A stretch of 64,000 nucleotides of DNA from an uncultured virus (IMG/VR IMGVR_UViG_2061766007_000322) (IMGVR_UViG_2061766007_000322); one strand, 5' to 3'; counted from the first letter of the stretch, positions 1 through 64,000 are shown. Notes: generated from the letters alone by a model not told the origin. Program-made: numbers and translations.

Positions 1-506
1 ATAACATATTTTTTTCTATAGTAACATTAATATTTTTAACGGTATTTTCAATATACATAGTTAGGAAATTTTTTAAACTTGTTAACACTATCATTGATAT
101 TATATATGCCAAAACAGATGAGATTAAATTAAGAAATAAACAAACAAAACAATCTATTGATAATCCAAATGGAGACCTTGCATATAAACTTAGTGTAACT
201 AACGAGATGTATAATTTTATTTCATTCTTAATAGCAAATGAAATTGTAAGGACCTTTGAGTCATATACATCTCTTAATGTTCCTTATGTTGTTAATAAAT
301 TTGATGAAGATTTAGAAAAGATATCTTCTTCTGTATTTAAAATGCTAAAACCAGAAATATTTGTAAATACTGATTTATTAATTACAAAAGAAGCATTAAT
401 GGAGTTCATTGCTAAACGAACTACAGTTATGTTACTTCAAACAATGATTTCACATAATATGAAAATTCGTTCTCCAGGAACTAATGATATGACAGGCGAT
501 AGCTGA
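1..506 (+). CDS. Hypothetical protein, 5'-truncated by window edge
   Basis: The frame of the 207..506 ORF stays open back to position 3 and includes a hydrophobic stretch (IFFSIVTLIFLTVFSIYIV). Confidence 0.6.
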   Translation, partial: NIFFSIVTLIFLTVFSIYIVRKFFKLVNTIIDIIYAKTDEIKLRNKQTKQSIDNPNGDLAYKLSVTNEMYNFISFLIANEIVRTFESYTSLNVPYVVNKFDEDLEKISSSVFKMLKPEIFVNTDLLITKEALMEFIAKRTTVMLLQTMISHNMKIRSPGTNDMTGDS

Positions 507-524
507 TGTTATCGCCTGTCATAT
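487..524. terminator. Bidirectional hairpin between convergent genes
   Basis: ATATGACAGGCGATAGC-TGAT-GTTATCGCCTGTCATAT inverted repeat. Confidence 0.75.
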
Positions 525-539
525 TTGTCATGAAGCAAG

Positions 540-1265
540 TTAAGTATTTGGAAAAAGATCTATATCAGGTTTTTTTATTGAAAGTATAAGAGATGCAACG
601 TCATCTTTTGTTATATCTGATATAGTCCATTGTGGTTTAAGTCCTATTTTTACAGCAGCCATAGATTTAAATTTAGTTTCCATTTTCTTTTTCAGTGTTG
701 TATTGATGTATTCAAAACGATTATTAACAATTTTAATTATATCATCACCAGGTTTATAAATATTATCCATATAAAAATAGACAACTCTAAGAATCGTTCT
801 GTTCTTATCAAGCAACGATACTGAATCGGCATCCTTGAGAATTTGATCCATTTCACAGGTAGCTTCATATTTAGTTCTATGGTTTCTAATCGTTCTGCTT
901 GCATTTTCAATTATTTTATCGTAGTTAAACTCATGATTATTTCCAGTTACAGAATGTTTGTGTTTTTGTTTCAATAATCTTTCAAGCTCCTCATCTTCAA
1001 CAAGGTACGGTATGGCCAACAGTTCATGCCACTCACGAGTTTCATATCCATCAATAAGACCAATATCATGATATGCTGCTGCAATCTTTATTGTAATTAA
1101 TTCTTCTATAGAACACCCATCAGCAACAGCTAATTTCGCACATGTCGTGAAAACCTCATCAAAATGATCAACATCATGAGCCTTATCAAAAGTTTTATAT
1201 TTATCACGAATTGTAGTCTTCAAGTATTTAACAACCTCTTCATATATATCAATATTATCTTTCAT
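540..1265 (-). CDS. HD-domain phosphohydrolase
   Basis: AHDVDHF...AAAYHDIG...NH...LKDAD motif set. Confidence 0.85.
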   Translation of the reverse strand: MKDNIDIYEEVVKYLKTTIRDKYKTFDKAHDVDHFDEVFTTCAKLAVADGCSIEELITIKIAAAYHDIGLIDGYETREWHELLAIPYLVEDEELERLLKQKHKHSVTGNNHEFNYDKIIENASRTIRNHRTKYEATCEMDQILKDADSVSLLDKNRTILRVVYFYMDNIYKPGDDIIKIVNNRFEYINTTLKKKMETKFKSMAAVKIGLKPQWTISDITKDDVASLILSIKKPDIDLFPNT

Positions 1266-1291
1266 TTTATATATCTCCTTATATATTTTAT

Positions 1292-2050
1292 TTAAAGTGG
1301 TATTTTTGCTAATTTTATGAGTAATTCAAAATAATTATAGGATATATCAAGTTCATCTTTTTTATCTTCCCACCACTCATAGTATTTATTATCATCACCT
1401 AAGATATCGAAATATGAATCTCTTTCAAAGCGACGGTAATACCCTACAGGTAATTCTCTTCTTTTATATTTATCAATAAAATTTCTAATAAATTCGAGAA
1501 CCACAGATTTTTCACAAGTTTCCATTTTATTAAAATACTTATGGATAAAATAAATAAGGTAGTTGGTATGATACTTCAGAGTATCTTCACCAATACCTTT
1601 TATATCCATTTCACGTTCTGAATAGTAAAACTCAATTTTTTTATTTATACGAATATAAGATGTATAAAAATGCTTATCTCTAAATTCGATAAATTCTCCA
1701 ATTTTGTTAACTGGACAAGACCTAAGAGTAAATATAGCATCTTTCTTTATTGATATCACATCATTCTCAGTCAGGTTATTTTCTTTGAAAAATATTTTTC
1801 TGGCTTCAATAAATGCTTGTGCAAGTTGCTCTTTGTATTTAGAATCTTTCCTTTGAATTTTACCAATTTCAATTGTTCTGTAATCTTTTTTCATTCTACC
1901 AAGTTCATCAAGTTTATTTTTTGGTAGTAATTTGAACTCTTTTGATAAGTTAAATCCAGCATTTCTCATATCATATTCATATATAAATTTATTAAATAAA
2001 TATATGATGTTTGGATTTAAATACGTGTCTTTCTCATAGAGTTCACTCAT
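1292..2050 (-). CDS. Family B DNA polymerase-like small/split subunit (palm region)
   Basis: YEYDMRNAG, ISIKKDAIF and MDIKGI resemble PolB motifs A, C and KG in a 252-aa stand-alone protein. Confidence 0.6.
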   Translation of the reverse strand: MSELYEKDTYLNPNIIYLFNKFIYEYDMRNAGFNLSKEFKLLPKNKLDELGRMKKDYRTIEIGKIQRKDSKYKEQLAQAFIEARKIFFKENNLTENDVISIKKDAIFTLRSCPVNKIGEFIEFRDKHFYTSYIRINKKIEFYYSEREMDIKGIGEDTLKYHTNYLIYFIHKYFNKMETCEKSVVLEFIRNFIDKYKRRELPVGYYRRFERDSYFDILGDDNKYYEWWEDKKDELDISYNYFELLIKLAKIPL

Positions 2051-2087
2051 ATCATCACTTCTTTCAATTTTAAATATTAAAAAAATG

Positions 2088-2125
2088 TGACCATGAATCT
2101 AAATAATTATTTAGATTCATGGTCA
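2088..2125. terminator. Perfect palindrome / terminator
   Basis: TGACCATGAATCTAAATAATTATTTAGATTCATGGTCA. Confidence 0.7.
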
Positions 2126-2131
2126 ATCTTT

Positions 2132-2770
2132 TTATGAAAACGCGTCTAACATATCTAACATATCCGACCTGCACATAGTCTTATTGTATAAGCCTTTATC
2201 TTTAAGGATTCTTTTAAGTTCAGATGTCTTCATGTTTTTGTACAGACGCGTCTTTTCCTTTCTATTCATACTATCAAGATTTTTCTGTTTTGCATTTTTC
2301 AATATTTTTTTCACTTTACTAAGCACGTTATTTGTATCGAAGTCAGCAAGTTTTTCAATTGAAACGAAATCTTTGTATGAATATATAGGATAACCAAAAT
2401 AATCATATACAAACTCAGATACCCATTTCAAATATTGTAATTTCCATTCTTTGTCGGAGCATAAAAGAATAAAATTTTTACCTTTTTTAATACTCTTTTT
2501 TATCATTATAGACAAAAATGGTAAGCAACATTCTTCAAGCTGTTCCATGTATGCATCTTTCATGGTTTCAATTGTATCTGCAGCATATACTCTATTAGAT
2601 GGATATAAAAGCGATGATCTTTTTGCAATAATTATGTCAAGGGATTCATTTTCAGCTCTTCTACGAATTTGTGTAGACACACAGACATAAGAAGCTGTCA
2701 GTATGTCTACATCATCTTCGTTCTCTATGAAGTCATCAATGAATGTACTCGACTTCATATAGATTATCAT
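2132..2770 (-). CDS. Hypothetical protein with possible C-terminal SAP/HeH-like helix pair
   Basis: 212-aa ORF; C-terminal MKTSELKRILKDKGL...RSDMLDML. Confidence 0.55.
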   Translation of the reverse strand: MIIYMKSSTFIDDFIENEDDVDILTASYVCVSTQIRRRAENESLDIIIAKRSSLLYPSNRVYAADTIETMKDAYMEQLEECCLPFLSIMIKKSIKKGKNFILLCSDKEWKLQYLKWVSEFVYDYFGYPIYSYKDFVSIEKLADFDTNNVLSKVKKILKNAKQKNLDSMNRKEKTRLYKNMKTSELKRILKDKGLYNKTMCRSDMLDMLDAFS

Positions 2771-2771
2771 T

Positions 2772-4085
2772 TTATTTATTTCCCCTTATTACTGAAACGA
2801 CGAATGACCCGTCTGGATTCTTTTTCGGTTTATTTGTAACAGGTTTCTGAGGTTTTGTTTCAGCTATAGTTTTCCTTTTCTCTTCAGGTTTATTCGAATT
2901 TGTAACTACTGATTGTGTTTCTGTAGGAATTATCTCTTCTGATTCAGCGTCGTCTTCATCAGAGAATTCACTATCTTCTATCAGCATATTCTCAACATAA
3001 CCACCGATATCATCACTATTTTCTGCATCAGACATATCATCGGAAGTATCGTATTCATACGGGACGGATTCATTATCTCTATATGGGAAGAATTTATCCT
3101 GAATATACTTCATAAAGTTTCTGTAGTTAACAACATTCAATATCTTATAAATACCCGTTCCAGTATAATTATGACCAGCATATTTTGTAGCAGGATCGTT
3201 TTCAACCATTTTAATAAACGGCTGAATAGAAGCTCTATTTTTGATAACTATACCAAGCTCATCAGCATCATTATAAGGAAAACAATTTTCTGTATCAATA
3301 AGGATAGCTATAAGATTTGTTACAAAGCTATATATCTGATCAATATCCATACGATATCCTTCAATTATCTTATGGAACCTTTTCTGAGATTCTGGGTTTA
3401 CAACATATCCGAGTACATAGTCATCAAGTGTAAAGAACATAAATTTACTTGTATCAATATTTTCGAGTATTCCAAAATTAAGTTCAAACACATTTTTTGT
3501 CATAATTACCGAAGGATACTTTGATGCTATGATAACCTTATACACATCTGCAAGCAGATTCACTATCGTATTAGCATCTTTCGATGAAAACGGATATTGG
3601 TCTTCAATGTCAATCAAATTTGATACTGATGCGGATATCGGTGCAGCATCATCTTCAATAATAATTTTACCACTTGCTTCAGAGTATCCTATATTAATAA
3701 TCGGAATACCTGTCGGTGTACGAGAAAAACTATTAACATTCACCTGTGACTGAAACATATTGTAAATCATTTCATTAGTTTCATCAGATTTCTTTTTCTT
3801 CTTCNNNNNNNNNNNNNNNNNNNNNNNNTCCTCTTCAGGTTCGTCATCAGCAAATTCTTCATCAACATATACAGTAGATTCCTCAGTGGTATTATCATGA
3901 GATACTTCCTCATACGAAGAATAGTCTTTCTTACCACTTGTTGAAGATTCTATAGCAGACATCATTTCATTAGCAATATCTTCACTGCTTGCTGACACTT
4001 TGGGAATTGAAATAAGGTCTGTTAATTCGAGCGATTTATTACCTGTTTCATATTCATGTAATAAATCTAAATAACTTTTACCCAT
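2772..4085 (-). CDS. Hypothetical acidic protein with poly-Lys tract (contains N gap)
   Basis: 437-aa ORF, GGAGG RBS. Confidence 0.7.
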   Translation of the reverse strand: MGKSYLDLLHEYETGNKSLELTDLISIPKVSASSEDIANEMMSAIESSTSGKKDYSSYEEVSHDNTTEESTVYVDEEFADDEPEEXXXXXXXXXKKKKKSDETNEMIYNMFQSQVNVNSFSRTPTGIPIINIGYSEASGKIIIEDDAAPISASVSNLIDIEDQYPFSSKDANTIVNLLADVYKVIIASKYPSVIMTKNVFELNFGILENIDTSKFMFFTLDDYVLGYVVNPESQKRFHKIIEGYRMDIDQIYSFVTNLIAILIDTENCFPYNDADELGIVIKNRASIQPFIKMVENDPATKYAGHNYTGTGIYKILNVVNYRNFMKYIQDKFFPYRDNESVPYEYDTSDDMSDAENSDDIGGYVENMLIEDSEFSDEDDAESEEIIPTETQSVVTNSNKPEEKRKTIAETKPQKPVTNKPKKNPDGSFVVSVIRGNK

Positions 4086-4101
4086 TTTTATGTTTCCTCC
4101 T

Positions 4102-5001
4102 TTAGTTTTCGATTTTTACTGTTCCAAAGTCATCATCATCGTCTTCCATCTCTTTTCTGAGCTTCTTTTGCTTTTTATATGCTTTAATATACATATCTGT
4201 CTCAGAAAGAGTTTTCTTCTTTTTCTTAGAATTATCATGAGTAAACTCTGGATTTATTTCTTTTGTTTCTTCAGCAGAAGTTAATACATATCCAAGCCTG
4301 CGAATATCACCAATTTCGTTTTCTTGGTCTTTACGTGATATTTTTCTGCGGACTTCTCCGAATGTATATTTTTTACCACATGACGGACATTCGAAATTTA
4401 CATATTTATCATCATACTGAAGAAAATGACCACATGAACATCTTGATACATTGAATTTTACATTATAAATATATGCAAAATCAAGTATACAAATATCATC
4501 ATCAATACCACTATGCCTTATTCCCCAATTGACATAATTCTTACCTGTAACACCAACATCTCCTACAAGATAGTTGTTAGCTATGTCACTAAGAATTTCT
4601 TTCATTTTATTCTCATATTTATAAAATGCCTCTATATTGAAGATTTCAACATATTCAGTGACTGCGACAAGCCCATTGGGAAATGCTTCATATACTTTGA
4701 CAACGTATGGATACAAATCCTGAGAATACAGAAATTCTCTTCTATTGTCTATCATACCATCGCTGTCTAAAGCAAATTTAACGGCATACCCATCAATGAG
4801 TATACCAAATCTATTTGTACCTGAACCGAGAGATGTGAACTTATCTTTACCGATATACTTTGTAAGAAGATTCTTCAATTCGAATCCTTTGGTATTATTA
4901 TCTACATCAAGCTCGATCAACTTAAACAGTTCCATATACAATTCCTCACTAATATACTGGAGAAGAATTGATCTAAATTTCTTTTCTGCCAAATTAATCA
5001 T
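4102..5001 (-). CDS. Protein kinase-like protein with C-terminal zinc ribbon
   Basis: LGSGTNR Gly-loop, YAVKFA, GDVG..GKN, ILDFAY; CSCGH...CPSCG. Confidence 0.7.
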   Translation of the reverse strand: MINLAEKKFRSILLQYISEELYMELFKLIELDVDNNTKGFELKNLLTKYIGKDKFTSLGSGTNRFGILIDGYAVKFALDSDGMIDNRREFLYSQDLYPYVVKVYEAFPNGLVAVTEYVEIFNIEAFYKYENKMKEILSDIANNYLVGDVGVTGKNYVNWGIRHSGIDDDICILDFAYIYNVKFNVSRCSCGHFLQYDDKYVNFECPSCGKKYTFGEVRRKISRKDQENEIGDIRRLGYVLTSAEETKEINPEFTHDNSKKKKKTLSETDMYIKAYKKQKKLRKEMEDDDDDFGTVKIEN

Positions 5002-5151
5002 CTTCTTTCATTATTGTATCCCAGGACCAATCTAAAGTTTCTTTTTTATAGTCATTCATAGAACCATCTATATCCAGACTATTTTTGATAACTTCATCAA
5101 TAGCTTCAGACGCCTCGGTTTTATATCGTTTTATTACTTTCTGTCTATCGT

Positions 5152-6441
5152 CTAATCATCCTCCGAGTCTTTTTTCTTTTTTTTCTTTTTCTTCTTTGCT
5201 GCTTGAGCATCTGCAAGACTTCTTCTGCTCTTATATTCTTCATCCTTTGAGTGAAGTCTATCTGATACACGCTTAAGCTGCTTCTTAAGACGCTCTTCTC
5301 TTTTTCTATCAGCACGAAGAGCAGCATCATGTTTCTTGAGACGTTCTTTATTACCAAAGAGAATTTTAACATTCCAACCAGCTTCTTCAATAGCTCTCAT
5401 AAACTCAGCTTTATCAATTTCAGCCTGCGTCTTCTGACGGCCATTATACTCATGAAGTTCATGTGTATACTCATATTCTTCATAATCTGTCATGAATTCA
5501 TAATAATCATCATTATTAAGAACTGAACCATGAAACTCAACACAATCCGTATTTTTACCTGATATTCTTGCGTCTGCTTTAGCAATAGCTTGAAAATCAT
5601 CATAATCAACATCAGATATAAATGTCTGAAGATAACTATTTGAATCTATATAATTTAATTTACGCTTATATTCTTTAACTGCATCGAGAAATTCTGGTGA
5701 TTTCTTAATAAGTTTCTTAGTAGAATCTGAGTCATTTATCATGACAACATCAAAAGGTATCTGAGATGGATCGGTCGGATCTTCGATAACATTATTAACC
5801 CTTCTCATAACTGTTTCAGGATCATCTACTTGTAAAATCTTATCAAGTGCGTCTTTGTCGAAAAGTTTTCTTGCATTTTCAATGAGTGTTGCTTCACTGG
5901 GAAATTCTTCTTCAGGTGCTTCTTCTATAGCACCATTGAATAATTTCGGGTCTTCTCCACTAAGAATAAACTCTGCTAAATATGCAAAATTTACCTTTTT
6001 ACGTTCTTTACCCGCCAGTTTTGGAAACATCCAACCCTGAATATCGATTTTTCCTTTAAAGACTCTCTTTTTAAATTCTTCTGGATCATATCTGCCATTT
6101 GTTTCTGCAACAGCATTTAATGCATCCATTGAGAGTCTTGCTACCTCGATAAACTCATCAAGTTTTCTGTATGTTCTCTTACATCTTGCAAGTTTTGAGA
6201 ATACTTTGTAGAGTTTATTCTTTTCCATTTTTTCTTTTTCAGAAAGGTTGTAATCATCACCGAAATCATGTACAACAACCTCTCCATAGGATGCCTGCAT
6301 TTCAGCAAGCATTCTTGGTGGAATATACTGAGAAGCTTTCGCATCAGAAATAGTTTTTGACGCACGCATTTTTTCTTCTTCAGTCATTTCTTTATCCACC
6401 GAAGTTTTGGCTTCGTTATCACCAAATGATATAATAGCCAT
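5152..6441 (-). CDS. Hypothetical protein with poly-Lys C-terminus; probably frameshifted and continuing to 4994
   Basis: 429-aa ORF with GAAAGGAG RBS; a 53-codon start-less open frame follows (5155..4994). Confidence 0.75.
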   Translation of the reverse strand: MAIISFGDNEAKTSVDKEMTEEEKMRASKTISDAKASQYIPPRMLAEMQASYGEVVVHDFGDDYNLSEKEKMEKNKLYKVFSKLARCKRTYRKLDEFIEVARLSMDALNAVAETNGRYDPEEFKKRVFKGKIDIQGWMFPKLAGKERKKVNFAYLAEFILSGEDPKLFNGAIEEAPEEEFPSEATLIENARKLFDKDALDKILQVDDPETVMRRVNNVIEDPTDPSQIPFDVVMINDSDSTKKLIKKSPEFLDAVKEYKRKLNYIDSNSYLQTFISDVDYDDFQAIAKADARISGKNTDCVEFHGSVLNNDDYYEFMTDYEEYEYTHELHEYNGRQKTQAEIDKAEFMRAIEEAGWNVKILFGNKERLKKHDAALRADRKREERLKKQLKRVSDRLHSKDEEYKSRRSLADAQAAKKKKKKKKKDSEDD

Positions 6442-6504
6442 AGTTTGTCTCCTTTCAAAATATATTATTTTGGATTTTGTAATAATGCACTCTGGTCATC
6501 CAAA

Positions 6505-6517
6505 AAAATAATATATA
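6505..6517 (-). promoter_or_regulatory. Class I (early-like) phage promoter TATATATTATTTT
   Basis: Exact 13-mer, intergenic, upstream of the 6441 operon. Confidence 0.75.
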
Positions 6518-6656
6518 AACATTCGTGTATACTAAAATACTTTAGTTAATTGAGAGTTTGAAACCTAATAATATTTAAAAAAATTTATCACAACAAAAAA
6601 ATAAAGATGAAAGAGCCTGCTGCATTTTTCACTTTGATATACTCCATAGAATATAT

Positions 6657-6695
6657 TATGATGGGAATTCGACATCAATTCGAATTCCCATCATA
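6657..6695 (-). terminator. Hairpin terminator after dcd
   Basis: TATGATGGGAATTCGA...TCGAATTCCCATCATA. Confidence 0.7.
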
Positions 6696-6699
6696 TCTT

Positions 6700-7350
6700 T
6701 TATTTAATTGGCTCAAGTAAAGACCCACAAATATCATTATCATCAAGTAATTGTTTGTCTTTATAACGTCCGTTATACTGCATTGACACATCACCGTTTG
6801 TAGTATGGAAATACACTTGCCCAATCTTCATTCCCTTATAGACTTTTACCGCATGAGTGACTTCTACTTCAAGCACCCATTTAAACCTGTGACCAAGATT
6901 AGAATATCCTGCAGTCTTATGAACTGTAATACCAAGTCTTGCAAGACTACTTGTGCCAGATACTTCAGATACAAATTTGTCTGACCAAAATTCTTCTACA
7001 GATTCTACAAGATACAGAATATTTGGCAGGAACACAAATCCAGTATCATCAATAGTCTCTTTAATCATTGAATTTATCTGCTTAGAATCAAGAACTGGGA
7101 CCGTACGGATAAAACCGCAATCAGCATCATCTATAGCATTTAATGCAAGCATACCATATTTTTCAAAGCAGGTTGCTTCATTATGCTGACCAATCTGAAT
7201 ATGATAGTCTGTAAGAGAGTAATAACTAACTTTATCTCCAAGACTAATATCATATGAATTTGGTTGGACTTTTCCTTCATTGTATGGTGTTATTTCAATA
7301 TGACGTTTTTCAATTTGCTTCTTAATTTCATTTCCTGTTAAAATTGCCAT
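6700..7350 (-). CDS. dcd: dCTP deaminase
   Basis: MAILTGNEI, VQPNSYDISLG, GTSSLARLG, AG, LEV, IGQVYF, YNGRY. Confidence 0.9.
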   Translation of the reverse strand: MAILTGNEIKKQIEKRHIEITPYNEGKVQPNSYDISLGDKVSYYSLTDYHIQIGQHNEATCFEKYGMLALNAIDDADCGFIRTVPVLDSKQINSMIKETIDDTGFVFLPNILYLVESVEEFWSDKFVSEVSGTSSLARLGITVHKTAGYSNLGHRFKWVLEVEVTHAVKVYKGMKIGQVYFHTTNGDVSMQYNGRYKDKQLLDDNDICGSLLEPIK

Positions 7351-7374
7351 TTTTTACATCTCCTTATATTTTTT

Positions 7375-7599
7375 TTATAATGTAACGATACCATCATTAT
7401 TTTCTAATTTAATAACTTTAGTTTTTTCTTCATTAATCTTTTCGGATATTTCATCAATACTAAGCTTAGCCTTTTCAATAACTTTTCGTTTAGCATCTAC
7501 ATGATTAAGTGCATCCATAACAATATATTTTTTAACAGAATATCCTGAATGTTCAGTATATCCATATACTGGATAAATATAAATATATACCAAATACAT
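7375..7599 (-). CDS. Hypothetical protein
   Basis: 74-aa ORF with AAAGGA RBS inside an operon. Confidence 0.6.
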   Translation of the reverse strand: MYLVYIYIYPVYGYTEHSGYSVKKYIVMDALNHVDAKRKVIEKAKLSIDEISEKINEEKTKVIKLENNDGIVTL

Positions 7600-7614
7600 A
7601 ATATAATTCCTTTC

Positions 7615-8286
7615 TCATGCAACATTAGATTTTAAATCTTTATCAAGAATTTGCTTTTCAACAGCGTCAACACCTTCCATTTCAATATAAGTGAACTGCT
7701 GTTTAAGTGCATCAAAATCAGACTCTTTAAGATTTTTAGTCTGATTAATTTTTGTCTCCAACTTATCAAGTAATTCATCTATATATGGCAAATATTTTTC
7801 ATTCTCCAAAAATGCTTTATAATTACCATATACCATTGATAATGGGATAAAAACCTTGTTTGAATTATGAACCGCTTCATGTATGGTTTTTGATAATGGT
7901 ATAAGACCAACCATATTATTATAATGAAGCTCCATAACTTCATCTGCTATAACCAAATCATTAAGAGGAATTCCTTCACCAATGAACCTATCTACGACAA
8001 CTGACACGTAGTCGTATAATGTAAACGGTTCATGATGTACTTCTATTTTCGTCTTTTTATTATCTTTAGAGCTAATCATATTAAAAAAAGCACAAGAATC
8101 CATATCAACATAATCACGAAGATATGCTATATAATCCCTGTACTCCATAGATGACCTGATTGTTTTCTCACATCTTTTTATGAACTTAACTCTGTCTTTG
8201 TCATTATTAAGAATAACTGTGTATTCCATTTCTTGTGGAATATAGGTTTTCAAATACTTTATTAAACCATTCGACAATGTTATCAC
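7615..8286 (-). CDS. HNH-like fold protein
   Basis: CAFF...IEVHHEPF...IPLSKTIHEAVH. Confidence 0.5.
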   Translation of the reverse strand: MITLSNGLIKYLKTYIPQEMEYTVILNNDKDRVKFIKRCEKTIRSSMEYRDYIAYLRDYVDMDSCAFFNMISSKDNKKTKIEVHHEPFTLYDYVSVVVDRFIGEGIPLNDLVIADEVMELHYNNMVGLIPLSKTIHEAVHNSNKVFIPLSMVYGNYKAFLENEKYLPYIDELLDKLETKINQTKNLKESDFDALKQQFTYIEMEGVDAVEKQILDKDLKSNVA

Positions 8287-8300
8287 CTCACATATTAGGA

Positions 8301-8313
8301 TTAATAAATTGTC
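8301..8313 (-). promoter_or_regulatory. Class II (late-like) promoter GACA-N6-TAA
   Basis: GACA ATTTAT TAA on the minus strand upstream of 8286. Confidence 0.55.
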
Positions 8314-8328
8314 GAATGGTAAATAAAT

Positions 8329-8898
8329 TTAAAAGGTATCGTTAGAAATGTCCAGTAACAATGTAAATGGATCTAATTTAAATTCTGGAGCAGCGTAATC
8401 ATCTTCATCAGCATTAAGAAACTGAGTATACACTGGCTTCATGTTAAACATATCCTTATAGACTTTAAACATTTTAACGTATTCAAATGCATCAAGAGCT
8501 TTAAAATATTTATCTTTGAAGATATATGGAAATGGTACACTATCCCAAAAACTTGTATCATCAATGGCAAACGCAGGTTCATCTATATATACATGTTCAT
8601 CATATGTCATAAGCATATCAATTTGTATAGTACCGTCATCTGTATGTTTACCAATGTCTCGAATACTTACGTTATATAAATCAAGTTTTTTTCCTGGGTG
8701 TTCATTAACAAATTCAACATACTCTTCTTTTGTAATATTATGCTTCCTAACTATGAATTTTTTAATATCACGAGTATCAATAAACATAAGAGCATATTCC
8801 TTGTTATTAGTAAACGCTTTCAAATCATAACCAGTTTCATAAACACCATTTTTGTTGAGCATATCTTTGTTTATATGATAAAACGTCCAAAGTTTCAT
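8329..8898 (-). CDS. Paralog family A member (AFTNNK)
   Basis: Likely start MKLWTFY at 8898; N-terminal motif shared with neighbours. Confidence 0.7.
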   Translation of the reverse strand: MKLWTFYHINKDMLNKNGVYETGYDLKAFTNNKEYALMFIDTRDIKKFIVRKHNITKEEYVEFVNEHPGKKLDLYNVSIRDIGKHTDDGTIQIDMLMTYDEHVYIDEPAFAIDDTSFWDSVPFPYIFKDKYFKALDAFEYVKMFKVYKDMFNMKPVYTQFLNADEDDYAAPEFKLDPFTLLLDISNDTF

Positions 8899-8899
8899 A

Positions 8900-9490
8900 T
8901 TATATAACACCGCCTTTATATAAATCTTTATATATTTTAATATATAATGCAAGAATATCAAGATTCATATCAATTATACGTTTATCTTCTGGTTTATCTG
9001 AACATATTATTTTTACTATATTATTAAACCCAGAAGTTATCAACGCTTTTTTATATTTTGATTTAAATGCACGCGGATCCATCAATCTTACATTAATATC
9101 AAATCTTTCTGGAGAAAGTATTTCTTCAAGAATAGTAATTTGATGAAATATAATATAATCCATTTCTCTTCTTGTTGATAATACAAACGGATTATTATCA
9201 TCAATTTTACTATCATATTGTGTCGTTACTGGTATTGTAAGAAGTTTTGTGTCTGGATTATCAAGCTCAAATCTCTCATACCCACCATCATCTGCATCAA
9301 AAATTTTTTCAATGAAAATATCAAATCGTCTTAATTCTTTAAAAGTTTTTCTAAGATATTTATCATTTGTCCATGCATAAAATGCATAATCGCCAGAATC
9401 TCGATGTACAATATCGGTGCTTGATACACCGGGATATTTTGTCGATGTTATATTCATATCATGAATATAAAATGCATATATTTTTTTCAT
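8900..9490 (-). CDS. Paralog family A member (AWTNDK)
   Basis: MKKIYAFY...FYAWTNDK...FKELR. Confidence 0.7.
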   Translation of the reverse strand: MKKIYAFYIHDMNITSTKYPGVSSTDIVHRDSGDYAFYAWTNDKYLRKTFKELRRFDIFIEKIFDADDGGYERFELDNPDTKLLTIPVTTQYDSKIDDNNPFVLSTRREMDYIIFHQITILEEILSPERFDINVRLMDPRAFKSKYKKALITSGFNNIVKIICSDKPEDKRIIDMNLDILALYIKIYKDLYKGGVI

Positions 9491-9504
9491 TTTTTGTATC
9501 CCCT

Positions 9505-10242
9505 TTATATATTATGAATAACATCTCCAGCCCTATATCCTGCAAGCATTTCAAAATAGATGTTTTTAAACAAAGCATATCGATCTCCATATAAATCATA
9601 TGCTATTGGAACAGAATATGATGGTGATAAGTTATATGAGCTATTGAAACTTGCTAAGTCTGCTCTACATTCATAATAGTCATTATAGTCATCATCAACG
9701 AATGTATTCACATCAAACTCTGTTGCATATCCAACTCTTTCAAGTAATTTTTTGAATACATCATTAAATGCATAATAATCTATTTTAAGTTTATCATACA
9801 TAGCTTCAAACATTTCACCTCTTGCAGATGATTCATCTGTACAGGTATCAAATTCATACTTTGTTAAAATAGTATATATACAGTACTCACCATTGTCTTT
9901 AAAAGATCCGTTTTCCGACTTTTTTGTGACTAAATGTCTTAAAAGTATTTCTTTATCTTTGTTATGCTTAATGAAGTCAATGAAATCATCTCTTTCAATT
10001 TTTACATTTCGAATACTATACATACCTCTATTAAAAGCCATAATTCTCGAGTCTTTAAACATTCCTAATACTTTTTTATTATTAGTCCATGCATAAAGAC
10101 CGATATACGAACTTGTCTTACTATCAAATACAAATTTGTCAAATGACATTTCTGATTGATACGTGTAGTGTTTCATTTTGCTTTCCCACAAATCGATATC
10201 TATTTTAGCATAAACCAAATATAATTTCATAATAATTATCAT
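9505..10242 (-). CDS. Paralog family A member (AWTNNK)
   Basis: MKLYLVY...LYAWTNNK...FKDSR. Confidence 0.7.
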   Translation of the reverse strand: MIIIMKLYLVYAKIDIDLWESKMKHYTYQSEMSFDKFVFDSKTSSYIGLYAWTNNKKVLGMFKDSRIMAFNRGMYSIRNVKIERDDFIDFIKHNKDKEILLRHLVTKKSENGSFKDNGEYCIYTILTKYEFDTCTDESSARGEMFEAMYDKLKIDYYAFNDVFKKLLERVGYATEFDVNTFVDDDYNDYYECRADLASFNSSYNLSPSYSVPIAYDLYGDRYALFKNIYFEMLAGYRAGDVIHNI

Positions 10243-10247
10243 CTCCG

Positions 10248-10742
10248 TTATTTTTCATTATAAAAATAGTGTATAAAAATATTTACGTAATCAGGTGAAA
10301 TATATTCAAATATATCACTCAAAACCAAATCACCTTTCCATATAGAGAAATATATACCATAACCCAAATTATTTAACGCATCATAATATTCATCTTTTAA
10401 TATAGAGAAATCCAAATGCGTATTTTGCCGTATCTTATTAAAGAAAATATCATTTCCTTGTGATATAAGACCTTCATATTCATATTGTGTTAATACAATA
10501 CTCATTATCGAGCCTTTGGGTTTTGTCGGTAATTCTTTACACACTAAATATTTTTTTGGTATATTTGCCGCTAAATCATTTACAGTTTTTCGATTTATAT
10601 ATTGCTTCTTGACATAAAACTTATTCATATCCCTCGATTTTTTAAATTCTTGGATATAGATTTTATTATCTGTATAAGCAAATAAATCACCAGTATCTTT
10701 TTTAAAGATGAAGTAATATCTATATTCTTTTTCTATTCCCAA
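10248..10742 (-). CDS. Paralog family A member (AYTDNK)
   Basis: YYFIF...LFAYTDNK...FKKSRDM. Confidence 0.7.
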   Translation of the reverse strand: MGIEKEYRYYFIFKKDTGDLFAYTDNKIYIQEFKKSRDMNKFYVKKQYINRKTVNDLAANIPKKYLVCKELPTKPKGSIMSIVLTQYEYEGLISQGNDIFFNKIRQNTHLDFSILKDEYYDALNNLGYGIYFSIWKGDLVLSDIFEYISPDYVNIFIHYFYNEK

Positions 10743-10945
10743 AACTTATCACCATCATCCTCTGTAAGACAATCTGAAAACTTACCTTTTTTAAGTTTCT
10801 TTTTCATTTTCATTAAGGTTTTTTTCAGTTTCTTAGTATTATACCCAAACCTATCATACATAATAAAAGAACTCATAAATTCTAAATCATTAAGTTCTGA
10901 TTTTATGAAGTTAGGATTTAATATAGAATCTTTCAATTTTATCAT
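10733..10945 (-). CDS. Small basic hypothetical protein
   Basis: 70-aa ORF, first gene after the class I promoter. Confidence 0.6.
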   Translation of the reverse strand: MIKLKDSILNPNFIKSELNDLEFMSSFIMYDRFGYNTKKLKKTLMKMKKKLKKGKFSDCLTEDDGDKFWE

Positions 10946-10973
10946 CTCCTTATAATATTATTTATTAACCAAT

Positions 10974-10986
10974 AAAATAATATATA
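10974..10986 (-). promoter_or_regulatory. Class I promoter TATATATTATTTT
   Basis: Exact 13-mer. Confidence 0.75.
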
Positions 10987-10999
10987 AACTAATATAAAT

Positions 11000-11037
11000 T
11001 GAAGAAAGAGGTAAGTACGTACTTACCTCTTTCTTCA
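11000..11037. terminator. Perfect palindrome / terminator
   Basis: TGAAGAAAGAGGTAAGTACGTACTTACCTCTTTCTTCA. Confidence 0.7.
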
Positions 11038-11131
11038 TTATTTATTTTTCGTTTTCTTTATTTTCATCGGAATAAATAATATCTTCAAATGGTATAATTA
11101 GTATATGTTCATTATCATTTTTTGTATGTTC

Positions 11132-11635
11132 CTATGAAGTTTCGTTATCAAAAGAACATTCATCGTTATCAAATGTAGTTTCATCTTCTAAATCAGTATC
11201 TGCAACATCAGTTTCATCATCAGATGTATCATTAGGTTTTGCAATAGTTATATAAGCATCGTCATTATTTAAATTACTTAAAATAATATTAATCTTATCA
11301 ACAGCATCTTTTTTACCAGATTCATCTGCTAATTTTAATGCTGTAACAATTTTATCTCCAAGTACTGCTTCACGTGATGTAGAATTATTGTTATATGTAT
11401 TAACAATAAGAACTAATACGTTAACAATCAATGTTACAACCTTAGCAACAGAGTCTTCATTGTAATTAATCGGAGATACTCCAAACATCATAAGGATACT
11501 ATTTAATGATAGAAGTATTGCCATAACCCAGCCAACATATGTTGAAGGTGGAATCTTCTTCCATGGAATATTAATAACTGCAGGACCCAATTCGTATTTA
11601 AAGTAGTTTTTAATAGCTTTAAACATAATATCCAC
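11132..11635 (-). CDS. SPP1-family-like holin with acidic tail
   Basis: Two TM segments, LNSILMMFGVSPI and YNNNSTSREAVLGD pattern. Confidence 0.7.
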   Translation of the reverse strand: MDIMFKAIKNYFKYELGPAVINIPWKKIPPSTYVGWVMAILLSLNSILMMFGVSPINYNEDSVAKVVTLIVNVLVLIVNTYNNNSTSREAVLGDKIVTALKLADESGKKDAVDKINIILSNLNNDDAYITIAKPNDTSDDETDVADTDLEDETTFDNDECSFDNETS

Positions 11636-11731
11636 CTCTTTAAAAAATTTATTTAATATATGGTTTATTTTTTTTATTACCTATTTTACATCATATTAAA
11701 CTGTATTTTTTTAAGAAAGGATTGATTAATT

Positions 11732-11908
11732 ATGGAAAAATCTCTTATAGGATGTCTTAATAATTATAGTAAAAGTGAACTTTATGAACTGTTTGGAACA
11801 AACGAGGATGAACTTAAAAACTGTATGAAGTGCCCAAATAGGACTACTGTTGATAACGGCATCGTAACTTGTAAATATTTTAATGAGGGTGATAAAGATG
11901 AGAGTTGA
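11732..11908 (+). CDS. Small Cys-containing protein (58 aa, not in ORF track)
   Basis: GAAAGGA RBS; MEKSLIGC...CMKCPNR...TCKYF; TACA-N6-TAA at 11687. Confidence 0.6.
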   Translation: MEKSLIGCLNNYSKSELYELFGTNEDELKNCMKCPNRTTVDNGIVTCKYFNEGDKDES

Positions 11909-13091
11909 AAATATTATTATTAATAATTTAGAACTCCTTGAAGGTGCATATAATAATGCAGTTAATGGTAATATTAAAAAAGATTTTGGAAGAAGACTTC
12001 CTATTTTGCTTGAACATATTTCTGTTGTATTAACTGTAAGAGATGTATCTTTACTTGAAGCAATGATGCTTAAAAAATTCTCTAATTCAAATGTTATAGA
12101 ATATGATGATTATATATCTAAAAACGTGCCAAATAAAAAATATGGAGGTATGTCTATGTATATAGACGAACTTTCCAAACTTAATGATGTGATTCAGAAA
12201 GATAATGATGTTAAAGTTAAACCTAATATGATGATATTTCCTATATCTGAATTAAAGAAAACTATCGTATTAAGATTTTCAGGTATATCTCTTTTAAATG
12301 TGATTGGTCCTATTGATAATTTACCAACTTGTATTTTTAAAACTGCTAATAAAGACACGTATGAAGATTTTATTATATCATATTTTATTAAAGAATTTTA
12401 TAATTTTATGGATAATCAGATTCAATATGTTGACTTGGCGTCTGATGCAGCTTTACATTCTAAATATCTCAATTCTATTAAAGATAAAGATAAAATTATT
12501 CTTTCTCAAATCAATACCTGTTTTGGTACAATAGACTTTTTAGATCAAAATACTTTTCCTAACAATCTTGCTAAAATCAATTCTAATAAATTTAAATCCG
12601 ATTGTGATAATTCTAACTATAAATTATATGAACTTGATTATCTTGATTCTATATTTTTTACTTGCAGTACATCGTTGTATACATTTTTTGAGATATTTTT
12701 AAATTCTCCGATTGGTTCTATATTGGAATTTACTGATTTTAAAATAGTTTTTTCAGATAAAGAGAATTATATTTCATATGATGATATTGAAAAATATAAC
12801 AGGAGACTTGTTAATTTATATAAATTAATTTATCATGCCAGAACTGAAGTACAAACAAATGAAACCAGACTTGATAAGTTTAATTATATGATGTTATCAC
12901 AAAAAATGAATTATACTCTTAAAATAAAATTTTCTGATTTAGATAATTTTATTAAATTTCTTGAAAGATATATTGAAAAAGAGTATATTAAAACTAATTG
13001 CACATATACATATTCCTATACAGAAATTAAGGATATAATTGATTTTATTAAAATGAGTGCCTCTGCATTATATAACAATTTCAAAAAATAA
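11898..13091 (+). CDS. Hypothetical protein
   Basis: About 397 aa from ATG 11898 with GAGGG RBS. Confidence 0.7.
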   Translation: MRVENIIINNLELLEGAYNNAVNGNIKKDFGRRLPILLEHISVVLTVRDVSLLEAMMLKKFSNSNVIEYDDYISKNVPNKKYGGMSMYIDELSKLNDVIQKDNDVKVKPNMMIFPISELKKTIVLRFSGISLLNVIGPIDNLPTCIFKTANKDTYEDFIISYFIKEFYNFMDNQIQYVDLASDAALHSKYLNSIKDKDKIILSQINTCFGTIDFLDQNTFPNNLAKINSNKFKSDCDNSNYKLYELDYLDSIFFTCSTSLYTFFEIFLNSPIGSILEFTDFKIVFSDKENYISYDDIEKYNRRLVNLYKLIYHARTEVQTNETRLDKFNYMMLSQKMNYTLKIKFSDLDNFIKFLERYIEKEYIKTNCTYTYSYTEIKDIIDFIKMSASALYNNFKK

Positions 13092-13098
13092 ATGATAA

Positions 13099-13135
13099 AA
13101 TGACGCTATAAGATAAAAATTCTTATAGCGTCATT
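13099..13135 (+). terminator. Hairpin terminator
   Basis: AATGACGCTATAAGA...TCTTATAGCGTCATT. Confidence 0.7.
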
Positions 13136-13647
13136 AATAGATTATATCATTAAATAAAGCACATAGATTTACATTCAAAAGATTTATATAAAATGAAAGG
13201 AGGTATAAATAATATGAGTTTGTTATGAGAGTAAACAATTTCATATTTCCTATTTTTTTGAATATAAATCTAACTTGAAAGAAGTTAATCTTTTACATAA
13301 TTGTTTTAAAATAAAAATAATAGAAAGTTTTTCTTATTTGATTAATCTCATTTTTTTGTATCCGTTTCATTTATATTCTGTATACACGAAAGGAGTGATT
13401 TAATTATAAAAATCAAATCAGAAAAATTTTATTATTGAGATATAGATTAATCAAAATTAAAACTTTCTATTTATTTATAAAAAAGTTGAATTTCATTTTA
13501 TTTTTAATTTTTCGTTTTATTTATATTAACGTTAACTCACGCGGTCGAACAGGTTATTATCACTATNNNNNNNNNNNNNNNNNNNNNNNNNNNNNNNNNN
13601 NNNGAGATACTCTATGTATAAATAAGAGTATTTTGGTTTTTTTTATA

Positions 13648-13796
13648 TATATATTATTTTCGTAATAATGGTGTACATACAGTATTATGTATTACATATG
13701 TATGTATATACACATTATTTAATTTAGTCAGGCACATCCAATAAATGTGCCACATATATATCTTGTGGTGAAACACCACAAGGGAAGGAGTTTATT
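13648..13796 (+). promoter_or_regulatory. Class I promoter plus structured 5' leader (copy D, divergent)
   Basis: 13-mer at 13648; long hairpin; GGCACAT/ATGTGCC around CCAATAA; CTTGTGGTG-AAA-CACCACAAG; GGAAGGAG. Confidence 0.6.
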
Positions 13797-15001
13797 ATGA
13801 AAAAAGAAAAGAAGACTATCATCCCCACAGCAAGTGCTTTCAAAAACCGCCAAGATCTGACTTCTGTTATAATCCAAGATGGTGTGACAAGTATTGGAGA
13901 AGAGGCATTTCGTGGCTGTACAAACCTTATTTCTGTCACAATTCCTGACAGTGTGACTTATATTGGTGAAGGTGCATTTCGTGGCTGTACAAACCTTATT
14001 TCTGTCACAATTCCTGCCAGCGTTACAAGCATTGGAGAAGGTACATTTTGCGACTGTGCAAGCCTTACTTCTATCACAATTCCTGCCAACGTTACAAGCA
14101 TCGGAGTACGGGCATTTTGTGGCTGCACAGGTCTTAATTCTGTCACAATTCCTGACAGTGTGACTGATATCGAAGTCAAGGCATTTTGCAACTGTACGGG
14201 CCTTACTTCTATCACAATTCCTGACAGCGTTACAAGTATTGGAGAAGGTACATTTCGTGGCTGTTCAAGCCTTACTTCTGTCACAATTCCTGACAGCGTT
14301 ACAAGTATTGGACAAGGTGCATTTCATGGCNNNNNNNNNNTACAAGCATCAGAGAATGGGCATTTCGTGACTGTTCAAGCCTTACTTCTGTCACAATTCC
14401 TGACAGCGTTACAAGCATCAGAGAATGGGCATTTCGTGGCTGTTCAAGCCTTACTTCTATCACAATTCCTGACAGCGTGACTTATATTGGAAAAAGTGTG
14501 TTTCGTGACTGTTCAAGCCTTATTTCTGTCACAATTCCTGCCAGCGTTACAAGCATTGGAGAAGGTGCATTTCGTGACTGTTCAAGTCTTATTTCTGTCA
14601 CAATTCCTACCAGCGTTACAAGCATTGGAGAAGGTGCATTTCGTGACTGTTCAAGCCTTACTTCCGTTGTGATTCCTGACAGTGTAACAAGTATCGAAAA
14701 AGGGGCGTTTCAAGACTGCTCAAGCTTAACGTTTGTCACAATTCCTGACAGTGTGACTGATATCGAAAACAGGGTATTTTGCAACTGTTCAAGCCTTACT
14801 TCTATCACAATTCCTGACAGCGTTACAAGTATTGGACAAGGTGCATTTCATGGCNNNNNNNNNNAGCGCATTTCATGGCTGCTCAAGTCTGACAAGCAAC
14901 TGGTTCAAGACAAGATAACAACTTGTTATCTTGTTATGATAAAAAAAGAGAATCGTGCTATTAAAAAGCACGATTCTCTTTTTTTATTTAAATTATACTA
15001 A
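13797..15001 (+). CDS. BspA-type leucine-rich repeat (LRR_5) protein; one gene broken by N gaps
   Basis: 23-aa/69-nt repeats LTSVTIPDSVTSIGEGAFRGC; frame jumps coincide with N runs at 14331 and 14855. Confidence 0.85.
14942..14984 (+). terminator. Hairpin terminator
   Basis: AAAAAAGAGAATCGTGCT...AGCACGATTCTCTTTTTT. Confidence 0.75.
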
Positions 15002-15023
15002 TTACCAAAAAAATGCTAATAAT

Positions 15024-15036
15024 TATATATTATTTT
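15024..15036 (+). promoter_or_regulatory. Class I promoter TATATATTATTTT
   Basis: Exact 13-mer. Confidence 0.75.
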
Positions 15037-15104
15037 TCTGGAGTAAAGTTTCATATTTATGAATACTAACTTCATAAAAATTAATTTAAGAGGTGTTGAT
15101 ACAA

Positions 15105-15584
15105 ATGTCCAAGAAAAAGAAAAAAAAGAAACACAAAAGTAGTTATTACTACGAATATCCAGTAGTCTCTGACAAAGACTTGACTTATATGCTCTCTGGA
15201 GTTGATAAGACTATTGATAAGAGCTATAAGAGTTTGCTGGATGAAATCAAACAGTATCAGCTCGACATAAAAGTGTCTGATGTTGAGGCTGAGGAAAAAC
15301 AGAGGAAGAAATTGAAAAAAGAGCTTGGAGTTATTCCGTATTACTGTAGGAAAGAACAAGTTGAATCTCGTAAAAAGGTTCTTCAGGAAATGGAAGCAAG
15401 GAAAACTTTTGACAGAATTGAACTCGCATTCAAGAATATTGTTCCGATTGTAGTAGTGATAGCAAAACTTGTTGCGGCTCTTGTAACATCTATACTCGGA
15501 TTCAAGACGGCTATGGGGTATATAAATCCTACCACATTAAACAGGCTTAATACAATAAAGGGTATGGCATCAGCTATAACCTAA
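15105..15584 (+). CDS. Hypothetical membrane-associated protein with N-terminal poly-Lys
   Basis: MSKKKKKKKHK; hydrophobic IVPIVVVIAKLVAALVTSILG. Confidence 0.7.
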   Translation: MSKKKKKKKHKSSYYYEYPVVSDKDLTYMLSGVDKTIDKSYKSLLDEIKQYQLDIKVSDVEAEEKQRKKLKKELGVIPYYCRKEQVESRKKVLQEMEARKTFDRIELAFKNIVPIVVVIAKLVAALVTSILGFKTAMGYINPTTLNRLNTIKGMASAIT

Positions 15585-15602
15585 TAGTAAGAAGGTGATT
15601 GT

Positions 15603-16073
15603 TTGAAATTGTTTGCAGTAAAAAACTCAAACAATAACCTGATTGCATACCATGAAGATCTGGATGTGGTTGAAGAATATGTACGTAATATAAAGGTATC
15701 ACATCCAGATATAGACTTGGTGATTGGAAAAATATCTGAAAAATTCGTATACAAAAAAGACCCAACACATGAATTATATCTTGTGAGATATTCCCAAACA
15801 TATGTGCAATCAGGCTATTTGGTTTATCTCGAAGTAAATTCAAGTCAACATATCTATGATATGAAGTATTGTAAGGAAATCATTATTCGAACCATTAATC
15901 AATGGAAAGATGATTTAGATGAAAAAGATATAAAGTGTCTTAAGAAAGCCGCAAAGGTGTTTGATGAAATATTATTTGACGCTGAAACTTTTACACCATC
16001 TATATCTGAATTAAGATCAATGAAAGATATGATTGAACCTTATATGTATAACCGTGATGTATATTTTGATTAA
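15603..16073 (+). CDS. Hypothetical protein, distant family A-like N-terminus
   Basis: MKLFAVK...LIAYHED; TTG start after AAGGTG. Confidence 0.6.
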   Translation: MKLFAVKNSNNNLIAYHEDLDVVEEYVRNIKVSHPDIDLVIGKISEKFVYKKDPTHELYLVRYSQTYVQSGYLVYLEVNSSQHIYDMKYCKEIIIRTINQWKDDLDEKDIKCLKKAAKVFDEILFDAETFTPSISELRSMKDMIEPYMYNRDVYFD

Positions 16074-16081
16074 AGGAGTAG

Positions 16082-16363
16082 TTGGTTATGTCGAAAAAAA
16101 TTATTTATACTCATGATATTGCTGCTGGAATTGTTGATAAATTTGAAGATGTTTTAGTAGAGAACAATATCAGTGTACCGTCTCCCGATGACGATGACCG
16201 TTCAGATGAGGATAAACTCGGCTTATATGGTTTAACATACCATAGACTTGTTGAAGACGTTGAAGCCGAACTTGTCGAACTTATTGCAAAAGCTCGTAAT
16301 AGTAACGAAGATGCATATGATGTAATCTCTGATGTTTATGGTGGTTGTAAATATGATGAATAA
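16082..16363 (+). CDS. Hypothetical acidic protein
   Basis: 93-aa ORF, AAGGAG RBS. Confidence 0.65.
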   Translation: MVMSKKIIYTHDIAAGIVDKFEDVLVENNISVPSPDDDDRSDEDKLGLYGLTYHRLVEDVEAELVELIAKARNSNEDAYDVISDVYGGCKYDE

Positions 16364-16405
16364 TAAAAAATTTAAAAAAATACAAATAAGAAAGGATTAT
16401 AAAAA

Positions 16406-16630
16406 GTGAGTAATGCCGATAAAGTTGAATTAGATGGTATTGTGACACAAAAATTACATGGTGCTATGTTTGAAGTTACGTGTACCAACAACAATAAAAG
16501 TATTATAGTCACATGCACCCTTTCAGGAAAAATTCGCCAGAATAAGATACTTATATCTATTGGTGATAAAGTCAAAATCAATGTCTCCATATACGATATT
16601 AAAAGGGGAATACTCGTGTGGAGATACTAA
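16406..16630 (+). CDS. infA: Translation initiation factor IF-1
   Basis: VELDGIVTQKLHGAMFEV...LSGKIRQNKILISIGDKV...YDIKRGILVWR. Confidence 0.9.
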   Translation: MSNADKVELDGIVTQKLHGAMFEVTCTNNNKSIIVTCTLSGKIRQNKILISIGDKVKINVSIYDIKRGILVWRY

Positions 16631-16730
16631 TAAATTAGCTTAATATAGAAAGTTGAGGTAATGATATATATGATTGTATCATAGTCTTACCAAATGGTAA
16701 GAAATTACAAAATACCAAATAATAGAAAGT

Positions 16731-17579
16731 ATGAGGATTAATAATATGAATATAGATAATAAAAATGAACAGCAGATTTATAAATTGGATATGTTGTATA
16801 ACGAAGAGATTGAAAGATCTATTCGCCAGACAAGACATTATGTACGCGAAATATTTGAAGAAAATTATGAAAAACCGGAATGTAATAAATCTGGTATAAT
16901 AAGTCTTGTTAATATGACAACAAATGCCGCAATATTCGAAAATTCATCGAGAGGAAAAACTGTCGCGGCATTAAATTTTGCATCGTATAAAAATCCTGGT
17001 GGAGGATTTTTGAAAGGGCATGTTGGACAGGAAGAAAGTCTTTGTAAACACAGCACTCTTTATAATGTTCTCAGTGCATTTGCCGAGGACTATTATATAC
17101 CTAATAAACTTCATAGACTTAATGACGGACTTTATGAAGATAATCTTTTGTATTCGAAAGACATTGCATTTTTCTTGAACAAAAAATATGACAGATTTGT
17201 AAAATGTGATATTATCACGTGTTCGGCTCCAAATTTTTATGTCGCTTCGTCAAATGGTGTAACAAGAAATAAATGTTTTGACGTTCTTAAAAGAAGAATT
17301 GAGTTTGTTTACAAGGTTGCTTCAAACGAAGACGTCGATACTCTTATACTTGGAGCATGGGGTTGCGGAGCTGGAGAATGTATTCCAAGTGATGTAGCTG
17401 TTGCTATGTTTATGATGCTGGAAGATTACCGTTTCATGTTTGACAACATTATATTTGCTATACCTGGAGACACTATGGGTGAAAAATATAGCACTATTGA
17501 AAAGTGTTTTGATATACAGTTACAGGAAGATAGAATCCTTAATAGAAAAGACAGGATCCTTAATAGAAATTGCTATTAA
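16731..17579 (+). CDS. TIGR02452-family microbial PARG-like macrodomain protein
   Basis: LNFASYKNPGGGF...QEESLC, ITCSAPN, LILGAWGCG. Confidence 0.88.
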   Translation: MRINNMNIDNKNEQQIYKLDMLYNEEIERSIRQTRHYVREIFEENYEKPECNKSGIISLVNMTTNAAIFENSSRGKTVAALNFASYKNPGGGFLKGHVGQEESLCKHSTLYNVLSAFAEDYYIPNKLHRLNDGLYEDNLLYSKDIAFFLNKKYDRFVKCDIITCSAPNFYVASSNGVTRNKCFDVLKRRIEFVYKVASNEDVDTLILGAWGCGAGECIPSDVAVAMFMMLEDYRFMFDNIIFAIPGDTMGEKYSTIEKCFDIQLQEDRILNRKDRILNRNCY

Positions 17580-17610
17580 TAAATATAATCGTTGGCATAC
17601 AAATGTAACC

Positions 17611-17650
17611 GATGTGCGTCAGAGAAATTCTCTGACGCACATCTTTTTTA
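17611..17650 (+). terminator. Hairpin terminator
   Basis: GATGTGCGTCAGAGA-AAT-TCTCTGACGCACATC followed by a T run. Confidence 0.8.
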
Positions 17651-17710
17651 TCTTTTTAAAACACAATAATTTAAAGCGAATAATAAAAAGAAAGGAGTAT
17701 GTGAAAACAT

Positions 17711-20700
17711 ATGCTTGAATTATTTTATGAATCTGATATTACGGATGATTTATATATGCCTCAACATGTTAAAAATGCAAAATATACTTTAATAGAAAAG
17801 AAAAAATTTCTTGAAGAAGCTATAAAAAATGGCGGATATTATGGAGATAATGGATGTTGGAATTCTATTTTAGTATTTGATAATGATAAAAATATATATC
17901 GTGGAAGAGTTGAAACTCTTGTAATAAAAGATAATGAATATGTTTATTTAAAATTTTTACCGAAAGAATCTCAAAATGATAAAAGAAAATATACTATTCC
18001 AGGTGGTTCTTTTGAAAGAGATGTTCCTAATGATAAACAAGCTATTGCTGAGTGTGAAGAAGAAGCTCGTCTTAAAATAAAAAATATACAACCAACTGGT
18101 ATAACTTATAAAGATATAAAACCACCTCCGAGATGGGCTATAAATAAGCAACCTATAAATTGGAATGGTAATTATACCGAAGTATATGTTGGTACATATG
18201 ATGGAAAATTTACTGGTCACATAGATAAAGTTGATGAAGATAGATTTATGATTACTGGTAAATTCTATAAAATTGATGAAATATACAGATATCTTCGTAA
18301 AGAACATAAAGATGCCCTTAAAATTATTTATCCAGATAGGTTTGGACAAAATATAGTTGTAAGAGAATCTGGAAGTAGTAATAGAAAGTTTGCAAATGTT
18401 CCTTCTATAAAAGCTATGATTAAGAGAATTTATAGTAAAACCAAAAAAGAAGAAAAATTACCAACTGGAAATCAAAATTGCTTACTTTGCACTTGGTGTG
18501 TTGAAGCTTGGTTTAGAGGAATAGATATACTTCCACGAGCTGTATATAGTCCAACGGATAAAATATTTGATTTTGAAGGTTATGATATTATAAAACGACC
18601 GACAAAGATTACCATTGAAAACAAAGATGATATAAAGAAATTTATTTTAGCCGCTGGTGACAGGTCAAGGTTTTATGTTCATTTTAAATGGAAGAATGGT
18701 AATGGTGGACATGAATTTCTTTTAATAAATATTCGTGATGAAATTTATTTAATAGATGCACAGTCTAACATACTTGAAAAAATCACATCTCCAAAAGTAA
18801 GTAGTTACTTTAGAGATGTTGATTATGAAAAATCATTCATTGTTAGAGTAGATGATAAAGAAATAAATACATCAATGCTTAAATATAATGACATGGAACC
18901 AAAAGAATTTACACCAGAAGATATGAAATATATTCATGATAATGATCTTATCAAAAAAGAGTATACAGATATTGAAGGAGAGATTTCTATAAATGAATCA
19001 TCTGAATCTGTTTTTGACAAAATACTTAAACTAAATGATAGATTAAATGATTATGAATATATGATTCCAAATAATGGTAATCCTATAACACATATTAAAA
19101 ATGATGATTTTATAAAATATTATGTTCTATTATCACCTAATGAATTTGAGAAATATAAAGGTGGAGTATGTTGGGATTATGTTGCATATGAAGCAATGTA
19201 TTTTAGAGCAAAATATCCTAATATAAAATTCGAAACTTATTATCAGGTTATAGATAACCGAAATGATAATCCAACTCATACGTTCTTAATATTTGAATTT
19301 AATAAAAAATGGTATTGGTTTGAATCATCATGGAAACCAAATTGTGGTGTTTATGGCTTTAATAATAAAGACGATTGTATAGAATATATAATGCAGAAAT
19401 TAAGATTATCAGGTAAAAATTATGGTACTTATATTTGTAAATTTGATGCAACCGATGCAACCATGTATGGTATGAATTGTGTTGGATATATGAATTATAT
19501 GTCGTTTATGATTAAACCATATAAATTTACAAATAAGAAAATTGAACCTATATTTATTTATAAAGGGCATTGTCCAACCGATTCATCTCATAATAAATAT
19601 TATAGAATTTTATATGGTGGAATAGGTATATATGAAGCATTTAAGCGAATTGTTCCGATTAATGTGTGGTTGGAATTTAAAAAATCTACTGCATGTAAAT
19701 GGTTACCATTACCACCTAAATATGAAAATAATTATTATTCATATTTTACTTATGAAGGCTATAAAAAATTTATGGATTTAACTTATCCAAAAATGTTGAA
19801 ATATCTTAATAAAGATAAGATAGAAACATCAATAGTTGAACTCGATGAAAACTCTATAGTATATTCGGATGAATATCAAATTGTTGCTACAAATAATAAT
19901 TGTGTGATAGAATCTGAAGATAATTGCCCAGATGATAAGGAGTATACAATGGAATCTGTTATATTTAATAATAAAGATACTTATTATAACAAAGATAAAT
20001 TTGATTCAGGTGAAATAAATCTTTGCTTTATTACTGGATTTTCTGGTTCAGGTAAATCTACTATGGCTAATGAAATGGAAAAGTCTGGTATTGAAAAATA
20101 TGAACTTGATGATATCGCATTTCAATTTAATTTTTCTGATGAGAATTTAAAAGAATATGGTGGAATGATATATTCGTTCTTTAATGGTCCTGGTAAAAAA
20201 TACAGAGCTGTTAAAAGTATTAATGATTTAAAGACCGATAAAGAAGCTGATGATTACCAAGCTAATATTTGTATTGATTTTATTGATTATGCTAAAAAGT
20301 ATGCATCTTCACATAAAGACAAAAAATTTGTTGTAGAAGGTGTAGAAATTTTTGGAGCATATATTGATAAAATCGAATCCCTTAAAGACTATGCTATCTA
20401 TATAAAAGGAACTTCTTTATTTAATAGCTATATAGGGTCTGCAAAAAGAGATAGTCAAGACGCTGAAACGAATTTTGGTAAATTTAAATCATTTATGAAA
20501 ATGATTGCATCATCAAGTAGATTTAAACAGTATCTAATATCAAATACAAGACTTAATAAAATCAAAAAGCAAATTAACGAGTATGTAACTGAATCCGAAG
20601 ATAAAAGCGAGCTTACAAAAGGCTTTAAATCAAAAACCAGCAATATTCAATATAAGACTTTATCAATAGATAATCCTGAAATATATGATTATCTTAAAAA

Positions 20701-21505
20701 TCATTTTTCCAAGAATAATCCTATGTGGGAAGGTGTAAAAGACTCTAAGACATATATGGATTGTTTTATAAATGGTAATAATACTCGTCATATAAAAAGA
20801 GTTGGTGAAGTTCTTATAAATAAAGCAAATGATGAAGTCATTGGATTTGAAGTTGTTGAAAAACCGAATAATTATCTTGCAATAGAAATTCCTGATAAAA
20901 AATGTCGTGGATATGGATTTGGTTCATTATTACTCGAAGATTCTATTAAGAAACATGGTTGTAAAAAACTTATTGTTGCAAAAGATAATAAAATTGCTAT
21001 AAAGATGTATACAAACAGAGGGTTTGAAAAAACTGGTGAATGCTTTGATGGAGAATATTGGCGTATGGAACTGAAAGAATCTGATTATACAGAAGCATCA
21101 TCGGAAAATCTTTTCCATGTATCATCTGTTAAACTTGCTAATACAACATTAGAACCAAGAATACCAGATAATTTCCTTGTAAGAAATGGTTATGAAGATA
21201 ATACAACTGAAAGAATATCAGTATGCAAATCTATTGATGATTGTCTGACAGCTATGTCAAGAAATCTTAAAAACAAAGATTTTTATGTATATAAGCTTAA
21301 GAATACAAATATCAAGAAGAAAACTCCATCTGTAAAAGAAGTACCTGATTCATCTATAACAAATGAAGTTTGGTTGTTAGAACCATCTGAGTTTGAATTA
21401 GTTGGAAAGATTCGTGTTACAGGTACAAAAGGTGATGGTTTACCATATACATATGGTGATAACACTGCCGAACTTTATAGATGGAAATGGTCTTATGTAA
21501 AATAA
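17711..21505 (+). CDS. Polyvalent multi-enzyme protein: Nudix, papain-fold peptidase, transglutaminase-like, ART-like, P-loop kinase, GNAT, ART-like
   Basis: PGGSFE...AECEEEARL; NQNCLLC/GGHEF/IDAQS; GGVCWDY/THTF/WYWFES; YYR..SYFT..DEYQ; ITGFSGSGKST; RGYGFGSLL..N..AIKMY..RGF; LFHVS..PRIP..RISV..EVW; CACA-N6-TAA at 17662. Confidence 0.75.
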   Translation: MLELFYESDITDDLYMPQHVKNAKYTLIEKKKFLEEAIKNGGYYGDNGCWNSILVFDNDKNIYRGRVETLVIKDNEYVYLKFLPKESQNDKRKYTIPGGSFERDVPNDKQAIAECEEEARLKIKNIQPTGITYKDIKPPPRWAINKQPINWNGNYTEVYVGTYDGKFTGHIDKVDEDRFMITGKFYKIDEIYRYLRKEHKDALKIIYPDRFGQNIVVRESGSSNRKFANVPSIKAMIKRIYSKTKKEEKLPTGNQNCLLCTWCVEAWFRGIDILPRAVYSPTDKIFDFEGYDIIKRPTKITIENKDDIKKFILAAGDRSRFYVHFKWKNGNGGHEFLLINIRDEIYLIDAQSNILEKITSPKVSSYFRDVDYEKSFIVRVDDKEINTSMLKYNDMEPKEFTPEDMKYIHDNDLIKKEYTDIEGEISINESSESVFDKILKLNDRLNDYEYMIPNNGNPITHIKNDDFIKYYVLLSPNEFEKYKGGVCWDYVAYEAMYFRAKYPNIKFETYYQVIDNRNDNPTHTFLIFEFNKKWYWFESSWKPNCGVYGFNNKDDCIEYIMQKLRLSGKNYGTYICKFDATDATMYGMNCVGYMNYMSFMIKPYKFTNKKIEPIFIYKGHCPTDSSHNKYYRILYGGIGIYEAFKRIVPINVWLEFKKSTACKWLPLPPKYENNYYSYFTYEGYKKFMDLTYPKMLKYLNKDKIETSIVELDENSIVYSDEYQIVATNNNCVIESEDNCPDDKEYTMESVIFNNKDTYYNKDKFDSGEINLCFITGFSGSGKSTMANEMEKSGIEKYELDDIAFQFNFSDENLKEYGGMIYSFFNGPGKKYRAVKSINDLKTDKEADDYQANICIDFIDYAKKYASSHKDKKFVVEGVEIFGAYIDKIESLKDYAIYIKGTSLFNSYIGSAKRDSQDAETNFGKFKSFMKMIASSSRFKQYLISNTRLNKIKKQINEYVTESEDKSELTKGFKSKTSNIQYKTLSIDNPEIYDYLKNHFSKNNPMWEGVKDSKTYMDCFINGNNTRHIKRVGEVLINKANDEVIGFEVVEKPNNYLAIEIPDKKCRGYGFGSLLLEDSIKKHGCKKLIVAKDNKIAIKMYTNRGFEKTGECFDGEYWRMELKESDYTEASSENLFHVSSVKLANTTLEPRIPDNFLVRNGYEDNTTERISVCKSIDDCLTAMSRNLKNKDFYVYKLKNTNIKKKTPSVKEVPDSSITNEVWLLEPSEFELVGKIRVTGTKGDGLPYTYGDNTAELYRWKWSYVK

Positions 21506-21510
21506 AATAT

Positions 21511-21544
21511 ATTGAGATGCACATGTTTAATTGTGTATCTCAAT
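21511..21544 (+). terminator. Hairpin terminator
   Basis: ATTGAGATGCACA...TGTGTATCTCAAT. Confidence 0.65.
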
Positions 21545-21557
21545 TATTATATATATT

Positions 21558-21694
21558 TATATATTATTTTGTAGAGTGATTGGTTACATATATCATTAAT
21601 CACTTATAAAAATTTGGCTTGAGACCCAGTAAGTTCTCCACTCATCATACAAGAGTGACGAAAACCGAATCTCGGTTATTAGGGAAAGGATAGT
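21558..21694 (+). promoter_or_regulatory. Class I promoter plus structured 5' leader (copy C)
   Basis: 13-mer; AGTGATT/AATCACT hairpin; TTGG/CCAG with GAGA/TCTC pseudoknot; CACTC/GAGTG; AACCGA/TCGGTT; GGGAAAGGA. Confidence 0.7.
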
Positions 21695-22177
21695 ATGAAA
21701 GAGCATGTTCTTAATGTTGTAACACTGGTTATTGATTCAATGATGAAATGTTACATTACCAGTAATGAAAAAACTGGTGATCCACATATCGAATTGGATA
21801 TGTGCGATGCTTCCAAAACAATATTGCATATTGCCGAAGCGTCTGAACTTTATAATGAGCTTCTTAATGTGTGGAAGTACAAAAATGCGGTAAAAAACGA
21901 AAAGACCCTTTCAGCATATGGTGTATCATGTCAGTTACCGGATAAACCGGCAAGTGAATATATTGACGACTCAATATCAGTTGATCAATTTGGACGTCTT
22001 ACATTAGATGTCACATCTTATGAAATTGATTTCCCGGAAATAAAATATATATTTGAAACGGTAAATGAGGCTATATCAAATGGTTGTATAATTGATGTGA
22101 AGAATCTTCGTGAGCAGTTAATCTATGAAATTAAAATTGGAAACTACTTTTATGGCGATGAGGGTGAAATAAAATGA
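21695..22177 (+). CDS. Paralog family B member
   Basis: SELYNELL...YGVSCQLPDKP...IDF...AISNGCIIDV, similar to 23507 and 24245. Confidence 0.7.
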   Translation: MKEHVLNVVTLVIDSMMKCYITSNEKTGDPHIELDMCDASKTILHIAEASELYNELLNVWKYKNAVKNEKTLSAYGVSCQLPDKPASEYIDDSISVDQFGRLTLDVTSYEIDFPEIKYIFETVNEAISNGCIIDVKNLREQLIYEIKIGNYFYGDEGEIK

Positions 22178-22467
22178 TGATTACGGAAACATGTAAATGT
22201 GCACCATGGAAAGAAATGTTAGATGATTTTAAAAAAAGAAATTCTGAAGAGTACCATGAAATTTACGGATTTACACCATGTATGGTTGATACTGAACTGG
22301 TTATGTTTCATAGGTGGTGTGATTACAGTGATTCAACTATGCCAAATGAATACAGATCATCACAGGGTTTAATGGGTATTGTAGAATTTCCAAATGGAAT
22401 TATAACGAAAATCCCTGCAAGTAAAATTAAGTTTATTAAACACATAAGATTTGATTCTGATAAATAG
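22174..22467 (+). CDS. Paralog family C member
   Basis: YGFTPC...VMFHRWCDYSDS...GLMGIVEF..G.I.KI.A.KIKF. Confidence 0.7.
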   Translation: MMITETCKCAPWKEMLDDFKKRNSEEYHEIYGFTPCMVDTELVMFHRWCDYSDSTMPNEYRSSQGLMGIVEFPNGIITKIPASKIKFIKHIRFDSDK

Positions 22468-22614
22468 GATGATAAAATTTCTAAAAATGAGGCTATATCA
22501 AATGGTTGTATAATTGATGTGAAGAATCTTCGTGNNNNNNNNNNGATGAAATTAAAATTGGAAACTACTTTTATGACGATTTGGATATGTAATAAAACTG
22601 AAAGGATGATTAAA

Positions 22615-22941
22615 ATGTATATGAAAGAAGAAATTCGACACATACCACCAAAAGAACTTCTGGTTAGACTCAAGGAAGAATATCCTGATCTATATCAGAC
22701 AACATATGGCCTTATACCGTGTTTTGTTGATGGTGTGCTTGTAATGTTTCATAGATTCTGTGATTATAGTGACTCAAGTATACCTAATGAATACAAATCA
22801 TCAAAAGGTTTAATGGGTATTGTAGAATTTTCAGACGGGACTATAAAGAAAATCTCTGCAGATAAAATTAAGTTTATTAAACACGTAAGCTTTGATTTTG
22901 ATAAAGAGGAAGATAAAATTTCTAAAAATGAAAGGAGGTGA
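22615..22941 (+). CDS. Paralog family C member (tandem duplicate)
   Basis: YGLIPC...VMFHRFCDYSDS...GLMGIVEF; AAGGA RBS before 22615. Confidence 0.7.
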   Translation: MYMKEEIRHIPPKELLVRLKEEYPDLYQTTYGLIPCFVDGVLVMFHRFCDYSDSSIPNEYKSSKGLMGIVEFSDGTIKKISADKIKFIKHVSFDFDKEEDKISKNERR

Positions 22942-22950
22942 TTTTAAGAT

Positions 22951-23382
22951 ATGAGTAAAAGAAAAAAACCGTATAATTATATAATAGTCACAGATAATAA
23001 CTTAATAAATATTATAGATAAAATATCAGATAAATCTACTATAACAGATGATACAGATGGTGTATATAACGTTGATGTTCAAGGAATGCTTAACTCTTCA
23101 TCTTATGAAATTGAAAAGATATATATAAAAGAAATAATTGATGTATTAAGTATAGCAAAAACATTGGAGCATAATCATATAATATACGATATAACAAATC
23201 CGCAAATAGTACATGCCCTTAATTTAGATCCAACTTATACTGAAACCGATTACAATAATCTGGATATGGATAATCATAAAATATGGGCAATATACTGTAT
23301 CAGTTATAGTAATGATAAGTTTGGTTGTTGGGTTGCTACACCTAAAAATCCAAGATTACCGAGAACAAAGTCATCCAAATAA
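22951..23382 (+). CDS. Hypothetical protein
   Basis: 143-aa ORF, AGGAGG RBS; terminator at 23383-23430. Confidence 0.7.
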   Translation: MSKRKKPYNYIIVTDNNLINIIDKISDKSTITDDTDGVYNVDVQGMLNSSSYEIEKIYIKEIIDVLSIAKTLEHNHIIYDITNPQIVHALNLDPTYTETDYNNLDMDNHKIWAIYCISYSNDKFGCWVATPKNPRLPRTKSSK

Positions 23383-23506
23383 GAATACCACCCCGTTGGA
23401 ATTATCTGCATTTCCAACGGGGTATTTTTTATATTTTTTAATAATTAATCGTTTTAAAAACAGTGGAATAATTTATATAATTATTAATATTGGAGGGATT
23501 TTAATT

Positions 23507-24031
23507 ATGACTGATATGATGGAGACACTTGTTACAACAGCAGTAAGAAATATCTTTCAGAAAGATGAAAACCGTAAAATAAGTAATAATACCATAACGT
23601 ACTCAAATGGTAATGCTATATTTGATGTTAAACCTGGAAGCGGATTATATGATGAACTTATGTTAGTTAACCAGTATTTAGAGGCTGAAAAAGTAGCTAA
23701 TAGTTTACATGAACTTGGTATCGATGTTACTCTTCCTAATAAACCCGATAGTGACTTTTTAAATACTGAAAAATATTCCATGTATGAAGTGATTGATGTT
23801 CCAAGCAGATATATAAAGTTAACCTGTAAATGTTCTATAAACTTTGGAGACTTAATTGATATATCTAACAAACTTAAAAAAGCTATAGATTTAGGATGTA
23901 CCGTTGACATTGACAGTATTGTAAGCACAATAATTGAAAATATTAAAAATGGAACATCTTTTAAATATTTAGATGAAACTGATAACTCTGTAAATGATAG
24001 AATAACTATTGATGAAAATTCATATGAATAA
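23507..24031 (+). CDS. Paralog family B member
   Basis: Likely start MTDMME at 23507 (GGAGG); SGLYDELM...LGIDVTLPNKP...INF...AIDLGCTVDI; AACA-N6-TAA at 23459. Confidence 0.7.
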   Translation: MTDMMETLVTTAVRNIFQKDENRKISNNTITYSNGNAIFDVKPGSGLYDELMLVNQYLEAEKVANSLHELGIDVTLPNKPDSDFLNTEKYSMYEVIDVPSRYIKLTCKCSINFGDLIDISNKLKKAIDLGCTVDIDSIVSTIIENIKNGTSFKYLDETDNSVNDRITIDENSYE

Positions 24032-24045
24032 AAACTATAGTTAAA

Positions 24046-24091
24046 TATAAAATACGGTTATGTACTTTTATAGTACATAACCGTATTTTAT
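24046..24091 (+). terminator. Hairpin terminator
   Basis: ATAAAATACGGTTATGTACT/AGTACATAACCGTATTTTAT. Confidence 0.75.
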
Positions 24092-24102
24092 ATGTCAATA
24101 CT

Positions 24103-24244
24103 TATATATTATTTTTGTAATAAAGTGATAGAAGCTATAATATGGCGATATAATCTATCACAATCATTTTGGCACGCACAGCCATAACAATAGTGCTACC
24201 CATGCTCGGGTACTGGGGTAATAACCCTGGGGAAAGGAGCAATT
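24103..24244 (+). promoter_or_regulatory. Class I promoter plus structured 5' leader (copy B)
   Basis: 13-mer; GTGATAGA/TCTATCAC; TGGC/GCCA with GCAC/GTGC pseudoknot; ACCC-ATGCTC-GGGT; GGG/CCC; TGGGGAAAGGAGCAAT. Confidence 0.75.
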
Positions 24245-24739
24245 ATGAAAAACCTGTCAACAACTGAAAAAGAGATCATTGGTGAAATCATCTGTGCGAT
24301 GTTTGGAGAAAGAAGATGTGGAAAGCCTTCAAGATATAAAATCCAGTACATCAATGACTATTGCGTGACTCTGTGTATGAACTCGGAAGATGATCCGTTT
24401 CACTATGATATGGAAGCGTTAATCGATTTTGAGAGTAAACAGAGTGCATATCTGGGTATGTGTAGACTTGGATATGCGGCATGTGTTTCAAAGCCGGAAA
24501 AACCAATAGTAGATCCGGTTGTAGAGGACTATTTCCATGATATTAAACCTACAAACATCGGCGAGATCCAGTTCACAGTTCAGTTCCCTATAAACTTCAC
24601 TAACGTTATGTCAGTGATCAGCAAAGCTATTGAGTTGGAGAAAGTTGGTTTGAAAATTGATTACCTGAAACTTATGGAAATGATCGAAGACGATATAGCA
24701 GCGGGCAAGTACGACGTTGATGATAACGATTATATCTGA
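24245..24739 (+). CDS. Paralog family B member
   Basis: RLGYAACVSKPEKP...FPINF...GLKIDY...IEDDIAAGKY. Confidence 0.65.
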   Translation: MKNLSTTEKEIIGEIICAMFGERRCGKPSRYKIQYINDYCVTLCMNSEDDPFHYDMEALIDFESKQSAYLGMCRLGYAACVSKPEKPIVDPVVEDYFHDIKPTNIGEIQFTVQFPINFTNVMSVISKAIELEKVGLKIDYLKLMEMIEDDIAAGKYDVDDNDYI

Positions 24740-25104
24740 TGAAATAGCATACTCTAATTAAAAAAAATCTGGCTGTGGAGAATTATCTCTGAAGACGATA
24801 TAGCAGCGGGCAAGTACGACGTTGATGATAACGATTATATNNNNNNNNNNTCGGGCTGTGGAGAATTATCTCTGCAGTCCGATTTTTTTTGTATTTATAT
24901 GAAATTATTTTTTTATTTCGTGTTAATACCATAAGCCGTTCTTATGGCATTAAACTTCTCGATGAGCTTTTCCAATTCATATTTACTTATAGTGGCTCCA
25001 CCTCTATTCTATAATATATTACTAAAATGATATATAATATAAATAATATTTAGAGGTGGAACTACTGTTTTTTCATATTAAGACAAATAAATAATTTAAT
25101 AAGG

Positions 25105-26910
25105 ATGGTGATTTTAATGGACTATAATAAATATTCAAAAGATGTCCATACTATAATAGATAATCTTTCAAAAAAAGAACGTAATTATATAGGTAATGGA
25201 TATTGGGTTGATTCTAACCATATTATATATCGTAAAGTTGAATATATAAGTAATAAACCAGTTGGATTTATAGATGTATATTCATTACCAAAGTTTAAAA
25301 ATTATGGTTTAATCATAATTGCAGTTAGTAAAGATGCTCGTGGTAAAGGTGTTGGAAAAAAGCTTGTAAATTCTGCAATTCAAAATTGTAAAAATAATAA
25401 AGATATAAATAAACTGAGATGGTTAGCAGACTCTGATAACATAGCATCTATTGATCTGGCTAAATCACTTGGATTTAAATTGAATAGTGATGGTGAAGAT
25501 AAAAAAGAATTTATTTATGATTTAAAAAATAATAAATTTATTACAGAAGCTTCAACTGCATTATATGCAGGTGTTGGTACTCTTTTAATGAGTTGCCTTG
25601 TATATGAAAAATTAATAAAGTCCACTAACGAACACGATAAGATCAAATTTAAAATGGAGAAACTTAAAAATGATTTAAGGAATAAAGAAACTTCTTATAA
25701 ATGTAAATCTAAAAATGAGGTTTCTAAAGATTTTGAAATACTATCTGACGATGCTGAAAATATTTTGAAATCTAATTTAAAAGAAGTTGTGGATTTATAT
25801 ATAAAAGCATATAATGAGAGTAATTTTAAAAAAGAGTATGGTGAGTATTTTAAAATATTTCCACAAAAATATGATACCGAATACACTTTAATTTATGAAA
25901 AAAATGAAACAAGATGTATGTATTCAATTTTTTTAAATATTGCTACAATATCTGTAAATAATCCAGATGAAAATTTTGTTTCTAAAATTATGGATGAAGC
26001 TGATGAAATACTCGATATTTATTCTAAAAAAAGAAATAAATTAAAAATAGACCATGATATTGATATAGAAGAACAGTCAACGTGGGATAATAATGGCTGT
26101 GATAAAAATATATATTTAAGTTATTATATATGGCTTAAACCAAAGTCTAATACCGATACGTATAAAGAAACAACTGGGTATGATAAATATAGTAATGACA
26201 TACACATGATAATAGATAACCTTTCTAAAAGAGACAGATCATATATTGGAAGTGATTATTGGTTAACTGCTGATTATATAATATATCGTAATGTTGAATA
26301 TGACAATGGAGTTCCGATTGGATTTATAGATCTTCACCAAAACCCAAATTCTAAAGGGTTTGCTGTACTGACTATTGCTATAAATAAAGAATTATGTAGT
26401 AAAAATATTGATAAAAAATTAATATATTCTGCTATGGAATTCTGTAAAAATAATGGTATATATGAATTAAGATGGCTTGTTGGAAGTGATGATATATATA
26501 AATTTAATCTTGCAAAATCTCTTAATTTTGAATTACTTTATAATATTGATGATGAAAGATGCTTTATCTATGATATAAACAATTTCAATAGTTCAGAAAT
26601 TTCTATGGAATCGGTTATATTTTCTACAGATAATATTGAATATAATACAGATACATTAAAACATATTAATGAATCCACTTTATCTTCAAAGGAACGTAGT
26701 AAATTAGATGATGATATATTCGGTATACCATCATTGAGAAAATATCCATTAAATGATAAAGCTCATGTATTAGCAGCAATTCGCATGTTTAATCGTGTTG
26801 ATAGAAAACATGAAAAAGAACTTGCACATAATATAATAACTGCTATGGAAAAATATAAAATAAGTACAGATATAATTGGTCCTAAGAATAGACTTCAATC
26901 TTATATTTAA
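25105..26910 (+). CDS. Polyvalent protein: GNAT, unknown domain, degenerate GNAT duplicate, DUF6582-like C-terminus
   Basis: ARGKGVGKKLV..N..S..LAKSLGF; internal duplicate from about 26176; LSSKERSKL...FGIP..RKYPLND.AHV; GACA-N6-TAA at 25082. Confidence 0.75.
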   Translation: MVILMDYNKYSKDVHTIIDNLSKKERNYIGNGYWVDSNHIIYRKVEYISNKPVGFIDVYSLPKFKNYGLIIIAVSKDARGKGVGKKLVNSAIQNCKNNKDINKLRWLADSDNIASIDLAKSLGFKLNSDGEDKKEFIYDLKNNKFITEASTALYAGVGTLLMSCLVYEKLIKSTNEHDKIKFKMEKLKNDLRNKETSYKCKSKNEVSKDFEILSDDAENILKSNLKEVVDLYIKAYNESNFKKEYGEYFKIFPQKYDTEYTLIYEKNETRCMYSIFLNIATISVNNPDENFVSKIMDEADEILDIYSKKRNKLKIDHDIDIEEQSTWDNNGCDKNIYLSYYIWLKPKSNTDTYKETTGYDKYSNDIHMIIDNLSKRDRSYIGSDYWLTADYIIYRNVEYDNGVPIGFIDLHQNPNSKGFAVLTIAINKELCSKNIDKKLIYSAMEFCKNNGIYELRWLVGSDDIYKFNLAKSLNFELLYNIDDERCFIYDINNFNSSEISMESVIFSTDNIEYNTDTLKHINESTLSSKERSKLDDDIFGIPSLRKYPLNDKAHVLAAIRMFNRVDRKHEKELAHNIITAMEKYKISTDIIGPKNRLQSYI

Positions 26911-26912
26911 TA

Positions 26913-26963
26913 TAATTAAGTGATATAAGCGAAAACTTATATCACTTAATTATATATTATTTT
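26913..26963 (+). promoter_or_regulatory. Terminator hairpin followed by class I promoter (26951-26963)
   Basis: TAATTAAGTGATATAAG/CTTATATCACTTAATTA then TATATATTATTTT. Confidence 0.7.
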
Positions 26964-27014
26964 TATAATGTGACCAGTAAAATACCAATTTATATCCAGA
27001 TATACTGTGTCATA

Positions 27015-27096
27015 AATCAAAATACAAAATAAAAAAGGCGGTGAAAAGTTTTTAGAATCAAAATACAAAATAAAAAAGGCGGTGAAAAGTTTTTAG
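27015..27096 (+). repeat. Exact 41-bp tandem duplication in a long leader
   Basis: AATCAAAATACAAAATAAAAAAGGCGGTGAAAAGTTTTTAG x2. Confidence 0.9.
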
Positions 27097-27289
27097 AATC
27101 AATAATGAACAGTTTTAAGAGTTCTGTTCAAAAAGCACTCATATTATCACATGTGAGTTATGGGAGGTTTCAGGTCATTACAGAACTTATAATAATGAAA
27201 AAAGGTTTGGATAAAGCCGTATCGAAAATGTAAGAAACGTAATGAAATGGTGCCTATACCAAAAATAATTATTTAAGGAGACTATAAAA

Positions 27290-27826
27290 ATGAAAAATTC
27301 ATTATCAATTAACAAAATCGGTGATTTGAGAGAGTCAACAATCGAGTTGGTTTTAAAGTTGTATTTTGACAGCAAAACTGACGCATATATTGACGCAAAA
27401 TCAAATAAGATCACCTTCACGGTACGTGACAATCACACAGAGTATGCGACCATAGAAGCAGTAGTTTCTTCTGACAAGCCGATCGCGGAGATAAAAAGTA
27501 TTCTGGATAAATATCATCTTTACTGGACAACCGACTCATTTGACAAAGTTCGCTACAGCAAGTTGGTCGATTACGATTACTTCGATATAACCGGGGATCC
27601 AAACGGAAATGGCCATATTGTGAAGTATACAGTTTCATTCAATATTCCGGAATTTATAGATAGTGAAAAATTTTTCTCTATCATATATGCAGTGAAAACT
27701 GCTGCGGAAACAGGACTGATCGCTTCCGAAAAATTTGGTCGTGAAGACTATATAAGCAATATGATTAAAACTATTGCGGTTGCCACAAAAGACGGTCAGT
27801 ACAACAATTCTACATGGATGATATAA
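27290..27826 (+). CDS. Hypothetical protein, distant family B-like C-terminus
   Basis: 178-aa ORF, AAGGAG RBS; FID...IIYAVKTAAETGL...ATKDGQY. Confidence 0.65.
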   Translation: MKNSLSINKIGDLRESTIELVLKLYFDSKTDAYIDAKSNKITFTVRDNHTEYATIEAVVSSDKPIAEIKSILDKYHLYWTTDSFDKVRYSKLVDYDYFDITGDPNGNGHIVKYTVSFNIPEFIDSEKFFSIIYAVKTAAETGLIASEKFGREDYISNMIKTIAVATKDGQYNNSTWMI

Positions 27827-27859
27827 GCATAAGTTACATCTGAACAAATAAATCAAACC

Positions 27860-27898
27860 AACAGGGAATGTTCTTTTATGAGCACTCCCTGTTTTTTT
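27860..27898 (+). terminator. Hairpin terminator
   Basis: AACAGGGA...TCCCTGTTTTTT. Confidence 0.7.
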
Positions 27899-28251
27899 AT
27901 ATTGTATACATAATATTAAATGTGGATTGATTTTTTCATATTGAACTTCCTTAAGCGAATAGAGAGAATGATATATCATTCTCTCTATTTTTATATTAAA
28001 ACAAAAAAATTAATATAAAATGAATGACGATGATATAAGAATGGATAAAAATAAAAGAGATTAAAATTATGAACAACCTTAATGAAAGATAATTCTGGAA
28101 AATATGATAATATAAATTCAAATTTATAAAATTAAACACTCGTATGGTTGTAATGAAAGAACTTTCATTACAACCATTTTCGTATTAAAACAAATGACAA
28201 TTAAATAAATTCTATATTATTAAAAAAATTAATAGAAAGGAATGGTTTATT

Positions 28252-30612
28252 ATGACAAATATTTATGATACATCAATTCTCCCATATAACGGATATGATA
28301 ATACATATATGGAAAGTTTTGAAATTGACTCATGGAACAAATTTGTTGATGTGGCAATGGAATCTGTTGGAATGGATGATAATATAGAAATTAAGGATTT
28401 TCTTTATAAATATGCAGATTCTGTAGTTTATGAAAAAGCAATTAATCCAAATAGTGAAATTTCAAAATTACTTAAAGAAGCTAAAAATGAATATAAGACA
28501 AATTTAAAAAAAGCTCGTAAAGCTATTAAGACTGGTGATAGAGCGACTGCACATAAAGAAATTAATAACGCTATTTCTGCTCTTATGAAGGCTCAGAAAA
28601 GTTCCGAGAAAATTATGAAAGAAGATTCTACAAGTTTCAATTCTGCTATGGGATTTGTTGTAGTAACACTTATTGATTGTGCTAAACTTTTTCTTGTTAC
28701 ACTTGCTACTGGTGGTATTGGTACAGTATTTGTTGCTGGATATCAGGCTATCAAAGATATTGTAGCAGTTCTTCAATCATCTATGAATAAGAAAGATATG
28801 CAACCAGAAGATTATAATATGCTTTGGCTTAGACACAAGACTTTATATTCTAAACTTATTAAACAGCTTGAAGTATTTGATAAGTCTATTGATGACGCCG
28901 TTGATAAAGATACTGGAAAGAATACTGGTAACAACACATCTCTTAAGGATAAGGTTAGTGCTAAAGCCAAGGATATTAAATCTAAGATTGATACTAAAGC
29001 TGAGAATATCAAAGCAAAGTTCAAGAAGGAATCGGCTGATGAGGTTGATGAAAATGCCGCTTCTGTTGTAAGCTCATTATTACCTCAGGGTCAGGGTGCT
29101 TATGGTGTAAACGATGATACTGTAGAAGATATGGTTGATTCTGATGAGGATAATATTGATCAGTTTGAAAGAGATATTAAAGAATCTTATGATGAAAATA
29201 TCATTTATACAACTTCAATGATGTGTGAAGCCGGCGGAATTAAAGAAACCGCTGATAAAATTATTCAGAAGATTAAGAATATCGGTCATGGTAAAGACGG
29301 TGAAGTTCGCCGTAATGTTATACAGAAGGCATCCAAACTTCAGACTTCTATTATTCTCAATCAGATTCGTATGAAGGTTGAAGTTGCTAAAGATCCTAAG
29401 AATGGTAAAAATACTGCAACATATAAGAATGCTTTAAGAGAAACTATTAGACTTGAAAAGGACCTCAGAAAAGTTATTGGACTTATGAGTGATGTTGAAA
29501 AGGACGCATTTACAGCATTCTGTCGTGAACTTAGCAAGAGTTCAAAAGAAACGGAGACCACCATGGTTTCTGATGCAAAAGAAGCTCGTAAAGCTACTAT
29601 CACTACAAATCAGGGTGATGGTAAGAAAATTAATAAGAAGCTTGGTATTAAAACCGAAGCTGCTGATGATACAAAGAAAGATACAAAAGAAGCATCTGGT
29701 AATAATAAACTTAGTAAGATTTACTATACTCAGTTAGATCTTCTTGAAGCAAATCAGGAAGTTATCGTTTATAAAAGAGCTGGTATTCCTGATAAGATTG
29801 ATAAGAAGAGTGCTGAAAATATTAAGAAAATTGAAGAGAAGATTAAGGCTATGAAAGAATGTCTTAATCCTGCTGAGAAAGTTGCATTTACAGGATTTAC
29901 TTCTAAGGCACAGGGTATATATAATAAATATACATCTCAGGCTGTTAAGGAGATTACAAATTCTGAAGATGCAGATGATGCTGAGGCAACTCTCATTGAT
30001 ATTGTAGATCAGGAAAATGCTGAGATTGCTAAGATGTATCCAAAATATTTAGAGGATTATCTTGAGGAATCAGTATCTGATTATTATTCAGAAGCTGCTA
30101 ATATTGATAAGGAAATTCAAGAATATATTGATAGACTTAATGATAAAGGTTATAAAACATTATATTCTTCACCAGGTCATCAAAATATAAAAGCGAAAGA
30201 AGACCCAAATAAAGATGGAGTTTATTATGAAAAAATCTATAATGATGCAAGAATTATGTTTGATGATAAATATAATTTTGGAGTTGCTCCAAAATATTGG
30301 TATTGGAGACAAGTTGATGGTAAATCGTATCTTGATATCATTCCTATTACATTTAGCAGAGATAAAGATTCGAGAGATAAACAGTATGCTGAGTGGAAAA
30401 AGAAATATTTAAAATCTCTTAGTGACTGGATTGATGAATTGCCAGATGCTTCAGATAATGGTAAAAAGAAAGATGAATCTTATGATTCAAAAGGTAATGC
30501 TGAAGACATCGATACTACTGATAAAAATGATACAACTGAAGAAGAAGTTAAAGAAGTAGAAGAATCTGTAATGAGTAATTTATTTGCATCAATGGGTATG
30601 ATATATGGCTAA
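28252..30612 (+). CDS. Probable virion/head protein with many X-E|S/A motifs and a C-terminal Tyw3-like module
   Basis: YMESF, AMESV, IKESY, MCEAG, KTEAA, LEESV, YSEAA; IDKEI...LNDKGYKTLYSSPGH; GACA-N6-TAA at 28196. Confidence 0.6.
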   Translation: MTNIYDTSILPYNGYDNTYMESFEIDSWNKFVDVAMESVGMDDNIEIKDFLYKYADSVVYEKAINPNSEISKLLKEAKNEYKTNLKKARKAIKTGDRATAHKEINNAISALMKAQKSSEKIMKEDSTSFNSAMGFVVVTLIDCAKLFLVTLATGGIGTVFVAGYQAIKDIVAVLQSSMNKKDMQPEDYNMLWLRHKTLYSKLIKQLEVFDKSIDDAVDKDTGKNTGNNTSLKDKVSAKAKDIKSKIDTKAENIKAKFKKESADEVDENAASVVSSLLPQGQGAYGVNDDTVEDMVDSDEDNIDQFERDIKESYDENIIYTTSMMCEAGGIKETADKIIQKIKNIGHGKDGEVRRNVIQKASKLQTSIILNQIRMKVEVAKDPKNGKNTATYKNALRETIRLEKDLRKVIGLMSDVEKDAFTAFCRELSKSSKETETTMVSDAKEARKATITTNQGDGKKINKKLGIKTEAADDTKKDTKEASGNNKLSKIYYTQLDLLEANQEVIVYKRAGIPDKIDKKSAENIKKIEEKIKAMKECLNPAEKVAFTGFTSKAQGIYNKYTSQAVKEITNSEDADDAEATLIDIVDQENAEIAKMYPKYLEDYLEESVSDYYSEAANIDKEIQEYIDRLNDKGYKTLYSSPGHQNIKAKEDPNKDGVYYEKIYNDARIMFDDKYNFGVAPKYWYWRQVDGKSYLDIIPITFSRDKDSRDKQYAEWKKKYLKSLSDWIDELPDASDNGKKKDESYDSKGNAEDIDTTDKNDTTEEEVKEVEESVMSNLFASMGMIYG

Positions 30613-30862
30613 GCCGAATAATAAATCAGAAATAAACAAAGTTCGTGAAAAACTTTGGAATTGGATGATTAATGCAAATGGTCAAGAAAAATGGTTTTCT
30701 ATGAGAGCTGAAGCTATTGAAATTATTAAAAATGAAGCTATTAAAATTAAAGCTCAAAACGGTTATGTTACATATGCAGATTTACCTGATTGGGTTAAAT
30801 CTATGGCTATTGATCATATGTATTATCCAGAAGATGTTAAGTTAATACTTTATAAGATATAA
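30605..30862 (+). CDS. Hypothetical protein
   Basis: 85-aa ORF overlapping the upstream stop; terminator at 30869-30904. Confidence 0.6.
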   Translation: MAKPNNKSEINKVREKLWNWMINANGQEKWFSMRAEAIEIIKNEAIKIKAQNGYVTYADLPDWVKSMAIDHMYYPEDVKLILYKI

Positions 30863-30955
30863 AAATATACCAAGAGATGAATATATATTTATCTCTTGGT
30901 TTTTCTATCCCAAAACAAAAAAATAACTTAATAAAGTGTGAAAGGAAGTAATACT

Positions 30956-33900
30956 ATGAGTAATTTTTTTAATGAAATACTCAAGGGTAATATTCCTGAA
31001 GTAAACAATATCAATGAAAGTCTTGATATTGAGACTGATGGTGAAATTTTTACCGAAGCAGTATTTGCAGATAAAATACCATACATGAAAGTATTTCCAA
31101 GAATATTTAATTTACCTAAAGGAGAACCTTTTGGTAAAGGAATTATTTGTTTTTTATATAGTAGAAATATTGAAGATTCTATTAATAAAATGAGTAATCC
31201 TGTAAATGCTATTCCTGGAAATAGATTTTATTTTTATTATATTAATAATATTTACAAAGGTAAAATATATTCCAGAATGTATAAAAGACGTATTACAGAA
31301 AAACGTAAAGAAGTATATAGAAAAGTTCAAAACGATGTTCAATATATACATCCGTATAGGCCATTGTCTATTAATAAGAACGAGACAAAGAATATCTTTA
31401 TTGATTTATCAGAATATGTTAATATTTTTTTTACAACTATGCGTAAAATAAGTCCTAAAAAATATGTGGAAAACTATTGGACTTTCTTTAAATCAGTATT
31501 AAAGTCGTATGACTATCTTGATAATTATCATACAAAAATGATGCTTATCAATATTAATGAATTTAAATTTGAAAAAAATATTATTAAGAATTTGGATAAT
31601 CCGATGTACATGTTCTATTATACTTTATTCAGATATCCTGATTTATTAAATGATATAGATATAGATTTCTATTTTTATTCAGATGGAAAGGTTCTTAAGT
31701 ATAATCCTGTTAAAAATGGCACTGGAAAAGAAATATATCAGCAGTATAGAATACTTATGAAAAGATTGGCATCCACTGCAAGTTTTGAAATTAATGATAA
31801 AGAAGTTATTAAAGATGAAATTACAGAAAATGCTATTGAAAAGTATACTGATATAATTGAACACCCTGCAAAAAATCAATCTACTGCTATTTCAGAAAAT
31901 TCTGAAAATGATAATAATATTAAAGAAAGAATTGTGCAGAAAGTTGATAGTGTTCGTAAAGAAGTCGATATAGTTTTATCGGGTATTAATGAAGAAGAAT
32001 CTGAAGAAGTAAATCCAGATGATTTAAAAGATTTAATTGATACAAAAGTCGAAAACGAAATTAATGCTGATAGAGAGCTTATCAAAGATATCTATAATCA
32101 AACAAGTCGTCAAATTGTTCCTACGACACCTGTTTTATCTGCAAGAGATAAAATGCTTAAAGAAAAACAGAAGGATATTGTCATTAAAGGTACAACTATT
32201 GCAGATATCCAAAAAGTAAAAGCAGAACATGTACCTATTCCTGAAAAAGATATATCAAACTCAGTTAATACTACTAATAAGAATATGACTCATCTTAAAT
32301 TCCAAAATTTTGAAAAGGCGTATAATGAAAATGTAATGCCTCAGGATATAGTAAATGCAATTTTAGCTCTTAATAATAAATCTATTCCATTATTCGTAAG
32401 AGATATTAAAGTTGAAGACACTTCTGATGAGCTTAACTATAAAGAAACATATACAATACTTCTTGAAGATGTTAATAGGCAGAGACATACTGTAAAGGTT
32501 GATATACCTAAATTCCTTGAAGATAAATTTTTATATATTGGTGGTAATAAGAAAGTTATTAAAAAACAGAGCTTGTTATTACCTGTTACAAAAACAGATG
32601 CGGATACTGTTCAAATTGTAACAAATTACAACAAAATGTTTATTCGTCGTGTTGATACAAAGTCTGTATCATCTGTAGAAAGATTTAAGAAAGTCTTAAA
32701 AGATTCAGATGATTTAAAAAGATTTTTCGTATTCGGTTCTACTATAACAACAAATGTGGACTATGTAACAACAATTGAATATGATGAATTATCTAAAATA
32801 TTTATTACATTTAAAACTGATAGTTGTACTATATTCTTTAGCCAAAAAGAAGCGGAAGAATATCGCCAGGAACATAGAATTCAGGCTATTTCAAATGCAA
32901 TGTTTATTGGCGAAGAAAATGGAAAACCAATTTATATTAACACAGATGATCAGTTAAGTTTAGTCGGTCATAAGACTATAGTTGATATAATTCTTTCTCA
33001 TTTACCTGACGATGTATTAAAGAAATATTCTGGAACACATGCACCTAAAAGACTTATGTACACAAAAGTTAAAGTTATGGATCAGGATATGCCAGTAATT
33101 ATGCTCATATGTTTTTGGGAAGGATTTAGCGAAGTTCTTAAAAAAGCTAATGTAAAATATACTATATCTGAAACTCAACCTAAAACTCTTGGTACAAATG
33201 AAAATGTATTAAGATTTAAAAATTGTTGGATTACTTATAATGAAACTACTGGGCAATCATTACTTCTTAATGGTTTGAGAATTATTGATACAACGCAGTA
33301 TGATTTATCTGAAATGGATACAATGGAACCTTATGTAAGATATTTTGAAAAGATATTTGGTAAGGCTACGATTGGTAATGCTCTTCAGAACTTCTATGAA
33401 TTTTCTATTGATCCAATTACATTAGAAATTCTTAAGGATATTCATCTTCCGACAGATATAGTTAGTCTTATGATTTATGCTGTAAATCTTTTACAAGATT
33501 CACAGTTTGTTCCTGAAATTAATCAGGGATTATCGAGAATTCGTAGTAATGAGATTGTTCCTGCTATTCTTTATGAAGCACTTGCCAAAAATTATATACT
33601 TTATAAGAATTCTAATGGCAAAAAGAAATTTTCTATTCCACAAGATATAGTAATTAAGAATTTAATTGGTCTGAAAACGGTTGAAGATTATTCGACACTT
33701 AATCCTGTACTTGAGATGGAAACAATTCATGGTGTGTCTAATAAAGGTTTTCGTGGTGTTAACCTTGATGAAGCATATACTATGAAAAAGAGAGCATATG
33801 ATTCTTCTATGACAGGTATTATTGCACCATCATCATCACCAGACGGATCCGTTGGTGTAAACAAAGTTCTTACTATGGAACCAAGTATAACATCTGTTCG

Positions 33901-35209
33901 TGGATATGTCGATATCAAATCAGATAGACTTGACGAACTTAAAGATGTAAACTTGTTTTCACCAGGTGAATTATCAATCCCTCTTGGTGCTACAAGAGAC
34001 GATCCCACACGTTTAGGCCATGCTAATAAACAATCTAAGCATGTTATTCCTGTAAAAGATTCTTCACCAGTTCTTATTTCAAATGGCTTTGAAGAAGTAT
34101 GTAGATTTAAGTTATCCTCAGACTTCGTTGTTAATGCTGATGAAGATGGTGAAGTAATTGAAAAAGATGAAAAAAGACAGCTTATGATTGTAAAATATAA
34201 ATCTGGTAAATATAAAGCAGTTAATATTGGTAAGACAATTGTTAAAAATGGAGGCGGTGGTTTCTTCTTATCAAATCAGCTTGAAACTCATTTTAATGTA
34301 GGAGATAAGTTTAAGAAGAATGACTGTTTAGCATACCATAAAAACTTCTTTACTTCAGATAAATTTAATGACACAAGAATGAATATGGGTACACTTGCTA
34401 AAGTTGCCCTTATGTCAACATACCAGACTTTCCAGGATGCAACATTCATTTCACAAAGACTTGCTGATGCTGCTGCAACTGAAATTTGTTTCATGAAACA
34501 AGCTGTTATTGGTAAAAATTCAAATATTACATTTATGATTGAAGAAGGCCGAAATATTAATGTTGGTGACCCACTTATTCAATTTGATACATCATATAAT
34601 GATAATGAATTAAATGAGCTTCTTGCTGCTATTGGTAATGACCAAGTAAAAGATAAGATTATGGAAGAAGCAAGGAATACAATAAAGAGTAAATATTCTG
34701 GTGTTGTAGAATCCATTGAAATATATGCTACAGTTCCTCTTGAAGAAATGAGTCCTTCACTTAGAGCTATTTGCTCGAAGTACTATAAGAAGGTTAGTAG
34801 TAGAAACGCTTTATTGGAAAAATACGACCCCGAATCCAAGAATTCTGTTGTAAAATGTGGTATTCTTTGTAAAGAACCCAATCATCAAATTGAAGCTAAT
34901 AAATATGGTGTTATTAAAGGACAGAATGTTGAAGATTCTATTTTAATCAATTTCTATATTAAACATATGGAGCCTTTGGAGATTGGTTCTAAAATAGCAA
35001 ACTTTACAGCTCTTAAAAATACTATTGGTGAAATTGTACCTGAAGGATATGAACCATATAGTAGTTTTAGACCTGATGAAGTTGTTGATACAATGATAGC
35101 ATCAAACTCAATTCTTAAACGTATGACACCAAGCGTTACATTAACCGTACTTGGTAATAAATGCATAATTGAGTTAAAAAATAGACTTAAAGAAATTTAT
35201 GATAAATAA
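30956..35209 (+). CDS. Phage multisubunit RNA polymerase beta-like subunit (probably virion RNAP)
   Basis: YIGGNKKV, NPVLE, SSPDGSVG, DDPTR...KQSKH, QDATFIS, IGSKIA..ALKNTIG, SILKRMT; long N-terminal extension with INES/FTEA; AACA-N6-TAA at 30914. Confidence 0.9.
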   Translation: MSNFFNEILKGNIPEVNNINESLDIETDGEIFTEAVFADKIPYMKVFPRIFNLPKGEPFGKGIICFLYSRNIEDSINKMSNPVNAIPGNRFYFYYINNIYKGKIYSRMYKRRITEKRKEVYRKVQNDVQYIHPYRPLSINKNETKNIFIDLSEYVNIFFTTMRKISPKKYVENYWTFFKSVLKSYDYLDNYHTKMMLININEFKFEKNIIKNLDNPMYMFYYTLFRYPDLLNDIDIDFYFYSDGKVLKYNPVKNGTGKEIYQQYRILMKRLASTASFEINDKEVIKDEITENAIEKYTDIIEHPAKNQSTAISENSENDNNIKERIVQKVDSVRKEVDIVLSGINEEESEEVNPDDLKDLIDTKVENEINADRELIKDIYNQTSRQIVPTTPVLSARDKMLKEKQKDIVIKGTTIADIQKVKAEHVPIPEKDISNSVNTTNKNMTHLKFQNFEKAYNENVMPQDIVNAILALNNKSIPLFVRDIKVEDTSDELNYKETYTILLEDVNRQRHTVKVDIPKFLEDKFLYIGGNKKVIKKQSLLLPVTKTDADTVQIVTNYNKMFIRRVDTKSVSSVERFKKVLKDSDDLKRFFVFGSTITTNVDYVTTIEYDELSKIFITFKTDSCTIFFSQKEAEEYRQEHRIQAISNAMFIGEENGKPIYINTDDQLSLVGHKTIVDIILSHLPDDVLKKYSGTHAPKRLMYTKVKVMDQDMPVIMLICFWEGFSEVLKKANVKYTISETQPKTLGTNENVLRFKNCWITYNETTGQSLLLNGLRIIDTTQYDLSEMDTMEPYVRYFEKIFGKATIGNALQNFYEFSIDPITLEILKDIHLPTDIVSLMIYAVNLLQDSQFVPEINQGLSRIRSNEIVPAILYEALAKNYILYKNSNGKKKFSIPQDIVIKNLIGLKTVEDYSTLNPVLEMETIHGVSNKGFRGVNLDEAYTMKKRAYDSSMTGIIAPSSSPDGSVGVNKVLTMEPSITSVRGYVDIKSDRLDELKDVNLFSPGELSIPLGATRDDPTRLGHANKQSKHVIPVKDSSPVLISNGFEEVCRFKLSSDFVVNADEDGEVIEKDEKRQLMIVKYKSGKYKAVNIGKTIVKNGGGGFFLSNQLETHFNVGDKFKKNDCLAYHKNFFTSDKFNDTRMNMGTLAKVALMSTYQTFQDATFISQRLADAAATEICFMKQAVIGKNSNITFMIEEGRNINVGDPLIQFDTSYNDNELNELLAAIGNDQVKDKIMEEARNTIKSKYSGVVESIEIYATVPLEEMSPSLRAICSKYYKKVSSRNALLEKYDPESKNSVVKCGILCKEPNHQIEANKYGVIKGQNVEDSILINFYIKHMEPLEIGSKIANFTALKNTIGEIVPEGYEPYSSFRPDEVVDTMIASNSILKRMTPSVTLTVLGNKCIIELKNRLKEIYDK

Positions 35210-35214
35210 AAAAA

Positions 35215-35247
35215 TGAGGGCTGTGCTTGGCAATAACACAGTCCTCA
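35215..35247. terminator. Bidirectional terminator between convergent genes
   Basis: TGAGGGCTGTG...CACAGTCCTCA. Confidence 0.7.
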
Positions 35248-35281
35248 AATTTACATTCAGATATTGGCTCGTTGTTTTTTA

Positions 35282-35671
35282 TTAGATGGGCTCTGTACAG
35301 AACTCCATCCCTGGAACAACGAGCCAATAGCGGATTTCAGCACCATCCGGGAGAGATGTTGCACCCTCCGCCAACCTTGGACCCGAATACTGAGCTACCA
35401 GGGCAGTATCGCTGATCTTACCGCGTTCTACACCACTCAGTTTAATGCTGACGCGGTTCATAGGTATTGCCATTTCAAGCTGATCACTAACGATTTTAGC
35501 CATGTCCGCATGACCGATTGCACTCACAATGTTGGCTGCGAAGCTGCCTGTAGTAGTACGGCTGATATACTTCTTCACTTCTTCGATTGACATAGGAATG
35601 AAATCCACCATGGTACCTCCCTCAGGAAGCATATTGATACTAAACGCGTTCGTTATAAAAAGGTTTGACAT
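35282..35671 (-). CDS. acrIII-1: DUF1874 / STIV B116-like anti-CRISPR ring nuclease (AcrIII-1 family)
   Basis: ITNAFSINML, VSAIGHADMA (catalytic GH), MNRVSIKL, VAQYSGPRLAEGAT. Confidence 0.85.
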   Translation of the reverse strand: MSNLFITNAFSINMLPEGGTMVDFIPMSIEEVKKYISRTTTGSFAANIVSAIGHADMAKIVSDQLEMAIPMNRVSIKLSGVERGKISDTALVAQYSGPRLAEGATSLPDGAEIRYWLVVPGMEFCTEPI

Positions 35672-35812
35672 GATTGCTCCTTTCCCCAGACTTTCGTCCA
35701 GTCACCCGAGCATGAGTGGTGTATTTATTGGCTACACGGACCATAATATGTAAATGACAGATATAAACGCCTTATATAAGCATCCGTCATTTTACTACAA
35801 AAATAATATATA
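35672..35812 (-). promoter_or_regulatory. Class I promoter (35800-35812) plus structured 5' leader (copy A)
   Basis: ATGACGGAT/ATCTGTCAT; TGGT/GCCA with GTGTA/TACAC pseudoknot; CACTC-ATGCTC-GGGTG; GAC-GAAA-GTC; TGGGGAAAGGAGCAAT. Confidence 0.75.
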
Positions 35813-35946
35813 AATATCTATATATAAAATACGGATAGAAGTTATATATTATATATTTGGTGTTAAAAGATATTGTTAATGATTTATTTTAAAATATAAG
35901 AAATTACAATGCTTTAGACATCAATATAATAAAAAGGAGGATATGC

Positions 35947-36078
35947 ATGAAAACCAAGAAGAAAAAGAAAAAAAAGAGAAAAATAATCTTTAATGGTGAC
36001 AGAAATTCATTCTTCATAGATGATGTTCTTAACGCAGTCTATGACCATTATGAAAAGTACAGAAACCGTAATGATTAA
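35947..36078 (+). CDS. Small poly-Lys protein (43 aa, not in ORF track)
   Basis: AAGGAGG RBS; MKTKKKKKKKRKIIFNGD... Confidence 0.6.
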   Translation: MKTKKKKKKKRKIIFNGDRNSFFIDDVLNAVYDHYEKYRNRND

Positions 36079-36119
36079 CACATGCACTACTCAAATAAAT
36101 TATAAAGGAGACAACTAAC

Positions 36120-36698
36120 ATGTCAAAGACAAACAAGATTAAGCTCGAAGATCTTGCAGATTTGTTCGTAGCACCTAAAAAGAGCAAAAACGGAAAATCA
36201 GTAAAGCAGAGATTCAATAAAAAGAAATTCTCTATGCTTTGTACAGCCCTTGCTAATGATGTTGATTTCACAGAAACGATTATCAAGACGTCTAATGGTA
36301 AAATTGTTGACACAGAAGAAATCCTTGTAAGTAAGCAGTTCAGAAAGTTCTGTAAACTTATTTGTGAACGCATGGGTGTTGATAAGCATGACAGTGAAAA
36401 AATTATGACTGAAGATTTTGCTTTTACACCATCTGAGATGAAGCTTCTCTATGAACCGATGGCTGCAGCAATCCAGGAGTTTATCGCAAGAGACCAGTAT
36501 TTTGAGTTTCTTCCAACAAAGAATTTTAAAGGTTCAATATTCATGGACGATGTTCCTGAATCAGAAACCGTATCTGAAGTATTCTCTCCGAAAGATAGAA
36601 AGAGTCTTGGTAAGAGAAAGACAAAGAAACAGGCATATACTAAACTTGGTGTAAAATCTACATGTCCGAGTTATTGTAAAGAAACAACAAAAATATAA
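36120..36698 (+). CDS. Basic hypothetical protein, possibly DNA-binding
   Basis: 192-aa ORF, AAGGAG RBS; terminator at 36749-36789. Confidence 0.65.
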   Translation: MSKTNKIKLEDLADLFVAPKKSKNGKSVKQRFNKKKFSMLCTALANDVDFTETIIKTSNGKIVDTEEILVSKQFRKFCKLICERMGVDKHDSEKIMTEDFAFTPSEMKLLYEPMAAAIQEFIARDQYFEFLPTKNFKGSIFMDDVPESETVSEVFSPKDRKSLGKRKTKKQAYTKLGVKSTCPSYCKETTKI

Positions 36699-36866
36699 TG
36701 CCTGATAAATAAGCTAACAAGAGTTTGCTCATGAAAACATCCTTTAAAAATGCGGTACACGATTATGTCGTGTACCGCATTCTTTTTTTATATGGTTTGA
36801 AAACCCTCCTGAAAACATAGAAATAATGCCTAAACATATTAGTTTATGTGAGAGGAGGAACTTAAA

Positions 36867-39800
36867 ATGGCGAATGGTCGTGCAAAAATTGCGACACAAC
36901 ATACGAGCACATCGTGGTTAAATAACGCAATTAAGTCTATAGGACTTTCGGCTAAAAATGTTTTACAAAAAGAATACGCTCCAAATTTATATGAAGCAGT
37001 ATCAAGTGGTGCTAAAACATCTAAAAGTATCGTAAACACATTAAGACGTAATGTTGCTGCAAATAATAGAGTTCAGAATCAATTGGCTAATAATAAGTAT
37101 GTCAAATATGCTCAGACAGCTTATAAAAACGCCTTATACGATTTACGTTCTGGTAATTTTAACAATGAAGAACGAGCTACTAAAGAATTTGAAAGCAGTC
37201 TTGGTTTTGATAATTTAGAAGACTCTCTTGGAGATGATTTTAGCTTTGATGATGATGGTGCTGATGTAGATGTTAATATTATAGGTTCTCAAGCACCTCA
37301 GGATAATAGTGCTATGTTTGCACTTACAGATCAAGTTAGGAAAGGGACAGAAGCTACATTAAAAACAAATCAGGCAAATATGAATGCCATGATTGCAATG
37401 AATTCGGCTTCAATGATGCAGATTCAAACTCTTAGTACGCAGGTAATAGGGGAATTAAATTCAATCAATCAGAATATTTCTGCTATGATTGAATTTAATA
37501 ACACAAATATGAATAAATTTATACAATCAAGTATTGCATTCTATGAAAGAATGGGTACAAGATTTGATAGTGAAGATTCATATGGAAAATCTGAAAAACT
37601 TACTGCCGATCAGGTAATGAACAACAATAAGGGTGGAATTAATTTTTCTACTTATAAAGATTATATAAAGCAGAATTTTAAATCTGTTACAAGTGAAGGT
37701 ACACTTGGTATGCTTAAAGGAGTTTTAGATAGTGATGAAATGATTCAAATGGCTATCTCTAATCCTTTAGGTTTTGCTACAGAGGGTATCATTAAATATA
37801 TGATGCCTAAGCTTGTTACTAATACAATACAAAGTGCTGAAGCGGCATTTTCTTCTTTTTTACCTATGTTACTTAGTCGTGTTGGAGAATGGGGAGAAGA
37901 CCAAGCAACCGGTGTATTTGGTAAAGTTAAACAAGTTATAGGTAAATTATTTGGTTTAAGAATAGAAAAAGATGATAGAACTAATAAGTTTGATATTGCT
38001 GCTACAATTGAAAAAGGTGCCGTACCTTTCGATGGTATTACAAGACATGCTATTGTTGAAGTAATCACTAAAGAACTTCGTGAACAAACTTCATATCTGA
38101 AATCTATTGCGATGAATCAAGGAATAGATGTTGATAAAGCACGTAAATCGGCAGATATCTTTTCATATAAAACTGGTAGTTATGTTAAACAAGAAGATAT
38201 TACAAATAGAATTCTTGATGAAATTCGTAATAGCACTGTAAATGGAATAATGAGTGGTTCATTTGGCAAAGCTCTTCGTGGTGCTGTTACAACAAGTGCT
38301 GATGAAGACACACAAAAGAAATTAAATACCATGATTGATGAATTAGCAGTTCTTCTTGAAAAAAATAGAGCAGGTACAGTATTGCGTGATACAGATGCTT
38401 TTACAAACGAAAATTCAAGATTTAATACAATAATGAATCAATTATCAGGTGCTTCTGATTTAAAAAAATTACTTTCAGGTGTACTTCAGGATATGGTTAA
38501 AAATAATCCAAATTCGGCTAATGATTTAGCAAGATCTGTTTTGTCAGCATCTATGGATAGAAATAAAATTATTAAGTATATTCAAAGCAATCCTCTTGAA
38601 TATAGTTTATATGCTGCAGAACTTGGTGGAAAAGATTTAGATGAACTAATTCTTCAGAGAATGAAATCTACAGATACAGGGACTGTTTTAAAGAATGGTG
38701 AAACCATCGAAACTTTACTCGGGAATTATCAAACGGCACATCCAACAGATAGTAATAAATGGTACTCTAATTTAGCTGGAAACTTTAATGATTGGCTTAG
38801 TACAACCGCCACTAATGATGGTGGAGAGGCATTTTTCAAAAAGCTTATTGGGGATGTTAAAAATGGTGTTCAAGGTGTTATAAGTGGTATCATGAGTGGA
38901 GACTCTGATAAAGCACTTAGATCAATTTTTGAATCAATAACTACTCATATAAAAGGCGTATGGAAATCTGTTGATGAAAATTTTTTAGGACCGATAAAAG
39001 ATAGCTTATTTGGTATTAAAGATACGCAGGGATTTCGTCGTGAAGGTCTTTTATCAGGAATGATTAATGCTGTTAAAGATACAGGATTTATGATCGTTCA
39101 TAGTATTACTGGTAAAGGATATAGATCATCAAGTGGTAAAGTTATTAATGATAAAAAAGAGGATGAAGAAACTGTTGTTGGTAATATCAAGAAAGCTGTA
39201 ATGACATTAGCAAATGGTATTCAAGATAAGAGTAAAGAAATATATGGTGATGTTAAATATAGAAATTTAACTAAAGATGAAGATGAAAATGAAGAAGGAA
39301 TTACTGAAGATGAGAAGCGTGCTCGAAATTATAGAAATAAATTGAGAGAAGCTTATAGAAAAGATACTAAAAATCAAATGTTCTATGATGAAAATGGTAA
39401 AATTCGAGACGCCTTTAAACAAGGCGGTGCTCATGCTATTTTTAAATTTAAACAAGGACAGGATAGAGAAAGTCAGTCTGCTATAGGATTTTTAGTAAAT
39501 TCTTTTAAAGAAGGTTTTATTGGTTGGCAAGAAGCATTCTTTGGAAAAGAATTAACTGATAAAGAAAAAGAAAATATTGCTGAAACAATGCAGACAGAGG
39601 TTAATAAACGTTTACCATCAACTATAACCGGTTCTATAGCTGGTACTGGAATTAGTGCTATGGCTGGTGGAAGTTTATTAGGTACATTAACATACGGACC
39701 TATTGGTGGTGCCGCTATTGGTGCTGCTATTGGTTTTGCATCTAAATCAAAAGAATTCCAGGATTGGTTATTTGGTAAAAAAGATGCAAAAACTGAAGAA

Positions 39801-42800
39801 CGTATGGGTGGATTTATCAGTAAAAACGTTCAAGATTATGTTAAAAAAAATAAAGATTCTTTAGTAGTTGGTGGTACTCTTGGTGCTATAAAAGGTGCTA
39901 TGGGATTTGGATTACTTGGTTCATTACCAGGCATTGGTCAGGGTATTGGAATACTTAATGGTATGGTTGGCGGACCTATAGTGGGTGCATTAATGGGTGT
40001 TGCTGGTACAATATTTACAAAATCTCATATGTTTAAAGAATTCTTATTTGGTGATGAAGAGACTGGACAAAAGGGTATAATAGCATCATTTAAATCTGTA
40101 ATTAATTATATACGTGGTAAAGACCCGGATGATGAAGTATCAGCTGGTAGTAAATTATTTGGAATGAGTGTGATTGGTGCTGGCGGTGGTGCGTTAACCG
40201 CTGCTATGATAGGTAAGCTTGGTATACTTGGTGCATCTTTAACACCTTCAGGTGTTATTGGTGGTGCGTTAGTAGGTCTTGGTCTTGCTATAAGAGCATC
40301 AAAGGATAATTTCAAATCATGGTTATTTGGTGAAAAAGATAAAAACGGTAAAAAAACTCGTGAAGGTATACTTGGACAATTTAGAAATATGATGCTTGTT
40401 AATGTAGTACATCCATTGCGAAATGTTACATTAGATATACTTGATGATGCAAAAATGAAATTTCAAAGTGTTCTTGATACAGTAAGGTGGGCAGTTGAAC
40501 CTTTTGGAACTGCTTTAGCTGATGTTGGTAAAGGCTTGAAAAATCTTGTAACAGGATGGTTTAGTAAAGTTGGTGATGCTTTTAAAGAAAATATCATTAC
40601 ACCTCTTGGTAATTTAATATTTAAACCAATAACAAATGCAATTGGTGCTGTTACAAAAGCGTTATGGTCGTTTGCATCAAATATAGCTATGAGTCCATTT
40701 AGATTGGTTAAAAATCTATTAATAATTGTATCAAATCCGATTGTTCAAGGTATCAAAACAGCTGGAAAAAAAATAGGCGATTTAATTCAAAATAAGATTA
40801 TTGATCCAATAGCATCACGAATCAAAAGTTTTACTTCAAAACTTTTTGGAGGAATAAAAACAATATTGGATTGGACTATAAAAAAGCCTTTTGATCAAAT
40901 TGCAGCATTTGCTACATATGCTACAGATAAAATGCGTGGTGTAGGTAAAGACGATAAAAAATTTGAGTCAGCTAATGGTATAAAAGGTTCTGTATGGGAA
41001 CAAATGAGAGAAAGATTTAAACAAGATAAAGTTAAACGTTATAACAATAAAAAAGCATCACGTGAGCGTAAAATCCGTACAAAAAATGAACAAGCTATTG
41101 CTAAAGCAACAGGTAATCAGAAGATTGAAGATACTGAAGAGAATCGTAGAATAGCCGAAGCTGCCGGTTTCAAAATCAATAGAGATATTGAAGCCGTTAC
41201 AATACAGGAAGAGGCTGATAGAGCTAAAATTGTTGGTACTGTTGAAGAAATAAATACTCATGAAGATAGACAAACTGAACTAATGGAAGAACTTGTAAAT
41301 AGAGTTAGTACAATTTCAGATAATCTTGAGCAAAGAACTCAACAAGATAGTTCAAATCAAGGTAATGGAAAGCGTAGACGTGGTAAAAAGAAAAAAAACG
41401 ATCAGCAAAACACTCAATCTGAAATGAATAATGATATCGAATCTGAAGATAGTTATATAGACGATATACAAAGTAAGATAGCTGAAACTAAACAGAAAAA
41501 AGAAGAAAATACTGTTATTTATAATAATGGTAGAGAATCTTCTAACATGGAAGATATATCCTCAAATAGTCTTACTGGTTCGGAAAAAATTTTACATGAT
41601 ATTTATGCCGCCGGTGGTGCTGGTAAATATATAAAAAACAATGTTACAAACTTTTTTGGTGGAGCTAAAGAAGGATTTAAAAATTCTTGGCTTGGTACTA
41701 AATTTAATGGATTGATGGATAAGTTCAAAGGTAAAGGCTTTGCTGAAGGAACTACATCAACACCTGATAATGAGGCATATCTTGTTGGTGAAAATGGACC
41801 TGAATTAATGACTGGTGCTAATAGAACAGTCATTCCACATGATATAATTGCCCAAGTTTTTGAAGATTATAAATCTCGTAAAAAACAACGTGAAGATGAG
41901 ATAAATAATATGAATAAAGGTCTTCCCGTATTTATTCAGGGTGCTCAACCTGGAATTTTTACAACTATATTAGGTGGATTAAAAAAATTTTTAATAGATA
42001 TACCTTTAAATGTTATTAACGGTGCTAAAAATTCTATAACTGGGCATTTTGCTGTAAGAAAAGCGGTTGACTCATATGTCGATTCTTCTGATGTTATGGG
42101 TGATAGTCAAATTATGCTTGAAGCTCAAACTCTTGGTGGTAGTGATAACCCTGATGAGTTTGGTAATGGTGAAGGTGGTGGAGCATCATTAGCTGGTATA
42201 GCAGCATCGGTTGAAGCATCACATTCTTCTGATGGTGATACTGAAGAAGGTCAAGAGGCTGAAGAAGATGATAAAAGAAATGTTCTTCAAAGAGGTCTTT
42301 CTTTCTTAAAACAGAAGTTTGCTGCAAAAAAAGGTTTAAGTGCTGAAGAACTTAAAGAGCAAGAAGAGAAGCGTAGAGAACGTGAAAATACTGCTGAGAT
42401 TGCTAAAAATACTGGTGAACAGGTTAAATCTCAAAATAAGTTTACTAATGTATGGGAAAGTATATTTAGTAAAAAAGGTCTTATTACAGCAGGTTTAATT
42501 CTTGCAGCTCCATTAATTATAAAACTTATAACTGGATTAAATAAATTTTTTAATACAGATCTTGGAACATTTGCGCAAAATATACTTAGTACTATTGGTA
42601 GCACATTAGGAAATACAGTACAAGATCTTATAGAACTTTTTACAAATGGTGGTCTTGGTGATGGTAAAACTATTGCGGATACGACTACTGAAACGATTAA
42701 TAGATTTGCTGATTTAAACCCATTTGGTGAAAAAGATTATTATAATGATGGTGCTGGTACTTTTGCTATTCTTAATGAAGATGGACGAATTGATAGAATG

Positions 42801-45800
42801 TCTGCTCCTATGGCTAAAGGTTTAGTAAAAGAAGGTGCTAAAGCAACTGGTACTGTAGTTGGTGCTGTTACAAAAGGAGTAACATATGGTAAAGCTGCTA
42901 AAGAACTTTTTAAAACTGGCGGTATAAGTGAAGCTACAAAAGAAACTATAAAAAATTTCAGTGGAAAAAGTTTTTCAAAAATTGGATCAGAAACGATGAT
43001 TAACGGTGGTAAAGATACATTTCTAAAAAATGGTAAAAGTCTTTTTGGAATTGGCAGTAAAACTGCTACAAAAGAAGCTACTGAGGAAGTTGCTAAAGTT
43101 GCCACTAAAGAAATTGTTGAAGGTGCTGCTGAAGGTAGTACTACTATTGCAAGAACTGCTATTAAAAGTAGTGGTGATGGACTACTCACTAAAGTAATAG
43201 GATATGTTAAAGATTTCTTTGGTAAAGTATTTACTAAAGTTGAAGAGTTTGCAGCTAAACACGGCTCAAAAAATGTAAGCAAAGGTATATTTAAAAACCT
43301 TATGGAAAAAGTAACACAATGGCTGTCTAAAAATTTTGGTAAGGTTGGAGCTAAAATAAGCGAATTTTTAGCAACAACAGCAGGACTTGCTGTTACAGTT
43401 GTTGGTTGGCTTGTTAAAGAAGGTATTTGGGTTACTCTTGGTGCATTAGATGGACTTACTGGAACTCGAAAACTATTCCATATAAATAGCGACCCTGATT
43501 GGAAGATGACCGCTATCGCAACACTTCTTGGAGCTTTTGGTGGTACTACAGTAGGTTGTATTATGGATATCATAAATGGAGGTATTTGTGCTGCAACTGG
43601 TCTGGATATATACTGCGAAATGGCCACACTTGTCTATAATTTAATTTCAAGCAAAGAAGATCAGCTTAAATTGAGAGAAGACAAAGAACAGTTTGAAACT
43701 GAATATTATACGTGGGCAGAAGATCAAATGCGAAATCAGTATCAAACTATGAAAAAATATAATCTTTTAAAAGATAAAAACATGACTGAAGACGAGTATG
43801 TTGCTGCAGTTAAATCTGGTAAAGAAGATGCTGCATATATGAGTATCCAAGAATATAATGTCGATAAGCATAAATCTATGTATGATAACATTGTTAATGG
43901 AGTAACAACCGCAGCAACTAAAGTAGGATTCTTTAGTGGATTTGATAAAGATTATGTAAAATATGATGCACAAGGAAATAAATATACAAATAATCATGAT
44001 GGTACATGGACTGTTAATGATAATGAAAATGAGAAAATTTCTGAAGATGTAGTAAAACGTATGGATAATGAAGGTAAAATCACTAAAACGGATGAGAAAT
44101 ATCAAGGATTTCTTCAAAATGTTGGTGATTGGATTGGTAAAGGTTTATTTAACGCAGGTAAAGGTATTGGTGATGGTTTTAACTGGGCTTTTAAAAATAA
44201 AAAAGGTTCAGCATTTGTATTACCAGATGGTTCATATTATGACTTGGACGGTAATCATTATGATTCTAAACATCATCTTATTAAAGCTAAAGAAAGAACT
44301 CTTGATGAATTATTAAAGATGAAATTTATTATGCAAGATGGTAGCTATTATGACGATCAAGGAAATCATTATGATAGTCATGGTAATTTGATTGCAGAAA
44401 AAGAAAAAACTCTTGAACAGCTTAAAAGAGAAAATGCTGATAGAATGGTAAATCTTGAAAAAGATTTCGAAGTCCAAAAATCTGGTTTTGGTCAAATTTT
44501 TAGTGATTTTGGTGATACATGGAGCACTGGTTTTAATAAAATTGGTGGTTGGATTAACGATGTTGGAGATGGTATAGCAAATTCTATTACATGGTTTGGT
44601 GATAACTGGAACACTGGTTTTGACAAAATTAGTGGTTGGATTAAAGATACTGGAGAAACAGTTTGGAATTCTATTACATGGTTTGGAGATAGAATTAAAG
44701 AAGGCTGGGACGTTATAAAAGAAAAAACTGGTGTAAATTGGCTTGGTGATAGATGGAAAGAAGGAATGGGTGCTATTACTGGTAATTATGATAAGAGTTT
44801 TGCTGATTACTGGTTAGATGGTGCTAAATCTATTTTTCATTTTGCTAAAGGTACTGAAAACGCACCCAAAGATGAAGTTGCAATGGTTGGTGAGGAAGGT
44901 CCTGAATTAATGGTAATGAAGGGCGGAGAAAAAGTTTATGCAAATTCAAAACCATTACAGGTAGTTCTTACAGGAGCAACTCAAAATGTTATTGACATGG
45001 TGTCAACTAACAATGAAGAATTGATGAGTAGTCAATATAAGATGATGAAAGATTATAATCTTTCAAATAATCATAAAGGATTAACAAAGGACGAAGCTAT
45101 TAATCGTGTTGCAAACATGATGAAAACTGGTCCAAATGATACACTTGAAAAACGTCTTGCTGAATATAATCTTACGATTGATGATTTTAATAATAGTAAA
45201 TATAGTAATATATTGACATCTGTTAATAAAGAATCAACAGATATTAGCGAATATAATATAGCTAAACATAAAAAAATAATATCTGATATAACTAATCAAT
45301 CTGACAATAGTACAAAACTTATTGATGCGTTTAATAAATATTCAACAAAGAAAGCGTATGAAAATTATTATAATATAAATGAAATGACTAATAATTTATT
45401 TGATAAATTGGATAAAGATGGATATATAGGTACATCATCTGGTAATGAACCAAATCTTGGTAACGGAAAAGTATTGTTTGATCCACAGGGAAATTACTAT
45501 AAAAAAGTTAATAATACTTATAATTATTATAATATTAATGGCGATATTATAAAAAAAGATGTTCCTGTAAAAGAAATTCGTTATAAATTGAATGCAAGTT
45601 TATTACACGTTAATAACGAACCAAAATTTAAAACTGGTGCTAAAAAATCTGTTGAAACTATCAAAACCGTAGTTACAAATACATGGACTGATGTACAAAA
45701 AACTGTAACAAATACTTGGAATTCATTTAAACAATGGATAACTAAATCTTTTTCAAAAAATATGTCAAAGGTTTCTGGTGGTAGTGGTGATAATGACACG

Positions 45801-48119
45801 ACAAACATTTTTGGAGAATCAGTTAATAGTTTATTTACAGACACATTAAATAAAATGGATACGCTGATACCTAAATCAACCACTGGTGGTTCTGGTTCTG
45901 GATTAAAATACTATTCTCAAAATGATCCAAGGTGGAAAAATTTAGCTTATGGAACAGACGGTGCGACTATGGGCGATACTGGTTGTGCACCTGCAGCAAT
46001 GTCTATGGTAGCATCTTCTATGAAGAATAAAAATATTGAACCGAATGAATTCGCAGCACTTGCTGAATATACAGGTATGCGTGATGAAACAGGTACAAAC
46101 TCTAATTTTATAAATATTGCATCGAGTATATATGGTATGAATTCTAATGAAATATTAAATCCCAATGAAGAAAGACTTAAAAATAGTATTTCAGAAGGTC
46201 CTACTATTTTACTTGGTATAGATAAAAATGGTAATAATCCATATACATCAGCAGGACATTATGTTGTTGCAGATGGTTACAATAATGGATATATTAATAT
46301 TAAAGACCCACGTGGTAATGCGTATAATAGACGATATAGTCTGAAAGATGTAGTCAAAAATACAAATACCGCATGGTCGTTCGGTGGTAATAAAATACCT
46401 CAAAAATATAAATATAAATCAATACGTGGTGGTCGTGGTATGAGTCAAAAACGCGAAACATGGCTTAAAATTATACAGGATGTAAAAAAATTATATTCAA
46501 ATTATGGTTACTATAGTCAAAGTGGCAGAGTTTCTATTACATATAATGGCAAAACTCTTAAATGCAGACTGGACTGTAGTGGCTATGTATCAGCATGTAT
46601 GGCGTTTGCAGGTATTATTCGGGATGATCAACAACCGATGGTTATATATAATACTGCTCATGAAAACGGGCATTCAAATACTTGGGGAATGAGTGAAGTA
46701 GGATTTAAACATTATATTTGGGATGGTGACTTAAGTAAACTTTCACCAGGAGATGTAATGAGTAATGAGAACCATACTCAAATATTTGCAGGAGTAGAAA
46801 ACGGTCAACCTATGGTATATAGTGTTGGCGGTGACTGGGAATGTGCACAACCTGGTGCAACACCATGGAGTGGTACTGGTTATAAAAACTTCTGGTCAAT
46901 AGATGGTGTTACATCAAATATTGTATATAACGGCGATTCTACAACAAATACTGTTACAGCTAATTCTAATAATAACTCATCAGGAGTATTTGATAAAATT
47001 ACAAATTGGATGTCTCAATTTACATCAAAAGCTATAAATGGATTATTAACAGGAAATTGGGATACTAATTATGATTTATCAGATGAATCCGCTACATTAG
47101 TATCTACAGATGGAACTGTTAGTGGTGGTACTATTACTGGTTCCACTGATGAAGAAAAAATTTATAATTATTTAAATACAAGTGGATTTACTCCACAAGC
47201 TACAGCAGGTATTATGGGTAATTTTAATAGAGAGTCTGGTCTCAAATCAAATAATCTTGCTGATGATGTAAATAAAAATAAAGGATGGACTGATGAAGAA
47301 TTTACATCAATGGTTGACAATGGTAAAATTAGCAAAAATGATTTTATGACAGCTAAATGGGGTGATTATGGAGACGCGTGGGGATATGGTCTTATGCAAT
47401 GGACTACACATGATCGAAAAGGTAGACTTTACGATAATGCTAAAAGTAGAAACGTGTCTATTGCAGATTTAGCCACACAGCTTGATTTAGCCATGGATGA
47501 AATGAATGAATATTCTGATAAAGGTGTTGCAAAAGGAACATTCATACAGAATCTCAATTCAAAAACAACACCAGAAGATGCTGGTCGTTATTTCCATGAC
47601 CATCTTGAGCGTTCGGCTGATAATGAGCAAGCACTCAAATCTGGTCGTCTCGCATTTGCACGTCAGTTTTATAATAAATATGCTAATGAATCTGGCGGTA
47701 GTGGAACTGGACAACATTCTGCTGAAATTAAAAAAGTTATGTTACATAAACCATCTAATATTAAAAATAATGGTGGACGAGGTAATGATATATCTATATA
47801 TTCAACGTCAACATTATCATCAATTAATGCAAATAAAAAATATATTTCAAATACATCATCTTCAGATATTTCCACAGCAATTAATTATATTATAGAATAT
47901 CTTGAAGCTATAACCAATAATACCGCAGGTGCTAATGATAAGCTTACTGCTCTTAGGAATCTTAGCAATCGTAATCAAATTTATGTCGGAACTACTAATA
48001 ATAATATTAATGGAACACCTGTAAAATCAACAACGGTTGTAAAGAATTCTAATAATGCTCAAGTAAAAGATTCAATTAGTCGTGGTATGCAAATTGCACA
48101 AAAAATAGCTAAAGGCTGA
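36867..48119 (+). CDS. Tape measure protein with C-terminal C39-like peptidase, NlpC/P60-like and phage lysozyme domains
   Basis: 3750 aa; Gly/Ala-rich TM stretches; two FAxGT..VGE.GPEL motifs; YYSQNDPRW..GCAP; LDCSGYVS..H; GIMGNFNRESGL..GLMQWT; AACA-N6-TAA at 36814. Confidence 0.9.
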   Translation: MANGRAKIATQHTSTSWLNNAIKSIGLSAKNVLQKEYAPNLYEAVSSGAKTSKSIVNTLRRNVAANNRVQNQLANNKYVKYAQTAYKNALYDLRSGNFNNEERATKEFESSLGFDNLEDSLGDDFSFDDDGADVDVNIIGSQAPQDNSAMFALTDQVRKGTEATLKTNQANMNAMIAMNSASMMQIQTLSTQVIGELNSINQNISAMIEFNNTNMNKFIQSSIAFYERMGTRFDSEDSYGKSEKLTADQVMNNNKGGINFSTYKDYIKQNFKSVTSEGTLGMLKGVLDSDEMIQMAISNPLGFATEGIIKYMMPKLVTNTIQSAEAAFSSFLPMLLSRVGEWGEDQATGVFGKVKQVIGKLFGLRIEKDDRTNKFDIAATIEKGAVPFDGITRHAIVEVITKELREQTSYLKSIAMNQGIDVDKARKSADIFSYKTGSYVKQEDITNRILDEIRNSTVNGIMSGSFGKALRGAVTTSADEDTQKKLNTMIDELAVLLEKNRAGTVLRDTDAFTNENSRFNTIMNQLSGASDLKKLLSGVLQDMVKNNPNSANDLARSVLSASMDRNKIIKYIQSNPLEYSLYAAELGGKDLDELILQRMKSTDTGTVLKNGETIETLLGNYQTAHPTDSNKWYSNLAGNFNDWLSTTATNDGGEAFFKKLIGDVKNGVQGVISGIMSGDSDKALRSIFESITTHIKGVWKSVDENFLGPIKDSLFGIKDTQGFRREGLLSGMINAVKDTGFMIVHSITGKGYRSSSGKVINDKKEDEETVVGNIKKAVMTLANGIQDKSKEIYGDVKYRNLTKDEDENEEGITEDEKRARNYRNKLREAYRKDTKNQMFYDENGKIRDAFKQGGAHAIFKFKQGQDRESQSAIGFLVNSFKEGFIGWQEAFFGKELTDKEKENIAETMQTEVNKRLPSTITGSIAGTGISAMAGGSLLGTLTYGPIGGAAIGAAIGFASKSKEFQDWLFGKKDAKTEERMGGFISKNVQDYVKKNKDSLVVGGTLGAIKGAMGFGLLGSLPGIGQGIGILNGMVGGPIVGALMGVAGTIFTKSHMFKEFLFGDEETGQKGIIASFKSVINYIRGKDPDDEVSAGSKLFGMSVIGAGGGALTAAMIGKLGILGASLTPSGVIGGALVGLGLAIRASKDNFKSWLFGEKDKNGKKTREGILGQFRNMMLVNVVHPLRNVTLDILDDAKMKFQSVLDTVRWAVEPFGTALADVGKGLKNLVTGWFSKVGDAFKENIITPLGNLIFKPITNAIGAVTKALWSFASNIAMSPFRLVKNLLIIVSNPIVQGIKTAGKKIGDLIQNKIIDPIASRIKSFTSKLFGGIKTILDWTIKKPFDQIAAFATYATDKMRGVGKDDKKFESANGIKGSVWEQMRERFKQDKVKRYNNKKASRERKIRTKNEQAIAKATGNQKIEDTEENRRIAEAAGFKINRDIEAVTIQEEADRAKIVGTVEEINTHEDRQTELMEELVNRVSTISDNLEQRTQQDSSNQGNGKRRRGKKKKNDQQNTQSEMNNDIESEDSYIDDIQSKIAETKQKKEENTVIYNNGRESSNMEDISSNSLTGSEKILHDIYAAGGAGKYIKNNVTNFFGGAKEGFKNSWLGTKFNGLMDKFKGKGFAEGTTSTPDNEAYLVGENGPELMTGANRTVIPHDIIAQVFEDYKSRKKQREDEINNMNKGLPVFIQGAQPGIFTTILGGLKKFLIDIPLNVINGAKNSITGHFAVRKAVDSYVDSSDVMGDSQIMLEAQTLGGSDNPDEFGNGEGGGASLAGIAASVEASHSSDGDTEEGQEAEEDDKRNVLQRGLSFLKQKFAAKKGLSAEELKEQEEKRRERENTAEIAKNTGEQVKSQNKFTNVWESIFSKKGLITAGLILAAPLIIKLITGLNKFFNTDLGTFAQNILSTIGSTLGNTVQDLIELFTNGGLGDGKTIADTTTETINRFADLNPFGEKDYYNDGAGTFAILNEDGRIDRMSAPMAKGLVKEGAKATGTVVGAVTKGVTYGKAAKELFKTGGISEATKETIKNFSGKSFSKIGSETMINGGKDTFLKNGKSLFGIGSKTATKEATEEVAKVATKEIVEGAAEGSTTIARTAIKSSGDGLLTKVIGYVKDFFGKVFTKVEEFAAKHGSKNVSKGIFKNLMEKVTQWLSKNFGKVGAKISEFLATTAGLAVTVVGWLVKEGIWVTLGALDGLTGTRKLFHINSDPDWKMTAIATLLGAFGGTTVGCIMDIINGGICAATGLDIYCEMATLVYNLISSKEDQLKLREDKEQFETEYYTWAEDQMRNQYQTMKKYNLLKDKNMTEDEYVAAVKSGKEDAAYMSIQEYNVDKHKSMYDNIVNGVTTAATKVGFFSGFDKDYVKYDAQGNKYTNNHDGTWTVNDNENEKISEDVVKRMDNEGKITKTDEKYQGFLQNVGDWIGKGLFNAGKGIGDGFNWAFKNKKGSAFVLPDGSYYDLDGNHYDSKHHLIKAKERTLDELLKMKFIMQDGSYYDDQGNHYDSHGNLIAEKEKTLEQLKRENADRMVNLEKDFEVQKSGFGQIFSDFGDTWSTGFNKIGGWINDVGDGIANSITWFGDNWNTGFDKISGWIKDTGETVWNSITWFGDRIKEGWDVIKEKTGVNWLGDRWKEGMGAITGNYDKSFADYWLDGAKSIFHFAKGTENAPKDEVAMVGEEGPELMVMKGGEKVYANSKPLQVVLTGATQNVIDMVSTNNEELMSSQYKMMKDYNLSNNHKGLTKDEAINRVANMMKTGPNDTLEKRLAEYNLTIDDFNNSKYSNILTSVNKESTDISEYNIAKHKKIISDITNQSDNSTKLIDAFNKYSTKKAYENYYNINEMTNNLFDKLDKDGYIGTSSGNEPNLGNGKVLFDPQGNYYKKVNNTYNYYNINGDIIKKDVPVKEIRYKLNASLLHVNNEPKFKTGAKKSVETIKTVVTNTWTDVQKTVTNTWNSFKQWITKSFSKNMSKVSGGSGDNDTTNIFGESVNSLFTDTLNKMDTLIPKSTTGGSGSGLKYYSQNDPRWKNLAYGTDGATMGDTGCAPAAMSMVASSMKNKNIEPNEFAALAEYTGMRDETGTNSNFINIASSIYGMNSNEILNPNEERLKNSISEGPTILLGIDKNGNNPYTSAGHYVVADGYNNGYINIKDPRGNAYNRRYSLKDVVKNTNTAWSFGGNKIPQKYKYKSIRGGRGMSQKRETWLKIIQDVKKLYSNYGYYSQSGRVSITYNGKTLKCRLDCSGYVSACMAFAGIIRDDQQPMVIYNTAHENGHSNTWGMSEVGFKHYIWDGDLSKLSPGDVMSNENHTQIFAGVENGQPMVYSVGGDWECAQPGATPWSGTGYKNFWSIDGVTSNIVYNGDSTTNTVTANSNNNSSGVFDKITNWMSQFTSKAINGLLTGNWDTNYDLSDESATLVSTDGTVSGGTITGSTDEEKIYNYLNTSGFTPQATAGIMGNFNRESGLKSNNLADDVNKNKGWTDEEFTSMVDNGKISKNDFMTAKWGDYGDAWGYGLMQWTTHDRKGRLYDNAKSRNVSIADLATQLDLAMDEMNEYSDKGVAKGTFIQNLNSKTTPEDAGRYFHDHLERSADNEQALKSGRLAFARQFYNKYANESGGSGTGQHSAEIKKVMLHKPSNIKNNGGRGNDISIYSTSTLSSINANKKYISNTSSSDISTAINYIIEYLEAITNNTAGANDKLTALRNLSNRNQIYVGTTNNNINGTPVKSTTVVKNSNNAQVKDSISRGMQIAQKIAKG

Positions 48120-48192
48120 TATTATACACACCGAAAACATTAGGATAATACCAGAATATCTGGTATTATCCTTTGTTTATTTTTAAAAGGAG

Positions 48193-49587
48193 ATGAAAAC
48201 ATTTATGGTATATTCTTATACTGCTTTAGATTATGGTGATTTAAATGAAGGACAACGCTCAAATATGAGACTATTTGGAATGCCATACCAATTTATAGAT
48301 TCCGTTGACCGTCATAATAACAATTATGGTGTTGGATATAGATATACTAAAAATATTATACGAGATGCTCCAATTATTTCGATATTACCTGGAAAACCTA
48401 AATATTTACCAGGTGCAGATGATAAGAACGTTATTATAGAAGCACTTAAAAATGCTGGTGAATCAGATGGTAGTGATATTTTAAATGCTATCAACGCTAA
48501 TACAAATCCTTCTAATACTTTTAAATATTATGATTTTCAAAGAGACTATCCTACATATATAAATTATGTAAATTCATTATGTAGAACTGGAGCATTAATG
48601 CTTGGATTAGATAATGTTAAACTTGATGATGTTCCTTTAACAAATTATGATTGGAGTAGGTATAGATATAGATATACAGATTCAAATGGAAATAATATGA
48701 GTAATGATATTCTTAATGATATTATTCATAAAGGATATGTTCAATTTTATATAGATCCAGATGCAAGTTCCAATGAATCTATGAGTAATGAAGTTAGTGA
48801 ATCCAAAATTAAAGGTATGCTTGAAACTGGGCAAGATTTACTTAAAGAATTACAATTTATAACAGGCACACTTGGTACACAGGACGCTACAAATGGTGTT
48901 GAAGGATTTGTAACAGGTTCATTAGATGCACTTGCAAGTGCTGTTGGTACATCAACATCTGTTGGTAAAGCTATACAACGTATAATGTCAACAACTTCTA
49001 ATATAATTAAAGGTGAAAATATAATCATGCCTGATATATATCAGAGGTCAAATTATGATAAGCAATATACGTTTACAGTACGTTTAAAAACTCCATATGG
49101 CACTAAGTTAGGTTATTTTCTTGATTGTTATGTACCGTTATGTCATTTACTTGCACTTGGATTACCTAAACAAACTACAGCGAATACATATGGTTCACCA
49201 TTTATATTAAAAGCATATGTTAGTGGTGTATTTTCATGTAATTTAGGTATGGTAACATCAATATCTATAAATAAAAATATTAATGATAGTTTTGTTAATA
49301 AAGTTGGTGTACCATCTGAAATGGATGTTTCTGTTACAATCGCAGATTTATACAGCGATTTATCTATGTCAAAAGGTAATGACCCGTTATTATTTTTAAA
49401 TAATACATCTCTTGTACAATATATAGCAACGACTTGTGGTATAGATATAATTCAACCAGCATATAATATTAAAATAAAAAATGCTATAAACTCATTAGTA
49501 AACGGATTTCTTGACTTTGCTCCAAACTGGCAAAGAGAACTTGAAAACGAGGTTGCTAATATAGCATCTTGGTTTATGAGTTATTGA
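48193..49587 (+). CDS. Probable baseplate hub / tail structural protein
   Basis: Directly after the TMP; PDIYQRS..YTFTVRL, SPFILKAY, GMVTSISINK; AACA-N6-TAA at 48136. Confidence 0.55.
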   Translation: MKTFMVYSYTALDYGDLNEGQRSNMRLFGMPYQFIDSVDRHNNNYGVGYRYTKNIIRDAPIISILPGKPKYLPGADDKNVIIEALKNAGESDGSDILNAINANTNPSNTFKYYDFQRDYPTYINYVNSLCRTGALMLGLDNVKLDDVPLTNYDWSRYRYRYTDSNGNNMSNDILNDIIHKGYVQFYIDPDASSNESMSNEVSESKIKGMLETGQDLLKELQFITGTLGTQDATNGVEGFVTGSLDALASAVGTSTSVGKAIQRIMSTTSNIIKGENIIMPDIYQRSNYDKQYTFTVRLKTPYGTKLGYFLDCYVPLCHLLALGLPKQTTANTYGSPFILKAYVSGVFSCNLGMVTSISINKNINDSFVNKVGVPSEMDVSVTIADLYSDLSMSKGNDPLLFLNNTSLVQYIATTCGIDIIQPAYNIKIKNAINSLVNGFLDFAPNWQRELENEVANIASWFMSY

Positions 49588-49600
49588 AGGTGATAAAATT

Positions 49601-50206
49601 ATGTTTAAAATGGAAAAAGAATATAAAGAGTTATATGGAGATATTCCTTCAGATTATGAAGGAAGACTCGATTATTTAATAAAAGATATGAAGTTAAATA
49701 AATTTAAAGTTCCAATTATGAAATATCTTGATAGGATATTAAAAATAAAATGGAATAAATTATCATATACAATTTATCTTTTACCTAAAGCAACACCGAG
49801 ACCTCGTATGGGTAATCGTGGTGTATTTTATGTAAAAGGAGCTAAAGATAATAAAAAGTTTTTTGAAAACTTTATAAAAGACCAAGATATAACATTAATA
49901 ACCACACCTGTGAAATTTTATTGTACATCATATTTTCCAATACCAAAATCTATGAGTTCAGCGGAAAAAATAGCTGCAGAACTTGGATTTATAAGACCAG
50001 TATCAAAACCTGACTGGGATAATATTGGAAAAGCATATTGTGATATGATTCAAGATATTTTAATATATGATGATTCATTAGTAATTGAAGGTGTGTCTAA
50101 AAAATTTTATTCAGTTAAACCAAGAATTGAAATCACAATCGAGTATATGGAAGACTACGATTGTGAATTTAATAAAAAGAAAATTACCAAGAAAGGTGTT
50201 GATTAA
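49601..50206 (+). CDS. rusA: RusA-family Holliday junction resolvase
   Basis: PKATPRPR, KPDWDNIGKAYCD, IYDDS, KFYS..PRIEI. Confidence 0.85.
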   Translation: MFKMEKEYKELYGDIPSDYEGRLDYLIKDMKLNKFKVPIMKYLDRILKIKWNKLSYTIYLLPKATPRPRMGNRGVFYVKGAKDNKKFFENFIKDQDITLITTPVKFYCTSYFPIPKSMSSAEKIAAELGFIRPVSKPDWDNIGKAYCDMIQDILIYDDSLVIEGVSKKFYSVKPRIEITIEYMEDYDCEFNKKKITKKGVD

Positions 50207-50207
50207 T

Positions 50208-51317
50208 ATGGCTGTAAAGGCTATTTACACAAAAGTTGATGGTAAATATTATAAGGTTAATCAGAGTACTACTACTCCATCTAAAATTTATAATATGCCT
50301 GAAACACATAGTATTATGAATTCAGATACCGCTATTCAGCAGGTTAATAGTAAGATCTGGATTAATACTTTTTCAAAGAATACTATGCAGACAAATAAAG
50401 AAGCATATGATGAGATGATTCAGTATTTTGTAAATAATCGTACAACTCAGATTGATTATATTAATGATAGATTTTTAATCTATGTCGATTATACTATTCT
50501 TGATATGGATGGTAAAGAGGTTACACATTCTGTTGTACAGCAAGAAATTAAAGGCAATGACGCTCTTGTTATTCTTGGAGTAAATGGTGCTTGTGAATGT
50601 ATTTACAAACAGGTAAAAGAATTCAATACTGAATTTGAATTTATTGTAAAGAATAATTACCCGATTGGTATTATGTATAATAACAATAAAAGCTATAAAT
50701 TAATTATTAATGATTTAGCCATCTATCAGGATTTAAATGAGACTCATAGGTCTTGTGATGCCAATCCTTATGAATATAAGTCTCATACAATTGCTTCTAT
50801 GCTTGAAGGTCTCAAGAAGATTTATTCTTCATATGACAATGGATTTTCATTCTCTGCAGTAGATGTTCCGTTTGTACCTCGTAAGATTGTTCTCACAATC
50901 AATCTTGCTATCGACTCTCTTATTGTTGTATATGACAATAATGTTGTTAATACACTTCTTATCGACAATGCTGCTGCCAACTATTCGGATGAATGTAACT
51001 GTCATGATAATGATGAAGACGACCAGCCCGTTGTTCCCAATGGTGTTGAAATCTATCCTGAAGCAGACGGTTCTCTTGTTATGGATAATGGTGAATATGA
51101 TAAGTACGAAAGAACAACAGAGGAACATCCTAATAGGCTTCTTGTTGTAAGTGATGATGTTGCTGGTAATGAATATAATCCGACAAAGATGGTTCATATC
51201 AACATGATTACTAAGGATATTCCTGACATCACAGTTGGTGAATATGTAAGATATGTAAGAGTAATTGCAATGACAAGTGAAAATTATCATAGTTGGGTTA
51301 TTGATGGTAATCAGTAA
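50208..51317 (+). CDS. Hypothetical (likely structural) protein
   Basis: Likely start MAVKAIY at 50208 after AAGGTG. Confidence 0.65.
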   Translation: MAVKAIYTKVDGKYYKVNQSTTTPSKIYNMPETHSIMNSDTAIQQVNSKIWINTFSKNTMQTNKEAYDEMIQYFVNNRTTQIDYINDRFLIYVDYTILDMDGKEVTHSVVQQEIKGNDALVILGVNGACECIYKQVKEFNTEFEFIVKNNYPIGIMYNNNKSYKLIINDLAIYQDLNETHRSCDANPYEYKSHTIASMLEGLKKIYSSYDNGFSFSAVDVPFVPRKIVLTINLAIDSLIVVYDNNVVNTLLIDNAAANYSDECNCHDNDEDDQPVVPNGVEIYPEADGSLVMDNGEYDKYERTTEEHPNRLLVVSDDVAGNEYNPTKMVHINMITKDIPDITVGEYVRYVRVIAMTSENYHSWVIDGNQ

Positions 51318-51344
51318 TTTCAACATAAAGGAGTTGATGAAACT

Positions 51345-52622
51345 ATGGTATATCTTGAATCATCTATTCAAAGTGATAAATTAGAAATGAATTATGATTT
51401 ATCTTTCGGATTACAAATGTATGATGAAAGTTTAAATGATATAACTTCATTTTTTAATAAATTAAAAAATATGCTCTTTGGATATATTAAACAGAAAAAG
51501 AAAATTCATGATTATTATGTTGAAAGAAGTAATATGAAAAAGAAATTAAAAGCAATCAATAAACTTTGTCAGAATAAGGAAATAGCTAATACTAAAATAG
51601 TTATTCGTAGTTATAATGATAAATTGTTTAAATCAACAGATATTGATGAGCAAATTCAATTTGCAAAGAATATGTTCTCCGGTATAAATACAAAATTAAA
51701 TAATCCTGAATTATATAAATTTTTTACAGGATATATTGATGGTAGAAGTTTTTGGGATAAAATTTATGAAATAAAAATAAAAGATATTTCATCATTTTTT
51801 GAGATGTCCATTCGTAATCTTGATCAGACTATATCTACATTAGAATCAGATGTAAATGATTTATCAAGATATGTAGACTATCAAGAGATGTCAGATGCTT
51901 CTAAAAGAAATATCTTTACATTCTTTAAGTCCATTAAATCATCTATTAAAAAGAGATTTGATATTATATATATGAATTTTGAAATAATTCAATTTAAAAT
52001 CAATCAAGTCTTACATGAAGATTTGGAAGATGAACTTCATAAGTATATAAAAGAACCGTCTATAAAAAAACAAGTATCGTCTGCACATAAAGTCGATGAA
52101 ATAACTTATGGTGATACCACTTATAATATATATCAAACTGAATATCCTAATACGGCATGTTTCAACTATGGTGGATTAGATATTTATCTTGATAAAGCAT
52201 TCTTTAATTTACCAAAAGGATATCAATTGGCAATTCTTTATCATGAAATAGGTCACCATCAATCTGGACATTTTAGACCAAAAGGTGGATTAAGAAAAGC
52301 AAATCTTACTGTTGAAGATGAAGTTGCTATTATGAAACGTATAAAAAAAGACATGAATTCATTTATATTATTAAGTACATCTAATTCAAAATTTGGTCCT
52401 AAAGCATATAGTGATGGTAGCGAATTAGCATACCTACTGCTTGAATGGGATGCTGATAGATTTGCTGCTAATAATGTTGTTGGTAAACATATTATGGGTT
52501 CTGCATTAACTGATAGAATTAAAAGACAATATAATATTATGTGGAAAGACCCAACAGAAGATCAAAAATTAATAACCGATTTTAATCTTGATATAATGAA
52601 TTTAAGAACTTTAAATATATAA
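51345..52622 (+). CDS. Zincin metallopeptidase-domain protein (M48-like)
   Basis: AILYHEIGH...LEWDADRFA; N-terminal YLESS/YDESL. Confidence 0.7.
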   Translation: MVYLESSIQSDKLEMNYDLSFGLQMYDESLNDITSFFNKLKNMLFGYIKQKKKIHDYYVERSNMKKKLKAINKLCQNKEIANTKIVIRSYNDKLFKSTDIDEQIQFAKNMFSGINTKLNNPELYKFFTGYIDGRSFWDKIYEIKIKDISSFFEMSIRNLDQTISTLESDVNDLSRYVDYQEMSDASKRNIFTFFKSIKSSIKKRFDIIYMNFEIIQFKINQVLHEDLEDELHKYIKEPSIKKQVSSAHKVDEITYGDTTYNIYQTEYPNTACFNYGGLDIYLDKAFFNLPKGYQLAILYHEIGHHQSGHFRPKGGLRKANLTVEDEVAIMKRIKKDMNSFILLSTSNSKFGPKAYSDGSELAYLLLEWDADRFAANNVVGKHIMGSALTDRIKRQYNIMWKDPTEDQKLITDFNLDIMNLRTLNI

Positions 52623-52624
52623 AA

Positions 52625-52664
52625 AATGAACCGTGAGTATTTTGTATATAACTCACGGTTCATT
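52625..52664. terminator. Bidirectional terminator
   Basis: AATGAACCGTGAGT...ACTCACGGTTCATT. Confidence 0.75.
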
Positions 52665-52691
52665 AATTTGATGTCAACTTTTTAAACGATA

Positions 52692-52898
52692 TTAAATTTT
52701 GTATCTTTTCTTTTTACTCTTATTTTTCTTCTTTTTCTTTTTACTCTTAGGGGACTTGGTTACACCATCAAGAGCATCGGGAAGGCTTCTTGCAGTACCA
52801 TCTTCATATTCACCACAGAGAAACCTTTGTATTTTACTACTTTCAAGAATAGTTTTACCAAAGAGTATACCTACATCTAATAAGATTTTTTTATCCAT
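52692..52898 (-). CDS. Small protein with poly-Lys C-terminus
   Basis: MDKKILL...KSKKKKKKNKSKKKRYKI; class I promoter at 52942-52954 (-). Confidence 0.65.
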   Translation of the reverse strand: MDKKILLDVGILFGKTILESSKIQRFLCGEYEDGTARSLPDALDGVTKSPKSKKKKKKNKSKKKRYKI

Positions 52899-53018
52899 GA
52901 AAATTATCCTCTCCTTTGATATTATTTTCATTGACATCTATAAAATAATATATAATTTACTCTTTAAAAAGCCTATAAAAAACATTAGGATAATCAGTTA
53001 AAATAACATAAATAAGAG

Positions 53019-54143
53019 GTGACATATATGGGTTCTTCTGATAATAAAACTGGATATGGTTTTACCTATGATAAAAAATTAGATCTCGCTTATAACGAAC
53101 ATAATAAAACTGTGCCACTAAGTATATCAGATATTAGTATAAATTCAAAAAAGTCTTATTCAAGTATTAATGCTAATGATAATAAATTAGGAAAAGTTGT
53201 AGACCCAATATATGATTATACAATATATGTTGGTGAAATAAATAATTTAATTAACGATATGAATAAGTCTATAAATTATATTAATGAAGATAATGATTCA
53301 TATTTTAATCGAACTGTAGATTCATATAATAGATTTAAAATGCCATCTTTAAATGATGCTTTTACCAGAGGGTTTGCACATGTTTTTATAACAAGACCTA
53401 ATTGTAATACCGCCGCGTTAATTAATAATGTTGGTATGTTTAAACAAGCACATGATAGAAATCCCAGACTTGTTTGGCAATTACAAAAAGGCACGTATCA
53501 TCAATTTATGTATTCATTAAGTAATAAAGTAATATCATTTTCTCCAAATGATGAATATATAGAAACTGAAGTCTATGGTAAAACTTGGGGAGGATACAGA
53601 ACAACTATCGGTAGAACTAATGTTGGAAGTAAAAGTGCGAGTGAACTTAATATAACATTTAGAGACGATAGAGATTTAAATGCATATACTATAATTAAAT
53701 TATGGTGTGAATATATAAATGGTGTATATACTGGTATATATGAACCGCTTCAAGAAAATATTATAAATAAGGTTCTTGATTATGCATCATCTATTTATTA
53801 TTTTATAACAGCAGAAGATGGTGAAACAATTTTATTCTGGTCAAAATATTACGGAACATTCCCTTCAACAGTACCAACAACACAATATGCATGGTCTGCA
53901 GGAAATGTTATTGATAGCACGTCTGTGAATTTGGATGTTAAATTTAATTATTCTTTTAAAGAGGATTGTAATCCAGAAACTATACGAGAATTTAATTATT
54001 GTAACGATAAATATTATAATAGTGGTGGTCCACCTGCATATGCCCCTATATATGATAAATCATATGGGCATACGGGAAACACATGGAAATCATGGCCATT
54101 CATAGAATGGAAAAACAATAGATTTTTATTAAAATTTTATTAA
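53019..54143 (+). CDS. Probable tail tube-like / baseplate protein
   Basis: FITRPNCN, LNITFRDD..IIKLW..YI, WSKYYGTFP; AACA-N6-TAA at 52981. Confidence 0.55.
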   Translation: MTYMGSSDNKTGYGFTYDKKLDLAYNEHNKTVPLSISDISINSKKSYSSINANDNKLGKVVDPIYDYTIYVGEINNLINDMNKSINYINEDNDSYFNRTVDSYNRFKMPSLNDAFTRGFAHVFITRPNCNTAALINNVGMFKQAHDRNPRLVWQLQKGTYHQFMYSLSNKVISFSPNDEYIETEVYGKTWGGYRTTIGRTNVGSKSASELNITFRDDRDLNAYTIIKLWCEYINGVYTGIYEPLQENIINKVLDYASSIYYFITAEDGETILFWSKYYGTFPSTVPTTQYAWSAGNVIDSTSVNLDVKFNYSFKEDCNPETIREFNYCNDKYYNSGGPPAYAPIYDKSYGHTGNTWKSWPFIEWKNNRFLLKFY

Positions 54144-54174
54144 TATATATTTTTTTAAGATAGGAGGATAGAAT

Positions 54175-57100
54175 ATGGCAAATAATATAACAAATATTGA
54201 TAGAAGTTATATTGATAATTTTGCTATAAAAGAATTTGTAAAAGATTCTCTTATTCCAAAATATTTTACCGATGATGATATTTCTTTAAGAACAGTTGGA
54301 TTAGTTGGCATGATGTCTGAAATGTTATCTAATATTGCAGAAGACGGATTTAACGCGACATCTGTTTTATTTAGAGAAATTTTTCCAAATAGAGCTGAGA
54401 TACCAGAATCTATTTACTCACATGCTGCATTATTTCAATTATCTGATATTTTTGGATCTGCAGCTTCATGTAGATTTGTTATTGTTTTTGATGAAAAATA
54501 TATAGTTAAAAACAGCACATATAATTCAGACTCGGGTATATATTCGTTTACTATTCCTAAAGATTTGACAGTATATGTTGAAGATACACCGTATTGTCTG
54601 GATTATGATATAATAATAAAATCTGTTAAAAAAGCAACTGTTAATCATACACTTGACTATGTATTTTCAGCAATGTATGATAAATCTGGATTTATAAATA
54701 GTATATCAGACATTAATGATACATATATAAAAATACAAAGAGATTCTAATGGTTATATAGGTCTTGATGTTAGAATGCGTCAGGCTGTAAGAACGGTTGA
54801 ATATCATAATATTATAAATAATAATAAAATTAATCTTCCTGTTATAGATATACCATTTATAGGACAACTTGTTGGATTTGATGTTTTTTATAAAACTCAA
54901 GATGAGAATACGTATAGTACTCAGTTAAAAACTCAAGTAATATATAGTCAGCCAACAGTAACACCGTTTTGTTATTATCAATTATATGATGACAACACAT
55001 TACGACTATCTTTTAATGCAAGAGATGCATATTTTATTCCAGAATATAATTCTGAAATAGAGGTTATATTATATATTTCTAAAGGTGAAGATGGTAATTT
55101 TGATGTATATAATGGAACGAATGTTTCTATATCATCAGAAACCATGTCTCAATTATATAGTGAGTCAATTCCTATGGGTGCTAAACCTTTAGGAGCATCT
55201 CTCGGTGGTAAAAATAAACCATCTATAGATACTTTAAAAGCTCTTACAGTTGAAGGATATAGAACAGCATTGTCTTTAACAACAGAAGCTGATTTAAATT
55301 ACTATTTTGATGATTGGAAATATCGTTATGGCGATTCATATATAAAATTTATTAAACGTCGTAATGATGTTTATGAAAGAATATTTGGTGGATTTATTCT
55401 TTTGAGAAATAAAGATTATATATATAAGACAAATACACTTAATATTAAGCTTAATCTTAGTGATATGACAAATCCTGAAGAAAATATTTATATGATTGAA
55501 CCAGGAACCGTATTTAATTATGTAGATGATAATACAAGAGAATTTGTTACATTTAAAAGAAGTTCTCTTACTAATAAATATAAAACTAAATATAATGATG
55601 CTGTAAGTTCTGGAACAATTCCATTTATCGAATCTGGATATACATCAAACGATCCTGAATATTTAAATAGACCAGCATCATTTGCGGAATTTAAGCGTAG
55701 AAATGGATATGATGACAAAGTAAATGTTTTTAGTCTTATGAATCTTACAGATGAACAAAAACTATCTATAGACAACCCATTAGATAATAAATTTACATTT
55801 ATTAATCCATTTTTAATAAGATTTAAAAGAGATCCAAATTTAGTAAGTTTATATTTAACTGTATTAAATAGAGATCATACTGTTGATTTTATACGACAAA
55901 ATGAAGCAAGTTATGTACAATTTATGATTAATTCATTAAACATAAAACGTACCTTTTCCAATGATAAAAAATTTATAGTTACAACAAGAATATCTCCTAC
56001 TATGACTATATTATCTGAGAAAAATACATATATTAATTATATGGGTGCTTTAATAAATTCTGAAGGTGAAAATACATCAGTAAATCAGCCAAATTATATA
56101 TTTAATAAATATGCATTATCTGGATATAATTCTAATGATGATAACGAAAGTTTTTCTGGTAATAGTTTAAGAGTATTATTTGTTGTATATAATAATGATA
56201 AACCAGTTTGTTATACAGAAATGTATCCAACAGAGGTTTCAAATAATATATTTTCATATAAAACAGAAATCTTTACAGATGACCATATAACATCTGATGG
56301 TAGACTTCGTCTTATAAATCATATAACATATGGTGCACCTAAAACATTTCTTAATGATACTGAAACGATACACGCTGGTACATATTATGAATTACCAAAA
56401 ATTTTAACCGATAATGGTTATAATCTTGATAATATAAAAACTGCATTAGAACATACGTTAAATATATACGGTATAACATTATTAGATAACGCTACCAATG
56501 AAGAAAAGCAAGAACAACTTGTAAAATATATAATAAAACCTATTCTTGGAATTGATATTAATGATGATATTCCGTTAAATGTTGAAGTTACGTGTAATAG
56601 ATATTCTCCAAATGATATAAAAGAAAAAACCGATGTAAATGTATTTTTTGTAGAAGAATTATATAAAACTAATAAAATTATAAAATACGAATCCATTGTT
56701 AATATGACACATAATAATTTTATATTAATTCCAAAAGAAAATGTTGTGTGTAAAATATTTACTTTATATAATAAAAAATATAATGAATCTAATGTTGTTG
56801 ACAATAGTTCAAATATTCAGACACTTATACCATTGGAAAATAGAGATACAGATAATATATTTGTTGGAGATGATCCAAACAGCACTTATATGAGGTATTT
56901 TTGGACAAATGAATATGCAACATTATATGATCCTGTCACATTTATTAAACCACTAAACAATGTCAGATCAAATCTTTATTTTGAAGATTTTACAGAGAAA
57001 GTAACTAATAGTGCATCATATGATACAGAATATGTTCATGATATTAATGATATAAGAATTGAAAATGTTCCATTTATTAAGTATGATATTGCTTTTAATG

Positions 57101-57633
57101 ATGATTTAATGGGATATTTAATGACAACATTTATGAATCAATACGATTATATTGACTCAACAATTAAAAATAAATTACGAAATGAAACAATTATTGATGC
57201 AAAATTTTATAATACTTATGGAAGAAGTAATAATTATTATGCATCAAAAGATTTTGTAAATGATTCAGTAATATTACTTGACACACTAAATATATCAATT
57301 TCATTTGACATGTGGTTTGTTAAAGGTACAGATTTAGATAATGCTATAAATGAAGTTAAAATGTATATAAAGAATAAAATTGAATCTATAAATAATGATG
57401 GTACAAATATTCTTCATATATCTAATCTTATGCGAGAAATAGAGACCACATATTCTTATGTAGATCATATAAGATTTATAAAAATAAATAATTATATAAC
57501 AGATGTCCAATCACTTGTGTTAGTATATCCAACATTAGATGATATGGATAAAAATACAAGAAGAACACATGTTCCAGAACTTATTACATGTGATTTAAAT
57601 GATATACACATCAATGCTTCATATAATATTTAA
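54175..57633 (+). CDS. Probable baseplate wedge protein
   Basis: 1152 aa; EIFPNRA..PESIY, SKGEDGNF, GGKNK, KRRND. Confidence 0.6.
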   Translation: MANNITNIDRSYIDNFAIKEFVKDSLIPKYFTDDDISLRTVGLVGMMSEMLSNIAEDGFNATSVLFREIFPNRAEIPESIYSHAALFQLSDIFGSAASCRFVIVFDEKYIVKNSTYNSDSGIYSFTIPKDLTVYVEDTPYCLDYDIIIKSVKKATVNHTLDYVFSAMYDKSGFINSISDINDTYIKIQRDSNGYIGLDVRMRQAVRTVEYHNIINNNKINLPVIDIPFIGQLVGFDVFYKTQDENTYSTQLKTQVIYSQPTVTPFCYYQLYDDNTLRLSFNARDAYFIPEYNSEIEVILYISKGEDGNFDVYNGTNVSISSETMSQLYSESIPMGAKPLGASLGGKNKPSIDTLKALTVEGYRTALSLTTEADLNYYFDDWKYRYGDSYIKFIKRRNDVYERIFGGFILLRNKDYIYKTNTLNIKLNLSDMTNPEENIYMIEPGTVFNYVDDNTREFVTFKRSSLTNKYKTKYNDAVSSGTIPFIESGYTSNDPEYLNRPASFAEFKRRNGYDDKVNVFSLMNLTDEQKLSIDNPLDNKFTFINPFLIRFKRDPNLVSLYLTVLNRDHTVDFIRQNEASYVQFMINSLNIKRTFSNDKKFIVTTRISPTMTILSEKNTYINYMGALINSEGENTSVNQPNYIFNKYALSGYNSNDDNESFSGNSLRVLFVVYNNDKPVCYTEMYPTEVSNNIFSYKTEIFTDDHITSDGRLRLINHITYGAPKTFLNDTETIHAGTYYELPKILTDNGYNLDNIKTALEHTLNIYGITLLDNATNEEKQEQLVKYIIKPILGIDINDDIPLNVEVTCNRYSPNDIKEKTDVNVFFVEELYKTNKIIKYESIVNMTHNNFILIPKENVVCKIFTLYNKKYNESNVVDNSSNIQTLIPLENRDTDNIFVGDDPNSTYMRYFWTNEYATLYDPVTFIKPLNNVRSNLYFEDFTEKVTNSASYDTEYVHDINDIRIENVPFIKYDIAFNDDLMGYLMTTFMNQYDYIDSTIKNKLRNETIIDAKFYNTYGRSNNYYASKDFVNDSVILLDTLNISISFDMWFVKGTDLDNAINEVKMYIKNKIESINNDGTNILHISNLMREIETTYSYVDHIRFIKINNYITDVQSLVLVYPTLDDMDKNTRRTHVPELITCDLNDIHINASYNI

Positions 57634-57686
57634 AATACACAATATATTAAAACCTAAACTAATTTAATAGAAAGGGGTTAATACTC

Positions 57687-58622
57687 ATGAATGAAGAAAA
57701 AATTTTTAATTTTATAGATACTATTGAAAAAGAACGTCAGAATGAGTTAGCTGATGAAAGATTTAAAACTTCTGATGTATATAAAAGAAGAATCATTGAT
57801 TCTGCAAAAGAAAATGCTGCAAATGAATGTCTTTCAAAGATTTTTGAAAAGTTTTATATTGATGCAGTTCCGTTGAATGATGATTATAAATGTGCTTATC
57901 ATGATGGGCTTTGTAATGATGTACATAAGTTTGCTTCAGACAGAACTGATGGTAAGACACTTTCATATTATGTGGGAGAAGCAATTAAGTCTGGTTCGGT
58001 ACCTGCAAAAAGAATTATGGAATCTGTAACAAAGATTGTTGATGAATATTATGCTGATAAAGAAGCAAATTTTGGGGATATTAATACTGAAGATGATCTT
58101 GTATTTAAGATGGATGACGATACCGAACAGAAACTTAATGTAATTAATCGTGATCTTGAACTTGATGATCTTTCACAGATTATTTCTGATAATGTAAGAG
58201 TTACAGCTGCATCAGAAATTGCAAGAGCTAAAGCTGAAAAAGAAAAAATTAAAGAAGTTGAAAGAGAACTTAGTGATAATCTTTCTGTAAATAACGAATC
58301 TGCTATAGAAACTGAACTCGAATTAAGAGGAATGTCAAAAAAGAAATTCTTTCAACCATCTCTTTTTGAAGGAATTATGATCAATAAACTTAATAACGTC
58401 ACTGCAGAATCGGCATCATCTACATATTTATATGATACACTTGAAATGTATGGTATGACAGAAAGCACTGTGGATAAATTTGCAACTCCAGAGGAAATAG
58501 CATTTACAGAAAGTGTAAGAGAATATACACTTCTTAATATCATAAAAAGCTTGAAACTTGAGAATTGTTTTAATAATTTACAAAATATTAGAGATCTTGC
58601 AACAGAATATGCACAAAAATAA
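57687..58622 (+). CDS. Probable virion protein
   Basis: IMES, NNES, TAES, MTES and FTES motifs; CACA-N6-TAA at 57638. Confidence 0.55.
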   Translation: MNEEKIFNFIDTIEKERQNELADERFKTSDVYKRRIIDSAKENAANECLSKIFEKFYIDAVPLNDDYKCAYHDGLCNDVHKFASDRTDGKTLSYYVGEAIKSGSVPAKRIMESVTKIVDEYYADKEANFGDINTEDDLVFKMDDDTEQKLNVINRDLELDDLSQIISDNVRVTAASEIARAKAEKEKIKEVERELSDNLSVNNESAIETELELRGMSKKKFFQPSLFEGIMINKLNNVTAESASSTYLYDTLEMYGMTESTVDKFATPEEIAFTESVREYTLLNIIKSLKLENCFNNLQNIRDLATEYAQK

Positions 58623-58624
58623 TT

Positions 58625-58664
58625 AATAGGATGAGATAAACCTATAGTGTTATCTCATCCTATT
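58625..58664. terminator. Bidirectional terminator
   Basis: AATAGGATGAGATAA...TTATCTCATCCTATT. Confidence 0.75.
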
Positions 58665-58668
58665 ATTT

Positions 58669-59262
58669 TTATAAAGTCAATGTGTGAATTGTAAATTCCA
58701 TATTTGATGGTTTTCGGTCAATAATAGCTTTTTGAGGCTGTTCATATCCAGTAATGATATGGTTTGGATTTTTTATATCATATTTGAAACCGAGTGTATA
58801 TAAATCTGGAATATACGTATCAACATACTTAAATTTTTTCAAAAACGTTGTAAGGAATACTCTATCTATTAAGTCTCTTTGTAAAAATTCAAGATATATA
58901 GAACGTCCTCCTATAATGATGATTTTGTATCTTGTTAAGTTTTGTGATATAATAAACTCATTCAGGTTTTCAATACTATTAATATGAACAACGGCTGTTG
59001 TTCCATCAATATGATGAGAAAAAACTTTATCATTAAATGATTGACTTAATATAATATTTATTCTATTTTTAAGATATCCATTTGGTAATGATTCAGATGT
59101 TTTTCGTCCCATAACAACAACGCTACCATATGTTCTTTCTTTAAAAAAATCCATATCCTGGGATACTTTTACAAGTAATTTATTATTATAACCAATACCC
59201 CAATTAAGATCTGTTGCAACAATCATATCAAATTTTTTATTTAAATAGTTAGTCGTAGGCAT
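58669..59262 (-). CDS. folA: Dihydrofolate reductase
   Basis: IVATDLNWGIG, DMDFFK..T, VVMGRKT, NRINIILS, IIGGRSIY, DTY. Confidence 0.92.
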   Translation of the reverse strand: MPTTNYLNKKFDMIVATDLNWGIGYNNKLLVKVSQDMDFFKERTYGSVVVMGRKTSESLPNGYLKNRINIILSQSFNDKVFSHHIDGTTAVVHINSIENLNEFIISQNLTRYKIIIIGGRSIYLEFLQRDLIDRVFLTTFLKKFKYVDTYIPDLYTLGFKYDIKNPNHIITGYEQPQKAIIDRKPSNMEFTIHTLTL

Positions 59263-59282
59263 TTATTTCACCTTCTTTATTT

Positions 59283-60149
59283 TTATACGGCTATAGGAAT
59301 ATTTTTTACTTGTTCACCAGCTTTATAGTTTTCTATATTAAATGAGTCTTCTGTAAATTCATAAAAATTTTTTATATCTTTATCCAGTGTAACTATCGGT
59401 GCACTATATTGTTCTCTTTTAATAAGTTCTTCTACAATAGGTATATGTCTATCATATATATGTGCATCTGCAATTACATGAAGAAGAACACCTGGTATCA
59501 TATCAACCGATTGTGCTATCATCATAAGTAATGCTGAATATTGCACAACATTCCAATTATTAGCAGCAAGGACATCATTGCTTCTTTGGTTAAGTACGAC
59601 ATTTAATACAAGTTTATCATATCCTTCATCAGTTACATTAAAAGTGAGAGACCAACAACATGGATAAAGATTCATTTCACTGAGTTCTGAATGATTGTAA
59701 ATACTTGTAATCATTCTTCTGCTATAAGGAGTATTCTTCAGTTCATAAAGAATATTATCCATCTGGTCCATCATCATTCCATGTGTTTTAAACTGTTTAC
59801 CTATTTGGTATCCATATGCTTTTCCGATACTTCCAGTTGAATCAGCCCATGAATCCCAAATATGAGGTTTTAGATCATGAATATTATTTGACTTTTTCTG
59901 AAATATCCATAAAACCTCATTTATTGCGGATTTAATTCCAATTTTTCTCAAAGTTAAAGCAGGAAATTCTTCCCTAAGATCATATCTTGCAACATGACCA
60001 AACATCTTTTTTGTATATGCTTTCTCACCGGTATCTTTCCATATAGGTCTAACTTTTTCACCCTTTGTATCAGTGCCATGCGTGAGAATTTCTGTACACA
60101 TATTTACAAAAATATTATCTGCTTTTGACATATTCATTATTCCTTTCAT
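59283..60149 (-). CDS. thyA: Thymidylate synthase
   Basis: FPALT, IWDSW, YGYQ, SRR, LYPCC, NQRSND..NW, DAHIY. Confidence 0.95.
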   Translation of the reverse strand: MKGIMNMSKADNIFVNMCTEILTHGTDTKGEKVRPIWKDTGEKAYTKKMFGHVARYDLREEFPALTLRKIGIKSAINEVLWIFQKKSNNIHDLKPHIWDSWADSTGSIGKAYGYQIGKQFKTHGMMMDQMDNILYELKNTPYSRRMITSIYNHSELSEMNLYPCCWSLTFNVTDEGYDKLVLNVVLNQRSNDVLAANNWNVVQYSALLMMIAQSVDMIPGVLLHVIADAHIYDRHIPIVEELIKREQYSAPIVTLDKDIKNFYEFTEDSFNIENYKAGEQVKNIPIAV

Positions 60150-60285
60150 ATATATTTTATTTATAGAGAAATTATTATATAGTCATCTGAACTATAAATT
60201 CTTATAAAAACATATGAATAAGGGTTTACCTCAAAATTAATACTCTTAATTCAGGTAAAAAATATGTAAAGGAGGTTTATGAATT

Positions 60286-61623
60286 ATGGGAGTAATTGAT
60301 GAAATATTTAGCATAATTCGAAAAGGTCCTCAGGTTGCCTCTCAAATCGATCAAGTTAAATTAAACACAAAAACAATTGCTGGTGGTGCTCGTGATGCTA
60401 CATTCCAGTTTCCTGTTCTTGTTTCTAACACCATTGATATTGACATGGCAAGTACTATTGTAAGGACTGTTGAAAAGAGTTATGTACAATATACACAACA
60501 GTGGCTCTCTCTTAACCAGACTATAAACATTACAACAGATAGAAATATTGTTCAGTATCTCAAGAAGTTCCATCAGAATGTTTCTTTTGAATCAGCTGTA
60601 AAGGAACTTTTAGTAGATGAAAATAAAGTATCTGATTATATGGAAAGAGTTGAAAAAGGAGAGTATTCACTTTATACAACTAAAGACAAATCGGTTGCTA
60701 TTGTATTTAATACAGCAGACCGTGGTACAGCAACTATGATGGAATCTCATAAAGATTTTCTTAAGGAGCATCTTTCGCAGTTTGATTTAAAACCAATTCC
60801 TTATATTGGTGAAAAGACACTTATTGAAGCTCCTGAAGATGAAATCACATCTGCGGATTTACTTTCTGCTATGATTAGAAATGGTGAAAAAAAGTTGAAC
60901 GATGAAGAGGAAGAAAAGAGAAATAATCTTGCTTTTCAGAAAGCTCAGAGTTATAAGGCACCGATACTTAATGATAAAGATGTTAAGAAAGCAAATGATG
61001 TTATGCCTTATACGATTAATGTTCGTTTAATGGCAGTTAATGATAAAAACGAATTTGTACAGTTTATGGATTTCGTTCTGGGTGTTAAGGCTATTCTTCA
61101 TCCTATTTCATCAGACGAAGTCATTGAAAATGTACAAAGGGTTCTTAAAAATCAGAACCCGATATTTAAATTTATAAGATGGACGACTGGTGAAATTTCA
61201 CTTGTTAAAAATCTTATTCTTAATCTTGATGATATAAAGGCAGATGCTCTTTATAAATCACATGGTAGAAACCCTTGGTTCTCACAGCTTAAGAGACTTA
61301 AAGAGAGAAGACTTGGTGTTCATGATTTTACAGTTCCCCATGCTTTAATTCCTAATTCTACATTAGTAATTACTCAGTATGAAGTTGATTATCTTAAGAA
61401 TAAATATGCTATTGATTTGGAAAATGTGAAAATTGCAAAAAGAATGATTGATGCACTTTTCCTTATGGCATTTATTATTGTAGATGATGGTTCAGGTACT
61501 GTAGAAATTCTTTATAAAGACGAACCTGCATATCAGACTTATGCGTTAGAAACTCTTGAAAGAGACCTTTCTATGAACTCTAATAAGCTTGGTCGTGAAA
61601 TTGGTCGTATGATTTCCCATTAA
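60286..61623 (+). CDS. Probable virion structural protein
   Basis: 445 aa; AACA-N6-TAA at 60209; SFES/MMES/LIEA motifs. Confidence 0.6.
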   Translation: MGVIDEIFSIIRKGPQVASQIDQVKLNTKTIAGGARDATFQFPVLVSNTIDIDMASTIVRTVEKSYVQYTQQWLSLNQTINITTDRNIVQYLKKFHQNVSFESAVKELLVDENKVSDYMERVEKGEYSLYTTKDKSVAIVFNTADRGTATMMESHKDFLKEHLSQFDLKPIPYIGEKTLIEAPEDEITSADLLSAMIRNGEKKLNDEEEEKRNNLAFQKAQSYKAPILNDKDVKKANDVMPYTINVRLMAVNDKNEFVQFMDFVLGVKAILHPISSDEVIENVQRVLKNQNPIFKFIRWTTGEISLVKNLILNLDDIKADALYKSHGRNPWFSQLKRLKERRLGVHDFTVPHALIPNSTLVITQYEVDYLKNKYAIDLENVKIAKRMIDALFLMAFIIVDDGSGTVEILYKDEPAYQTYALETLERDLSMNSNKLGREIGRMISH

Positions 61624-61643
61624 AAGAAAGGTGGTAGTAATTT

Positions 61644-62645
61644 ATGATTACTTATAATCCGTATTCAGCCGCTACCAAGATTTTAATGGAATCTGGTGAC
61701 GGAAAAGAATATTATGAAGTTAAGACTATTTTGGAAGATGCAACTTCTCCTATAACAGCTTCATATAGAGAAAGGCTTTTCCAGTCGGTTATCGATAAGG
61801 GACATATTGACTTTGGTTCTATTCCTTTATCAAAAGGTGATATTAAAAGTTATTCAGGATATAAAAATATGATCGATACTCTTGATGTTATTATCTGTAT
61901 TGGTACAGAAGAAAAGTCCAATGTAGTTGGATATGCTAATACTGTACTTGAAGCAATTAAGAATATTGAAGCATTAACATCCGTATTTCAGAAAGGTTTT
62001 GCTGCTAAAAATGAATATGTAATGCTTGAGTATAATACATATGTCTTTACATGCGTTGAAGCAACAACTACACTCATTTATGAATTCGTTGATTTTGTTA
62101 AGAGACCTGATAAGCCTACATATGTAATCACTCTTAAAGATACAAAATTCAGAGCTAATACTTTCTATTTTGAGCAACTTAATGCATTCAATAATGTAAA
62201 TAAAAATATGTATACAAACTATCGTAAGATGCTTGAAACAATGATTTCATCTGGTAGAAACAACTTTACTGGAGCAGAAGTTATTGGTATTGCAGCAGTT
62301 TCTATGGCAGCTCTTGCTGTAGTTCCTATTACAAGGTCACTTATTTATCATTTATATAATCTTCGTTCAAGTATTTCCTCAGAACTTGATCTTCAGGCAG
62401 CATTTCTCGAAATGAATAAAACGTGTATTGAAGCAAATGATGCTTTTACAGAAGATAAGAAAAAGAAAATTATTTCTAAGCAGGAAAGTATACGTAAATT
62501 TATGTCAGCCCTTTCTGATAAAATTCGTATTAAAGAATCAAAGAGTGTAAAAGTTACTGATAAGGAGATTGAGAATGATAATAAGACTATGTCTGTAAAT
62601 AAAATCAGAAAAGATATTTCTGACTCTCCTTTAAGTATTTTATAG
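61644..62645 (+). CDS. Probable virion protein
   Basis: 333 aa; LMESG near the N-terminus; one hydrophobic helix. Confidence 0.6.
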   Translation: MITYNPYSAATKILMESGDGKEYYEVKTILEDATSPITASYRERLFQSVIDKGHIDFGSIPLSKGDIKSYSGYKNMIDTLDVIICIGTEEKSNVVGYANTVLEAIKNIEALTSVFQKGFAAKNEYVMLEYNTYVFTCVEATTTLIYEFVDFVKRPDKPTYVITLKDTKFRANTFYFEQLNAFNNVNKNMYTNYRKMLETMISSGRNNFTGAEVIGIAAVSMAALAVVPITRSLIYHLYNLRSSISSELDLQAAFLEMNKTCIEANDAFTEDKKKKIISKQESIRKFMSALSDKIRIKESKSVKVTDKEIENDNKTMSVNKIRKDISDSPLSIL

Positions 62646-62664
62646 TATGAAAGGAGAATGAAAT

Positions 62665-63381
62665 ATGGATAAAGTAAAAGATAGAGTTGAAGATACAGAA
62701 CGTCGTATTTCACAGTCTATTGAAGAGGCAACTGATAGCGAAACAATTGTAAACTCTATGTGCCTTGGTATTGAAGAATATAAAAATACTATTCGTAATT
62801 TCTTTACTGATAGTAGTGGTAAGGAAATCAAAGAGGTTTATGGTAAATTAAAATCTCTTGATTATGCAAGAGATACATTAATTAATACTATAGATGTAAA
62901 TTACGGATCAAGTATTTATTTTGAATATTATGATGGCATGAAATTATTTATAATTAAGCTATCAGAATCTGTTAAGAAAGCTGATTATAATAATATAGCT
63001 GACTGCTCATGTAAGATTGATACAGCATTTGATGCTGATAAAAAATTTATTGATTCCTTATTCGGCGGTAAGAATAATGCTGTAAAAGAAGAAGCTTTAA
63101 CAGAAGCAGTTAAGAATTTTGAATATATGATTGACTTCAATGACATACTTTCAAATATGTCCCATGATCTTAAGACTCTTATAAGAGAAAATTTAGATCA
63201 GGATGGTAGTCCTAAAAATGAGACTGTTGTTAAAGCTATGAAGCTTTTAGCAGGATCGATGAATACATTTATAAGTAAAACAATAAGCTCTATGCTTAAC
63301 ACATATAGTCATATATTGGATGCTGTTAGCGGTAATCCTACGGCACCATATCTTGAATCTACAAAATTTGTACTTATCTAA
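62665..63381 (+). CDS. Hypothetical (likely head-associated) protein
   Basis: 238 aa; IEEA/LTEA/YLES motifs. Confidence 0.6.
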   Translation: MDKVKDRVEDTERRISQSIEEATDSETIVNSMCLGIEEYKNTIRNFFTDSSGKEIKEVYGKLKSLDYARDTLINTIDVNYGSSIYFEYYDGMKLFIIKLSESVKKADYNNIADCSCKIDTAFDADKKFIDSLFGGKNNAVKEEALTEAVKNFEYMIDFNDILSNMSHDLKTLIRENLDQDGSPKNETVVKAMKLLAGSMNTFISKTISSMLNTYSHILDAVSGNPTAPYLESTKFVLI

Positions 63382-63455
63382 TTTCTCAAATTGTATTAAA
63401 AACATTTGATTAATCAATAAAAGATAAGTCAAATAATAAAGAAAGGAGAGTATTT

Positions 63456-64000
63456 ATGGTCTTTTCTTTCGACATATCTAATTTTAAATATGAATGTGAA
63501 GAAGTACAATCTTTAATAAAAGCAAATTTAGAATCAGATATTATGACAGAACGAGCGTTTAAAGATTATTTTATTGAGTCATCATTAATATATATTAATG
63601 AAGCGTATGATCTCGATATGAATAAAACCGAAAAACCACAGAGTAATAATCCTATTGTAAAGCTCTTAAGAGGTGTTTGGAATGCAATTTCTAAATTATT
63701 TGAAACCATGAAAGATGGCTTTACAGGATTATTTAAAGATAAAATGACTATCGATGATTATATGTCAAGTAACTCTGGTAAAGAAAAATTTGAGTCTGAT
63801 GTCATACAAATAAATGATTCTATAGATGCTGATATAAGTAAAGGTTGTAAACTATTACAGATGATATCTTCGAAAACAGGTCTTCCTGACCAGATATTAA
63901 GCGAATGGATATTAGCTGGTGCAAATCACATAGAACAAATTGCACCCGGGATGATTCAGGGAGCGATTCAAAAAAATGTGTATAAAAAAGTTTATGATAA
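63456..64000 (+). CDS. Probable head-internal protein, 3'-truncated by window edge
   Basis: GAAAGGAG RBS; MVFSFD...NLESD..FIESS..INEAY; AACA-N6-TAA at 63401. Confidence 0.65.
   Translation, partial: MVFSFDISNFKYECEEVQSLIKANLESDIMTERAFKDYFIESSLIYINEAYDLDMNKTEKPQSNNPIVKLLRGVWNAISKLFETMKDGFTGLFKDKMTIDDYMSSNSGKEKFESDVIQINDSIDADISKGCKLLQMISSKTGLPDQILSEWILAGANHIEQIAPGMIQGAIQKNVYKKVYD

Follow-up and report, generated by a model that had tools for sequence, protein, structure and literature searches.

The window analysed here, a 64,000 nucleotide stretch of DNA, comes from an uncultured virus (IMGVR_UViG_2061766007_000322), a jumbo ("giant") phage of cattle-gut samples; sequencing runs with shares below 0.2 were left out of this reading of the habitat. 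Its relatives are jumbo phages of the AR9/phiR1-37 type, and the window encodes a 1423 aa protein that resembles the beta subunit of a multisubunit RNA polymerase (phrog_3148, "RNA polymerase beta subunit", E 3e-157). Four copies of a leader, designated D, C, B, and A in the order of their positions, stand directly behind an exact copy of the 13-mer TATATATTATTTT, each ahead of a different cargo. Counted from the first base after the 13-mer up to the one preceding the ATG, they are 128 nt (A), 129 nt (B), 124 nt (C), and 136 nt (D) long, which bears out the length of about 125–135 nt given by the initial annotation.

Cassette D carries two open reading frames (ORFs) for BspA-type leucine-rich repeat (LRR) proteins, at 13797–14480 and 14477–15001 (+), with LRR_5 matches of E 2e-57 and 5e-42, GC contents of 42.7% and 38.5%, and short N-masked stretches within them. 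The cargo of cassette C is a 160 aa ORF at 21695..22177 (+), GC 33.3%, which opens a run of small ORFs reaching 24031. Cassette B contains a 164 aa ORF at 24245..24739 (+), GC 38.8%; the 3' end of this gene has a 50 nt exact duplicate at 24791–24840. No Pfam or PHROG family was found for the proteins of B or C, and an ESM Atlas search with the protein of B gave no usable match. These two genes had been grouped as one family ("family B"), a link for which BLASTP gives an E-value of only 0.034. The cargo of cassette A, at 35282..35671 (-), GC 47.4%, is a 129 aa protein of the DUF1874/AcrIII-1 type, which matches PF08960 (STIV_B116-like/DUF1874) at E 1e-8 and 35.7 bits, the cutoff being 26, and PDB 2j85 (STIV B116) at E 9e-5, in an alignment that includes the GH motif. 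It is predicted to be an AcrIII-1 homologue and, by its DUF1874 domain, is a candidate anti-CRISPR. No gene follows it within its transcription unit. The products behind the leaders are thus unrelated, being LRR proteins, a DUF1874 protein, and two family-less proteins, and the GC-richness of the downstream genes, earlier judged by eye, is seen in the cargo values of 33–47% against 29.8% for the window. Nearby early genes encode a PARG of the microbial type as well as a phage IF-1-like OB-fold RNA-binding protein (16406–16630). A scan for tRNA and tmRNA genes found none.

The promoter boxes are at 13648..13660 (+) for cassette D, 21558..21570 (+) for C, 24103..24115 (+) for B, and 35800..35812 (-) for A, with predicted +1 positions at A 13664, G 21574, A 24119, and A 35796, respectively. 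A second core box, in the opposite orientation, is present near cassette A (35843–35852, +). There are 9 exact sites for TATATATTATTTT in the window, and 15 when up to one mismatch is allowed, compared with 3.25 expected, a number that none of 100 shuffles reached. The 10-mer core TATATATTAT has 12 exact sites in the window, where 2.67 are expected. The early promoters of phage AR9, which depend on the virion RNA polymerase (vRNAP), have the consensus AAATATATATTAT-(6N)-G(+1) (PMC5312081), and the window shares with them the core TATATATTAT and, 7 nt further on, a purine as the predicted start. A purine is found at the AR9 +1 position in 10 of the 12 core sites, and in cassette D it is 7 nt past TATTAT; the AAA upstream in the AR9 consensus is (A/T)TT at the window promoters. 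On this likeness the boxes are predicted to be early promoters of the AR9 type, recognized by a virion RNA polymerase. Matches to sigma-70-like promoters in the region are at background (124 versus 111 expected). The five further exact promoter sites in the window are followed by AT-rich genes with unrelated leaders, of which that at 26951 is long and different and the other four are short. By analogy with AR9, transcription would start 7 nt after TATTAT, which would make the first hairpin, P1, a 5'-terminal stem-loop, as it begins at the predicted +1 in C and D, at +2 in A, and at +7 in B.

Leader D occupies 13664..13796 (+), with P1 at 13664–13719 and P2 at 13731–13751 (GGCACA/UGUGCC, loop UCCAAUAAA), then a weak P3 at 13751–13767 that competes with P4 at 13762–13782, and the Shine-Dalgarno sequence (SD) GGGAAGGAG at 13782–13790. 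Leader C, at 21574..21694 (+), has P1 at 21574–21605, P2 at 21621–21638 (GAGA/UCUC, loop CCCAGUAAGU), P3 at 21639–21657 (CACUC/GAGUG), P4 at 21663–21677, and the SD GGGAAAGGAT at 21682–21691. In leader B, at 24119..24244 (+), P1 is at 24125–24161, P2 at 24176–24196 (GCAC/GUGC), P3 at 24197–24212 (UACCC/GGGUA, loop AUGCUC), and P4 at 24213–24230, with the SD GGGAAAGGAG at 24230–24239. Leader A, at 35672..35796 (-), has P1 at 35795–35750, P2 at 35737–35719 (GUGUA/UACAC, loop GCCAAUAAA), P3 at 35718–35703 (CACUC/GGGUG, loop AUGCUC), P4 at 35701–35686 with a GAAA loop, and the SD GGGAAAGGAG at 35686–35677.

The order proposed in the initial annotation is therefore seen in all four copies, as a long 5' P1, then P2, P3, and a P4 adjoining the SD and ATG, although not as regards the pseudoknot that was part of it. 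The hairpin described as (C)AC..GT(G) is P3, and the description fits where the stem is CACUC..GRGUG; in B it is UACCC..GGGUA, and in D it is just 4 bp, in competition with P4. A and B have the loop AUGCUC in common, and likewise the tail TGGGGAAAGGAGCAAT, as had been noted, and the GCAC/GTGC (24176/24193) and GAGA/TCTC (21621/21635) pairings are exactly where they had been placed. The exact SD GGGAAAGGAG had been attributed to all of the leaders and is found in A and B only. The P2 loop is CCA(A/G)UAA in all four leaders, and is the identical CCAAUAAA in A and D, over differing stems. Pairwise identity among the four leaders is 53–70%, with A and B at 70%, and C and D at 53–62% to the other copies. 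The four leaders are paralogous copies, homologous to each other.

In all four leaders a reading frame of 9–21 codons begins at +5 to +7 with ATG, GTG, or TTG, which might mean that the leaders encode short upstream peptides. These starts are just 4–6 nt from the predicted 5' end and have no upstream SD, the peptides of A and B have about 5 of 20 residues in common (by eye count) despite 70% DNA identity, and lengths and stop positions vary among the copies. On these grounds the candidate peptides were judged weak, and that they are the purpose of the leaders is scarcely credible.

Alignment A2 comprises the four leaders, all from one genome. In it, pairing holds in 81% of the helix cells, both bases differ in 7 of the 16 pairs, and neither this percentage nor the covariation score was equalled in any of 500 shuffles; in slid controls 21–46% of the cells pair. 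P2 has 89.5% of its cells paired and 3 of its 5 pairs altered on both sides. P2 and P3 covary. P4 aligns poorly (62.5% of cells paired), and as realignment based on the covariance model of the leaders (R1) left its register unrepaired, the conservation of P4 is that of the folds of the individual copies. These being four sequences from one genome, related by descent, the covariation statistics are weak. A search of the 64 kb with R1 recovers only the four leaders (A 92.1, B 80.2, C 65.5, and D 76.6 bits), and the next match in the window is at 13.7 bits, E 0.86. The fold z-scores of the single sequences are modest, at -3.76 for leader D, -2.21 for A, -1.79 for B, and -0.79 for C. A strain variant in leader A, 35785 C>T, changes a G-U pair of P1 into A-U. 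The best reading of these observations is that the RNA fold is under selection.

Part of this fold had been interpreted as an H-type pseudoknot, in which a UGG 5' of P2 would pair with the CCA of the P2 loop; such a knot might be the functional core, as a switch or enhancer. The pairings GTGTA/TACAC, GCAC/GTGC, GAGA/TCTC, and GGCAC/GTGCC on which this was built are present as helix P2, which taken alone is an ordinary, nested hairpin. UGG..CCA would give three to four pairs in A, B, and C (the inner pair being U-G in A and C-G in B), in a geometry that by eye is compatible with the H-type (loop 1 of 2–3 nt, loop 2 of 0–1 nt, loop 3 of 5–8 nt), and P2 alone is weak in A (-2.9 kcal/mol) and C (-1.8 kcal/mol) and strong in D (-5.1 kcal/mol), which has no UGG. 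Against this, no pair among the four of the UGG/CCA stem has both bases changed, leader D reads UAG at the UGG position and has three of the four pairs broken, and a 3 bp complement nearby easily arises by chance. As the CCA is retained in D despite the loss of its partner, it would appear to be conserved for another reason, and the pseudoknot is improbable.

The Rfam 15 scan of the whole window gave no matches at gathering thresholds. With E-value mode the four leaders returned noise, with no family common to all four; the best match, to mir-965, reaches 25.8 bits where 43 are required and coincides with the terminator palindrome discussed below. That the leader is an undescribed structured RNA element, absent from Rfam, is supported. 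As a multi-hairpin structured 5' UTR adjoining the ribosome-binding site (RBS), it might be a riboswitch or ligand sensor, responding for example to a nucleotide signal relevant to anti-CRISPR function, and complementarity between the P3 loop and the RBS region, seen in A and B (UGCUC:GAGCA) and in C (CAUAC:GUAUG), could give rise to a sequestering pseudoknot. This complementarity is missing in D, has a chance probability of 0.02–0.05 per copy with random loops, and was picked post hoc; the P3 loop/SD pseudoknot was judged weak. The predicted accessibility of the SD is intermediate and uninformative (mean unpaired probability 0.26–0.66 by partition function). No leader hairpin is followed by a U-tract, there is neither a terminator nor a conserved anti-SD helix, the cargo genes have no common metabolic theme, and, besides the lack of an Rfam match, the searches found no homologue beyond one phage, unlike known riboswitch classes. 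In the absence of a conserved SD-sequestering or terminator helix and of a homologue outside this phage, an interpretation as ribozyme or riboswitch is unsupported, and ligand sensing is very improbable indeed.

No match was found among GenBank phages by megablast of 13400–25000 or by blastn of leader A. In IMG/VR, an 18-mer of the promoter has 75 matches, single and scattered, a promoter plus SD pattern has 3, all due to chance on inspection, an A/B-specific pattern has none, and a pattern of P2 loop, CCAC, and SD has 7, of which none scores with R1. Metagenome contigs contain no match to a promoter plus P2 loop pattern and at least 120 loci that match a looser one; R1 scores of the matches listed reach at best 16–16.5 bits, the helices of these are broken, and no credible homologue is among them. 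Two matches in GTDB genome contigs were both due to chance on inspection. R1 itself gave at best 16 bits, E 1, over 19 loci from relatives (355 kb) and E 0.136 over 10 whole viral records of relatives, and the leader is present at 0 of 6 other viral loci with AcrIII-1 homologues. Altogether, no leader homologue was seen in 10 full records of relatives, 25 loci of related phages, and the 7 viral and at least 120 metagenome pattern matches.

Other jumbo phages have analogous leaders of their own. In record G006 a different, 135 nt leader is present in three copies (100/83/75% identity) that precede three unrelated ORFs, including the AcrIII-1 homologue of that phage, and 6 of its 28 predicted pairs are compensated. 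The nearest complete relative, G003, has a leader of about 170 nt in 8 copies before 8 ORFs (46–311 aa), two or three of which, judged by eye, share an N-terminal segment; its P1 begins at the predicted +1 with GUAAUAA. Both families retain their helices. Between the window leaders and those of G003, nhmmer matched the promoter only.

The borders of the cassettes bear on how they may have been assembled. A terminator-like hairpin precedes the promoter of cassette C (21511..21544, +), and a 49 nt palindrome revealed by self-BLAST, a hairpin followed by a T-run, precedes that of cassette B (24045..24093, +). Other hairpins are found just 5' of promoter boxes at 14940–14986 and 26910–55, and in all there are 12 terminator-like sites in 13000–28500, compared with 3.7 expected. 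Upstream of A there is no obvious terminator hairpin, and the sequence upstream of D is partly masked. Contigs from other samples lose their match at 24253 (B) and 35664 (A), 6–8 nt beyond the ATGs, and at 21569 and 26967, right after promoter boxes; the contigs match at 88% likeness or more, and their divergence may reflect further copies of the leader or related phages and not allelic swaps of cargo. One contig from another sample fuses 24248 to 24761. For the RNA-library runs X18 and X20, contig cover is patchy (19 of 30 and 8 of 30 bins), and contigs cannot show transcript starts or transcription.

That cassette borders coincide with repeats, and that A and B are 70% identical, might mean that the leaders are DNA repeats only, left by recent duplication or serving as recombination homology, with an RNA fold that has no function. 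Homologous recombination requires sequence identity. C and D are just 53–62% identical to the other copies, yet every helix is kept by compensatory change, with 35785 C>T a G-U pair of P1 in leader A becomes A-U, and helices are also retained in the leader families of G003 and G006. Although the promoter early stem-loops (PeSLs) of T4-type phages do act as DNA recombination sites (PMC2839356, PMC4122927), DNA repeats alone are a very unlikely explanation here.

The explanation preferred, with about even confidence and from sequence evidence, is that a lineage-specific structured 5' leader together with an AR9-type promoter makes up a portable cassette for foreign, GC-rich accessory genes. The usual parts would be an upstream terminator hairpin, an AR9-type early promoter, the leader, and a captured gene. 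The PeSL-like cassette of the initial annotation fits with the upstream terminators, the unrelated GC-rich cargo, the contig borders, and the analogous leaders in two jumbo phages. The leader RNA would act in cis, with P1 shielding the 5' end against decay and P2–P4 folding independently, so that SD and ATG would be kept in a fixed, cargo-independent context in which any captured ORF would be expressed early and predictably. The conserved promoter-leader DNA may in addition provide homology for exchange of cargo between phages. The leader is probably a stabiliser or an insulator of translation context. A pure stabiliser or insulator would have no need of identical loops over diverged stems, yet A and D have CCAAUAAA in common, and A and B have AUGCUC; these loops point to a specific partner. 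The identical P2 loop in A and D suggests an additional, sequence-specific contact.

Such a contact is at the centre of the main rival explanation, that the leader is an RNA operator, whose loops or hairpins are read by a trans-acting phage or host factor that co-regulates the translation or decay of an early anti-defence regulon. This is considered possible, if clearly on the unlikely side. It would account for the loops being kept while the stems covary, for an AcrIII-1 homologue among the cargo, and for a PARG and an IF-1-like OB-fold RNA-binding protein among the nearby early genes, and there is a precedent in the binding of Aca2 and Aca1 to RNA in acr 5' UTRs (PMC13551039). Of the 50 window proteins, none has a helix-turn-helix (HTH), RHH, or other known regulator family by Pfam, the AcrIII-1 gene is the last of its transcription unit, and an element of about 125 nt with four hairpins far exceeds the Aca motifs, all of which speak against an operator. 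The candidate trans factor would be an Aca-like protein or the OB-fold protein of 16406–16630. A more doubtful extension is that a factor reading CCAAUAA and AUGCUC times when the mRNAs of all the leader genes are translated or decay, each jumbo phage lineage having coevolved its own pair of leader and factor.

To our knowledge, the RNA level and the expression of newly acquired genes are poorly understood in jumbo phages that have their own RNA polymerases. A promoter-leader module that is reused would be a concrete mechanism for domesticating foreign genes, parallel to the T4 PeSLs with an RNA structure component added. The leader may also serve as a genomic marker of accessory and anti-defence genes in uncultured jumbo phages; it marks an AcrIII-1 homologue here, and G006 independently has one behind its own multi-copy leader. 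As compact, cargo-independent 5' UTR parts, the leaders could be of use in phage and Firmicute-type expression engineering. Should the operator explanation be true, genes could be picked out by the leader they have in common ("guilt by shared leader"), and the candidates for anti-defence or host takeover would then comprise the BspA-LRR proteins, both window proteins that lack a family, and the uncharacterized small ORFs, 8 in G003 and 2 in G006.

Hairpins at the 5' terminus stabilise mRNA in E. coli ompA, B. subtilis ermC/aprE, and the phage SP82 leaders, as does the STAB-SD of cryIIIA. The window leaders resemble these in having a stable hairpin a few nt from the 5' end and a strong polypurine SD close by, and differ from them, as they are single-gene elements, in forming a family of several copies, in which three further hairpins and the loops are conserved as well. 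In the literature searched, the only conceptual relatives are the AR9 UTR motifs, the PeSLs, and the Aca RNA motifs. AR9 has 5' UTRs of 26–491 nt, with shared motifs predicted in early UTRs (PMC5312081), and is distantly related to the window phage, the structural protein being at most 27% identical. Aca2 blocks the RBS by binding to a pair of hairpins in the acr-aca 5' UTR, and Aca1 binds an RNA motif; the Aca motif is also predicted ahead of several operons in the neighbourhood, some without an annotated function (PMC13551039). In leader A the hairpins likewise lie between the predicted transcription start and the RBS of a DUF1874 gene, but there is no aca or HTH gene among the 50 window proteins, the four-hairpin element is much longer, and it stands behind a phage RNA polymerase promoter in a jumbo phage, where no inverted repeat was noticed in the promoter. 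PeSLs, as described for T4-type phages, are multi-copy units of a terminator hairpin and an early promoter, conserved over about 100 bp, which front non-essential ORFans in plastic regions where genes are inserted, deleted, or replaced between related phages, with crossovers mapping between the -10 box and the ATG (PMC2839356, PMC4122927). The window cassettes are also multi-copy, usually with a terminator hairpin and with a predicted early promoter, and lie ahead of unrelated genes. The PeSL has a sigma-70-type promoter, a short leader, and a stem-loop that is the terminator (PMC2839356, PMC4122927), whereas the window cassette has a box of the AR9 virion RNA polymerase type, and its conserved part is a transcribed leader of 125 nt with four compensated hairpins.

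The leader RNA proposed in the initial annotation is found 5' of four genes, with ATG codons at 35671 on the minus strand (copy A), 24245 (B), 21695 (C), and 13797 (D). All four sites are borne out, each having a promoter box, a leader, and an ATG, with the exact sequence TATATATTATTTT followed after 124–136 nt by the start codon. The order of elements is the same in the folds of all four copies, with successive hairpins P1, P2, P3, and P4 leading to a Shine-Dalgarno sequence (SD) and the ATG. P1 is a long hairpin in all four copies. P2 has 4–6 bp and the loop (N)CCA(A/G)UAA(R). P3 has 5 bp in copies A and C (CACUC/GRGUG) and in copy B (UACCC/GGGUA); in copy D there are only 4 bp, competing with P4. 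P4 has 6–9 bp and ends 0–4 nt ahead of the SD, which is GGGAAAGGAG in A and B, GGGAAAGGAT in C, and GGGAAGGAG in D, and is then followed by the ATG.

Pairwise identity between the leaders is no more than 53–70%. When their 3' domains are aligned with MAFFT, 81% of cells are paired and 7 of the 16 pairs are doubly changed. None of 500 shuffles matched either the observed paired percentage or the observed covariation score, and pairing fell to 21–46% in a control where the partners were slid. The signal is carried by P2 and P3, in which 3/5 and 2/5 pairs, respectively, are changed on both sides. P4, which is misaligned by MAFFT, is 62.5% paired in this alignment; a hairpin folds there in every copy. 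The stability of the single sequences is modest (z of -3.76, -2.21, -1.79, and -0.79). The sole leader variant among the differences listed is a C to T change at 35785 in two DNA runs, which converts a G-U pair of P1 to A-U. The data support selection on the RNA fold, not on DNA identity alone, and the reading of the leader as a DNA element only is weak.

A covariance model, as suggested in the initial annotation, was built from the 3'-domain alignment (R1) and recovers the four leaders in the window at 92.1, 80.2, 76.6, and 65.5 bits. No other score in the 64 kb is above 13.7 bits, which puts the number of copies in the window at exactly four.

An H-type pseudoknot, in which UGG upstream of P2 would pair with the CCA of the P2 loop, had also been proposed and is not supported. 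The covarying "pseudoknot pairing" is P2 itself. The UGG/CCA stem could form 3–4 pairs in A, B, and C, none of its pairs is doubly changed, and copy D has UAG, breaking 3 of the 4 pairs, while its P2 loop CCAAUAAA is still identical to that of A. Given that there is no double change and that the stem is broken in D, the knot is possible in three copies but unsupported. As the UGG partner is lost in D and the CCA is kept, the conservation of the CCA needs another explanation. The main rival to a role in cis is that a trans-acting factor uses the leader as its operator. Retention of the loop sequences over diverged stems points to a specific partner, and Aca2 and Aca1 bind hairpins in acr 5' UTRs, with several operons predicted to be under such control (PMC13551039). 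Against an operator, there are no HTH or RHH proteins among the 50 window proteins scanned, the window being a minor part of the genome.

The TATATATTATTTT box is enriched in the window, where it occurs exactly 9 times and, with up to one mismatch allowed, 15 times (3.25 expected), and the 10-mer promoter core is present at 12 sites against 2.67 expected. The early promoter of phage AR9, used by its virion RNA polymerase, is given as AAATATATATTAT-(6N)-G(+1) in PMC5312081, and TATATATTAT is common to this promoter and the window box. There is a purine at the AR9-equivalent +1 in 10 of the 12 core sites, where 1.46 occurrences of the whole pattern are expected. An AR9-type +1 would be at 13664 in D, 21574 in C, 24119 in B, and 35796 in A; relative to it, P1 starts at +1 in C and D, +2 in A, and +7 in B. 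If such a start is assumed, P1 would be a 5'-terminal stem-loop, a position that we infer by analogy with AR9. The 5' UTRs of AR9 are 26–491 nt long and shared UTR motifs are predicted there (PMC5312081).

The most likely molecular role of the leader is cis-acting, through 5'-end protection by P1 and insulation by P2–P4. P1 would shield the 5' end, the self-contained P2–P4 fold would make the context of the SD and ATG independent of the cargo, and the conserved leader DNA may double as a site of cargo exchange. The cis-acting and operator readings are compatible with each other. The proposals that the leader is a riboswitch, or that it acts through a uORF, are weak.

Other exact promoter boxes are at 6505 (-), 10974 (-), 15024 (+), 26951 (+), and 52942 (-), with AT-rich genes downstream. 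Their leaders are unrelated to the four-copy leader, four being short and the one at 26951 long and different. The latter (26951–27289, +) is a leader of ~325 nt behind an exact box, with a ~42-nt repeat in tandem inside it; one run is without one repeat unit (27014 to 27056), and another diverges immediately past the box to give a short leader. A second exact core box at 35843–35859 (+) faces the opposite way from cassette A, with a plus-strand start ahead of it near 35946, and together with the cassette A box would make a divergent early promoter pair. The early operon from the promoter at 15024 includes a 74-aa ORF (16406–16630, +) matching IF-1 / eIF-1A (PF01176, E 1.2e-12), an OB-fold RNA-binding or translation factor. 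The ORF at 16731–17579 (+) has a PARG catalytic domain of microbial type (E 9e-27), and the next one, at 17711–21505 (+), encodes a protein of 1264 aa whose P-loop/STAND-like and GNAT matches are weak; as a pair they resemble an early block for host takeover or anti-defence.

The leader-bearing genes are GC-rich, with D at 42.7/38.5%, C at 33.3%, B at 38.8%, and A at 47.4% against 29.8% for the window, so that the enrichment first seen by eye is confirmed by calculation. Their products are unrelated, as had been claimed. Cargo D is a BspA-type LRR protein (E 2e-57) and cargo A is of the DUF1874/AcrIII-1 type (PF08960, E 1e-8; STIV B116, E 9e-5, with the GH motif aligned). No family was found for the B and C proteins, and these resemble each other only at a BLASTP E of 0.034.

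Several promoters have a terminator-like hairpin directly upstream; in 13000–28500 there are 12 such hairpins, where 3.7 are expected. Contigs from four public runs were compared with positions 16001–36000 of the window. Matches end shortly past the ATG of B (at 24253) and that of A (at 35664), as well as immediately past promoter boxes (at 21569 and 26967), and beyond these ends the contigs carry unlike sequence. One contig joins 24248 to 24761. Divergence at these points suggests that the same leader precedes different coding sequences, either in other strains or in other copies. The data support the leader and early promoter being a cassette that is reused to carry accessory genes the phage has acquired. 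At 24791–24840, 50 nt from the 3' end of gene B are repeated exactly, which looks like a recombination scar. It is followed by a strong terminator hairpin (24851–24882), and a contig from one DNA run skips 24766–24851. The window has masked N runs at 3805–3828, 13567–13603, 14331–14340, 14855–14864, 22535–22544, and 24841–24850, one of which, just upstream of cassette D, masks part of its upstream hairpin region.

The window has a GC content of 29.8%. Among its products are virion proteins and a protein of 1423 aa that resembles the beta subunit of multisubunit RNAPs (phrog_3148, E 3e-157), and one ORF is 3750 aa long. Structural-protein matches are only to jumbo phages, of the AR9/PBS1, phiR1-37, Staphylococcus S6, and Fusobacterium JD-Fnp kinds, at no more than 27% identity. 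There is no close DNA-level match to the window among GenBank phages, and the closest IMG/VR records have 38–55% identity in the RNAP protein. Near-identical DNA is present in 16 sequencing runs for at least half of the words sampled, and any part of the phage DNA in 20 runs from 15 studies, labelled, where an organism is given, as bovine gut, bovine or gut metagenome. An SPP1-type holin and the strong SDs hint at a Gram-positive-type host. Genes for dCTP deaminase-like, DHFR, and thymidylate synthase proteins are present at 6700–7350 (-) and 58669–60149 (-); large phages typically have such a set for nucleotide metabolism.

The leader was not found with R1 in 19 RNAP-relative loci (best 16 bits, E 1), in 10 whole viral records (best E 0.136), or in any of six loci encoding AcrIII-1 homologues. 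Pattern scans of IMG/VR, metagenome, and GTDB contigs gave chance matches only (for the metagenome contigs, among the matches listed). These data support a lineage-specific, multi-copy structured leader. The principle recurs in two other jumbo phages, though the sequence differs. In the IMG/VR record G006 (231,846 bp), a 135-nt leader ahead of its AcrIII-1 homologue is present in three copies with 100/83/75% identity (178006–178161, 129134–129259, and 168586–168731, all minus), preceding three unrelated small ORFs that include this homologue; of the 28 pairs predicted for this leader, 6 show compensation. The nearest complete relative, G003 (250,395 bp), has the same promoter core at 26 sites and 8 full copies of a ~170-nt leader ahead of 8 ORFs of 46–311 aa (ATGs at 12373-, 13322-, 14322-, 91321-, 103553+, 131612-, 132340-, and 133564-), each copy following a box of the TATATA(T/C)TAT type. 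By eye, two or three of the ORFs have a common N-terminal segment. This leader has GUAAUAA at its predicted +1, a 27-bp P1, and two more hairpins, and its final hairpin has the SD in its loop and a covarying stem. Its 20-mer core occurs four times in a second, 85-kb IMG/VR contig. There is no detectable shared sequence between the G003 and window leaders except the promoter. G003 also has a four-copy repeat family of ~180 nt with 80–82% identity (71283–71460, 144432–144607, 144916–145094, and 171519–171697), possibly introns or another structured RNA.

The leader is not described in Rfam or the literature searched. So far it is seen in a single phage species, two more having analogues, and its function is a proposed one. 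Among known systems, the PeSL cassettes of T4-type phages come closest (PMC2839356, PMC4122927). Like the window element, PeSLs are terminator-promoter modules that stand in several copies ahead of ORFans; they serve as crossover points, as the window element may. The window element differs from PeSL in its promoter type and, above all, in its long transcribed leader, which is conserved in structure.
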